64,000 nt of DNA from Squalus acanthias. Lineage: Eukaryota. Location of the stretch: the NCBI GenBank assembly GCA_030390025.1, contig CM059432.1, positions 92,134,001 through 92,198,000 on the forward strand, written 5' to 3'. Shown here one piece after another: positions 1 to 64,000 of the stretch (position 1 is its first letter; each line of letters begins with the position of its first letter). The position numbers and the translations under genes are program-made. A model generated the notes under the pieces. The model saw nothing but the letters and a program-made list of their open reading frames with translations, had not been told where the DNA came from and made no database searches.

Positions 1-497
1 GGGGACCTGTCCGAATGATTAAAATTAGAGAACCATGGATACTCCAACAGAGTCAATGTCAAAGGTCCCTGCATGCCAATGGTGGCACTTACGATGAGAT
101 CAAAGGCCCCGCAGATTTTTGATCTTAAGAGACTGAGGGGGAGAAATTCAGTATCGCCCCGTTTGGGGCGCAATTATCGGCCGGGTACAAAGTTTAGCGC
201 CTGGCGCTACTTATCGCCTCCGACTGCAAACTTGGCTTTTATCGCCCCTGGAGGTGATTGGAGCGCTAAATCAGGTGCTACACACCTCTTTTAAGGCGCG
301 AAGGCCGAGGAGCGAGGCGCTACCTCAGAGCACGGGCGCAGCGCAGGTGATGTCAGTTAGCAATGGAACACAGACACACTGGCGCTGGCCAGTTCTTAAA
401 GGGGAGGGTCGATCTTGCTCTTCAGCCACACCCTGCTCATTGCAGGCTTGAATCTCGTCGTGGACAGACCTGTGCCTAAAATTTCCAGCCAAGGACT

Positions 498-2262
498 ATG
501 GAGAGAGTCAGGGAGCGAGCTCAGCGCTTCAGCGACCGGGCCTTGGAGGCTCTGGTTGGCGCGGTGGAGTGCAGAAGATCTATACTGTACCCTGAGAGTG
601 GCAGGAGGCCATTGCCGCACGACTACAGAAGAGTGTGGAGGGAGGTGGCTCAGCACGTCTCCTCCAGGAGCATGGTGACCAGGACCCATATACAATGTCG
701 CAAAAAGTTCAACGACCTCACTCGGGTCGTCAGGGTGAGTGACTGTTTTTCAATACCTCTCCATCCCTCCATCTCAACCTCACTCTATGGCCAGAGGGTC
801 TTAAAACCCCAATGCCCAACACTCATCCAAGACCTATGGCCATTTCATAAAACACACACGCACATTCCACACCTTACATACATTAAGGGCTATTCAACTA
901 TGGGAGGCACATCAGGCAAGACCATGGCTACATATTTACTCAGACGCCGTCCTTTTTCTTGCAGGCCAAGCTATCTCATAACAGGAGACAGCAGCAACAG
1001 ACGGGTGGAGGGCCACCTCAGCTGCAACCCCTCAGCGATCTTGAGGTGCACGTCCACAGGATTGTGGCAAGCCAGGTGATCGGTCCCGTCGCCCCTGGTG
1101 AGGTCGACCCCGTTCAGGACAGCAATGGTAAGGTCATCAGCTTTCTCTCCTCTCTCATTCCCTTTGTCCCTCACAACACCAGCCTTTTACACTTTCAATC
1201 CAACTTACTAAATCGCTCCACTCCTTCCTCCCTTACTGCCCCCCTGTCCTCACGCTAAAGCCACTCTTGTACCTCCCTGCTTTCAGATGGTGATTCACCA
1301 GCTGAGGAGACGGGCCCTCAAGCTGCCAGTGGGAGCGAAGCCGCAGGCGAGGAGGAAGAGGAAGCCGGAGCCTCAGCGCCACCCTCTCCCGAGGAAGCCT
1401 ATGCCCACACTGGGACCACGTCTTCCCTGGAGGGGAGCAGGGGGGAAGGGTCTGATGAGGGTGAAGCTCCGGGACCCAGCAAGCTGCAGCAACGCGATGG
1501 GGGTAGGGAAGCTCGGGGGCCTTCTCCCCGGAGGGAGAGTAGGCCAGCGAGTCCTGCTGCACTGGACGCAGAGGAGGAGCGGCTCATCGCTGAAATAAAC
1601 ACCCAGGCAGTGGACATGCACACTCAGCTCATGGGTGCAGTGGGAAGGGTGCCCGAAAGCATTGATGGACTGGCAAGGAGTGTGGAGCACTCCGCTGCAG
1701 CACAGGTGGACGCCACACAAATGCTTAATGCTGCAATTCAATCCTGGCTGCCGTGATCCAATCTCAGACTGCTCTCATGCAGACTCAGATTGAGGCCACG
1801 CAAGCACTGACTGCTGCCATCGTTGCTGGTTCGGACACATTTCCCCGGGGCTCTCATGGCGCCGCAGCAGGCCAGCAATCTGTGCTCCAGCAGATTGCTC
1901 CGGATGCTGAGGTGCTGCCCCGTGGGAGTGCCTGTGTGTCGGTCGAGCAGGGAGGTGCTGTCCTCTCTCAAGATGACAGCATTCCTGCTGCCACCACTGT
2001 CACTTCCCCATTGCACTTGCCACCGCCTGTAGCCCAGACTGCTGCCGCCCATGCAGAGTTGGTGCAGTCTGCAGCCGTGCCCTCCAGGCCCAGTGCTGGT
2101 CGAGGGCATCGTTCAAGGGCATCTGTAGTCTCAGGATCTGACATTCAGCAGCCTTCCACCAGCCTTGCTGCAGCCACTGGGGCCCCATTACGGAGGAGCA
2201 GTCGGGTGGGAAGGGGGGAAGTGGGCAAGGGAAGGAGATCACCCTGGAAGGGCAAAAAGTAG
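498..2262 (+). pseudogene. Harbinger Myb/SANT-like (NAIF1-type) DNA-binding protein gene, 3 exons (498-734, 965-1127, 1287-2262), one frameshift near 1744
   Basis: Exon 1 encodes RAQRFSDRALEALV...W...QCRKKFNDL. GT-AG introns in phase 0 and phase 1. Exon 2 has the HNRR...TGGG motif. Exon 3 is acidic then coiled-coil; its frame hits TGA at ~1754 and continues in the 1753-2262 ORF. Confidence 0.88.
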
Positions 2263-2429
2263 GAGGTCTGATGAAATGTTGGGAATGTTTTTATTAAAGG
2301 CCGAGGTTTGTGTAATTACTTTTGTTTAGTGTTTTGGCCATTATCTCCAGGTTGTGAGAACCAGTTATGTTAATTAATGATTTTTTGTGTTTGTTTCTAT
2401 TAGTTTGTCATGAATAAATGACACACACA

Positions 2430-3791
2430 GGGGGCGATTTTCTGATGTCGGAGGAGGCGGGTTTGCAGGCGGGAAAGGCGGGAAAATCAGATTCAAGGAG
2501 GTCGGATTTGAAACCCGCATCCAACCCGCCTTCATGGGATTTTGCCGGTGCCGGTTTTGGAGGTCGGAGAACGCTCCCGCCTCCAGCTGGCCATTGCGCT
2601 ATTTAACATCCTTAAATGCTCGTTAAGGGTCTCTCTAAGCCTATTTTGAGAGGCCCTCGTGATTTTTCCAGCTTTTCGGTGTGATCCACGCACCTCCTAA
2701 ACCACGCCAGGTACACCTGGCGGGTTGACTCGTGGGTGGCCTCCTCACTGCTGCAGGTCTAACAATACATCGTTTATTGCAGCAAGGATTACTTGCAGGT
2801 GCCAGACCTTGGCTTTAAAAGGTCTCTGAGCACTTTTAGAAGGCCTTCCGAAGTTGGAGGTGCTGCAGCTTGACTCCATCAACTGTGGGACCTCCTTGGA
2901 AGACCCTCTCCCCGCTTGCAATAAGCGCTTCCCCAAAGGAGGCATCTACAAGCAGCATGGGAACCATTCATTTTCTTTCTGCATCGACCTCAGAGGAGGA
3001 GGAGGAGGAGGATCTGGAGGAGGAGGAGGAGGAGGTCAGAGCCCGGGATGCAAGGGATGAACTTATCATGGCCAGATTTGCATAGGTTGCCCAAGTTGGC
3101 ACATGTCCTTTGCTCCATCCTAGGACATCATTGACAATGGACTCTCTGGCCTCCTTTCACTCAGGCCACCAACCAGACAACGCAAGTGTGGTGGTGCCCG
3201 CAATGTGGAGCTGCCTAAGGCGAAAGAACAGATGGCATAACGCCAACATTTTGGCTTCAAATCATTTTAATGCTTTCCAACAGGGATGGCATTTCATCAA
3301 TACACAGAAACAGTCTCCCAATCTGCACACAGATCTGGAGGTTATATCCCTTGCCAGCTGTACCCACACAGCCTTGGTTTCTTTGGCAGGCCTCTTCCTC
3401 CGAGATGAGTGGAAAAGCACCTCCATGCTAGCTGTCACCCCCTCCAACAACATTTGCAGCGCCTCATCCAAGAGCCTCGGGTAGGCCCTTGCCTTGGAAT
3501 TGGACATAGTGGTTTCTCAAAAGATGTTGGAGGTGGTGCAGGAGATGCAGAAATGCTGTGGAATGAGCCAAGGGAGCAAGAAGCCATAAAATCAGACTGG
3601 AAAAGTCCTGTCAACAGAGGTGAGTTTCAGTCCCTAAACACTAATTGAGCAAGGGCATCCCACACCTCTGAAATCAAGTGGCCAATCATGGGAAAATCGC
3701 AAATTTTTGAAACCTATCAGTGGAGGCGAGTTTCAAACCCAACCAAACTGAAACCCGCCTCCATCTCACCTCCAGTGGGAAAATCGCCCCC
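2430..3791. mobile_element. Internally deleted Harbinger derivative B (1362 bp), same family as element G
   Basis: Perfect 13-bp TIRs GGGGGCGATTTTC / GAAAATCGCCCCC. TSD ACA at 2427-2429 and 3792-3794. Holds a fused transposase N- and C-terminus (MGTIHFLS...ARDELIMARFA*, +) and a Myb exon-1 remnant (3262-3507, -). 3060-3310 matches the reverse complement of ~53420-53680. Confidence 0.93.
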
Positions 3792-3939
3792 ACAGAGTTT
3801 GTAAAATAAAAAAGTTGTTGTATTCAAAATGTACATGTTTGGCCTTTGGAATCATTGCTGCCTTGGCCGGCTATAGGGGTTGCGGGTTGCTTTCCATCAT
3901 GTTGTTCTCCATGCCAGAAGCCATTTCCTGAGTAGGAGC

Positions 3940-5089
3940 CTAGAAGTGGCTTGTTATCAGCCGTTGACGGACGGCCCTTGCAGTTTCAACATTGTGGGCC
4001 TCCCTCCCGCCTTGGTGCTGCTGCTGATCATCCTCCTCCTCTTCCTCCTCCTCCTCTGGTGGTGCACCAAGGCCTGGTGGCATTGGCTGGGTCCTGAGGA
4101 TTGCAAGGTTATGAAGAATGCAGCAAACAACTATGAAGAGGGAGACTCGCTCAGGTGAGTACTGCAGGGCTCTCCTGAGTGGTCCAGACAGCGGAACCGT
4201 TGCTTGAGCATGCCAATCGTCTGCTCAATGATGTTCCTGGTGGCGAGATGGCTCTCATTGTACCGCAGCTCAGCAGAGATGTTGGGGTTACGGAGCGGTG
4301 TCATCAGCCAGGTGCAGAGTGGATAACCCTTGTCCCCGAGGAGCCAACCACTTGGCTGATGCGCTGCCTGGAAAAGCTTTGGCACACCAGTCTGGCGCAG
4401 GATGAAAGCATTGTGGCTGCTGCCAGGATAACGGGCATTGACAGCGAGTATCAGCTGTCTGTGGTCACAGACCAACTGGACGTTTAAGGAGTGGAACCCC
4501 TTGCAGTTTCGGAAAACCTCTGCATTCTCATGCGGTGCCCGCAATGCCACATGCGTGCAGTCAATGGCACCCTGCACCATGGGGAAGCCCGCTATCCTCG
4601 CAAAGCCCAATGCGTGTTCATGCTGTTTGGCCCGGGTCATCGGGAAAGAGATGTACTGGCGTCTCCTTTTATAGAGGGCATTTGTGACCTGCCAGATACA
4701 GCAATGGACCGCGAACTGGGAGATATTGGCGATGTCCCCAGTAGCTGCTTGAAAGGAGCCGGTGACATAAAAGTTCAGAGCAACTGTGACCTTCACAGCC
4801 ACCGACAGAGACGTCCTGGTCCTCCGTTGAGGCTGCAGATCTGGTTGCAGCAGGTGGCAGAGCTCAGTGACCACCTCCTTGCTGAAGCACAGCCTGCGCA
4901 AACACTGCTCCTCAGACAAATGAATGTAGGAGAATTGTTCCCGGAATACCTTGGGAGGGTAAGGTCTCCTGCGCAGAGGCCTGTTGGCCCTCCTCCCTCT
5001 GGCCATGATTGCCATTCTCTCTCTCTGCGTCTCTGATGCCGCCGATTCTGCAGGCGCAGGACGACGCCCCGAATCAGTGCAGCCCCCAC
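3940..5089 (-). pseudogene. Harbinger (HARBI1-like) DDE transposase of element A
   Basis: ORF 4131-5102 contains [29 protein letters not shown] and IIEQTIGMLKQRFRCL (D-D-E triad present). Frameshifts near 5010 and 4175. The acidic tail ends RQRLITSHF* at 3940. Confidence 0.92.
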
Positions 5090-5509
5090 AGTCTCTTGAC
5101 AATTGAAGTAATGAAGGTCAAATCCAAAAGAACCTGCAAAGTGCTGTCAGTAGCCAAAACTACTTCACACAGCGTTGACTCTATGCAGAAGTCTCTCTAT
5201 CTCTCTCTCAGAATCTCTCTCAGAATGAGTGGTGCAAAAATGTCTCCCACAAAAAAAGGCAGGAAGAGAGCGCCTTTAAATAGCGTTCCCCCAGCCCCTT
5301 CCTGACTGGAAAACGTTCCAGTCTCCCTGTCGTTGCTTGCGGCAGGCGGAAAGGAGGGGGGCGCCACTCAATATCCAGTCCGGGGTGCCACCGGGGCATT
5401 GCCCGCTCGACTGACGTCACGATCTGCGGGCGCTAGTTGCATTGCGCCCCATTAGCGCCCTCTTAGGGCGCTAACGGGAGGTGCTAAGCAACCAAATTTT
5501 TCCCACTGA

Positions 5510-6058
5510 GGCTCTGAAATTTCCAGGGATCCTCTCCACCAATACTAGTGCACCTGACTCCACTAGTCCCAAGCTGGAGGCACCATCTCAAACTTTGGGG
5601 AGAGGGTCACTTGCACAGCCGGGGTGGGTGCATCAGTGATGCCTGCCCTGAACTGCCAGCCAGAATGCCAACACAGCGCCATGCAACTCCAAAAGTGGAG
5701 AAGGGGCCCAATGAGGCCCCAAAGAAATTATCCTGTATGGATCTTCTGCTCCCAAGGGAGCAAGTAGACCTCTTTGGGAAGGTAATCAATCCACCCGAGT
5801 TTGTGAGCCTGTTAAGATTCATAGCCAGCTCAGAGCTGAAGCGAGTTGTGTTGAGGCCCATGGACCTGGGAATTCCCCCGCCACAAACCCCCTTGACGTA
5901 CGGGAGGTGTGTGGAAGATCCATTCACAGCCTCTCCCATCCGAGTTTAAAGGGCAAGTGCAAATGGGCCAGAATCCCAGAGTAACTGGGTTCTGCTCCAA
6001 ATTCTTGGGCCAACCTGGGCAGGAATGGGGCTTTCTAACCCCAGGAATTTTGAGGCCT
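5510..6058. mobile_element. Probable older non-autonomous DNA transposon interrupted by element A (continues at 1-133)
   Basis: GC-rich non-coding block ending in a Harbinger-like terminus GAATTTTGAGGCC, followed by an abrupt shift to AT-rich DNA. The other end lies outside the window. Confidence 0.35.
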
Positions 6059-6492
6059 GAAAATATATGAAAGTTAAGGGAGTTATTTTGCCCAAGGAGT
6101 TTTATTTTGCTCTTGTATTATATTTGTTAATTTTTAAGGGATTTCTAACAGGTAAATCTTGCAGCAACCACTTGGCAGTAGACATGTAAGATTCATAATT
6201 TTAAAAGCCATCCTTCAAAATAACCCAAAGAAGACATGACTGTGAAGTGAAAGCAATAAACTGGTTTTATATTGTTGAACAAGGACTAAGTCTAGGCACT
6301 CACTACACATCATAGATTTCAGACATCTCAACGTAAAGCAATGACAGTTCTTTAGACAGCTGTGGCTGCAGAGTGTTTCTTATAGGATTAGACAGAACTG
6401 TGATTGTAATTACAATATGATTGTACGACGAAGGTGGCTGTAAACTAGGTTTTATTTAGGACCTCTTTTAATTTTGCAGTACAAAATATTTA

Positions 6493-7236
6493 GGCCCAGA
6501 AATTGATCTCGCTCTGTTCCCGCGGGGGTAAGCCTTCCCCGCGATGTCTCACCTCGCTTATGCTTTTTCTGATCCAGCTCGCACGAACTTGATGTTCCAG
6601 ACATCAGCTGTGCTGGGCTTGCGTATCCCAGCGGCGTAGTGAATTCGTGCGAGCTGTGGGATCACGTGACTCAGTTAGAGCCAATGGCAGCACACCATCT
6701 TCCATTCATAAGTCTCACAGCATGGCTGTGAGACTTATGAATCTTACACCCCCCCAAAATAACAGCTAAACCTCAATTAAATTTAAAAAAAAAACCATCA
6801 CATTAATAAAATAAGTATAGTTAATTAAATTAACCATTTTAAATAAAAAATTAAATTTTTGAAAAAATTTAAAATCTTTTAAAAAGTTATAAAAATAAAC
6901 TTACCTGTCTTTAAAGTCTATAAAAAAGATATACCTGTAAAAAAAAATTCAAAAAAATACTTAATTCACTACTTACCTTCTTAAAAGCGGGTCTTACTCC
7001 TCCTTTTTACATTTCCAAAATCTTCCCTACTTACCTGCGCGTCCAAAGCATGAAGTGCACAGCGTGCGCGCAGCCTGTAGCGCGCACGCGATGCACCCAG
7101 GCCCCGCCCCCTTTTCGGAAGAGCAATTGCCGGTTTTCAGCGCATGCGCAGGGCATGCAGAAAACCGGCAATTGGAGTGGGAATACGCGAGAGTATGCAG
7201 TGCGTACTCTCGCGTCCCGGGATCAATTTTCGGCCC
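6493..7236. mobile_element. Harbinger-type MITE (left arm of the large palindrome)
   Basis: TIRs GGCCCAGAAATTGATC / GATCAATTTTCGGCCC (13/16 match). AT-rich core between CpG-rich ends. Internal 18-bp perfect hairpin at 6704-6742. No exact TSD. Confidence 0.7.
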
Positions 7237-7969
7237 TATGTCTTTTTTCTCCCCCCTTTTCCTTTATTCCTCTCCTGAAGGCACTGAATCATGCAAAGAT
7301 ACAGGGCCGAAAATTGATCCCGGGACGCGAGAGTACGCACTGCATACTCTCGCGTATTCCCACTCCAATTGCCGGTTTTCTGCATGCCCTGCGCATGCGC
7401 TGAAAACCGGCAACTGCTCTTCCGAAAAGGGGGCGGGGCCTGGGTGCATCGCGTGCGCGCTACAGGCTGCGCGCACGCTGTGCACTTCATGCTTTGGACG
7501 CGCAAGTAAGTAGGGAAGATTTTGGAAATGTAAAAAGGAGGAGTAAGACCCGCTTTTAAGAAGGTAAGTAGTGAATTAAGTATTTTTTTGAATTTTTTTT
7601 TACAGGTATATCTTTTTTATAGACTTTAAAGACAGGTAAGTTTATTTTTATAACTTTTTAAAAGATTTTAAATTTTTTCAAAAATTTAATTTTTTATTTA
7701 AAATGGTTAATTTAATTAACTATACTTATTTTATTAATGTGATGGGGTTTTTTTTAAATTTAATTGAGGTTTAGCTGTTATTTTGGGGGGGTGTAAGATT
7801 CATAAGTCTCACAGCCATGCTGTGAGACTTATGAATGGAAGATGGTGTGCTGCCATTGGCTCTAACTGAGTCACGTGATCCCACAGCTCGCACGAATTCA
7901 CTACGCCGCTGGGATACGCAAGCCCAGCACAGCTGATGTCTGGAACATCAAGTTCGTGCGAGCTGGATC
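6571..7969. repeat. Long inverted repeat: arms 6571-7237 and 7303-7969 (667 bp each), 65-bp spacer
   Basis: The arms are reverse complements with only about four visible differences. The ORF track shows mirror ORFs (7050-7403 + and 7236-7505 -). Confidence 0.97.
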
Positions 7970-8063
7970 CACATCCACCTAAGTGGCAATTTTTGATGTA
8001 TGACCGTAGTCACTAATTGTCACCAGCCTGTTTGCCCATGGCGAGCATAATAGCCCGGGCCCT

Positions 8064-8213
8064 CACGCACACGCACGCACGCACGCACACACACACACAC
8101 GCACACACGTACACGCACACGCACACACACATGCACACGCACACGCACACACACACACACGCACACACACGCACACGCACACACACGCACACGCACACAC
8201 ACACACACACACA
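8064..8213. repeat. (CA)n/(CACG)n microsatellite
   Basis: Read directly from the sequence. Confidence 0.98.
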
Positions 8214-8214
8214 G

Positions 8215-8360
8215 TTTACAGCAGGGTAAGAGACAGTAGTGGAAACCCTGAATGACTTTCTCCTCAGCCCAGGGGCACTGAGGCCAATTGTATTACGCTA
8301 CTTCTGCGGCAGATGAGATTAGCTAACTCAGTATAGAGCAGCAAACTTCCTGGTCTATAC
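8215..8360 (-). mobile_element. Ancient SINE-like fragment
   Basis: The minus strand reads GAGTTAGCTAATCTCA...ACAATTGGCCTCAGTGCCCCTGGG, which I recall as an old vertebrate SINE body. Family not assigned. Confidence 0.35.
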
Positions 8361-9356
8361 GAATATTTAGTATCTTGAAGCCACCACTTTATGTGGTTCT
8401 GAAAACATTTGTGGACAAAACATCAGATTTGACTTTCAGTCCCAGTAAGAACCCATTCCAAAGCATCTCAATAACTGCAAATGGTCAAAGTACTGCTGAC
8501 AGTATGACAAACTATTTCAGCTGTGAAATTAAAAACGTCCTTGTAGACCACTATTATGTCCTGCAACTTTTATTCTTGAATCACAGGCAGAACTGAATTG
8601 AATTCAGAATGAACTTCCACACAGACATGTTCAATATCAGCTGCACTGCAGCAGGTTTTTACATGACAAGCTGTTAGCTCTTTTGGTTTCCCTTATTATC
8701 TTACATTTTAATGTCGCATCCATCAATAGCTGCTCTGAGATTTGAAGGTTTGGTGGGTTTAGATGCACACAAATGATAAGGCACAAATAGTTGATTGATG
8801 GAACTGTGGTTACTATGGTGCTGTCTGTGTACAGTCTGGTATTGATTTAGCCCTCTCATTTTCAATGCCTAATCATTTTACACATCATAAAAAAGAACTG
8901 ACTGGATATGCTATAGGTAAAACGGTAAACATACATATGTTGAGTCTTTGAATAGCAATCTACATTCAACTGAAGGCTGATAAATCAAAATCTTAAAAAG
9001 TAACTATGTTCAGCTAGGCTGCAGGTCTCAATAGCTGTTTCTGGATCTCAAGACACTTTGATGAATGACCTTTTCATGTTGGCAGATAGTAATTTTTCAC
9101 TTTTTAAAACAACAGTATTGTGAAACAAGGTCATGGTTACGTTCCAGCTGAAGGTTTTTCCATCCAGTAAATCTGTAAGGGTTGCAGAACCTGAATGTAT
9201 ATTATTTGGATAATATTACACCGATGCAGTAGATTGCAACCACTGGAAGATAATGAGACAATAATGCAGGAAGCTATTTGAGAACCATTATTTATTTGTT
9301 AACCCTTCAATTAGTGAAACAAAGCAAAAGAATGTCACTCTCAGACAACTATGGAA

Positions 9357-9487
9357 CTGACGAAAGGTCTTCGACCTGAAACGTTAACTCTGTTTCTCTC
9401 TCCACGGATGCTGCCTGGCCTGCTGAGTTTTTCCAGCGTTTTCTGTTGTTATTTCAGATTTCCAGCATCCGCAGTATTTTGCTATTG
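9357..9487 (+). mobile_element. Penelope-like element terminal fragment starting at a hammerhead-like core
   Basis: CTGACGA-A-AGGTC-TTC-GACCT-GAAA-CGTT-AACT followed by about 100 bp nearly identical to 30652-30753. Confidence 0.7.
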
Positions 9488-9690
9488 TATGAAATTAGAT
9501 TGTTCTGCAAAAATAATTTTGCTTCCAAACATTCTTTAATGCGTCTTTTTGGTAGTTTGAAAAATACTTGTTCAATAGGGACATCTGCTTGGTTAATTTA
9601 CTGAATTGCCAGTGTATGTTTACAATCCAAAGAACCTCAGTCAAATAAAAGTTTCCATTTAGCTGAATCTCACTGTTCAATAAAGATCTA

Positions 9691-10289
9691 GAGGTAGAAA
9701 TTCATTGGTGTTTCAGGTGGGAAGATGGCGATGCATTCACAACGCGTGCCCAAACCGGGAGGCCTGAGGAAGGCCCAAAATTGAGCATCTGTCGTGCCTC
9801 CACAGGCAGCTTGCCTATTTTCACTAGATGAATTTTGGGCCACTTGCCTCGACAGCAGCGGCCCTAGGGTAAGTCCCCGGGGTGGTTTGGAGCGACAATA
9901 TGGGGTTGGGGGAGGGGGCGGGCGGGTGATTCTGAATACTGTGGAGTCAAGGGGGGAGCACTCCTGATCCTCCTGACTCCACAGGAATCAATTTTCCCCC
10001 AAAAAATTACCTTTTGGTGCTTGTCACTGTTTTGGTCGCAGTGACCACTGAAGAATCATGAAAGGAGCAGACACATTGGAATCCAATTTCCAGCACAGCG
10101 CATGCTGTGGTCATGCGCGGTCAAATTTTGCAAAAGCGCCCTCTAACAAGCGTTAGGGCCTCTATATGCATATGCAATGGGCCTAACGCCCATTTTAGGC
10201 ACACGCAAATCCGATGTTCTTCCATTGCCCTGCCAACTTGGCTTCAAGCCTATCCAAAAATATTGCAAACTACTCTAGAATTCTGCTTC
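9691..10289. mobile_element. Old Harbinger-type MITE
   Basis: Degenerate termini GAGGTAGAAATTC / GAATTCTGCTTC around a GC-rich body. The internal part resembles ~56020-56400. Confidence 0.5.
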
Positions 10290-10384
10290 TAAAAGCTATA
10301 AACAAAGAACATTTTTTACACTAAAATGCCAAATAAAGTACGTGTGATTGATGGTTTTTGTGTTGATATTAATGAAAATATTCA

Positions 10385-10720
10385 TAGAATTATACATTGT
10401 TACAGTACAGAAACATAGTATTCAGTCCATCAATTCTGCACCAGTGCTTTTTCCTACATAAGCCACCTGGTCTAATCCCATTCTTTTGTTTGTGCCCCAT
10501 ACCTTTTAATATTCTTTTTTATGCAACTATCTCATTCCCTTTAAAAGAAATTATGGACTGCTTCAATAAGTTCGTGGCAGAGAATTCCACATTCGAACCA
10601 TCCTCTGTGTAAATATTGTTTTTCTAACCTCCCTTTAATTCTTTTTGTGATTATCTCAAATTCATGTTTCCTGTTAGCATCTCACTGTCACGTGGACACA
10701 ACCGATCTCTATTTACCCCA
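10385..10720 (-). mobile_element. Degenerate CR1 LINE 3' fragment
   Basis: Resembles the reverse complement of the CR1 3' ends at 19800-20130 and 24700-24993. Confidence 0.5.
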
Positions 10721-11039
10721 GGTACAAAGCAGAGGAAAATTGCGCCCCCCCCCCCCAGCCTATAGTTATCAACAACTATGACGAACTGGCCTGGAAATTC
10801 CCTGTCACTTTTTTGTAGATAGGTGTCACATTTACCATCCTCTGGTCATATTCATATTTGTATGACCTTTTCATATGTGTGCCACTAGTAACTAGTGAGG
10901 CAAATGTTACCATGAAACATGTTCCCCTGCATTTGTAGTACTGGTAGTCATCAGTAGCAGGTGCAGCTCACTAACATACCCAGGCAGCATCATTTCCATT
11001 GATGGCATTGTTTACTAAGAGATTATCAGCTGCATCAGG

Positions 11040-11260
11040 AAAGCAAATGTGTTCTTTGGGCATCTGAGCAAGTTCTGATAAGGGGTTGATGAGTATAGCA
11101 TAAAGATACAGCCCAAGCTTAAAGTCTATCAAGCAGCTCTCTTCTCTGCCCTATTTTATGGCTGTGAGGCTTGGTCCTGCCGCAGAAACTATTCCAAAGA
11201 ACTCAATAGATTCTACACGCAGCGCCTCTGCACCTACTTGAATATCAAATAGCAGGATTG
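11040..11260 (+). mobile_element. RTE-clade LINE fragment, 5' part (split by a CR1 insertion)
   Basis: Translates as KVYQAALFSALFYGCEAW...LNRFYTQRLCTYLNIK*QD, matching the RTE post-RT motif LLYGCETW...CLRxIxxIxWQD. Confidence 0.7.
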
Positions 11261-12761
11261 GCAGGTAAAACAGTAAATGAGCAATGGAGGTCTTCAAAGA
11301 GGAGATAGTTTGGGTACAGACTAGATTCATTCCCACGAGGGGGAAAGGAAGAGCAACAAAAGCTGGAGCTTTTAGATGACTAGAGATTAAAATGAAACAG
11401 AAAAAGGAGGCTTATGTTAAATGTCAGGCTCATAATACAGTAGAGAATCAAGCTGAATACAGAAAGTGCAGTGGAGAACTGAAAAAGGAAATAAGAGGGG
11501 CAAAGAGAGTGTATGAGAATAGATTGGTGGGTAACATAAAAGGAAACCCAAAAATCTTTTATAAACATATAAATAGTAAAGGGGTAGTCAAAGGAAGGGT
11601 GGGACTAATTAGGGACAAAAAAGGAGATTTTCTTGTAGAGGCAGAGGGCATGGCTGATGTATTAAATGAGTACTTTGCATCTGTCAAAGAAGAGGATGCT
11701 GCTAATGTCACAGTAAAGGAGGAGATAATAGAGAAACTGGATAGGATAAAAATATGTAAAGAGGAGTTACTTAAAAGGTTGGCAGCACTCAAAAGTAGAA
11801 AAGTCATCCGGGCCAGATGGGATGCATCCTAGGTTGCTGAGCGAAGTAAGAGTGGAGATAGTGGTGGCGCTATCCATAATCTTCCAATCCTTAGATATGG
11901 GAGCAGTGCCAGGGGACTGGACGATTGCAAATGTCACACCCCTGTTCAAAAAAGGGGAAAAGGATAAACCCGGCAACTACAAGTCAGTCAGCCTAATGTC
12001 GGTGGTGGGGAAACTTTTAGAGACAATCATCCAGGACAAAATTAATTGGCACTTAGAAAAATATGGGTTAATAAATGAAAGCCAGCATGGATTTGTTAAA
12101 GGCCAATTGTGTTTGACTAACTAGATTGAGTTATTTGATGCAGTAACGGAGAGAGTTGATGAGGGTGGTGCGATTGATGTTGTGTATATGGACTTTCAAA
12201 AGGTGATTGATGAAGTAACACATAATAGAATTGTTAACAAAATTGAAGGTCAGGGGATTAAAGAGGCAGTGGCTGCATGGATACAAAATTGGCTAAGGGA
12301 CAGAAAACAAATAGTAGTGGTGAACGGCTGTTTTGCAGACTGGTGGGAAGTATACAGTAGTGTCCCCAGGGCTCGGTGTTGGGACCACTGCTCTTTTTGA
12401 TATATATTAATGATCTGGACTTGGGTATACAGGGCATCATTTCAAAGTTTGCAGATGACATAAAACTCGGAAATGTAGTAAACAGTGAGGAGGATAGTAA
12501 CAGACTTCAGGAGGATATAGACAGACTGGTGTAATGGGCAGATACATGGCAGATGAAATTTAATGCAGAGAAGTGTGAAGTGATGCATTTTGGTAGGAAG
12601 ATTGAGGAGAGTCAATATAAACTAAATGGTACAATTTTAAAACAGGTGCAGAAACAGAGAGACCTGGGGGTGTACGCACACAAATCTGTGAAGTTGGCAG
12701 GACAAGTTGATAAGGCTGTTAAACAAGCATGCAGGATCCTTGGCTTTGTAAACTGAGGCAT

Positions 12762-13104
12762 GGGCTGGATTTTGTCTTGGGGTCGGGTTGGGGTCGTGTA
12801 ATCCGCATTTCGGGCTGGATTTTGTCTTGGGGGTCGGGTTGGGGTCGTGTAATCCGCATTTTGTGGTTCCCCCCCGACTCCAGATTAATGTGGATGAATG
12901 ATGCAATTTTCACTTAATTGGGCAATTGAGTTCCAGCATGTGGGAACCCATGAACTAATTAGTGTTTTCAGTCTGAAAGTCGCCTCTGATGATGTCATCA
13001 TTGCTGACTGCCTAGTCTCAGAGACTGTTGGTGAGAGAGGACCTGCGTGGCTTGCTTTTGATGTGAGTGGACCTGGATGCGGGGGGGGGGAGAGAGAGAG
13101 AGAC

Positions 13105-13143
<39 letters not shown>

Positions 13144-13639
13144 GAGAGAGAGAGAATTTTTTTGCATCCAAGTCCTCTCACAGCAAAGGCCAGGCAGTCT
13201 CTGAACACATTCAATGCAGCAGCATCAGAGGCGACTTTCAGACCTAATACTACTACTACCTTCATCACAATACTACTACTACCTTCATCACATCTCCGTT
13301 GTAATAGTGGACCTGCAGCTCATAGTCAGCTATCCACTTGTGCTCCCGCCAGGTTTCACTGGAGTGTTTCACACCAGGCGTACTTCACGTCAGAAAAGGG
13401 TTAAACTAGCTAAAACATTTCAAAATGGCATTACAGAGCCAATTTAGGGCTTGTTAAGGGCTTTAATGGCCTCTCCCACCTCTTGGAGGCGGGACGGAGT
13501 CGGGAACCCCGCGACTGATTTTGTCAAAATTGCGTGGAGGCGGGATGGAGTCGGGATGGGGTCGGGACCCCCGACCCTGCAAATTTAACCCCCCACACGC
13601 CTCCAAACCCGACTCCATGGGTCATTCAAAATCCAGCCC
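12762..13639. mobile_element. Harbinger MITE (878 bp) with a duplicated left terminus and a (GA)n tract
   Basis: Perfect TIRs GGGCTGGATTTTG / CAAAATCCAGCCC. The first 49 bp repeat at 12812-12861. (GA)n at 13090-13155. Interrupts CR1 at GGCAT|GAGTAC. Confidence 0.9.
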
Positions 13640-13753
13640 GAGTACAAAAGCAAGGACGTTATGCTAAACCTTTGTAAATCACTGGTTAGGCCCCAGCTGG
13701 AGTATTATGTCCAATTCTGGGCACCACACTTTAGGAAGGATGTCAAAGCCTTA

Positions 13754-16700
13754 GGGCTCGATTTTAATAGTCCTGAGGAGGCGAGTTTGGAGGCGGGTCT
13801 GTTAGGAAAATCGGGAAAAAAGGCTTCAGAGACCCAACCCGCCTCCATCTCGCCCCCACCCAATTTTCCTGAGTGTCTGTTTAGCCGCTCCCAAACTGAT
13901 CCGTCTCCAACCAGTGGGACAGGTAGTTAAGGCAGTTAACAGCCTGTTAACCGCCTTGCTAATCCTATTTTCATAGTGGTTTCCCATTTTCCTGCTTCTG
14001 GCTCCTGTTTCCCAACTAGTCAGAAACAGGCCAGGTTCAAGGAGACGGGTTGCTGGAGGACCTGATTTGTATGCATTGGTGGAGTGTTTTAAAAGCGCTC
14101 CTGAAACATGGCTGACATTCAAATGCAACAACTTTGCTGTTGTAGGTATGGGATAACATTTTGCACATCTACTGACCTTCTGACTGTTCAAGCTGACACC
14201 CATCTGCAGAGTGTCATGAATGGAAATATTTCAGGCCACTTCGACTGTGTGCTTGCAAGATTGTTACCTCAAATGAAATCTATAGCAAGGGGATGGGAAA
14301 CATTTATGCCCTCTCATCCTGATCCTCATAATCGGGGGAGTACCAGCCACGTGGCTCAGCACAGATCTTCCTGGGAAGAGGAGTAGGAGGAGGACGAGGG
14401 GAGCCTTGCATGCCCTGTTGTGACCAATGCAGCATCCCACCAGTTCACTGATGCCTGTCAACCAGGATATGCACACTGCCATGCCAAACTACTGTAAGCT
14501 TACTCTTCAACCATAGGTGGCTGCCAGATGTCTCTGTAATTGCAGGCGACACTTGTCCAATGTCATACATCATCTCTGCTATACCCTCTTATTTCCTATC
14601 ACTTTTACCATCAGCATTACAAATGCAAGTCGCCCCGAGCCCTCAATGCACTTTTGCAATTTCCCAGAACATATAGGCCACACAATCAACTGTTTGACAT
14701 AATTTTTCTTTTAAACATCACAAAATATACCAGCAAGAGTCAGAAAAAAAAGAAACATCACCCAAGCGAGTCCCCTTGTGACTATAAGTGCTTAATCTTT
14801 CTCTTACGCGTGCTTCTACGTGGTTCTTCCCCTATGGCTTCAGCAGATGTAGAGGCACCTTGCTGACTAGGATGCTGCGCCTGCTTAGATGGCTTTGACG
14901 GGCGTCCTCTGGGTTTGGGAGCCTGGGAGGGCTTTTCAACAGTCTGCTCTTCCTGCGGCTGTGCAGGGACTGAAACGGCCATCTCGGTTGTCTCTGCAAA
15001 GTGGGTCTCTGACCAAGGGCTCCGCAGTGGCATGGTCGTGTGAGCGCTTTGAGAGGAGCCCACACTTCCTTCTGTCCTGCCAACAACATCCCTCTCATGG
15101 GTCAGCCGCACCTCAGTGCTGGCAAGTGGCTGGAGAGCACCTTGCTGCACTTCAGGGGGACCATGAGGACCCATATCTGCACTGGCAGTCCTCATCACAA
15201 GGATGTCCATGAAGCTCTGGTCTCTCTGCTCAATAGCTGCCTATCGCTCCTCCAGAGATGTCATTCTATTTTGAACAGTCACCATGTTTTCTTGACTCTG
15301 GCGATTTATTTCCTCCATGGACGTAGCCATCCTTTCCACGGAGGAGGTTGCCATCTTATCAATGGTGGTGCGTTCATGCGCCATTGCCTCCACCACGGCA
15401 GTGCTGATGTTAGAGATGGACTCCTCCAATCTCTCCACACTCGCACTAACCCTGGAGGCAAAACCTTCCAGAGACACCTGCACTTGTTCCTGTATTTCAC
15501 AAACCGCTCTTTTCTGGATGGCCCCAGAGGCACAGCGTCTGCATGCAGCTCAGCAGAGCTAGGAGATTGCTGCGACCTCTGCAGAGGACTCTCCACTGCT
15601 GTCGCTGTCTCCACCATCTGCTGATGCTCACTTATGCACTGTGATAGACCAGGTGGCAACACTAATCTAACTTGTGATGGCCCCACCGAGGTGTGTGTTG
15701 CTGCGCTGGTGCTGGGTGCACTGAGTCCTGGTGACGCTGGTCCCTCAGAGGCTTCAGGTTCCTCTGAGGAGTTGTCCGGCTCTTCGTCCTGGATCATGGG
15801 GAGGGGGGCACTCGATGGTCCTGTGGGAGAGTAAAGGCTTGAATTAGACATCTGATATTGATGTAGCGGACATATCCTTTTGAGCAGATGATACAATGCG
15901 ATTCTCTGTGAATATCATATTCCATTGCTTTCTGAGAGGGATGAAACTATTATGTCACCAGCTTCCTCTAGTGTGCCCGTCTCTCCATCGCCCACTTCCA
16001 GGTCCTCGCCACCTCCAACAATCTCATTTGCTGCTCCTCAGCACTGGTCAATGTTGCTAGGGTAGGTATTCCTCCTCCAGTCATTGCTCTCTCCCTCTTA
16101 TTGTGGGCTATCTTTTCCTGCAAGGAGGGACACAAGCGGTGTTTCAGCCACAGTGATGGAATGAGTGTGAATAATCTCTACTATAGAAGCTTTGAGGGAG
16201 ACGAAGATGGGTAAGGTGCCAAGAGGAAGGTAGTTCCCTGTGCGTTGTTAGTTGTTGTCACTGCATGACAGTGAGAGCGAGTCTAAGGGGTGCATAGGCA
16301 GGATGCTGAAGTGATTCAGTGCAGAGACAGAGATGGATAAGAAAGGATGCAAGGGAAGTAAGAGTAAGGTGGGATGTGAAGGAGGAGGCTTCCAAAGCAG
16401 AGTGCTGGTGATGAGAAGAGAAGGGAAGCAGAGTGAAGGCAAGTGAGATGGGATACTCACTTTTGATGTTCTCACAAGATCATTAAACCTTTTGCGGCAC
16501 TGGATCCATGACCGTGCATAAATGGACCTTGCGCTCACCTCCTGAACAATGCGCAGCCAGGCTGCCTTGGTCTGCTGAGGAGGCTTCCTCCGGCCATCAG
16601 GAGGGAAGAGAATCTCCCTGCACTCTCTGACAGCATCCACAAGAACGTGGAGGGACTCATCATTAAAACGAGGAGCTGCCTTGCCTCTGGAAGAAGTCAT

Positions 16701-16963
16701 AGCTTTTAAATCAAGTGCAGGAAACCACAATGGAAAGGCTCAGGCTGGATGGCAGCTTTAAACGCAGCTGCTATTATGACATCATCAAAGGCGGCCAGCC
16801 AACCCGATCCCACTCATTGGACCGGCCAGCGTGCCTCCATGAAATTAACAAGCTAGTTTAATAAAAATCGCAACTCTGCAGCTGTTCCCGCCGGAAGCGG
16901 CTCCCGAACCCGCCCACCACGCAACCCGACTCCAACCCGCCTCGGGAATTAAAATCGAAGCTC
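13754..16963. mobile_element. Harbinger derivative C: Myb gene retained, transposase core deleted
   Basis: TIRs GGGCTCGATTTTAAT / ATTAAAATCGAAGCTC. Interrupts CR1 at GCCTTA|GAGAGGG. Only a short + strand transposase remnant remains (~14294-14516). Confidence 0.88.
14782..16700 (-). pseudogene. Myb/SANT partner gene of element C, exons 16700-16461, 16117-15959, 15820-14782
   Basis: MTSSRGKAAPRFNDESLHVLVDAV...QCRKRFNDLVRTSK. GT-AG junctions. C-terminus EEPRRSTRKRKIKHL*. Exon 2 is 159 nt (160 in H), and there is a frameshift near 15490 and a stop at 15241. Confidence 0.88.
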
Positions 16964-17060
16964 TATGAGAGGGTGCAGAGGAAATGTACTAGAATGGTAC
17001 CAGGGATGCAGGGACTGCAGTTACATGGATAAACTAGAGAAGCTGGGCTTGTTCTCCTTA

Positions 17061-19734
17061 AAAGAAAGAAAGACTTACATTTATATAGCGTCTTTCATGA
17101 CCTCAGGATGTCCCAAAGCGTTTTACAGCCAATGAGGTACTTTTGAAGTGTAGTCACTGTTGCAATGTAAGAAACGTGGCAGCCAATTTGCACACAGCAA
17201 GCTCCTACAAACAGCGATGTGATAATGACCAGATAATCTGTTTTAGTGATGTTGAATGAGGGATAAATTTTGGCCAGGACACCAGGGATAACTCTCCTGC
17301 TCTTCTTGAAATAGTGCCACTTTCAAAATCTCAACAATCTAGCCTTTGGCCCTCTATTCACCACGGCATTTCTGCAGCTACCAATCTGCTCAACTACATC
17401 CTCACCACCACCTTTGATGCCCTAGTCCCTATTAAAATCGTTACTCTCTCTCACCCTGTCTGCTCTCCCTGGTACGGCCCTCATGTCCGCTCCCTTAAGT
17501 TCAAGGGTCACAGACTTGAACGGATATGGTGAACAACTGGTTTAGCCATTCACCGCCAGATCTGGCTGGAACACATAAAGCGCTATCGGGTCCTGCTCTC
17601 CTCTGCCAAAGCTGCTCACTATTACAGGATCTTTCTGTAATGCAAAGATAACCCCCGGCTTCTTTTCTCTACTGCAAACGTCTTCTTAAACCCCTCTCCC
17701 CTGTTTCCTCCACCCTCACTTCCAACAAGTGTGAGGAGCTCATGGACTTCTTTGACTCTAAGATTGAGACCATCCGATCAGCTACCTCTGCCACTTCCCT
17801 TCCTTCTCTTGCCCACTGGACCAAACTTCCTCTAAGGTCCCCCCACCCCCTGGCCTAGCCCTAAACTCACATCTTTCTCCAGTTTCTCTCCGATCTCCCT
17901 TCATGCCCTCTCCGAGTTCATCTTGTCCATGAGACCCACCTCCTGCTCACTCGACCCTATTCCCACTAAACTGCTGACCACCCAACTTCCTTTTCTGGCT
18001 CCCATGTTAGCTGATACTGTTAACGGTTCTCTCTCCTCAGGTACTGACCCCTCTCCTTCAAATCTGCCGTCATCACCCCACTCCTCAAAAAAACAACCCT
18101 TGACCCCTCCATACTTGCAAACTACTGCCCCATCTCCAACCTTCCTTTCTTCTCCAAAGTCCTTGAACGTGTTGTTGCCTCCCAAATCCGTGCCCATGTT
18201 TCCTGGAACTCCATGTTTAAATCCCTCCAATCAGGTTTCTGAACCTGCCACAGTACCGAAACGGCTCTCATCAAAGTTACAAATGACATCCTTAGTGACT
18301 GCGACAAAGGTAAACTATCCCTCCTCATCCTTCTCGACCTGTCTGCAGCCTTTGACATGGTTGACCACTCCATCCTCCTCCAACGCCTCTCCACCGTCAT
18401 CCAGCTGGGTGGACTGCACTCGCCTGGTTCCATTCTATCTATCTAATCATAGCCAGAGAATCACCTGCAATGGCATTCTCTTCCCGCTCCCGCATCGTTA
18501 CCTCTGGTGTCCCCTAAAGATTTACTTTTGGCCCCTCCTATTTCTCATCTTCATGTTGCCCCTCAGCGACATCATCCGAAAACACAGCGTCAGTTTCCAC
18601 ATGTACACTAATGACACCCAGCTCTACCTCACCACCACTTCTCTCGGCCCCACTACTGTCTCTAAATTGTCAGACTGCTTGTCCAACATCCAGTACTGGA
18701 TGAGCAGAAATTTCTCCAACTAAATATTGGGAAAACCGAAGCCATTGTCTTCGGTTCCTGCCACAAACTCCATTCCCTAACCACCGACTCCATCCCTCTT
18801 CCTAGCATCTGTCTGAGGCTGAACCAGAATGTTCTCAATCTTGGTGTCATATTTGGCCCTGAAATGAGCTTCTGACCACATATCCGCACCATAACTAAGA
18901 CCGCCTATTTCCACCTCTGTAACATCGCCTGACTTGGCCCCTGCCTCAGCTCATCAGCTGATGAAACCTCATCCATGCCTTTGTTAATAGACTTGACTAT
19001 TCCAATGCACTCCTGGCTGGCCTCCCACATTCTACCCTACGTAAACTTGAGGTCATCCAAAACTCTGCTGCCCGTGTCCTAACTCGTACCAAGTCCCATT
19101 TACCCATCACCCCTGTGCTCGCTGGTCTATATTGACTCCTGGTTAAGCAACGCCTCGATAAAATTCTCATCCTTGTTTTCAAATCACTCCATGGCCTCGT
19201 CCCTCCCTATCTCTGTAATCTCCTCCAGCCCCACAACCACCTCCACCCCCCCCCCCCCCCCCCCCCCGCCAACCGAGATATCTGCGCTCCTCTAATTCTG
19301 GCCTCTTGAGCATCCCTGATTTTAATCGCACAATCATTGGTGGCCATGCCTTCAGCTGCCAAGGCCCTAAGCTCTGGAACTCCCTCCTTAAACCACTCCG
19401 CCTCTCGACCTCTTTCCTCTAAGATGTTCCTTAAAACCTACCTCTTTGACCAAGCTTTTGGTCATCTGCCCTAATTTCTCCTTTTGTGGGTCAGTGTCAA
19501 ATTTTGTTATATAACGCACCTGTGAAGCGCCTTGGGACGTTTTACTATGTTAAAGGCACTATATAAATACAAGTTGTTGTTGTTGTTGTTACCATGTGAT
19601 CTTTTACATCCATCTGAGAGAGCAGACGGGGCCTCGGTTTTTTAACATCTCATCCGAAAGATGGCACTTCTGACAGTGCAGCATTTCCTCAGTCCTGCAC
19701 TGGAGTGTCAGCCTAGATTTCACGGCTGACATGC
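17061..19734 (-). mobile_element. Deu-domain SINE with an L2-derived tail, split by an L2 insertion (17061-17319 and 19592-19734)
   Basis: (CTTT)n tail on the minus strand. The 3' end resembles the L2 3' end at 19525-19590. The body matches 63819-64000. CTTA on both sides is a possible TSD. Confidence 0.8.
17320..19590 (+). mobile_element. 5'-truncated L2 LINE (RT region and 3' UTR)
   Basis: Motifs [34 protein letters not shown] and RLDYSNALLAGLP. (GTT)n tail at 19573-19590. CCA on both sides. Confidence 0.93.
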
Positions 19735-20130
19735 TTATAGCAAAGAATGTTAAGGGAGAATTAATAGAGGTGTTCAAAATCATGGAAGGTTTTGATAGAA
19801 TAAATAAGTAGAAACTATTTCCAGTGGCAGAAGAGTCCATTTCCAAAGGACACAGATTAATTGGCAAAAGAACCAGAAATGAGATTAGAAGAATTTTATT
19901 TTACAGAACAAGTTGTTATGATCTGGAACACACTGCCTGGAAAGATAGAAGCAGATTCAATAATAACTTTCAAAAGGGAATTGGATAAATACTTGAAGGG
20001 AAAACATTGCTGGGCTATGGGGAAAGAGCGGGGGAGTGGGACTAATTGGAAAGCTCTTTCAAAGAGCCGGCACAGGCACGATGGGCCGAATGGCCTCCTT
20101 CTGTGCTGTATGATTCTATGATTCTATGAT

Positions 20131-20430
20131 TAACTATCTAACACTGAGGACCTGGCATGAGCAAACCCCGCCATACCGAAGGGATCTTGCTGAAGATGCA
20201 CCGGTGCTGAACTGCCCATGTAGTGAAAATGGATGAGGATCACTTTCTAATTGCCTCTTTCAAGGCAAGCTCAACGATGAAGAAACATAAGAGAGAATGC
20301 CAGCCCAAACAGTTCAAGGAAGGCCTTGAGCAAAACCTGCCAGTGGAAGACTGCAAACACAGGACCACACACAAGCACTGCTGGGCTGTCACTGTTCAAA
20401 CGATTTATGATCAACAATTGTTTTGAAAGC
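20131..20430 (+). mobile_element. RTE-clade LINE fragment, 3' continuation of 11040-11260
   Basis: Resumes with SNTEDL...ILLKM...AHVVKMDEDHFL...QPKQFKEGLEQNL, matching the RTE pattern NTEVL...RWAGHVxRM...KRFKDxLK. Confidence 0.65.
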
Positions 20431-21804
20431 AAATTCCCCTCCTTGATATTACAGTTTAAAGCATATGAAGAAATAGACAGTTTGTAATTTCATCCAGTTA
20501 CTGGGACACCAATGAATGTTTGAGTAATTATAATACATACATAAGCTAGCTTAGTTAGAAAATACAGTCACTTCAAATATCGTTTAACACAAACACCTTT
20601 GCGTGCCAAAGATGTGTGAATACAAGTACCACCATTTTTGCTCTCAACTTTTCAATATAGCATTGATATCTTTACAAGGTATATTTTCCCAGGGCTCTAT
20701 TTTTACTGTGAAGTATTATTCATTGGTCTGATCCTGATCTTTATACAGTGTTGTAATACTGAGAGGTTGAAATACAAACTTGTTCTCTGTGAAAGAGTTA
20801 ACCAGCCAAACTGCCCCTGGTGTACGGAATTACAGTACAGCCAAGAATAAGCTTCAAATGCGTGTCAGCCATGAGCTGATATCTCTGATGTGTGAATCAT
20901 GTTAAAAAATAGCTGAGCAGATAGAGTGAGTAAAAATAGAACAGAATGGCAGCGTGTCTCTAGTCATACAAATTATTCCAGAAAGCTTTACTGAGAAAAA
21001 CACAGCAAAACCTGGTTGTAATTAATTGCTAAAATGTTTTTTTCATCCAAGCTTTGATAAAGAACATTTTTTATCTGTTTTGCAGTGGCATTTTAATGGT
21101 TCATAATTTGCTGGAGCAGGGCATCTAGCAGCGCCTGCCATTAGTTAGGCTTGCCCTTGCACATTTAGGTTTTGAAAATTTTTGCATGGCAACTTGCTGG
21201 AAGTGTGAGCTGATAACGTCACCGTGAGGGAAAGTGGGCATCTGGGAGCCGAGTGAAGAGGGCAAGCAACTCTGTATCTTCTTAATGAATCAGATTGAAG
21301 GATTGTGAAATGAAAAGCCCAACAACCGAGAAGCAAGTATAAATTAGACTGGGTGAATTCAATGTCAAATCAGCTACAGAAAGAGAAATAAAGAGAGGGA
21401 AAGAAAGATTGGATTAAGAGTGAGAGAAAGAAGTGACAGAAAGGAAGAGCAGGAAAAAAAATGTAAATGTAAAATTTTACAGCCTAGAAATTGGATGTGG
21501 TCACAGAATGGGCAGTGTTAAGGCCTAACGATGTTAAACTGCGGCAGGTCAAAATGGTCTAGGTAGCATGCAAAATTCGTGCTCAGTCGCCATTAACATG
21601 ATTATAGTGCTGATCTCAGCGTTAAAACCGCTGCTCACTGGCTTACCGCTCAACAGGTGGGCCAATATCGGGTCCAGTCTAATTCCCAGTCATGATTGGC
21701 ACAGGCTTTATTCAGTACTTAAAGGGGAGGTGCATTGATGCTACAGCACCTCATTGTCAAGCCACTTACAACTTCACCTGGGAGAAAACGGCATTGGAAA
21801 CACA

Positions 21805-23612
21805 AAGCTGAGCCTCAGCACAGAGAGAGGGCCCACAGATTCTCAGAGGCGGCTCTTGGGGCATTGCCATCGAGAGGAGGCAGGCTATCCTCTTCCTGCA
21901 GACTGGCAGGAAGCCCTCACCACACACAACTCGAAGGCTCTGGCAGGAGATAGCCGCCTATGTGGTGGCCAGCACTGTGGTCCCAAGGTCGGCCATCCAG
22001 TGCTGAAAGAAGTTTAATGACCTCACATGCAGGTCAAGGTGAGTGAAGGCTTCAGCAACTGCCATATCCCATCATCTGCACCACAAGCCTCAGACACTGC
22101 TCAATGCACCACACCCCCAGCACTCACCTACCAACAATCTATACCTACCACCACTCACACCTCACAATCATAGCTTCACTTCACCCTCACAACCTTACCA
22201 CTGCTGCAACACTCACACCTACATCTCACACCTTACACATACTGACAGTTATTCACTGACAGCACATCACCCAAACACATTGCACCACACTCACTCACAC
22301 ACTTCCCTTTCTCTTGCCACACATTACAGGAGGGAGCAGCGACAGACAGGCGGGGGGCAAGCTGCCATCCAGAACCTCAGCCAACTGGAGGAGCGAGTGC
22401 TGGAGATCATTGGGCAGCAGATCATAGAGGCTGTGTCAACCGGTGAGGTTGAAGCCCTTGGGGACAATAATGGTATGCTCATTCCTAATCCTTCTTCTCA
22501 AATCCCACTTCCCCCTCATCCCACAATCTCTTCTCACTTTCAAGCTGCTGATGCTGTATGCATGCATATCTTGCTTTCCCCTGCCACTCCCTGCATCGTA
22601 ACCCGACTCTTGTGTCTTTCTGCTTTCAGCTAATCAAGACCAAGCACCTGAGCTGCCTGTCCCTGAGGCGATGCAGGAGAGCGAGGGGGGAGAAGAAGAA
22701 GACACAGCATCACTGCATCTGTCACTCGCAGACACTAACTCAGAAACTGGCACTGTGCGTACTTTAGAGGCTAGTGCAGAAGCGGGATCTTCACAGGGTG
22801 AGGCACCGGGCACGAGTGGGCTGCAGCAAGGCCAGGGTGAAAGGGTAGCTCGGGGGCCAGCTCCCTGGAGGGAGAGTTCGCGCATGAATTCTGCTGCACA
22901 GGACTCAGATGATGACCTTGATGGGGCAGCCTTCAGAAGAAGGGTGATGGGCATGCACACCAAATTGCTAGGTGCAATGGCAAGCCTGCCAGAGAGCCTC
23001 TTGGCAATGTCAAGGAGCATGAAGGAGTCCGCCGGACATGATGCTGCGTGTGATGGGCGATGTCGCGGTTGCCCTTGCAGCACAGGTGGAAGCGAGCCAA
23101 CATCTTAGTGCTGCAGTGGAAGCGCAGACCACTCTCATGAAGTCTCAGCTTGCTGCCACCCATGATCAGACCGCTCTCATGCAGTCTCAGCTTGCTGCCA
23201 CCCAAGCTCAGACTGCTGCCATCGTGGCTGGGTTTACCACTGTCGACCCGGGGCTTGCAGGGTGTCGCAGCAGCCCAGCTATTTGTGCTCCGACAGATTG
23301 CTAGGAATACTAAGGCACTGTCCCAGTGGAAATGTCAGTGGGTCAGTGGAGCAGGACCCTGCTGTCCTCTCTCAGGATGACAGCATTCCTGTTCCCACCA
23401 CTGCCATTCTGCCATTGCCCTTGCCTCTGCCTGTCAGCGGAGGTGGTGCAGTCTACAGCCGGGCCATAGCTGCTCAAGGTCATCCTGCAAGACCATCTGA
23501 AGTCTCCCCCATGGAAACTCAGCAGCCTTCCGCCAGCCATGCGGCAGTCACTGGGGGAGCACTTCGTAGGAGCACTAGATCAGGAAAGGGCACCCAAATG
23601 ACAGGCACTTAG
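21805..23612 (+). pseudogene. Myb/SANT partner gene of element D
   Basis: EPQHRERAHRFSEAALGAL...KKFNDLT, donor at 22039. Exon 2 RREQRQTGGG, donor at 22472. Exon 3 from 22630 ending GGALRRSTRSGKGTQMTGT*. Several frameshifts; start codon lost. Confidence 0.82.
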
Positions 23613-23800
23613 GGATTGCACAACTGTGATTAGTTGATATCGTATGTGTAAATTGATTGTTGATAAATTTAATAATTTTGCTTGGAATCTTTTGTGGTGG
23701 CTCTCATTTCAGCTTTGTGCCCAGGAGGATGCTGTGATATTCCGTGACAGAGGGATGGTATGATGGGGACGTTGTGAGCAAAGGGCATCTGGGGTTTCAT

Positions 23801-26041
23801 TCATTGGAATCGGAGTCTGATGAGGTGTTCTCGGTTAGCCCGTCTGGAAGGGTGATTGGCTGTCTGCCTGCTCCCTTCCTCCTCGTCCTCTTCCTCTACC
23901 TCTTCCACTTCCTCTTCTTCCTCCTCCTCCCTGGCAAGTTGAATCCAAAATTGACTCAGTGGCAGGAAGCAAAGGGTTATGGTTGATGGGTGCTTTTGTG
24001 ACTGGAAGTTTGTTTCTAGTGGAGTTCCGCAGGGCTCAGTACTTCAATGTAGCGGGCATGATTAAGAAGTTTGCAGTTGAGACAAAAATAGGCATGTAGT
24101 TAATAGTGAGGACGAAAGCTGTAGACTACAGGAAGATATCAATGGACTGATCAAGTTGGCAGAAAAGTGGCAAATGCAATTCAATCCAGAGAAGTGTGAG
24201 GTAATGCATTTGGGGAGGGCTAACAAGGCGAGAGAATACACTATAAATGGTAGGACACTGAGAAGTGCAGAGGATCAGAGGGACCTTGGAGTGCATGTCC
24301 ACAGATCCCTGAAGGTAGCAGGACAGGTAGATAAGGTGGTTAAGAAGGCTTACGGGATACTTTCCTTTATTAGCCGAGGCATAGAATATAAGAGCAGGGA
24401 GGTTATGCTTGAACTGTATAAAACACTAGTTAGGCCACAGCTAGAGTACTACGTACAGTTCTGGTCACCACATTACAGGAAGGATGTAATTAAACTAGAG
24501 AGGGTACAGAGGAGATTTACAAGGATGTTGCCAGGACTGGAGAATTTTAGCTATGAGAAAAGATTGGATAGGCTGGGGTGGTTTTCTTTGGAACAAAGGA
24601 GGCTGAGGGGAGACTTGATTGAGGTGTATAAAATTATGAGGGACCTAGAGAGAGTGGACAGGAAGGACCTATTTCCCTTAGCAGAGAGGTCAATAACCAG
24701 GGGGCATAGATTTAAAGTAATTGGTAGAAGGATTAGAGGGGAGTTGAGGAGAACTTTATTCACCCAGAGGGTGGTGAGGGTCTGGAACTCACTGCCTGAA
24801 AGGGTGGTAGAGGCAGAAACCCTCATCACATTTAAAAAGTACTTGGATATGCACCTGAAGTGCCTGTAACCTACAGGGCTATGGACCAAGAGCTGGAAAG
24901 TGGGATTAGGCTGGATCGCTCTTTTTCGGCCGGCACAGACATGATGGGCCGAATGGCCTCCTTCTGTGCCATAATTCTCTATGATTCTATGATTCCTCCT
25001 CTCACTCGTCCTTCTCCTGAGGTTGTCCTGCAATCCCTGGTGGCAAGGGCTGCGCCCTCATGATGGCCAAGTTGTGAAGTATGCAGCAGACCACCACGAA
25101 ATGGGATACACTCTCAGCCGACTACTGGAGGGCTCCACCCAAGCGGGCAAGGCAGCGGAACAGTTGCTTCAGTAGCCCAATGGTCTGCTCGATGATGTTC
25201 CTGCTGGAAGAATGGCTCTCATTATATGAATGTTCGGCACGAGTGGTGGGGTTGTGGAGGGGAGTCATGAGCCAGGTGGATAGAACTTGTCTCTGAGCAG
25301 CCACCCTCGAGTTTCATATGGTGGCTGGAAGATTCCTAGCACACCGGACTGACGTAGGATGAAGGCACCATGGCTGCTGCCAGGATAGTGGGCGTTGACC
25401 ATCAGAAATCGTTGGGCATGGTCGCACACTAAATGTACATTAAGTGAGTGGTAGCCTTTGTGGTTACGGAAGATCTCAGGATTGTTCTGCGGCGCCCGCA
25501 AAGCCACGTGTGGGCAGTCGATGGCGCCCTGCACCATGGGGATGCCCACTATCCTGGCAAAGCCACATGCACGCTCGTCGTGCTTCTCTCTGCTCAGAGA
25601 GAAGAAAACGTAGTCCCTTCTCCTGGTGTAGAGAGCCTCAGTGACCTCCCAGATGCAGCAATGGACAGCGAACTGTGAGATGTTAGCTATGTCTCCTGCT
25701 GCAGACTGGAAGGATCCAGTAGCAAAGAAATTGAGGGCCACGGTGACCTTGACTGCCACTGGGAGAGCCGTGTTCACCCTGCTCTCAGGCTGCAGCTCTG
25801 GTTGCAGGAGGTGGCAGAGTTCTGTGACCACCTCCTTGGTGAAGTGGAGCCTCCTAATACACTGCTCCTCGCTTAAGTGGATATAAGAGAAGTGCTCTCT
25901 GAAGACCCTAGGTGAGTAAGACCTCCTGTTGAGAGCCCTCCTCCTCCCCCCACTACGCGCATCTTCTCATCTTCTCCGCTGCCTCCGCTCCCTCTCCCTA
26001 AGATCCTGGAGCGTGAGGGGGACTACCAGTAGAGCCCCCAT
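23801..26041 (-). pseudogene. Harbinger DDE transposase of element D (interrupted by CR1)
   Basis: ORFs 25265-25831 (GAIDCPH, NHKGYHSLNV) and 25122-25304 ([16 protein letters not shown]). ATG at 26041. Acidic tail ending REHLIRLRFQ* at 23801. Confidence 0.9.
23932..24993 (+). mobile_element. CR1 LINE 3' fragment inserted in the acidic tail of transposase D
   Basis: ORF 24156-24869 (WQMQFNPEKC...LEYYVQFWSPH...VWNSLP) and an ATTCTATG-type tail. Confidence 0.92.
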
Positions 26042-27199
26042 GACTGTGAGCAAGTGTTGTGAGCAGAAGCCTTTAAATAAGAATGAAGGCGTCTCCACTT
26101 GCCCCAACACTCCCTGTTACCATAGAACCTTGCAATAAGTTAATAAAGCTGCTGAGTTGCAGAAAGTTGCACAGAGCCAGTCAAACTGAACAAACATGTC
26201 AGCTGCAAGTTTTTGCTGATGATCCCTTTAAATATCACTGCTGGAGCCTCCATCCTGCTTGTCAACACTTGCTCAGCTCGTCGCACGTAAGGCATGCCGG
26301 TAAGTGGAGTGGCAAAGTTGAAACTTCCAGATCGGGCATCAAATGAGCATTGCACTCACTGATGTCGCGATCTGCACAATCTACATATCCCTAGCGAGCG
26401 CGGACATCGGCAGTGCTGCCGGCCATCCGAAAATGGCAGCCGCTGTGGGACCCGCTGGCAGCGGGCGGAAGAGCGGTGGCCGCCATGTTTTTGCCCGAAT
26501 CTGGCAGTAATGGGTGAGGCCAAACCCCTGAATTTCTAGGCCATTATTTTTTAAATTTCCAACAATTAAAACCTGAAGTAATGAGACTGCAGACTTGTAA
26601 TAGTTAATTTTCAGTGCCAGTGAGGTTGACTGGCAGTAATTAATACTTAGCACCTCATTAAAAAGGTACTTGGACTTGAAATTACTTGACTTAACTTTCC
26701 GTGGCGAGTTTAGTTCATATCTAAAGCGCAAATACAGCAACTTCATGCCGTTCAATACATTTTAATGGTGAGGCAGGTCGAGAGATGCCGTTTTTGGGAA
26801 TTGAACAGCAGAGCAGCGCAACTCGGACAGCAACTATTGGATTTTTAAAATATCACAAGATCATAAGATAGATTCAGATGAGGAAGGCCACCAGTTCTAT
26901 TGCAGTTCATCCACACAGTAAGTTCCACTAGTCTCCCATCATAGTAGCCAATTGTTCCTTAAATGATTCCACAGTTTCATCTCCATTAAATATGTCAGGT
27001 AAGACTTACATTCAAGCTGTAATGACAAACCAGGTGTGTTTCTCGTGGTAAAGATGCTGCTGAGCAGCAAATCTTGTCAAATATGTGATCCTATCATGAA
27101 AAGAATAGCTGTGTCTTGACAACCCGACAGTGTGACATGTGATATCGCACTATGCATCCCAATAGGCAACGTCGCTACAGAGCAGAACATAAGAGCTGA

Positions 27200-27395
27200 G
27201 AGCTTGGTGGCACAGTCTGTTAGTGCACTCTCATTTTACCTCGGAGAGTTGGATTTGAATCCAGCCACAGATTGATGGATGAAAAGCTGCTCTATCTTTG
27301 CTGGCTATAAGGATCCTCCTCCTACGACATAAAATAATTTTGGTCAGTCTCAGCCTAGTTCCGATGATGCATAATCCCACAGTGTAACATTGAAC
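27200..27395 (+). mobile_element. LF-SINE-like tRNA-derived SINE fragment
   Basis: A-box-like GGTGGCACAGTCTGTTAG, B-box-like GATTTGAATCC, and TTGGTCAGTCTCAGCCTAGTTCC, which resembles my recollection of the LF-SINE body. Confidence 0.4.
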
Positions 27396-27447
27396 TACAG
27401 AGCATATTCTTTCCCTTTTCATTTTAATTTTGCAATGTTGTATGGAA

Positions 27448-27995
27448 AGGCCCTGCAAATCCTCAGGGCCACTTATGCTATTCTTGTGCTCCACCTGGGA
27501 TTTCCAGCTGCTGATGAGTAGCAGCATTGACCCCCACCATAATTCGAGGGGTCAGCAGCTCATTTGCATCCTGATTGACAGTGAAACAGCGCAACTCCCA
27601 TGTAAAATGGAAGTACCACGCTGGTGGGGGGAGGGGGGATGTTCTGGCTGCCTTTAAAAGCCTCCAGCAACTGAAAACAACAGCAGCAACTGCCTGGGGG
27701 ACAGTGGGTAAGTACTGAAAGCTCTAGCAGCATGGATTGCATGTCAGATTTTATAGATAGATACCTTACCAGAGAATTTTATAATTTTGTAAGAATGGTT
27801 TTAACTTCAGGAGCAGTCAGAGAGATCCAGAAGGGTGCAGTCCGCAGCAAAGAGGTTGAAAAAAGAGCTCATAACTTCAACAAGTCTGACCTTCAGACCC
27901 TTACAGACGAGATACACGTAAAGAGAGAAAGATTTCAGGGTTCCCATACTTGAAAAAACCCAAAAGGGATCTTTCAAGCCATGTGGAGAGGCGTA
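27448..27995 (+). mobile_element. Old Harbinger remnant with a degenerate Myb exon 1
   Basis: EKRAHNFNKSDLQTLTDEIHVKRE in ORF 27732-27953 resembles the KRAPRFS..L..LV..V N-terminus of the other copies. Confidence 0.45.
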
Positions 27996-29082
27996 TTGGC
28001 ACTGAGTGCCTCCTCTCTGATCTCCAAACAAAAATTCCTCAAAATTTTCTCTTTAACAATGCCCCCAATCATCCACCTAACATTTTTCTCATTACTGTAT
28101 GGTGTCCAGTTTTGTTTCTGCAAATTACTTTGGGATGTTTCATTATGTTAAAGGTGTTGTTGTTTTAACAAAGGGCCAGTAAGTAATCATTGCAGAATAC
28201 ATATATTTTACATCAGTGCATGTTGATTATCTCCAGAGGTTGTTGCATAGGTCTGAGATGAGCTTCCGACCACATATCCGCACCATCACTAAGACCGCCT
28301 ACTTCCTCCTCCGTAACATCGCCCGTCTCCGCCCTGCCTCAGCTCATCTGCTGCTGAAACCCTCGTCCATGCCTTTGTTACCTCTAAGCTTGACTATTCC
28401 AATACACTCCTGGCTGACCTCCAATCTTCCACCCTCCATAAACTTGAGCTCATCAAAAATTCTGCTGCCGTATCCTAACACGCACCAAGTCCCATTCCCC
28501 CATCACCCCTGTGCTCGCTGACCTACATTTCCGATTGAGCAACGCCTCGATTTTAAAATTCTCATCCTTGTGTTCAAATCCCTCCATGGCCTCGCCCCTC
28601 CCTATCTCTGTAACCTCCTCCAGCCCTACAAACCTCTGAGATATCTGCGTTACTGCACTTTTGGCATCTTGCCTATCCCCGATTTTAATCATTCCACCAT
28701 TGGCAGCCACTCCATAGTGCCATTAAATGGTGCTGAAACGGCGGCCGCTGCTCTTTTCCAGCTGCTGGTGGTTCCCGCAGCGGCTGCCATTTTTGTGCTT
28801 ACCTTTGCGCTGTCGGTAACTGGCAGCGCCATGCTGGAGAAAATGGTGACGGTGTGACATAAATCAGCGTGCAATGCCGACTTTACATCACACGTGCGAA
28901 CTCCGACCCTCACGTTGAATTCAGCACTGGGTCCTAAGCATGCCAGGTTAATATCTTTCAGGTAAGTTTGTATTTAAGCTTCTGGACTATTTTTTTTAAA
29001 TTTTATTGAAGTAGTGGCTTGCTGCAATAGATGTGAAAAGTTGGACGCTTGCAAGGGCTCAGATGGTAAATGATGGCCTTTG

Positions 29083-29230
29083 AGAAGACAGAACATGCTG
29101 CAAATACTTAGCAGGTCAGGCAACATCCGTGGAGAGAAAAACAGAGTTCACGTCTCAGGTCGAGATGCTGCCTGACCAGCTGAGTATTTCCAGGATTTGA
29201 TGCTGTCATTTCACATTTACAGCATCTGCT
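29083..29230. mobile_element. Degenerate Penelope-like fragment with inverted halves
   Basis: A minus-strand copy of the 9373-9450 sequence is joined to a plus-strand copy (GATGCTGCCTGACCAGCTGAGTATTTCCAG). Confidence 0.6.
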
Positions 29231-30464
29231 TGCAGAGGGACTAGAAAGACACAGAAAAGGAGGAAGCCAAGGAGGAGGAATCAGACAGAAGGATGCATCC
29301 CAGACAGCCCCTTTGTGGCTGGGATATCCAGGATGGAATCATTCGCCTGTGGTCCCAGTGACCACAACCCCAATTTTCCTTTCAACATTAGTCCCACACT
29401 TTACCTTCCCTCTGTTACTGACCTCTTGGCCATGATGCTGAAATAAAAGCCACCACAAAGCAAACTTTCCAATCCACCTATATACATCTAGCCATCCAAT
29501 GTGACATCAAGAAATCAACTCATCACCCGTATGCATTCTCTTAGTGACTGTCTTCTGTGTACCTTTGCCTATCCTACTGATGTCACGCAGTGCTACCCCA
29601 GTAGCTGCTGCATGGCTGGTGGAAGGCTGCTGACTTTCAATGGGGGACACTGCAAATGTCCTTGCTGGTTGACCTTGAGGAGCTTGTGGCTGGGAGTGTC
29701 AAATCAATCTTCTTCTTCTTGTTCTTCTTCACTCTCCTCTCCCTCTTCTTGTCACCCACTGACTGTGCAGGCTGCATTTCTTGGGTGTGTGAAATGAGGA
29801 AGGCACAAGGGTGGAGTTCTGGTGATGGAAGGGCAGGAAGGCATGAGGTGCAAGCCAGAAGGAGGATAACATATGAGGATACCAGCATCTTGTATCCTTT
29901 CAACCCCTCCGCTGGCCAAGGACTCAGCCATGCCCCTGCCAAGAATGGCCTGCACCATCTCCTCCAAGGAGGTGAGGTGAGGCTAGGAATGGGAGATGTG
30001 CCTCGTGATTGGTGCAGATTGTTGGGAGGTGAGTGATTGAGGGTGGAGTCATGCATTGAGCAGTGTGTGACGCTAGTTGGTAGGAGATGGGTTTTGAAGA
30101 TGCATTCACTGATCTTGACCAGTGGTCTGAGTTCATGAAGCTTCTTTGGGCACTGGAGCCAGATGGTGGGGTGACACTGCTGGCAGTGACTGCCTCGGTG
30201 ATGTGGTCCCACATCGTTCTTTCTGGAGGGCCTCCTGGTCCCTGTAGGTAGAGGACCTCTCTTGTAGTGTTGACCCCCTGCACAAAGCTGGAGTGCTGCA
30301 TGTGAGACCCTGGGTGCCCCTTCCCTGGCTTGCTGAGCCACTTGTGTTAGTGCTGAGGCATTTTTCCCATTTTTGAGGTTAGGAAGGGAATTCAGCTTTA
30401 CTTCTTTTAATGTTAAATATTTTTTTTAAGGCAGAAAGGGCTGAAAACTGTAGTGTTTCACTTC

Positions 30465-30756
30465 ATTTTAATTTATGATTCTGCCATCCCCATTTGCAAC
30501 ATTTAATCTCTCCTGCCTTTCACCCTATCACAGACCGTCCCTTTAGTTCCTTCCTCCCCTCCCCCCCTTTCCCTGCCTCTGCACCTGCTTAAAACCTGTT
30601 ACATCTCCAACTTTTACCAGTTCTGACGAAGGATCACAGACCTGAAACGTTAACTCTGTTTCTCTCTCCATGGATGCTGCCTGGCCTGCTGAGCGTTTCC
30701 AGCATTTTCTGTTGTTATTTCAGATTTCCAGCATCCACAGTATTTTGCTATTGCTT
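30465..30756 (+). mobile_element. Penelope-like element 3' region
   Basis: Pyrimidine-rich leader, hammerhead-like core at 30619-30655, and a tail shared with 9386-9487. Confidence 0.7.
30619..30655 (+). ncRNA. Candidate minimal type I hammerhead ribozyme
   Basis: AGTT-CTGACGA-AGGATC-ACA-GACCT-GAAA-CGT-T-AACT. Both core boxes are present, stem I is AGTT/AACT, stem II is imperfect, and a palindromic ACGT replaces stem III. Confidence 0.6.
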
Positions 30757-31819
30757 TTATGTTAAGGTGGATTCAGGTCTACGAATCCCACTCTAACGCC
30801 CAATGTGGGAGGTGTGAAAGTCATAAATAATCCTACACTGCCGAGGCCCTAAGCTCTGGAATTCGCTCCCTAAACCTCTCCCCCTCTCTAACTCCCTCTC
30901 CTTCTTTAAGCCGCTCCTTAAAACCTACCTCTTTGACCAAGCTTTTGGTTGTCTGCCCTAATATCTCCTTATGTGGCTGTGTCAAATTTTATTTGATAAT
31001 GCTCCAGCAAAGCGCCTTGGGATGTTTACTGCGTTAAAGGTGCTATATAAATGCAAGTTGTTGTTGTTGTTGCTGTCCCTCAGACAGTTCTTTCTCAAGA
31101 GCACTAACATCCTGCACACCAGCTATGCACCTTAAACTTTGTAAGTACCAACAGCAGTATGAGTACTCCAACTCTGGCAGTATATTTTCCTGAGATTATC
31201 ACACATAATAGTAAATTGTTGCACCACAATCTTAAACACCTAGGGCTAAATTCTAATCAGCATTCAGCCATCTTAAATTATCTGTATCCCATCGAGACTG
31301 AATGAGATTTGATCATTTAAGACAGCTCAGTGCTGATTAGAATCCTGGCCCTCATCTCAGTCTCAAGCTGGACTGCATTAGTATTCTGTTTCCTGGATCC
31401 CTTTTGTGCCTTAATTATTGTGAAAAAGAACAGCAGTGAATAATCTCTAATAACTGCAATAAAAAAGGAGAATAACATTAAATGATATTGAATGTGACTC
31501 AAGCCATAGTGATTTGATGTGCACAACTAGCAATGGTGATATTCAGGGAAATATGGATGATTGGCACATGGAACTTACTAGAACCTTAACTTGATTCTCA
31601 ATCATGACACAAGGCCGGTTGACGTTTGCAGTTTTAAAGCTCTGCACAAGAAATCCAGCCCCCTGACCTCTGCACCCCCTGTGCTGCAAATGTCATTGGG
31701 TGCACGCCTGCCATATGTTAATAAGGGGACCTCAGAAAACCCAGGGAGATTCCTTTTGTGTTCTGATGGGCTGACATGCCATTAATGTACTGGGGGTAGA
31801 ATTTCAGCCTTTAAAAGTC

Positions 31820-32066
31820 AACCACATAGTGTGGGACTCGAGTCATGTGTAGGCTAGACTAGGTAGAGGTGGCTGGTTCCCCTCTCTGAAGGACATTAGT
31901 TGTGTTTTTACGGCAATCCAGGAACTTCCATGGCCATTTTTTCTGGTGCTGGCCCAAAACTGAGCAGATTTATTGAATTCAATGCCACAAATTGCAATAG
32001 AGGAACTTGAACTGACAACTTCTGGATTGCTCGCCAAGGATCATAGCCACTTCACTACTGCACCCT
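31820..32066 (-). mobile_element. tRNA-derived SINE-like element
   Basis: Minus-strand head GGGTGCAGTAGTGAAGTGGCTATG...GTTCAAGTTCC with A/B-box-like spacing. Confidence 0.45.
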
Positions 32067-32226
32067 ATCAGCATGAAAGTGCCAATTCTGGCCCAAGCAC
32101 CATTCTCACACATATCTGTGCAGTCAACCGTGGTCTCTGTGTTCAAACCCAATCTGATTCTGCAAGCTGCAGCTTGCCATGAGCTACGTGAGCTTGTAGT
32201 GTATTTTCTTTGCTGGGCAAACTTAC

Positions 32227-32758
32227 ACAGTCAATAGTAGAACATATACATGCTAATTATCTTCTGGAGGTCCACATACTGTAAATCACTGCATTGACCA
32301 CACAAATCACCACTGGTGCTGTCTATAATACTATAGTTCTCCCAGATATTGCCCATGTGTAATCGGAGACCTGCAGTATGGTTTCAGACAGTCACTTTAG
32401 TTGTACTGCAGCCCAAAATGACAGCAGTTTGTCCATCACTGCAGCAGATCAAATTTATTGCAACAGTAACTGACGAGGTAAAAATATTGCACACATTAGC
32501 GATTCTCAGTTATTTACATGATAATGTTATTGTTGCTCGAGGTCCCAGTTTTATTTCTTCCCCTTTCTTCCCATGGTGGCTCTGCAGTTCTTGCCGGAGT
32601 TGTTGTTGTAGTGCTGAACCAGGGAGGTTTTCCCCGTCAAGTTTCTAATCAGCACTTTGAACAGCTGGTCATTTGCCACCGTCCAGGTCGAACTGACTGA
32701 CTCCAGCTGCAGTGTCTAAACTCAACATCAAAGCTTCTCATAAACACCCATTTCTAGC
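32227..32758 (-). other. Candidate non-coding or 5' UTR exon in non-repetitive DNA
   Basis: Acceptor TTTTTTTGTTTGCACTAG|G at 32758 and donor TGT|GTAAGT at 32227. No long ORF. Confidence 0.35.
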
Positions 32759-32824
32759 CTAGTGCAAACAAAAAAACCTTCATCCAAACACTTCTGGATT
32801 AAAATTTTCATTTAACAACTATAA

Positions 32825-33019
32825 GCAGTGAAATTCGACTTGGTGGGGAGGAGGGGAAGCAAAACAAGCAGAATCGCTTTTGCCGCCGGGTATGCAACAC
32901 GCCCGAGATTCAGTTCTATTAAGGTCAATGGAATTGAATATCGGGCAGGCCATATAACGGGCGATCAATGTGATACCTACCACCTGCTTTGCATCCACAC
33001 CCATTTCCAATTTCACCCC
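32825..33019. mobile_element. Short MITE
   Basis: Termini GCAGTGAAATT / AATTTCACCCC and an internal imperfect hairpin at 32901-32946. Confidence 0.55.
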
Positions 33020-33149
33020 AGAGAGGTATAAAAATCTGGGGGGAAAATAAATCTTTTTACTTTTGCTGTTTTTTCATGGCTTGTTCACGGTTGTTATAGA
33101 TAAATTTTCAAACTAGTTGCCATATGATGTAGGTTGCTGTAATGCACTC

Positions 33150-33510
33150 TGGGTATTTCACGGGAGGGACTCTTCCGCAAATGATTATTGACATCGTCAA
33201 CTGCTCCCTTTCATCAGGCATTGATCTCCTTTCAATACGATTGTCGTCATCCCTCCTTAAAAAGCACATCCTCTACAAGCCATCCTCTGCATCTACTGCT
33301 CCATCTATTACTGTCCTTTCCTGTCTAAGGTGGTCAAACGTAGCTGTGTCACCCAAATCTGCAACCACCACTACTTGTTCCAATCCCTTCATCTGGGTTG
33401 GATCCCAGGGAGATCAGCCTGGTCAAAGTTACCTATGCTACTCTGTGTGGTGCATTATCCCTCCCCATCCTCATTGACCTCTCATGACCTTTGATGCTAG
33501 GAACCGCTCC
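33150..33510 (+). mobile_element. Degenerate L2 RT fragment
   Basis: MIIDIVNCSLSSG... parallels MLADTVNGSLSSG in the L2 at ~18004. Confidence 0.6.
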
Positions 33511-33989
33511 ATATTTCAGGATTTGGGGTAGGAAAAATAAGCAAATAAGAAAGTGTTGTATCTTAAGCAAATATTAACAAATCCATACTAGGGAGTGGCA
33601 CGGAAATATATTTTAGGATGTATTTTATAGCTGAGGATGAAATTTCGAGAAGAGAATATCAAAGTGTTTTTTAGTTAGTAGGTAAATAGTATTAAAAATA
33701 TTATATTTGCAAGACCCTGTGGGGTAGAATTTCCTCAGGTGTTCTCCTGATCCACCACTGTAACTTTGCTGGAAAATCCAATGGAAACCCCAAAGAAACG
33801 GCATGAATGGGCTTCCGTGGATCTTAATGGGATGTATCTTTCAGTATCTGTAATACATGTAATATTTTTAAGTAATGTCAGTCACATGATATGTTGCTAC
33901 AATATTTTGCTGCAATACAGCAGAGTGCAAACTGCTGTTGTGTTTAGGTTGCAGCGAGACTGGTAATAATCAGAAATTTTTAGTAGAAT

Positions 33990-34186
33990 TAGATATTTAG
34001 GGTAGTAGAAATCTGGAACTCTCTTCCCCAAAAGGCTGTGGATGTTAGGACAATTTGAGCTTTCAAGAGTGAGATTCATTTATTTTTGTTAGGTAAGGGT
34101 ACCAAGGAATATGGAGCAAAGGCGTTAATGGAGTTGAGTGGCAAGAGCAGGCTTGAGGGGCTAAATGGCCTACTCCTGTTCCTAAT
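33990..34186 (+). mobile_element. Degenerate CR1 3' end
   Basis: ATCTGGAACTCTCTTCCCCAAAAGGCTGTGGA...AAATGGCCTACTCCTGTTCCTA matches the other CR1 3' UTRs here. Confidence 0.7.
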
Positions 34187-34769
34187 GCTCCTAAATTGCC
34201 TTCCTGGAGTGCCCACGAGCAATTCACGTAGGATTTACTACCATTATAAAACACACACACAGTAGACATGAAGTGAATAGAAAGCCATGGTTTAAAGCAC
34301 TGGGTTTTGGTCACATCCAGAAACCAATTGAGTTTTGTTCTAGTGGCTTATGATGTCATCCAAAGCCCTGTAATAAACTGCACTCTCATTACTCTCCAAG
34401 TATCTGAGCTCCATTTGGGCTAGTGATCACTGCCAGTGTCGCTAAACCCAGTGGGGTACAATGACATTTGGCTTAACAGTGGCAACGGTTGATGCGCATG
34501 GGAGTCCGGGCTCTGTGCCCACTAGCAATTGGAACAGAAATCTTTAGCATTTTTTTTGTTGCACCAGATTTGTTCAAACCAATTAAGTCCCATCTATTGC
34601 AGAATCGTATCTATTAGACACTGGCCTCAGCCTATCGATACTAAAATGCTGCAGTCCTTCTATGTCCCCAGTTTGAAATGGAGTTGAAAGAACAGCATGT
34701 GCAGCAAAGATTATAACATTTCTGGGATGAGCAGCAAAACAACTATTTTGTCTGAATTTATTGTGTAGG

Positions 34770-35570
34770 TGCAGGAGGCAGAGGGCTGGAAGAGGACACA
34801 GACTCTGTAGAACCCTGACATCTCCTAGCATCAGACCCCACAAGGCCACTTCTACCAGCTCAGGACCAAGTGTCTGGAGATAACTGCAGAGTGCCGCAAG
34901 CAGCTCCTGCAGCTGTCTATCATGATTAAATTATGCAATTCGTGTGACCCGGAGCTGGAGAGGCAATTCAACATCAGCACAAATCCGCATATGGCATTTA
35001 AAGTGACAACAGCCCTGGATTGTTACGCTTCAGGGATTGTAAAGGCTGTTATAGGGAACCCAACAGGAGCCAGCCATCTCGGCGCACTGTCACCTAGCCT
35101 GTTAAGGCATGCACCCACATATGTGCTGTTAAGCACTGAGCCTCAGCAGCATGTATCCAGGCAGCAAGGTTTCTCTGGAACGGTCAGATTCCCAAGGATG
35201 CAGGACATCATTGACTGCACACACACATATAGCCATTTGGGTTCCATCAGGAATAGAAAAGCAGATCACTCAATATACACAAACAGTGTAAAGGGCATCC
35301 TCCATGTTAAAGCTAGGTATCTCGGGAGCCATCACAATAGTTACATCCTGTGGGAATCAAACATTCAAAATCTGCTCAGCAGGGATGGCAAGCTGGATGG
35401 ACGGCTCCTAGGAGTGACCTTCCTTCATGCCACTAGTCATCATGACAACCAACAGGGCAATGTAATGAAGGCAACTGCCAATCCCAGGTGCTAATTGAGC
35501 AGTGGTTTGGAGTCTTAAACAAAATTCTGTCACCTGGATTACTCAGAATGTGCATTACGGTTTGCCGAGA
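34770..35570 (+). pseudogene. Ancient Harbinger transposase relic
   Basis: ORF 34922-35494: FKVTTALDCYASG, FPRMQDIIDCTH, NRKADHSI, ARYLGSHHNSYIL, GRLLG. Confidence 0.8.
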
Positions 35571-37669
35571 GAGGATGAGAAGATGGTTGCAGTACTTAAA
35601 TAAGCTGCCGAACTGAGGATTGCTGCATCATGTCCATGATCTTTGTCCTGTGAACTATCCTTTCCTTCTATACTTTCCTGCTAATTGGATGATCAAACTA
35701 TAACAGCTGCTTCACCAACCTCAGGAATTTTAATGTAATTATTTATGGCTGTTAGGTCACTTAAGAGGTGCCAAAAATCTGCCTGCTGGTAGGTTGATTT
35801 TTTTCTTTTGCCATTGCAGTTTAGGTAACAACAAGGGGTGCATTTTAGCAGAGGGAAGAGGCGAGGGATAGAACATAATCCCATTGGCTATTGCTAAACT
35901 CTAAATATTTCCTGCACTATGGACAATGACCTAAAGAGGAGAACTCGGCCCCTCTGATTCTAAACTTCTCATTTGCTTGTTAATGTTCATCAGGAGTTTC
36001 ATCTTTTTCTCCAATGTGCGATTAACACCTGACAGGTGGTCACTACGAGGGGACCAGTGCATGCTGTGGCAATTAATGACACTTCAACTTGAGGAATAGG
36101 TGCATTCTGTCTTAAAGCTCTAAATTTAAAATTATATCAACATTTTCTATGATACAGTAATAGCAAAATGTGAAACGAGTAAGACAGCTAAGCCAGAAAA
36201 GATGGAAGACTGACAGACTAATTAAGTTCTCCAGTAGACCCTTCATTGCTCTGTAGAATGCCATTACTCTTATATGAACATGACATGGGACCTGTTATAT
36301 TAATGGAGATTCCTGCAGCTTGCGAATACATGTAAAACAGCTTTAATTCCACATCGTGGTAAGAAGCCTGAAGCAAGTTAATATAAATTTAAAGCTTATA
36401 GATGGTGAAGTAAATCCTGAAGATTTTGCTTTTCAAAGCACAGTAGGGGTTCCTTCGGAGAATGCGGCTCCCACGACTGATTTGAACTTTGTTCATGTTG
36501 TGTTGTTTCTTCATGGGAGTCACTTTGATTTTCACTACAGTCCTGCACAAATTATTGCCATGCTGGGCTGAAGCCTGGGGCCTAGTCAGGAAACCTATTT
36601 GAAATAAATGTATTCTTGGCATAATGGTTAGCAAACATATTTATTCAGGAATTGAGTGGTGACTTGTTTATGGAATGTTCAGTTGAACATTTTTATATTC
36701 AAATGAAGAGAGCTGGTGTGGACCAAAATAAATATTTAATGCTTACTGCAGGATGTCATGAGAGCTGTCCAGGCATCAGAATCATTGCTTGAGAGCTCCG
36801 ATGATCTGGTTGATAAGGGCTGACCCGTGGGTGCCATTTTTCTACGGTATCTGTGGCTTTTCCACCAAAATCATAGTGGATGAGCGGGAGAACCCCTGTG
36901 GAAACTCAGCCCCGCAGCACGATATATTTAGTTTCAGAACCTCATGCTAGCTTGTGTATTATTAAACCATGGTTGTCTAAAATTATACATTCAGTTCTGC
37001 ACTGCTCTTATGAAATATTCATTTCTCCGCCCCCCCCACCCCACCCCCACTCCAGTGACTTCACCTCATGAATAGAAAAGCTTCCATCACTGTCAAACAT
37101 TTGTACTGATTTTACATTCAGGCAGTAAAGCTCAAATTTTAGTCTCGATTCTTCAGGTTAGGTCAATGTATGACCCATTTTGTGTAAATCTTCCAAGTAG
37201 TCCAGGCACATAGAAACGTTGCTAGGCAACACACACTATACCCCTTTGAAAGATATTCTAGTCTCAGTTGTTTTACAATAGTCTAGTGATGAATACCACC
37301 GTTTAAGTGAGCACAGTGTGAATGTTTATCTTCGGCTGCAAAGAGGATGTAACCCTTTAAATACTGGATATTCAGGAGAGCTATTGCCAAACAAAAGTTC
37401 CCATCTAGCTCTAATAAATCTATCTGTAATATTAAGGGGATAATTTTTACTTTTCAGCAGGGAACTCGGTCCGCGCTCGCCAGTGAAAATTACCCCCAAA
37501 GGTCTTTGCCGCAAATTTTCTCGGCAGTTCTTCCGATTGGCCATTGTAACGTCTACCTGGGGCTTGCACCAATCTTCCGCCAAAGTTACAGCAACCAATC
37601 GGGAGACCCTCCCCTCGAGGAAACTCCACGTGCTTCTGTATAACATGCATTTCTCTAATGTAACACTTA

Positions 37670-37870
37670 GCGGATGAATTTTCACACGGTGGGGTGCGTT
37701 GGGGGGGGGGAGAGGGTTCCAGTTCACCCACCGTAACTTTGGTGGAAGAGCCTCAGAAACCCCAGAAAAACAGCATGGACACCACATACGCCATTTTTCC
37801 AGGGTTTCCGCAGCTCTTCCATTGAGGTTACAGCAGGTGAGCAGAAAAACTCCCATGAAAATTCATCCTC
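37670..37870. mobile_element. Short Harbinger-type MITE (201 bp); a related degenerate piece lies at ~37436-37660
   Basis: TIRs GCGGATGAATTTTCA / TGAAAATTCATCCTC, flanked by TTA and TGA. Confidence 0.7.
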
Positions 37871-38669
37871 TGACTTCCAATAACACTTCGCACCTGTCTA
37901 TAACTCTTTGCCATTCTGCAGAGGATTGCTGCAGAGTAGAATGGCCTTGGACTTCTATGATAAGCAGGAATTTTTAAACATTTTTGATTTTTTTTAAGCA
38001 ATCAATCAATCACCCTGTGATCAATTGCATCAGCTTTCTAAACCTTTAATTTTAAAGTGCCTTCTCTGCTGCCCATAGCATCATTTAATAAGATCATAGG
38101 AACAGGAGTAGGCCATTCAGCCCCTCGAGCCTGTTCTGCATGGAATACACTGGAGTTACTTACACCAAGTCTTGCTAGGGCATAAATAATGGAAATTGTG
38201 CTGTTAAAATGCTTGAATGCTCCTTCTACACATTCTAAACCCACCCAGTCACTTCAGGGAGGAACACACTGTGCACGATGTTCTGTACATTGGTCAAACA
38301 ATCCTGAGCAATGTGTGCCTAAATTCCTGATATATACTCCCAGTGGGTAAGGCTCTACACCGGGAACAGATAATCAAAAATGACCCATTCTAGTGTTTGT
38401 AGGGACTAATATTCTGATCCTTGCAAAAATGGGCTTGTGCTGGACCATATCTTAAGTGCATTCATGCCTGCAGCATAAGGGAGGAGGCAGGATGTGCCCA
38501 ATTTTCCGATATAAAGGCCTTTCCCTATTTTCACTAGACTGTCAGGGAACTTGGCCTATAACCTTGGCTGGTGATTGGAAAATTGGGCACACAGGCAGCT
38601 CTTAAAGAGTTGTAGCTCACTATAATAAGGGGGTGTTAGGTAGCAACAGAAAAGTTGCTTAATTATTCA

Positions 38670-39150
38670 CAATGGCACAGCAATGACATGTGATCAACAC
38701 AGCTCCGTTTATTAGTGACCGTTTAGGGTTCTGCTACAGAAAATGCACCAGAGGAGGCCTATATGGGGCTGTAGACCTGCTGCCAGTAAAAGCAAAGTTA
38801 CCAGCTGCAAGGAGAAAGCTACCTGGCTATAAATGGAGAAGGTGAGTACACTTTAGCACACATTTCTTGGGAGGCCATTCAAGCATGGCATAAACTCCCC
38901 AATCCCAGGGAGGTACCATTTAAAACTTTGTGCACAATCATTGCCCTTTTGCACCAATGGTTTAATTGCGCAAAAGCTGCTTTATACACTTTTCCCGCAG
39001 GTGCAGCTGGTAGATGTGGAACAGCAAACAGATGTTCAAGCTTCCAGCCTGAGGCCTTCCTCTGCTGTCAGGAGATTTCTCAATGGGGGCAGCAGCCATG
39101 GATGTAGACGATAGACATAGGGGATCTCTCTTCCACCATCCCGCACAGGA
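38670..39150 (+). pseudogene. Highly decayed Harbinger Myb gene remnant (exon 1, intron ~38842-39000, exon 2)
   Basis: ATGGCACAGCAA start as in elements E and F, a donor AAG|GTGAGT, and an acceptor TTTTCCCGCAG. Confidence 0.45.
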
Positions 39151-39559
39151 CGGGATCACGGCAGAGAATGTTGGAAAATGTGGGTGATGAGGCCTACCAC
39201 CACCCCACTGCATGACCAGATTGTTCCTCCCCATGTCCCTGTCAGGACTGCCACTGCCCGTTCTTTCTCTACCCGCTGTATGTAAATGGCAATGGCGAGG
39301 GGGAGTGGGCGGTTGGAGGGGGTTTGAGTTCCAGCAGATTTTCCTGCTCTCTGCCACATTTACTGTCATACCCTGGAGCCACTACGTGAAAGGTGGTGGT
39401 AGCCCCGAGAAGTAGCAGTAAATACCCAAATGGAGGGAGAGTGTGCCTTGTAATAGTTTTCACTCCCTCCAGACAGTCCCAGAAACTTAAACTGAAGACT
39501 TTGGTTTCAGCCAAGACCTTCAGTGGGATCATCAGGGCATTTCTGTCTCTTGATGTCCT

Positions 39560-39838
39560 AGAATGAAAAAGGCAGCAGGAGCATGAGAACATCATCATCT
39601 CCAAGTTCCCCTCCAAGTCACATACCTTCCCAACTAGGACATATATCACTGTTCCTTCATCGTTGTTGGGTCAAAATCCTGGAACTCCCTACCTACCAAC
39701 ACTGAGAGCACCTTCACCACACGGACTGCAGCGGTTCAAGAAGACCCACCATCATCTTCTCAAGTGCAGTTAGGGATGGGCAATGAATGCTGGCCTTGTC
39801 AGCGACACCTACGTCTTGAAGAATGAGAAAAAAATAAA
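39560..39838 (+). mobile_element. LINE (CR1-group) 3' end of a different family
   Basis: TCAAAATCCTGGAACTCCCTACC (WNSLP motif) followed by a short UTR and an A-rich tail. Confidence 0.6.
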
Positions 39839-40203
39839 GAAGTACCACACTGCCAAAACTCCACCCAAAGAGGAAAATCCTGTCTATGGAGATAGAAGCT
39901 GAGAGAGAAAGTGTTCATACAATTTGCAGGCATTGTTTTCGGTTATTTTCCACTATGGATGAACTTTCATGTGGGTACAGCCATTCATGAAATGTCCTTA
40001 CAAAACATGAAAATAAAATCATTTTTTCCAGAGCGTCAAGGTTCTGCTCCAACAAAATTAGGTGTGCTCACCCCTGTACACCGTTTATTACTGATCTTGT
40101 GTTGTGCGCTGCTTGGGGATAACTCTCTGTTCCTATCAGCAAATCACTGAAATTGATTTCTGTAATGAGTTACCAGGGCACCAAGCAACTGGAGAAAGAC
40201 ACA

Positions 40204-42540
40204 GGCCGGAACTTTCCGGGGTGGTAGCGGGCGAGATCAGTGGCGGGTCGGGTGGGAAAGTTGTTATTTTTGACAGCGGGCCAGGAACCATAAGAACATA
40301 AGAACATAAGAAATAGGAGCAGGAGTAGGCCATTCAGCCCTTCGAGCCTGCTCCGCCATTCAATGAGATCATGGCTGATCTTCTGCCTCAACTCCATTCA
40401 CCGGCCCTATCGCCATATCCCTTGATGCCCTTACTAGTCAGAAATCTATCGACTTCTGTTTTGAATATACCCAATGACTGAGCCTCCACAGCCCTCTGGG
40501 GTAGAGAATTCCAAAGATTCACCACCCTCTGTGTGAAGAAATTTCTTCTCATCTCAGTCCTGAATGGCCTACCCTTTATCCTGAGGCTGTGGCCCCTGGT
40601 TCTAGACTCCCCAGCCAAGGAAAAATTCTCCCAGCATCCACCCTATCAAGCCCTGTAATAATTTTGTATGCTTCAATGAGATCCCCTCTCATTCTTCTGA
40701 ATTCAAGAAAATACAGGCCTAATTTACTCAATCTCTTCTCATACGACAGTCCCGCCATCCCAGGAATCAATCTCGTGAACCTTCGTTGCACTCCCTCTAT
40801 GGCAAGTATATCCTTCCTTAGGTAAGGAGACCAAAATTGTACACAGTACTCCAGGTGCCCCCTGTCATCCAGCCCCCACGCGCCTTTCCCCCAGGCGCGT
40901 CTGTCATCGCGGAGCCGACCCAACCGGTAGCGGCGGGCAACCCAATTGAAATCATTATCACGTAGTTTACAGGCAGTTAAGAGCCTTTTTCCACTTTTTA
41001 AATTTCCCTGCATGGCCATGGGATTCACACAGCTCAGGAACCACATCTGTCAACCTGAGGCAGGAGTTCCGTGGCCATTGCACCAGCTGATTACTTGACA
41101 GCATCAAACGTACAGTAAAAGCTCCCACCTGACAGATGATCACTTTCCTCAGGCAGAAGCTGTTGCTCCGTCCATCTCCAGCACAGATTCTGCAGGCTGC
41201 AAGTGTTTCCAGCAAAGTCTCCATCCAGTATCACCTCATTGGAAGAACCTTTCTCACCATTGACAGAATGCTTCTGACATCTCTATTTCACCTGCCATCT
41301 ATTCCATCAACATGGGTACCGTTTATACTGTCTCACCTTGTTCCTCAGAATCGAACCACGATGAGCCCCAACACCAGCAGTACCAGGCACACCAACAGCA
41401 CCAACCACAACACCAACCTTCTCCGCAATCACCTGATGCTGCACAGGACACAGGGCACCAGCACCTGAGCACATTGCTGCCTGGGAGGCCAGGGATGGCC
41501 TCACTATGGCCAGATTTAGTTAACTTTATGCTGTACACCTATATGATGTGCCAGGTTAGCACCACCCCACACCAACACCATAAAGCATCCCTACAATGAC
41601 CAAGCCATTTTCACACTCTTCACCATTGCAGGGGTTACCATTATGTCTCACCATTCACTGTAACTCACGAAGCCACTTCCAAAGGTGCACACAGATCTCT
41701 CCAAGACCGGAAAGTGTTGAAAATAAAGATTTTTATGTTTGACACCACATTAACAGAAACTTTACATAAACATTGGATAAAGCATCCTTGTGTGCTGTTA
41801 GTTGGTATGATTGCAGTAGGATGAGGGTGAGTGTGAGGGGTGGCTAGTGAAATGGGGATGTGATAATGTAGATAGAGAGAGAGGGATGGGTGGAGGTGCA
41901 GGTAAGTTGGTGTGAGTAAGGATGTACAGGAGTAGGGTTGGGAAGACGGAGTGATGGGGATGTGATGAGAGGCACAGCAGGATTCAATTGAGTGTGGCTT
42001 TGTACTGACGTTTCCTGAACTAATTAGATCATTGAAACGTATGCAGCACTGCACCCAGGTCCTCCTGATCACATCCCTGCTTGTGACCTCCTCTGTAATC
42101 TGCAACCAGGCTGTCTTGGTCTCCTGGGGAGGTCTCTTCTGCCCATCGGAAGGGAAGAGGATCTCCATGCATACTCTGACTCCCTCCATAAGCATATGGA
42201 GGGAGTCATCGGTGAACCTGGGTGCAGCCCTCTGCCTCTGTGCAATCATGTTCAGTGTTTGCAGCAATCCAACGCTGTAGAGCACTGACAGCACTATGTT
42301 AGATTAAACTTCAAATGTAATGTGGCCATGGTCCCTTTAAAGATCCCGGCTGAAAACGCGTCATGAATGACGTCACCAGGCCCGCTCCATCTCATTGGGC
42401 CAGGTAATGTGCTGGGCGGGTTTAATAGGCCCCATTAAAGTAAGTTCATTTTCAACAGCAGGATGGAGCCACCAGCGGGGTCGCGACCCGACATGGACAC
42501 CGCCCGCACCGGACCTGCCCAGGTAGGCAAAATTCTGGTC
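40204..42540. mobile_element. Harbinger derivative F (transposase core and most of the Myb gene deleted)
   Basis: Termini GGCCGGAACTTT / AAAATTCTGGTC. TSD ACA at 40201-40203 and 42541-42543. Transposase N-terminus MGTVYTVSPCSSES... at 41312 (+). Myb exon 1 RAAPRFTDDSLHML...RFNDL at ~42249-42010 (-). Confidence 0.85.
40289..40857 (-). mobile_element. CR1 3' fragment nested in element F
   Basis: HLEYCVQFWSPY...LWNSLPQ and a (TTCTTATG)3 tail. Confidence 0.92.
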
Positions 42541-45500
42541 ACAGGTTCAGAGCTTGGATTGGCAGGAACTTTGGGGGAATTTTTGGTTTGGTGGGCGAGG
42601 GAAAGGGCGGCAGAATCAGTAGAAGCAGCCGAACAGATGGTCCCAAACTTAGTGACGAAGAAGTCCATGAGCTCCTCGCACTTATTGTTAGAAGTGAGGG
42701 AGAAGGGGGCAGGGGAGAGGGTTTAAGGAGACGGTTGGAGGGAGGTACCTGGCTATAACTGGGGATGATGTGTCCTGCTCTCAGGGGAATGGCGAAGGTG
42801 AGTACACTTTAGCACGCATACATATCTTGGGAGGCCCATCAAGCACGACATAAACTCCCCAATTCTCGGGATGTACCATTTAAAACTTTGTGCACAACCA
42901 TTGCTCTTTTCACCAATGTTTTCATTGTGCAATAGCTGTTTTATACAATTTTCCTGCAGAAAAGAAGCAAGGAGTTCTCTTTGCTCTCCAGGATGACCCT
43001 GGAGTAGTGGTAGTTTTGGCAGAGGACAGTGAGGCCCGATAGCACTTAATGTGGTCCAACCAGATCTGGTTATGCATGGCTAAAACAGTTTTGCACCAGC
43101 TGCTGAAGACCTTTAAAGCCTGTCATTGCCCACCCAGCAACAAGAAGACTGCCAAGTACAGGTGTTTTCCACACTGGGAGCTGCCTGAGATTATGCAAAT
43201 TATGCTGAACCAAAAATACACACATGGTGAGCTCGGTAGATTTCAGGTGGGTGCTTTTCTTGCGCTGGCCCAATTCCAGGCATCCTCATGCCTGATCAAA
43301 AATCTAGGGACTCCTAAACTGGCATCTGATTTAGTTCTGATTTAAACTGACAGATTAATGAAAAGAAGGCTTGGTTTGGCCTTCAAGAAGCATGAGCTGT
43401 TTTTCCCACAAGCTGTTAAATGCAAGGTGTATTTCTAGATATTGCACAATATATGATGCATTTTTAAGTGCAGTATAGTAAAAGTAATAAATCTCGGTTA
43501 ACTGCTGAAAAGGCAATCCTAGATGGAGAGAGGCTCTCAGCTTTATTTTCCTGTCTTTGATGCAAGACTGCATTTTGGTACAGTGTTCACATAAAAGGTT
43601 GTTACGGTATTTTCATGCTTCAGTGAGTGTGCAGTATTTCATACCTGGCACCTCGATCCCCCTCCTTTGTTACTGGCAGTCCCCATTTCTATTCTTGTAT
43701 GTTTTGAACATAACAATGTGAGCATGCCATCTGTTTATGTGAGAATTAGTTGTCTCAAGCACGCATGCAGCATATGGAGTAGGCACAGTGGCTGATGAAA
43801 CAACATGGGTGAAAAGTTGATTAGCATTGTACTGAACACTACCTTTTATACTGCCACCTTTCAAATTACATCCTCCAGAAAGAAGAAACTCTGGCATGCA
43901 ATGAAACAAAAGACTATTTCTACATTTGCTTTTATGGATGGTTTACTGTAGTTTGTACTATCTTCTCTTTTTCTTCTTCACCAATTCCAGCGTCATCAGC
44001 CTGTCACCATTTTTTTTGCTTTGCGCCTTTATATTTGTCTGTTAATAATCTTATTTTTCACAGTCGTTGGTGAGTAATTGTTTCCACAGAGGGATATGTT
44101 CACTGCAAAAAAAGACCACTTTGGATTGGCAGAAAAGACTTTCTATGATTTTATGCAGTGGAAGAAACCTAAAATGTGAGATTCGTCTGTAATTTACACC
44201 CGATATATAAGGGGGATGGGGGGGATCAGGCTTATCAGAGAGCTTCCCGTGTTACTGAGATAGCTGGCCCAGAACTTCCTGCAACTATGATACTGGCAAC
44301 GAACGTCATTTGTTAGACCGTTGTGCGTCACGATCCTCCAGTGGAGAACGAATTAGAATTTGCCGCAGTGAGCAGCGAATCAGAAGTGGTGAGGCCAATG
44401 ACCAAAGTAAAAACCCATTGCAATGTGATGCTACTTAGTCTTTCTATCTGTCTCTAAACACAAACACCAGAAGCACAGACAGGTAAAAGGCAGCATTATT
44501 AATTGGATCATATTTCTCTACGGACTAGCTTTTTGCAAAACTATTTGCATCCAGCAGTCTTGAAAATCAATGTTTAAAGGTTGAACTGACAGCAGAATCA
44601 AGCACTAATTCAAATTATAGAGAGCTGATGCGCATTAAAGATTGTTTTTATAAATGTCTGGTTAGTTCATTAGATAGTACAGTGACTCCCCCAACCGTCT
44701 TCTCATTGAGGTTGTAATAAAAATACGGAAACCAGAAGCTTTTAGTCTTGAGTTGCTATTAATCCCAGTGCTGTTTCTGAGTTGTTACTAATGTTACTCA
44801 CTCTGCAGTAACAGTCTGAACACCACGGCTCCTATTTATCATGCGAATGGGGATCATACCAATACAGAAATAGAATTCAGAAATGTTACCCTAAAGTCTG
44901 TTGCTATATTTTTGTGAAAATTGATTATTAAAGTGAACATTGTGGCTCAGTCACTTGAGAGTGGGATGGGGTTGGGGGGAGGGGGAGAAGATATAGTGAT
45001 AAAGGGTTGGTCGAGTATTGTAGAAATACTGAACACATGGGTGCAGTTAACCATTTCAGCAGCCAACCAAAGACCGTATTTGTGCTCAAGACATGTTTAC
45101 TAGCATGATTCTAAACTAATAATATTACGAGACCCTTGAAGTTTCAGGCTAGAATATTTTACTCATGTATATTGTCCATGCGCTGTGGATTGTAATAAGG
45201 TGTAAATGGGCACATTGTGATCACTGACAACCAAATTCAGAGAGCATAGGATTAACGATCCGAATTACATATAACAAAATGTCATATTTGGATGGTAGTT
45301 TAAGGCTAGGGACTGGCGACCCACTCCTCCCAGATATTTACATCATTATGAGATTTCTCCTCATAACTGAATAATTTTTTTAAAACACCTAACAAGGGCG
45401 ACACAATTATTATTATTTCTTAATTTAAACAGCAAACTAAGATTCCTGTGATTACACCAAACACACTGAGTCCACTAGCACCAAATTCTGCAATGGTCTA

Positions 45501-46269
45501 AGTGACAGAAGTAATCACATTAGCGTTAATTCCGCAGATTCGCGATCGCCATTGATTTTAATGGAGACAGGGCTATAATAAACTGTTTTGGGGAGGGAAA
45601 CATCGGAGGGGTGCAAAAGTCCCAGGAAATTATGGCGTGGAATACGTTACAGCATAAATCACTAGCGCCATATTTTCCTGGGACTTTTGCGATGAAAAAT
45701 GGGCCCTGTGTAGATGTGCTACTACAATGGCACAAGTCTCCGTGAAATTCTGGGCCAATAATTGTCAGTGGTATTTATCTCGTCCTTTAGTATTTTAACA
45801 AATATGGAATTTCAGGAAAGGGAAATGTGTCAGTAGCCAACTGGCATGCAATTATCAAAGCACTTTAGGGTGCACTAAGCCCTGGGCTTCAATGCCTGCT
45901 AGAAATAGGAGCTGGAGCTGTATCACAAACTTAACTGAGACACACGGCACACAATTACCCTACGTTAAAATAGAACAGGGACTGGGATCTTCCACAAGGT
46001 CAGTTCATGGAGCAGGTGCAAGAATGTTTCTTATTACCACATTTAAAGCAGTGGCTAGGAGAGAGGTTTCACATTGTGTTATAGATCAGGGATGATTATA
46101 ATATAACTGATGAGTGGAACCAAGGTCACACAGTCCACATGGTTCAGTTCTGGGTAGCCAAAACGAAATAGAACTATACACCAGCCTTTAGTCTCATCCA
46201 GGATAAGGAGGAGCAAGCTACTGTTATAACAAATTATCCTTATGAGCAGGGGGGCAACAGAAGGCACCT

Positions 46270-46650
46270 AAGTTGCACTATGAACTCCAACTGTGCAGCC
46301 ATTGAATTTCCTGAATAGCAAGGGATTCTACTCCCTCAGTGTTCAAATTGTTTGTGGCCAGCTACAACAAATCTTGCATGTCAATGCCACACTTGCAGGA
46401 AGTTGTCACAATGCTTTTGTCATAAGGAACTTCAACCTTCCAGCCCTACTCAGGGAAGACAATCAAGTGTCAGGATGGCTTCTGGGAGACAAGGTTTACA
46501 TGGCTCATAATGCCACTTTGACTGGCAGACCCACCAGCAGAACATCGCTACAACAAGGCTCATTCATCAACTAGAGGACTGTAGGGCTTTTGAAGGAAAA
46601 GCTTCACTATTTTGATAGGCCTGTGGAGCACTTACTTTATCATCTGGCCA
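46270..46650 (+). pseudogene. Ancient Harbinger transposase fragment
   Basis: NSKGFYSLSVQIVC...AGSCHNAFVIR...GWLLGDK in ORF 46293-46574. Confidence 0.82.
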
Positions 46651-46764
46651 GTACATTAACAGCCCCGTCTACTTCTTCCTACTTCCCTCCACAAAGAAGC
46701 CATTAACTGCAGCTCTTCGGTTCCTTCTCTGCGCTCAATAGCTTTCAATGCTCTCATTAATTCT

Positions 46765-46977
46765 GAGAAGTCGCACAACACCAGGTTATAGTCCAACAGT
46801 TTTATTTAAAATTACGAGCTTTCGGAGCGCTGCTCCTTCTTCAGGTACAAGTACCTGAAGAAGGAGCAGCGCTCCAAAAGCTCGTAATTTTAAATAAAAC
46901 TGTTGGACTATAACCTGGTGTTGTGCGACTTCTCATTTTTGTCCACCCCAGTCCAACACCGGCATCCCCGCATCATG
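46765..46977. mobile_element. Penelope-derived palindromic insertion
   Basis: 85-bp arms at 46764-46848 and 46851-46935 with one mismatch, a ~40-bp extension, and a 12-bp direct repeat CTCATTAATTCT at 46753-46764 and 46978-46989. Confidence 0.82.
46813..46847 (-). ncRNA. Candidate minimal hammerhead ribozyme
   Basis: TAC-CTGAAGA-A-GGAGC-AGC-GCTCC-GAAA-GCT-C-GTA. Core boxes intact, 5-bp stem II, palindromic AGCT, 3-bp stem I. Confidence 0.55.
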
Positions 46978-47634
46978 CTCATTAATTCTATTTAATAAAA
47001 GCAGCTTCCATACATTTCCAAAATAATTCTGCATGTGCAACTTTCATGCTGTCATAATTTTATTATCAACTACGTTGTCTGTGTGAGTGCCTAATGCTGC
47101 TTACCACTATGCAAAGACAAAGTAAAAAGAGTTTAGAACAGTTTCCTGCTGAGTGGTGTTCACATGTCATTTTCAGTAGGAGTGACATACAGTAAAGCAG
47201 ACCTTGATGGCATAATTCAGATCAATGAAACCATGCACTGAATCTTAACTCCCAAAAAGGTGTGGGTTGGTGTCGGTACCGAGGTTAAAATTCAAAAATC
47301 TGAAACAGGAATCCAACCCGCATCGACTCGCCACTTCTGGTTTTAAAGGAGATGGGACTGGGGGCGGGCGACCAATCCGCTCGCAGGAGGGAGGTTGGTC
47401 ATTTCAATATTATGAGGCTGCCTGCCTTCATTTTAACAGTCATTCTATTTTTCATTCATTTCAGCCGGGTTTCCCAGGCCTCGGGAAACTCGGCAGCTGA
47501 AAGGAGGTAAGAAGAGCTGAATCCATGTGTATTTACAGCACTGCTTGTAGGCCAGGAGAAGCAGAAGTGTTTCCTCCAGGCCCAACAAGCTACCCAGTAA
47601 ACGCACCACCCCCCGCAATCAGAATGTTCCCCCC

Positions 47635-48640
47635 CCCACCATCAGACCCACCTGACCACCATCGGACCCACCTCCCGACCACCATCGGACCCACCTCCCG
47701 ACCACCATCGGACCCACCACCCGACCACCATCAGACCCACCTGACCACCATCAGACCCACCACCCGACCACCATCAGACCCACCTGACCACCATCAGACT
47801 CACCTCCCGACCACCATCGGACCCACCACCCGACCACCATCAGACCCACCTGACCACCATCAGACCCACCTCCCGACCACCATCGGACCCACCACCCGAC
47901 CACCATCGGACCCACCACCCGACCACCATCAGACCCACCTCCCGACCACCATCGGACCCACCACCCGACCACCATCGGACCCACCACCCGACCACCATCG
48001 GACCCACCACCTGACCACCATCAGACCCACCTCCCAACCACCATCAGACCCACCTCCCGACCACCATCAGACCCACCTCCCGACCACCATCAGACCCACC
48101 TCCCAACCACCATTGGACCCACCTCCCAACCACCATTGGACCCACCTGACCACCATCAGACCCACCTCCCAACCACCATCAGACCCACCTCCCGACCACC
48201 ATCAGACCCACCTCCCAACCACCATTGGACCCACCTGACCACCATCAGACCCACCACCCGACCACCATCAGACCCACCACCAGACCACCATCAGACCCAC
48301 CTCCCGACCACCATCAGACCCACCACCAGACCACCATCAGACCCACCTGCCAACCACCATCGGACCCCCCTGACCACCATCAGACCCACCACCCGACCAC
48401 CATCAGACCCACCACCAGACCACCATCAGACCCACCACCCGACCACCATCAGACCCACCACCAGACCACCATCAGACCCACCACCTGACCACCATCAGAC
48501 CCACCTCCCGACCACCATCGGACCCACCTGACCACCATCAGACCCACCACCAGACCACCATTGGACCCCCCCGACCACCATCGGACACCCTCCCGACCAC
48601 CATCGGACCCCTCCGATCACCATCTGCACCCCCCACCATA
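47635..48640. repeat. Minisatellite, 23-bp unit CCGACCACCATCRGACCCACCWC with a 19-bp variant
   Basis: Read directly from the sequence. Confidence 0.96.
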
Positions 48641-48679
48641 GGACCTCCCCCGACCAAACCCTCCCTGTGACCAGGCACC

Positions 48680-51066
48680 TCCCCCCCTGCGATTGGGACC
48701 CTCCACGAATGGGACCCCCTCCCCGTGATCGGGGCGACCCCATGTTCAGGACTCACGCCCTCCCCCTGCAATCTGAACCCTCCCCCTGTGATCGAGACCC
48801 TGCCCCCGTGATCGAGACCCTCCCCCCGTGATCGAGACCCCCCCCCCACTGCGATCAAGACCCTTCCCCCACAATCGAGAGCCTCCCCCCGCGATCGGGA
48901 CCCGCCCCCCGCGATCGAGAGCCTCCCCCTGCGATCGGGACCCGCCCCCCGCGATCAAGACCCTACCCCCATGATTGGGACCCTCCCCCCGCGATCGAGA
49001 CCCTCCCCCCACAATCAGGACCCTCCACCCGCGATCGGGACCCTCCTCCCGCGATCGAGACCCGCCCCCCGCGATCAAGACCCTCCCCCCACGATTGAGA
49101 CGCTCCCCCCGCGATCGGGACCCTCCCCCCACAATCAGGACCCTCCACCCGCGATCGGGACCCTCCCCCCGCGATCGAGACTCACCCCCCGCGATCGAGA
49201 CTCACCCCCCGCGATCGGGACCCTCTCCCCGCGGTCGGGACTCTCCCCCCGCAATCAGAACCCTCCCCCCACAATTGGGACTCTCCCCCGGCGATCGGGA
49301 CCCTCCCCCCGCGATCGAAATCCTGCCCCCGTGATCGGGACCCTCCCCCCACGATCTGGACTCAGCCCCCGCGATCAGGACCCTCCCCCCACAATCGAGA
49401 TCCTCCGCCCGTGATTGAGACCCTCTCCCCGCGATCCGGACCCTCTCCCCACGATCGAGACCCTGCCCCCGCGATCGAGACCCTGCCCCCACGATCGAGA
49501 CCCTCCCCCCGCGATCGAGACCCTCCCCCCGCGATCGGGACCCTCCCCCCACGATCGGGACCCTCCCCCCGCGATCGGGACCCTCTCCCCACGATCGAGA
49601 CCCTCCCCCCGCGTTCAGGACCCTCCTCCCGTGATCGAGACCCACCCCCCACGGTCGAGACCATCCCCCGCGATCGAGACCCGCCCCCCGTGATCGGGAC
49701 CCGCCCCCCACGATCGGGACCCTATCCCCGCGATCGAGACCCTCCCCCCGCGATCGAGACCCTCTCCCTGCGATCGAGACCCTCTCCCCGCGATCCGGAC
49801 CCTCCCCCCACGATCGAGAACCTCTCCCCGTTATCGAGACCCTCCCCCCACGATCGGGACCCTCTCCCCGCGATCGAGACCCTCCCCCCGCGATCGAGAC
49901 CCTCTCCCCGCGATCGAGACCCTCTCCCCGCGATCCGGACCCTCCCCCCACGATCGGGACCCTCTCCCCGCAATCGAGACCCTCCCCCCACGATCGGGAC
50001 CCTCTCCCCACGATCGAGACCCTCTCCCCACGATCCGGACCCTCCCCCACGAATGGGACCCTCCCACCGCGATCGGGACCCTCCCCCCGTGATCGAAACC
50101 CTGCCACCGCGATCAGGACCCTCTCCCCGCGATCGGGACCTCCCCCCACGATCGAGACCCTCCCCCCGAAATCGAGACCCTCCCCCCACGATCGAGACCC
50201 TCCCCCCGTGAGCGGGACCCTGCACCCGCGATCAGGACCCTCCTCCCGTGATCATACCCTCCCCCCGCGATCGAGACCCTCCCCCCGCGATCGGGACCCT
50301 CCCCCCACGATCGAGACCCTCCCCCACGATCGAGACCTTCCCCCCACGTTCGGGACCCTCCTCCCGCGATCGAGACCCTCCCCCACGATCGGGACCCTCC
50401 CCCCGTGAGCGGGCCCCTACCCCCCACGATCGAGACCCTCCCCCCGCGATCGGGACCCTCCCCCGCGATCGAGACCCTCCCCCCGCGATCGGGACCCGCC
50501 CCCCGCGATCAAGACCCTCCCCCCGCAATCGAGACCCTCCCCCCGTAATCGGGACCCTCCCCCTGCGATCGGGACCCTCCCCCCGCGATCGGGACCCTCA
50601 CCCCACAATCAAGACCCTCCCCCCACAATCAGGACCCTCCCCTCGCGATCGAGACTCACCCCCCGCGATCGGGACCCTCTCCCCGCGGTCGGGACTCTCC
50701 CCCCGCAATCAGAACCCTCCCCCCACAATTGGGACCCTCCCCCGGCAATCGGGACCCTCCCCCCGCGATCGGGACCCTCCCCCCGCGATCGAAACCCTGC
50801 CCCCGCGATCGGGACCCTCCCCCCACGATCTGGACTCAGCCCCCGCGATCAGGACCCTCCCCCCGCGATCGGGACTCTCCCCCCACGATCGAGACCCTCC
50901 GCCCGTGATCGAGACCCTCCCCCCGCGTTCGGGACCCTCCCCCCGCGATCGAGACCCTCCCCCCATGATCGGGACCCTCCCCCCGTGAGCGGGCCCCTCT
51001 CCCCGTGATCGCGTCCCTGCCCCCGCGATCGGGACCCTCCCCCTGTAATCGGGACCCTCCCCCCCC
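48680..51066. repeat. Minisatellite, ~20-bp unit CCCCCGCGATCGRGACCCTC
   Basis: Read directly: about 2.4 kb, CpG-rich, strong C/G strand skew. Confidence 0.97.
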
Positions 51067-52126
51067 ACTGGACCTACCTGCTCTCCTCGACTGCGACCTT
51101 GTCTCGAGGTCCCACGCTGCCGCATGCTTGGAAATTTGAATGGGCCGTGCAACCCGTTAAAGGGGCCACGCAGCCCAAAAAAAATTAGGGGGAACACTGG
51201 TCAGCACTTGTGACCTTGACTTCACTGGAGAGTAAAAGCAGGCGGGGTGTAAAAGCAGCATTGTACCCGATCCCACCCGTTCCCCAACGGTTGGGTTAGG
51301 TTAAAATTGCCCACATCAAGTCTGCACTATTCTTCCTCTTGACATACTGCCAGTGAGCACTAGCTCTCATCGGTAAAATCTAAGCTGAAGTCTGTTGAAG
51401 TGCCCTCTAGTTATGAGGGCATCAGAGTCTTGGCAGAGTGTACTTCTAACCCTTGGAACCTTCACGGTGGTGTTGCATTTCTGCAGACTTTAGTAATCCA
51501 GGGGCCGCTGGTGGGGAGCCGATTGATGGTGCATTTGAGCAGTCAAATCCCTAGTACTTCAATGGGAAGAGAGCTAATGGCACATACTGTGAGGCATGAA
51601 TCAAATAGTTTGATCTGGTGTTCATATTTACTTTGAGAATTTCAAATTTTTTGAATAACCTTGAAGCTGAAATCAGATTCACAGAAAGACAAAAATTGAA
51701 TTCTCAGATATATGACAGATACAGGACTTAATCAAAAACTTTGTAGGCCATCATGTTAATGAAACACACAGCTGGACACATTTTACAGGTTCACTCACAA
51801 AATGGAGTAAGGACTGTATTTGAACACAATTATTTGAAATAGTGTGATCTATAATGACACAGCTTGAGGCAAAAATATCTTCCAGCAGCCAAGTAGCAGA
51901 CCATTGTTCTCTCCTATAAATCTTGGAAACACAGCGGTTTTGCTTTCGTTTTTCAGCCCAAGAGAACCATTTAACTGGAAACCTTAGTAATATGGGGGGC
52001 GATTTTCCCAATGGAGGCGAGTTTCGGTTTGGGTGGGATCCAAACTCACCTCCACTGAGAGGTGGGAAAAAATTGTGATTTTCCCCTAATTGGCCAGTTA
52101 ATTTCAGAGGTTTGGGTTCCCCTGGG

Positions 52127-52190
52127 CCAATTAGTCTTTTGAAACTGAAACTCGCCTCTGCTGACGTCACTTATCCAGCTTCATTTAAGG
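52127..52190 (+). promoter_or_regulatory. Putative Myb-gene promoter module: CCAAT, CRE (TGACGTCA), TATA-like TTTAA
   Basis: CCAAT 52127-52131, TGACGTCA 52162-52169, TTTAAG 52184-52189, ATG at 52268. The same order occurs upstream of the Myb genes of C, F and H. Confidence 0.55.
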
Positions 52191-52267
52191 GCTGCTTGCT
52201 GCCTTGGCTCATTCCACTGGTTTTTGGTCGATGGTGCACCACCTCCAAACTTTTATCTGCTTCAACA

Positions 52268-53397
52268 ATGGCCAACTCCAAGGCAAGGGCCTCCCCGAGG
52301 TTCTCAGATGAGGCGCTGGGAATGTTGGTTGAGGAGGCGAGAGCCAGCAGGGAGGTGCTCTTCCCCTCATCTAGGAAAGAAACCAAGGCTGTCTGGGTAC
52401 AGCTGGCAAGGGATATAACCTCCAGATCGGTGTGCAGCAGAACATGCATACAGTGCCGTAAAAGGTTCAATGACCTTGTAAGATCAGGCAAAGTGAGTAT
52501 ACCTTCAGCTTGACCCTCCTTCTGCTCCCCTTCTCCTCTCATCACCAGCACTCTGCATTGTCAACTTCCTCCTCCACATCCCACTTTACCCTTACAACCC
52601 TTGCACCCTTCACCATCCCTCTCACTCTATGAACCCAATCACTTCACTATTCGACTATGCTGCCCTCACACTCCCTTTCAATGTTATGCAATGACAACGA
52701 CTAACAACGCACATGGAGGGCCCTTGGACATGGAACCTCACTCCATCTTTGTCTCCTTCTAAGCATCTATGCTCTGGACTCTCTACACTCACTCCATCAT
52801 TCTCACTCCAACTCCACTTGTCTCCCTCACTGCAGGAAAAGAGAGCCCACAATAGAAGGGAAAGGGCGAAGACTGGAGGAGGGCTACCTTCCCTAGCCCT
52901 TCTCACCCAGGCTGAAGAGGCGGCCCTGGACATCACCGGTGCAGAGGTGGAGGTGGAAGTGGGGGACGGACAGACGGGCGAGTAGGACTGCCAGTGCAGA
53001 GACGGGTCCCCATGGCTCCCCTGATGTGCAGCAAGGTGCTCTCAAGCCACTTGCAAGCACTGAGGTGGACCTGACCCATGAGAGGGAAGTTGGTGGCAGA
53101 CAACAAGGAAGTGGGGGCTCCTCTCCAAGTGCTCACACTTCCATGCCACTGTGTAGCCCTCGGTCAGAGCCCCACCAGAGTCCGCACCCAACTGAGATGG
53201 ACGTCTCAGCCCCTGCACTGCCGCAGGATGAGCAGACATTTGGCGAGCCCTCACAGGCTCGGAAACCCAGAGACACCCGCCAAAGGTGTCGAAGCAGGAG
53301 CAGCATGAAAGTGAGCAAGGGGGCCTCTACTTCTGCTGAAGCCACAGGGGGAGCACCACATAGGAGCACGCGTAGGGGAAAAATAAAGCACCATTAG
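52268..53397 (+). pseudogene. Myb/SANT partner gene of element G (deletion joins exon 2 to mid exon 3)
   Basis: Exon 1 at 52268-52492 (MANSKARASPRFSDEAL...QCRKRFNDLVRSGK). Exon 2 from 52836 (EKRAHNRRERAKTGGG). Junction near 52981. Ends GAPHRSTRRGKIKHH*. Confidence 0.88.
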
Positions 53398-53654
53398 TCA
53401 CAGGGGTAGACACTTGGGTGAATGTTTATGTGTATTGACGAAATGCCATCCCTGTTTGAAAGTATAAAAATGATTTGATGGCAAACTGTTGGCGTGATGG
53501 CATCTCTTATTTCGCCTTAGGCAGCTCCACATTGCGGGCTCCGCGACACTTGCGTGGTCAGGTTGGTGGCCAGAGTGAAAGGAGGCCAGAGAGTCATGGC
53601 CATTGTCTATCATGTCTTAAGATGGAGCCAAGGACATGTGCCAACATGGGCAAC

Positions 53655-54849
53655 CTATGCAAACCTGGCCAGGATAAGTGCATCATGGGCAGCCATGTGC
53701 TGCCGCTGCTGCTGGTCGATAGGCCGGCGCTCGGTCCTCCTACTGCTCCTCTTCCTCCTCCTCCTCCTCCTCATCTGAGGAGGCTATGAACTGAGCCACT
53801 TGCTCATCAGGAAGCTGCAAGCCACAACGCTGTGCCATGTTGTGCAGTGCACAGCAGACCACGACCATTCTGGAGACCCTGCTTCAGGGCTCCACCTGAT
53901 CTGTCAAGGCATCGGAATTGCATCTTCAACAACCCAATGGTTTGCTCGATGATGGACCTAGTCAAAGTGTGGCTGGCGTTGTAGCGCTCTTCAGCCTCGT
54001 TAGCTGGCCTCCTGATCAGCGTCATTAGCCACTTCTTCAGGGGGTAGCCCTTGTCACCAAGGAGCCATCCGTTAAGTTGGTTTGGCGGATCGAAGAGTGG
54101 AGGAACACTAGAGTGCCGCAGGATGAACGAATCATGGCAACTACCACAGAACTTGGCGCAAACATGCAAAATCTCCTTCTTGTGGTTACACACCAGCTGT
54201 ACGTTGAGGGAGTGGAAGCCCTTGCGGTTGACAAAGATAGCTGGGTTGTGATGGGATGCCCTAAGGGCCACATGTGTGCAGTCTATGACGCCCTGCACCA
54301 TTGGCAAGCCTGTCATATTTGCAAAGCCAACTGAACGCGCAGCTACACTTGCTTGATCCCTTGAAAAGTGGATGTAATTGTGGGCCTTTGCGAAAAGGGC
54401 ATCGGTAACCTGCGTGATGCAACTGTGGGCGGCCGACTGGGAGATGCCGCTGATGATTCCTGGAAGGAGCCTGAGGCAAAAAAGTTGAGTATGGTGGTGA
54501 CTTTGACAGCCACTGGTAAGGGGTGTCCACCCACTCCTCTGGGCTCCAGGTGTTGGTGCAGCAGTGCGCTGATGTCTCCGACAACCTCTTGCGAAAGTCT
54601 CAGCCTCCTTTGGCACTGCTGCTCACTCATGTTGAGGTAGCTCATCCTCTGTCTGTAAACCCTGAGAGGGGGGTATCTCCTGCGGCGACGTGCTTCCATG
54701 CGCTGCTGCCTTCTGCCCTTTGCACCATCAGGTGGGTGAGCAGGAGATTGGGGCTCCTGCTGCTGAGCTGCCTGGTTCTGCTGCTGCTGCCGTGGCTGCT
54801 CCTCATCCGAATCTGAGCTCCATGGTGAAAGGAAATAAATGGTTCCCAT
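53655..54849 (-). pseudogene. Harbinger DDE transposase of element G
   Basis: [18 protein letters not shown]..., [47 protein letters not shown]. Frameshifting deletions near 54460 and 53885. Ends DALILARFA*. Confidence 0.92.
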
Positions 54850-55453
54850 GCTGCTGACAGATACCTCCGTTGGGGAAGCGCTCAGTCCAAGCGAGGAGAG
54901 GGTCTGCCAAGAAGGTCCCACAGTTGAGAGATAGAAGCTGCAGCACCTCCGACTTCGGTAGGCCTGCTAAAAGTGCTGAAAGACCTTTGGAACAAAAGTT
55001 CTGCCACCTGCAACTGATCCCTGATGAAAGCTCTGTTTTAATGGTGGAGCTGCAGCTGTGAGGAGGCCACCCACTTGTCAACCCACCAGGATCAGCTGGC
55101 GTGGTTTAGGAGGGTCGTGGAACACGCTGAAAATGTGGTAAAATAACGAGGGTTTGTCAAAATAGGATTATAGAGGCCCTTAACTACTAATTTAGGGTCT
55201 TAACTACCTCTCTGGACTGATGGAGGCGGGACCGAATCGCACCCATCAAAACCACCTCGGTCCTCATGTATCTTTCTACCCTTTTTGTTGACCATTAAAC
55301 TGACAACTCAGTAACCATTCATCATTGCAAAAAATGTCAATGCTGTGCAACACACTGCTGTCTATTGCACCAGTGCTCAGATTTTTCAGTGACATCATGA
55401 ATTGATACAGTTGTTTAATGTAGTAAAATGTGGAACAAAATTAACAGCATATG

Positions 55454-55877
55454 GGGGAGAAATTCAACCTCCTTTTGCCCATTTTTCAGGTGTAAAACTA
55501 GGGAAAATAGTACCAGGATCTGCACCTGAAGTTTGCCGACCGCTGCTTTGGATCGGACGACTTTCAGCCACCGTGGGCACTCTCCTCAAACAGAATATGG
55601 TAATCAGAGGCCTCACCCCTGTTTCAGGATCTTGATGCTCAGTGTTTCTGAGTCTATTGTGGCCTAACCAACAGCCCCCCACCCATTCACCTCCTCCCCC
55701 CTCGCTGGATTTATCTGCGGGCCGGCGAGTTACATTGAGATGCCCAATTAGCGGTTGAACATTACCGGATTTATGGAGACGAGGCCCGAGGCCCAATTTG
55801 GCCTCCGTCTTCAGGCATGTGTTTTCAATGCATTGCCGATTTCATGCCACTTCCCCGCTGGAAACCAATTTCCCCCC
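55454..55877. mobile_element. Harbinger-type MITE
   Basis: TIRs GGGGAGAAATT / AATTTCCCCCC with ATG on both sides (55451-55453 and 55878-55880). Confidence 0.7.
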
Positions 55878-56019
55878 ATGAATGTGGTAAAAGTATTTGG
55901 TCTGCATTTTTCACACTGCAGCTGTTGTGAATTAATAGTGAATTGATGTGGTTCAAAGGTAACTTGATATTGCCCATTTAATTTGGTTTGATTGCTTCAA
56001 AATATATTGTGGTAAAGAT

Positions 56020-56400
56020 TGGTTATGGCCTCAATTCAATAATTTGGGCAAGCTGCCAGCTCTTATTGTGTCACCAGAGGCAGCTCGCTTATTGCCAGCA
56101 TTCCAATATTCGGGCGGGCCTACCTCACCAACAGTGGCCCTCGGGTAAGTCCTGGGGGTGGGGTGGAACTGGACAATGGGCAGGGAGTCTTTCGCCAACT
56201 GACTGCGACCCTCAGGAGTGCCATGGAGCCGTTGAGGAGCAGGAGTACTCCACCCGGCTCCACAGGAACATTTTTTTTTAAACTTACTTTTTGGTTGCTG
56301 CTTAGGCCACAGCGACCACTGAAGAAATTAATGCAGGCGTCCTGCGGGCTTCAATGAGCTGCTTAATGTTTCAATGTGGGCCGAAGTTTGATGTCATTCT
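56020..56400. mobile_element. Old MITE fragment related to 9691-10289
   Basis: Shared blocks GGCCCTxGGGTAAGTCC, CTCCACAGGAA and GACCACTGAAGAA. Confidence 0.5.
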
Positions 56401-58127
56401 TTTTATGCATTCACAGAATACATAGATTTACTCTGTGCATGTTCTTCAAGCTTGGGTGCGTTAACTTGCCTTACAAGTGATATATAACTGAGCGGTCGAT
56501 TAAGAAAGCACCTACAGGAATACTGCACAACCAGCTATTCAGCCACTTAACATATAAATAACACACTGCAGGCCAATCTAGCTGTGAGGTGTGTAATTTA
56601 TGGGGCAAACGTATAGAGTGTACAAAAGGCATAAACAAAGATTTTCCAGATCAAGACCTGAAGATTATAGTATACAGCAAGAGGGCATGAAGTATAGGGG
56701 CAAACCTATAATTCATTCTCAGAGAGTGAAGCAGGAATGAAAGACCATCACACCCCATCACATCGTAGATCAACCAGAGACATGTACCGGGAGAAACCGT
56801 AAAGATATTCAGAAGAAAGATGAAGAATGCTAAATGAGAAGGTTTGTGAATAAATACACCTTGCCATAAATGGATACTGCCATATAGGTGGGTAACCAAT
56901 CATGCCAAAGAAAGTTTCAGGCATCAGATGATCAGATAGTGTACATAACCTCAGCCCCAGCACCACCAAAACTTTATGGATACCTTCATCACAACACTTC
57001 TCCAATGGTATCTCCCTGACCTCCACTGACCTTATGTAACCTCCAATTCACCTAGAAATAGAAACATAGAAAAATAGGAGCAGGAGTAGGCCATTCGGCC
57101 CTTCAAGCCTGCTCCGCCATTCAATATGATAATGGCTGATCATCTATCTCAATATCATATTCCGCTCTCTCCCCATACCCCTTGATGCCTTTTCTGTCTA
57201 GAAATCTATCTATCTCCTTCTTAAATATATTCAGTGACTTGGCCTCCACAGCCTTCTGTGGTAGAGAATGCCACAGGTTCACCACCCTCTGAGTGAAGAA
57301 ATTTCTCCTCATCTCAGTCCTAAATGTCCTACCCCGTATCCTGAGACTGTGACCCCTCGTTCTAGAACCCCCAGCAAGGGGAAGCATCTTCCCTGCATCC
57401 AGTCTGTCGAACCCTGTCAGAATTTTATACATTTCAATGAGATCCCCTCTCATTCTTCTAAACTCTAGTGAATACAGGCCTAGTCGACCCAATCTCTCCT
57501 CATATGACAGTCCTGCCATCCCAGGAATCAGTCTGGTGAACCTTCGCTGCACTCCCTCTGTGCCAAGTATATCCTTTCTTAGGTAAGGAGGCCAAAACTG
57601 CACACAGTACTCCAGGTGTGGTCTCACCAAGGCCCTGTATAACTGTAGTAAGACATCCTTGCTTCTGTACTCAAATCCTCTTGCAATGAAGGCCAACATA
57701 CCATTTGCCTTCCTAACTGCTTGCTGCACCTGTATGTTTGCTTTCAGTGACTGGTGTACAAGGACACCCAGGTCCCTCTGTACATCAACATTTCCCAATC
57801 TATCACCATTTAAATAATACTCTGCCTTTCTGTTTTTCCTACCGAAGTGGATAACTTCACATTTCTCCACATTATACTGCATCTGCCATGTATTTGCCCA
57901 CTCACTCAACTTGTCTAAATCGCCTTGAAGCCTCTTTGCATCCTCCTCACAACTCACAATCCCACCTAGTTTCATGTCATCAGCAAACTTGGAAATATTA
58001 CATTTGGTTCCCTCATCCAAATCATTGATATATATTGTGAATAGCTGGGGCCCAAGCACTGATCCCTGCGGTACCCCACTAGTCACGGCCTGCCACCCCG
58101 AAAAAGACCCATTTATTCGTACTCTCT

Positions 58128-61100
58128 GGGCTCGATTTTGCCAGGCCCAAGGAGGCAGGATTGGAGGCGTGTGAGTTGTTAAAATCGGCAAAAATGGTGG
58201 GCGGGCCCGATCCCACCTCCATCCCGCCTCCGAGCAATTTTCCCAAAGCGTGTTTTCTGACCCCCTTTCCATCCGCCTCCAGGAGGCGGGATAGGCCCTT
58301 AAGGCCCTTAACAACCACTTAATAGCCTCTATAATCCCATTTTGAGAGGCCTTTCCGATTTTCAGTCATTCCCCCCATCCCTCACACCTCCTCTGGAACA
58401 CGCCAGGTAATGCTGGCGGCCTCACAAGTGGATTGCCTACGACCAGCTGCAGCTCCACCATTACAAAAGGAGTTTTCACCAATGATCATTTGCAGGTGGC
58501 AGAACTTTGTTGTTTCAGGTCTGGGGGAACTTTTAGCAGGCATACTCAGTGTTGTGGAAATTTGGAGCCTGACACCCATCTCCAGTGTGACATCCTGGGA
58601 AACCCCTCTCCCCACCTTGACTGAGCGCTTCCTCAACTGAGGCATATACCAGAAGCATGGCGACCATTTAATTCCTTTCCTCCTGGACATCAGATTCGGA
58701 TGAAGACCAGTCACAGCAGCAGCAGAACCATGAGCAACAGCAGCACCAACAGCAGGAGCATCAACAGGAGCGCCAAGCTGCTAGTCACCCACCTGAAGAT
58801 GTACAGGCCAGAAGTCGCCAGAGTGCGACCATATTGCTGACCGGGATGCAAGGGACGCACTCATGTTGGTCACATTTGCTTAGCCTGTACAATCAATCAC
58901 TTTTGCCTCGCACCTTCTTACCAGAGCATTGACAATGGACAAGAACCTGCGGATTCCTATCACTCTGACCACCATACTGACAACTGCAAGTCGCTCTAAG
59001 CCCTCAATGTGGAAGTCCCATTTGCGAAATGACACAGGCCACAACTTCAACAGTTTGCCATCAGAAATGTTTATCACAACAAGCAACTGGTGGCATTTCA
59101 AAAATAAACACAACATAACACCCAAGTGACTACCCTTGTGACTACTTGTGTATTATCTTCCTCTTACGCGTGCTCCTACGTGGTGCTTCCCCTGTGGCTT
59201 CAGCAGATGTGGAGGCCCCTTGCTCACATTCTTGCTGCTCCTGTCTCGATACCTTTGGCGGCCGTCCTCTGGGTTTGCGAACCTTTAAGGGCTCGGCAAC
59301 AGTCTGCTGCTCCTATGGCTGTGCAGGGGATGAGACGCCCATCTCAGTTGGGTGAGGACTCTGGTGGGGCTCTGACCGAGGGCTTTACATTGGCATGGTC
59401 GTTTGAGCGCTTGGAGAGGTGCCCCCACTTCCTTGTTCTCTGCCACCAACATCCCTCTCATGGGTCAGCCCCACTTCAGAGCTAGCAAGTGGCATGACAG
59501 CACCTTGCTGCACTTCAGGGGGGCCATGAGGACCCGTTTCTGCACTGGAAGTCCTACTCCAGAGGACTTCCATGAAGGTCTGGTTTCTATGCTCAGTAGC
59601 TGACCATCGCTCCTCAAGAGATGCCAGTCTATTCTGAACAATGACCATATTTTCTACTCTCTGGTGACTTAGCTCCTCCATGGCCATAGCCATCCTCTCC
59701 TCTACTATAGCCATCCTTTCCACGGAGGTTGCCATCCTTTCCATGGTGATGCGTTCATGTGCCAATGCCTCCACAAAGGCTCTGCTCATGTTAGCGATGG
59801 ACTCCTCCATTCGCTCGACACTCGCAGCGACTCTGGAGACAAAACCTGCCAGAGACTCCTGCACCTGTTCCTGGAGTTCCAGCACCACTCTCGTTCTGGA
59901 TGGACCCGGAGGCACAGGGTCGACATGCAGCTGAGCCGAGCTGGCAGAGTCCTGCGCCCTCCGATGAGGACTCTCCACTGCTGTCCCTGTCTCCACCATC
60001 TGCTGCTGCTCACTTATGAGCTATGATACACCAGGTGCCAGCACTACTCTATCTCGCGAAGGTCCCACCGAGGTGTGAGTGTCTGTGCTGGTGCTGGGTG
60101 TGCTGAATTCTGCGGAGGCTGCGCCCTCAGAGGTTGCAGCTTCCTCTGAGGAGTCTGGAAGCTCAGGCTCTTCCTCCTGGACAGTGGGGACGGGGGCTTT
60201 CGATGGTCCTGTGGGGGAGTAAAGGAAAGAGTTAGAGATGTTAGGTCAAGGTTACATGAACATTGAATAGTGCAGATGATCATAAGTCAATCTGTTAGAG
60301 CATCAGATTCATTATCAGTGACTCATGCAATGTCAATGAGAGAGATGCCAAACTATTCTGTCACCAGCTTGCTGCGATGCGCCCATCTGTCCGTCCCCCA
60401 CTTGGGAATCCTCCTCGATCCCGGCAATTTCCAGGGCCGCCTCCTCCCAGGCGGTGAGCTGGGCTACTGAGGGTGGCCCTCCTCCTGTCATGGCTCTTTC
60501 CCTCTTATTGTGGGCTCTCTTTTCCTGCAATGAGGGACACAAGTGGAGTTTGAGTGAGAATGAAGGATTGAGTGTAGAGAATCCATAGCATAGATGCTTA
60601 GAAAGATACAAAGGACCATCCCTGTGTGTTGAAAGTTGTTGTTGTCATGGCATCACAGTGATAGGGAGTGTGAGGGTTGCATGGTCGAATAGTTAAGTGA
60701 AGGTGACCTTCGAGAGAGAGGGAATGGGTAAGGGTGCAGGTATGTAAGTGTCAAGTGGCATGTGGAGGAAGAGGTTGGCAAAGCAGAGTACTGGTGAGGA
60801 GAGGCGATGGGGATCAGATTGAGGGTGATGGGAAAGTCATACTCACTTTTCCTGTGCGGAGAAGATCATGAAACCTCTTCCTGCATTGCAGCCAGGTTCT
60901 GTGGCTCAGCGAAATGGAGTTGACCTCCTGGGCCACTTGCAGCCACACAGCTTTTGTCTTCTGGGGTGGCTTTTTTCTCCCCAAAGAAGGGAACAGCACC
61001 TCCTTATTACATCTGGCTCCGTGCACCAGAGCTTGGAGGGAGGGCTCATCAAACCGAGGTGCACACTTTTGCTTGATCGTGGACATTGTCGGGAAATCAA

Positions 61101-61366
61101 CACCTTCATACAATTTGCAGAGCCTTTGCAGTCTCCAGAGGAAGCAAGGCTGCTTGCAGGTCTTAAATCCAGCAGCATTGATGATGTCATCGGAGGCGAC
61201 TTTCTGTATAAAAAGACTCATTGGGCCAGGTGTTCCCACACGCAGGAAATCAATTGCCCAATTAGGGGAAAATCCCACTTTTTCAGCACTTCACTTAGGA
61301 GTCGGGGTCCTGACACGATTTCCACCTGACACGCCCCAGCCCGCCCACACTGACAAAATCCAGCCC
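58128..61366. mobile_element. Harbinger derivative H: Myb gene retained, transposase core deleted
   Basis: TIRs GGGCTCGATTTTG / CAAAATCCAGCCC (12/13). TSD TCT at 58125-58127 and 61367-61369. Transposase N-terminus plus tail remnant at ~58657-58882 (+). Confidence 0.94.
59142..61086 (-). pseudogene. Myb/SANT partner gene of element H, exons 61086-60847, 60524-60365, 60208-59142
   Basis: MSTIKQKCAPRFDEPSL...QCRKRFHDLLRTGK, EKRAHNKRERAMTGGG, and GEAPRRSTRKRKIIHK*. Exon phases 0 and 1 intact. In-frame stops at ~60021 and 59385. Confidence 0.9.
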
Positions 61367-63818
61367 TCTGTTTCCTGTCTGTTAACCAATTTTCAATCCA
61401 TGCCAGTATATTACCCCCAATCTCATGATCTTTAATTTTGCACACTAACCTCTTATGTGGGACTTTATCAAAGGCCTTCTGAAAATCCAAATACACCACA
61501 TCCACTGGTTCTCCCTTATCTATTCTACCAGTTACATCTTCAAAAAACTCCAGTAGGTTTGTCAAACATGATTTCCCTTTCATAAATCCATGTTGACTTT
61601 GTCTAATCCCGTTGATATTTTCTAAGTGTCCTGTTATCACATCCTTTATAATAGACTCTAGCATTTTCTCTACTACTGATGTTAGGCTAACCGGTCTGTA
61701 GTTTCCTGTTTTCTCTCTCCCTCCTTTTTTAAATAGTGGGGTTATATTTGCCACCCTCCAATCTGCAGAAACTGTTCCATAATCTATAGAATTTTGGAAG
61801 ATGACAACCAATGCATCCACTATTTCCATGGCTACCTCTTTTAGTACTCTGGGATGCAGATTATCAGGCACTGGGGATTTATCAGCTTTCAGTCCCACTA
61901 ATTTCTCCAGCACTTTTTTTATTAATACTAATTCCTTTAATTCTTCCTTCTCACTAGACCTTTGGTTCCCTAGCATTTCTGGGAAGTTATTTGTGTCCTC
62001 TTCCGTGAAGACAGAACCAAAGTATTTGTTTAATTGCTCAGCCATTTCCTTGTTCCCCCTTATAAATTCTCCAGTTTCTGACTGTAAGGGACCTACATTT
62101 GTCTTCACTAATCTTTTTCTTTTTACATACTTGTAGAAGCTTTTACAGTCCGCTTTTATGTTCCTTGCAACTTTACTCTCATACTCTATTTTTCCCCTCT
62201 TAATCAATCTCTTGGTCCTTTTTTGCTGAACTCTAAACTGCTCCCAATCCTCAGGCTTGCTACTTTTTCTGGCAACTTTATATGACTCCTCTTTGGATCT
62301 AATACTATCCTTAATTTCTTTTGTTAGCCATGGTTGGGCCGCTTTTCCTTTTGTGTTTTTGCACCAGAAAGGAATGTATAACTGTTGCAATTCATGCATT
62401 TGTTCCTTAAATGTTAGCCATTGCCTATCCACCGTCATGCCATTTAATGAAGCTCCCCAATCTATCATAGCCAACTCACTCCTCATACCTTCGTAGTTTC
62501 CTTTGTTTCGATTTAGGACCCTAGTTTCAGATTGGACTTCTTCACTTTCCATCTTAATGAATAATTCTTACATGTTATGGTCACTCTTCCCTAAAGGACT
62601 CCGCACAACAAGATTATTAATTAACCCCTTCCATTACACAATACCCAATCTAGGATAGCCTGTTCCCTAGTTGGCTCCTCAACGTACTGGTCTAAAAAAC
62701 CATCTCGTACACACTCCAGGAATTCATCCTCCACAGTATTATTGCTAATTTGGTTTGGTCAGTCTATATGTAGATTAAAGTCACCCATGATTACTGTAGT
62801 ACCCTTGTTACATGCATCTCTAATTTTCTGTTTGATGCCATCCTCTACATTACCACTACTGTTTGGAGGCCTATAAACAACTCCCACCAATGTTTTCTGC
62901 CCTTTGGTGCTTCTTAGCTCCACCCAGACTGATTCTACATCTTGATTTTCTGAGCCAATATCCTTTCTCACTATTGCTCTGATTTCATCCTTTACTAACA
63001 ATGCCACCCCACCTCCTTTTCCTTTTTGCCTGTCCTTCCTAAATATCGAATATCCTTGGATATTCAGCTCCCAGCCTTGGTCACCCTGCAGCCATGTCTC
63101 CGTAATTGCAATTATATCATATCCGTTTACATCTATTTGTGCTGTTAATTTGTCTACCTTATTAGGAATGCTTCGTGCATTCAGCTACAATGCCTTTAGA
63201 TTTGTCTTTTTAACATTTTTAGACATCTTAACATTTTTTTGTACTATGGCCCTATTTGTCTTATTACCATTTTTTCTTACCCGGACCCTATTTGTCAGTG
63301 CACTCCTTTGTTTGTACGCTCTGTCCCTTCCTGACACAATCTGGTTATCCTTACCCCAATCACTTTCCTGCACTGCTTCCTTGTCTTTTCTCTTTAGCAT
63401 TCTAGATTTCTCTCCACCTCCCCTGCCCGCGCCCCCCCCCCCCCCCCCCCCCCCGCCCCACTTATTTAGTTTAAAGCCCTATCTACCTCCCTAGTTATTC
63501 GATTCACTAGAATTCTGGCCCCAGCATGGTTCAGGTGTAGTCCGTCCCAACGGAACAGCTCTCTCTTTCCCCAGTATTGGTGCCAGTGCCCCACATATTG
63601 AAACCCACTTCTCCCACACCAATCTTTGAGCCACACATTCATCTCCCTGACCCTTTGTCAATTTGCTACTTGTATCCCAATAAATCCCATACCCCTATTG
63701 GCCCTATTCTCATTGACCTTTGCAGGGTTGTCTTCAACCAGAGCAATGAAATTAAATCCTCATCCTCATTTTTGAATCCCTCCCAGACCTTGATCCTCCC
63801 TACCTATGAGACTTTAAA

Positions 63819-64000
63819 CCGAGGCCCCGTTTACTCTCTAAGGTGGACGTAAAAGATCATATGGCATTATTTCGAAGAAGAGCAGGGGGGTTCTCCCTGG
63901 TGTTCTGGCCAATATTTATCTCTCAGCAAACCACACTAAAACAGATTATCTGGCCATTGCTACATTGCTGTTTGAGGGACCTTGCTGTGCGCAAATTGGC
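63819..64000 (+). mobile_element. Deu-domain SINE fragment (runs off the window)
   Basis: Matches the reverse complement of the joined 19592-19640 and 17180-17319 SINE halves. Confidence 0.8.

What the first reader, a model, noticed from the sequence alone, without database searches (positions are those of the whole stretch)
13754..61366. Harbinger derivatives that keep the Myb partner gene but lose the transposase core
Seen: elements C (3.2 kb) and H (3.2 kb) keep both TIRs and all three Myb exons with splice sites, while the transposase is reduced to an N-terminal stub, joined to its last ~20 codons in H. B and F have the same N+C join, and E keeps only the transposase tail. The breakpoints and sequences differ, so the losses look independent. 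Established: Harbinger transposition needs both a DDE transposase and a Myb-like protein that binds the element ends. Inference: these could be semi-autonomous families that encode their own end-binding adaptor and borrow catalysis in trans. Caveat: every Myb copy here has lesions, and B and F also lost most of the Myb gene.
Basis: partly seen in the sequence, partly recalled or inferred. Interest (0 to 1): 0.7.

Follow-up and report, generated by a model that had tools for sequence, protein, structure and literature searches.

The report
Harbinger copies missing their transposase core
Several decayed copies of a shark-type jumping gene lack the middle of their cutting-enzyme gene, likely because short repeats on either side make that stretch easy to delete; two of them still carry a broken DNA-binding partner gene that likely rode along as a passenger, a layout already described in a nematode.

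Summary
The anatomy is real. C (13754-16963) and H (58128-61366) keep both ends and a three-exon Myb/SANT gene but lack about 970-990 of 1,195 transposase bases. Three corrections: C also keeps a C-terminal tail; H and F break at the same point and frame; and G (51995-55255), not mentioned, shows the reverse loss (transposase kept, most of Myb exon 3 gone). B, E and F lost both genes. In G the transposase core is bracketed by GAG/CAG tracts sharing more short words than any control window pair, and the B and H/F joins fall on such words, so a deletion hotspot explains the recurrence without selection. H belongs to a very abundant family; its junction is probably multi-copy and the one stop I could check is private. 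But H's Myb decays neutrally (3 stops against 3.6-4.1 expected), G-like transposase sequence is abundant genome-wide, and no spliced transcript was listed. Only C hints at longer Myb retention (P about 0.01, post hoc). Myb exon 1 is old and lineage-specific while exon 3 is recently shared (mosaic). Myb-only Harbingers are already published (C. inopinata, 2026). Semi-autonomy is unproven.

The parts
13754..16963 (.). Element C: transposase-core-deleted Harbinger derivative inserted in a CR1 fragment; left TIR 13754-13767, right TIR about 16949-16963 with one extra base; imperfect 3-bp duplication
14293..14497 (+). C transposase remnant: about 18 N-terminal codons joined out of frame (near 14345) to about 50 C-terminal codons; 3 stops in the 52 codons scored
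14782..16700 (-). C Myb/SANT gene: exon 1 16700-16461, exon 2 16117-15959, exon 3 15820-14782; 1-base deletions near 16035 and 15512, stop near 15243
58128..61366 (.). Element H: transposase-core-deleted derivative in a CR1, both TIRs, TCT duplication, ends confirmed by empty-site contigs
58657..58883 (+). H transposase remnant: about 53 N-terminal codons joined out of frame (zone about 58810-58827) to the last 19-20 codons; 1 stop
59142..61086 (-). H Myb/SANT gene, 488 codons: exon 1 61086-60847, exon 2 60524-60365, exon 3 60208-59142; stops at 60023, 59387, 59315; no frameshift
   Evidence: the stop at 59315 is private
51995..55255 (.). Element G: reverse case; whole but broken transposase (54849-53655, minus strand; about 3 frameshifts, 1 stop); Myb gene (plus strand from 52268) lost intron 2 and most of exon 3 at a join at 52979/52980; TIR clear only at the 51995 end
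40860..42540 (.). Element F: left end cut by a CR1; N+C transposase join 41312-41523 at the same point as H; only Myb exon 1 (42249-42022, minus) and intron 1 kept
2430..3791 (.). Element B (outside the given range, nested in A; ACA duplication): in-frame N+C join 2957-3085, most of Myb lost; its Myb junction recurs in 3 contigs
28700..30400 (.). Element E (D-like group, ends approximate): acidic transposase tail about 29230-29360, Myb 3' end about 29561-29695 and exon 1 remnant about 29970-30300; middle of Myb lost
138..5507 (.). Element A: full-length comparator of a second group (Myb plus strand, transposase minus strand, TGA duplication)
21482..26541 (.). Element D: full-length comparator, broken, CR1 in the transposase tail
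12762..13639 (.). 878-bp non-coding derivative with H-like ends (lost both genes)

Best explanation
C and H are dead copies of Harbinger derivatives that lack the transposase core, likely lost by deletion between short GAG/CAG direct repeats at the two ends of that gene, and that were likely copied around by enzyme made by full-length relatives, with the Myb gene likely riding along as a passenger. Shown: the anatomy, the repeats around the core in G, joins of B and H/F on such repeats, the reverse and double losses in G, B, E and F, H's high-abundance family, and neutral decay of H's Myb. Inferred: the deletion mechanism (slippage or template jump during gap repair after excision); mobilisation in trans; and that Myb survives because the hotspot breakpoints lie outside it and the founding copy was young, not because it is needed. 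Harbinger proteins are made away from the element and act in trans (established knowledge, recalled), so a copy gains little from its own Myb while full-length relatives supply one.
For: G's first and last 190 transposase bases share 14 different 7-mers and 5 9-mers. Controls: 45 window pairs inside the core (mean 2.3, maximum 8 7-mers; no 9-mers) and 528 pairs in H's Myb gene (mean 3.8, maximum 12; 0 of 528 reach 14). B's join lies on a 7-base word shared by both ends of G's gene, and the H/F join on a shared 9-base word. H and F break at the same place although H's stub groups with core-bearing G. Losses go in both directions: G, B, E, F and the 878-bp element. B's Myb-deletion junction, in an element that lost both genes, recurs in 3 contigs at depth 127 against 7-9 single-copy, so amplification does not need Myb. 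H branch: dN/dS 0.82 on 126 codons; 3 stops against 3.6-4.1 expected; 1 of 4 stops in the stub where 16% are expected (P=0.51). G-like core bins have summed depth 105k-296k, the same order as H's Myb bins (143k-509k).
Against: C: 3 of its 4 stops lie in the transposase remnant, which holds 15% of the stop opportunity (P=0.012, one-sided, post hoc, 1 of 2 elements with a full Myb gene). Its Myb has 1 stop against about 5 expected (P about 0.04), though also 2 frameshifts and branch dN/dS 1.07. C's transposase side has a long branch (0.64 against 0.14 for H) and more C-specific differences than its Myb side (P=0.007). C's own join shows little shared sequence in G, and G is only a proxy for each parent. 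Myb exon 3 depth (about 530k, G and H bins summed) exceeds G-like core depth by about 2-fold or more. No joint from H's stub into a G-like core is among the 15 of 227 joints shown, so H-armed copies may be mostly core-less. H's stop at 59315 is a sense codon in 97.7% of depth, so the family gene was open at that site. Summed contig depth is not a copy number.
Confidence: 0.6

Rival explanations
1. Semi-autonomous families: after losing the core, H- and C-type lineages kept a working Myb that reads their own ends and recruits transposase from other subfamilies through a shared exon-3 region.
For: Exon 1 (DNA-binding domain) and the ends are lineage-specific (4-fold sites differ at 11 of 19 H-C and 12 of 17 H-G sites) while exon 3 is recently shared (26 of 120 and 10 of 60; Fisher P 0.002 and 5e-5). 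C's stop pattern. H's checked stop is private, and 35 contigs cover its junction zone. Precedent in C. inopinata (PMC13668399). An earlier unchecked note reports a 3,233-bp core-less family of a few thousand copies in this genome.
Against: H's Myb decays neutrally; exon-3 dN/dS 0.61-0.82 with intervals including 1. Exon-1 purifying signal (0.2-0.3) can date wholly from autonomous ancestors. Transposase stubs and UTRs of H and C are less G-like than exon 3, so exon 3 does not visibly travel with one transposase. Core sequence is abundant.
Confidence: 0.25
2. Private deletions: each core loss happened in one already inserted copy (or dead on arrival) and never multiplied; the families are mostly full-length.
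For: Depth at 58824 is 5.4k, against 36k-540k at the 24 other listed H positions and 240k for its bin. A private indel in G drops depth to 670-864 in a 105k bin, a similar order of fall. No listed piece spans the junction. Overhang from full-length tails could supply the 35 contigs.
Against: The 35 contigs carry a letter that differs from H, up to 60 letters from the contig end, and only about 9% of laid X1 records are partial; 5 contigs in X16, 1 in X15 and 2 reads in X22 agree. Sibling pieces are only 82-87% like H, close to the 80% cut, which by itself lowers depth. B's other junction is multi-copy.
Confidence: 0.15

Closest known systems
Harbinger-1M_cIno and Harbinger-2M_cIno of Caenorhabditis inopinata (PMC13668399; abstract, one results section and discussion read)
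   Same: PIF/Harbinger derivatives that keep the MADF/Myb gene and lack the DDE gene, beside DDE-only and non-coding derivatives; trans supply proposed, and called hypothetical by the authors.
   Different: There 14 of 19 MADF loci are intact and expressed, one intact DDE gene remains, and an insertion was caught live. Here every copy in the window is broken, core sequence is abundant, and the losses map to direct repeats around the core.
Harbinger3_DR of zebrafish (seen only as cited in passages of PMC9710019; the primary paper is not held)
   Same: Two-gene element; the Myb-like protein binds a subterminal motif and interacts with the transposase; both are needed.
   Different: Autonomous; binding and interaction are untested for these shark proteins.
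MtPH families of Medicago truncatula (PMC2213677, passages)
   Same: Families of simple internal-deletion derivatives, including transposase-bearing elements that lost orf1, like G.
   Different: Plant lineages with different gene order; no Myb-only class in the passages seen.
Shark 'putative nuclease HARBI1' proteins (Pristiophorus, Heterodontus, Heptranchias)
   Same: G's transposase core, up to 65% identity; same N-terminal acidic/Gln tract and C-terminal acidic tract.
   Different: Gene-model annotations without element context.
Semi-autonomous RLG_Sabrina Gypsy elements of wheat (PMC9744471, passages)
   Same: Concept of elements keeping one of the needed proteins.
   Different: Retrotransposon keeping GAG; thousands of copies with the ORF intact.

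Membership tests
PIF/Harbinger (PHIS) DNA transposons | DDE transposase of the HARBI1/DDE_Tnp_4 type in full-length members | tested here: met
   A, G, D hit PF13359 at E 8e-31, 1e-28, 8e-12; shark HARBI1-like best hits
PIF/Harbinger (PHIS) DNA transposons | Second gene with Myb/SANT domain | tested here: met
   PF13873 in exon 1 of A, C, F, G, H, 5 of 5 scanned
PIF/Harbinger (PHIS) DNA transposons | Short TIRs and 3-bp target duplication | tested here: met
   H TCT with empty sites, B ACA, A TGA; C imperfect
PIF/Harbinger group in the narrow sense (TWA) or NuwaI (CWG) of Han et al. 2015 | Group-specific duplication sequence | tested here: not met
   TCT, ACA, TGA fit neither TWA nor CWG (definitions from passages); the TIRs of A, B, C, G and H start with GGG as in NuwaI; no tree against reference groups was built
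MADF/Myb-only derivative class (Harbinger-1M_cIno type) | Ends and Myb gene kept, DDE core absent | tested here: met
   C and H
MADF/Myb-only derivative class (Harbinger-1M_cIno type) | Intact Myb ORF in the copies | tested here: not met
   H 3 stops; C 2 frameshifts and 1 stop; family majority is sense at the 1 of 3 H stops visible
MADF/Myb-only derivative class (Harbinger-1M_cIno type) | Amplified cluster sharing the deletion | tested here: inconclusive
   35 contigs, depth 5.4k at 58824, overhang not excluded; C was not covered by the one read-laying run
MADF/Myb-only derivative class (Harbinger-1M_cIno type) | DDE-bearing copies scarce | tested here: not met
   G-like core bins 105k-296k against single-copy 7-9; whether any is intact is unknown
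MADF/Myb-only derivative class (Harbinger-1M_cIno type) | Spliced Myb expression | tested here: inconclusive
   Two runs only guessed to be RNA, contigs only; no intron-skipping joint among 15 of 227 shown
Semi-autonomous element | Purifying selection on Myb after transposase loss | tested here: inconclusive
   H neutral; C weak signal; only terminal branches testable
Semi-autonomous element | Own Myb required for mobilisation | not testable with these tools
   needs a transposition assay

The most novel reading that the evidence does not exclude
Shark Harbingers run a modular system. The ends and the Myb DNA-binding exon form old, lineage-specific address modules, and exon 3 is swapped between lineages. 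Transposase-less lineages such as C kept a working Myb under selection long after the core was lost, using it to recruit other subfamilies' transposase to ends that no other adaptor reads: true adaptor-only parasites in a vertebrate.
Probability: 0.2. Interest if true: 0.6.

Novelty: new member of a known kind. Interest (0 to 1): 0.3.

Why it matters
If the passenger reading holds, this is ordinary decay of a two-gene DNA transposon with one tidy point: Glu/Gln-coding tracts at both ends of the transposase would predispose its core to deletion. That gives a mutational null that claims of 'Myb-only' partitioning must beat. If the semi-autonomous reading holds, it extends the nematode case to a vertebrate with thousands of copies, enough to test selection on internal branches. 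It would also supply a pool of stand-alone Myb genes for domestication.

Tried and rejected
No assembly is held for this window, so junction BLAST, family consensus and internal-branch dN/dS could not be run. Protein searches with H exon 3 (longer forms) and H exon 1 (longer forms) found nothing, which is weak evidence. The profile-free search of representatives gave 6 weak hits; 4 are shark gene models, 1 is a bacterial kinase and 1 is unnamed, and I take those two as chance. No RNA holder is on record; runs X15 and X16 are only guessed to be RNA, introns are as deep as exons and one 270-base piece crosses intron 2 unspliced, so they say nothing firm on expression. Raw reads X22 come from a distant organism (280 laid, 94% run on unlike) and give no copy number. 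The global-alignment identities had a shuffled baseline of 62% and were dropped; multiple-alignment values were used. The three-way count on the C-terminal tail was dropped because the aligner missed G's 9-base gap. H's tail matches G's only weakly by DNA score (15 of 500 shuffles reached it); it rests on the translated motif. A common ancestral deletion for H and F was considered and is disfavoured, but not excluded because the elements are mosaic. Splicing as the source of the join was considered and rejected by eye: no splice donor at G's N-side break, and TIRs are present. Look-ups of earlier findings by sequence found no look-alike for H or C. Two primary papers (Smith 2012, Sinzelle 2008) are not held. 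No supplements were read; those of PMC9179366 and PMC4482050 may list Myb-only families.

Full report
Setting. No assembly is held. The window is repeat-rich (CR1, L2-like and SINE fragments, judged from ORFs and recall, and a satellite). G's transposase core has its best relatives among shark gene models, up to 65% identity (198 hits among 278 candidates), so the host is most likely a shark. I mapped nine related Harbinger elements in two groups: A, D, E and B, C, F, G, H plus an 878-bp non-coding one. All coding ones have a Myb/SANT gene and a DDE transposase gene facing each other.

Observation. C and H are as described in outline: both ends, three Myb exons with splice sites, and a transposase remnant of 205 and 227 bases against 1,195 in G. 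H's ends and 3-bp duplication are confirmed by CR1 contigs lacking exactly 3,242 bases in three runs. Three points need correction. C also keeps about 50 C-terminal codons (0 of 500 shuffles reach the score against G's tail), so four elements (B, C, F, H) have an N+C join. H and F break at the same column and frame. G is the mirror case, with the whole transposase and most of Myb exon 3 gone. Of six coding derivatives, two keep Myb only, one keeps transposase only and three lost most of both.

Why the core goes. The transposase starts with an acidic and Gln-rich tract and ends with an acidic tract, also in named shark relatives. In G these ends share 14 7-mers and 5 9-mers; no control pair reaches 14 (0 of 45 core pairs, 0 of 528 Myb pairs). 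B's join sits on a shared 7-mer and the H/F join on a shared 9-mer; C's join shows little homology in G, which is not its parent. H's stub groups with G rather than F (26 against 5 informative sites, P=0.0002), so the H/F coincidence is best read as two events at one hotspot. The deletion mechanism itself is inference.

Did they multiply? One read-laying run covered G and H only (51800-61600). In run X1 (95% read) unique sequence has depth 7-9, H's nine bins 143k-509k, G's three core bins 105k-296k and G's arm bins 12k-83k. These sums are not copy numbers, but they show very abundant families and no scarcity of core-like DNA. At 58824, inside H's junction zone, depth is 5.4k, with 35 contigs carrying another letter, up to 60 letters from their ends. 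That fits a multi-copy junction. But it is 7-fold or more below the other listed H positions, and overhang from full-length tails is not excluded. No joint from H's stub into a G-like core is among the 15 of 227 joints shown. B's Myb-deletion junction recurs in 3 contigs (depth 127), so an element with neither gene also multiplied. The tool showed 40 of 1,777 differing places and warned that some were not counted. An earlier unchecked note describes a 3,233-bp core-less family of a few thousand copies in this genome, Myb open by luck. I could not confirm that it is H's family.

Was Myb kept by selection? H's gene has 488 codons, three stops and no frameshift. The stop at 59315 is private (97.7% of depth sense, 90 contigs); the other two were not displayed. 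On H's branch dN/dS is 0.82 (126 codons), stops match neutrality (3 against 3.6-4.1), and stub and Myb died together as far as stops tell (P=0.51). C differs: 3 of 4 stops are in the remnant (P=0.012), Myb has 1 against about 5 expected (P about 0.04), and the transposase side has a long branch. These tests are post hoc on small counts. C's Myb also has two frameshifts and branch dN/dS 1.07, and a foreign left arm or a recent exon-3 swap would give the same picture. Expression is undecided.

Mosaicism. Among H, C and G, exon 1 is near saturation at silent sites (dS 1.2 or more, dN/dS 0.2-0.3 where measurable) while exon 3 has dS 0.21-0.28; 4-fold sites differ significantly between the two exons in 3 of 3 pairs (P 0.002 to 5e-5). 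G and B share exon 1 at only 4 of 21 differences, so exon 1 is not simply fast. A and D show the same trend more weakly (8 of 10 sites in exon 1; 36 of 82 in exon 3; 39 of 70 in transposase). Exon 3 was therefore exchanged between lineages with different ends (inference). This makes a private end-reading adaptor plausible, but the transposase stubs and UTRs of H and C are less G-like than exon 3, so a shared catalytic chassis is not shown.

Known kin. Myb/MADF-only Harbinger derivatives with proposed trans supply of DDE were published for C. inopinata (PMC13668399; abstract and two sections read). The roles of the two proteins come from passages of PMC9710019. The reverse loss is noted in Medicago (PMC2213677, passages). 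PMC9179366 (abstract and passages) found no Harbinger in elephant shark and asked for other cartilaginous fishes to be examined. PMC5741667, PMC4482050 and PMC9744471 were seen as passages. Eight searches listed no paper on shark Myb-only Harbingers or on a repeat-bracketed transposase core, judged from listings; the library lacks most subscription journals and Repbase.

Verdict. Real structure, known kind, most likely non-autonomous deletion derivatives with a passenger Myb (0.6). Semi-autonomy is possible (0.25), chiefly for C; private deletions 0.15. Interest 0.3.

Noticed in passing
window 60847-61086, 16461-16700, 52268-52492 versus exon 3 (59142-60208, 14782-15820, 52980-53397): Myb exon 1 and element ends are near silent-site saturation among H, C and G, while exon 3 (81-87%) and intron 1 (70-80%) are much closer: mosaic elements.
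   Followed up: partly
window 54758 / 59118 (run X15): One contig joins a G-like transposase N-terminal stub directly to sequence just past the Myb stop: a further core deletion that spares Myb.
   Followed up: no
window 58637 / 59711 (run X1): One contig lacks 1,073 bases from the transposase 5' UTR into Myb exon 3: another H-like derivative.
   Followed up: no
window 12762-13639, 13754, 58128: Three elements of the same group sit inside CR1 coding fragments; the 878-bp one has a 50-bp duplication at its left end.
   Followed up: partly
window 6494-7969: Near-perfect 675-base inverted repeat with a 49-base spacer, starting from a Harbinger-like end; fold-back duplication or assembly artefact.
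   Followed up: no
window 47600-51070: 3.4-kb C-rich tandem array with 20-23-bp units.
   Followed up: no
window 46764-46935: Head-to-head palindrome, 85-base arms, 99% complementary.
   Followed up: no
window 34829-35494 and 46242-46655: Old Harbinger transposase fragments with no Myb hit nearby in the translated search.
   Followed up: partly
window 2957-3085: B's N+C join is in frame and open (42 codons), unlike those of C, F and H.
   Followed up: no
window 9692-10290, 33018, 33722, 37435-37860, 55454-55876: Several short non-coding elements or lone ends resembling the A/D-type terminal repeat.
   Followed up: no
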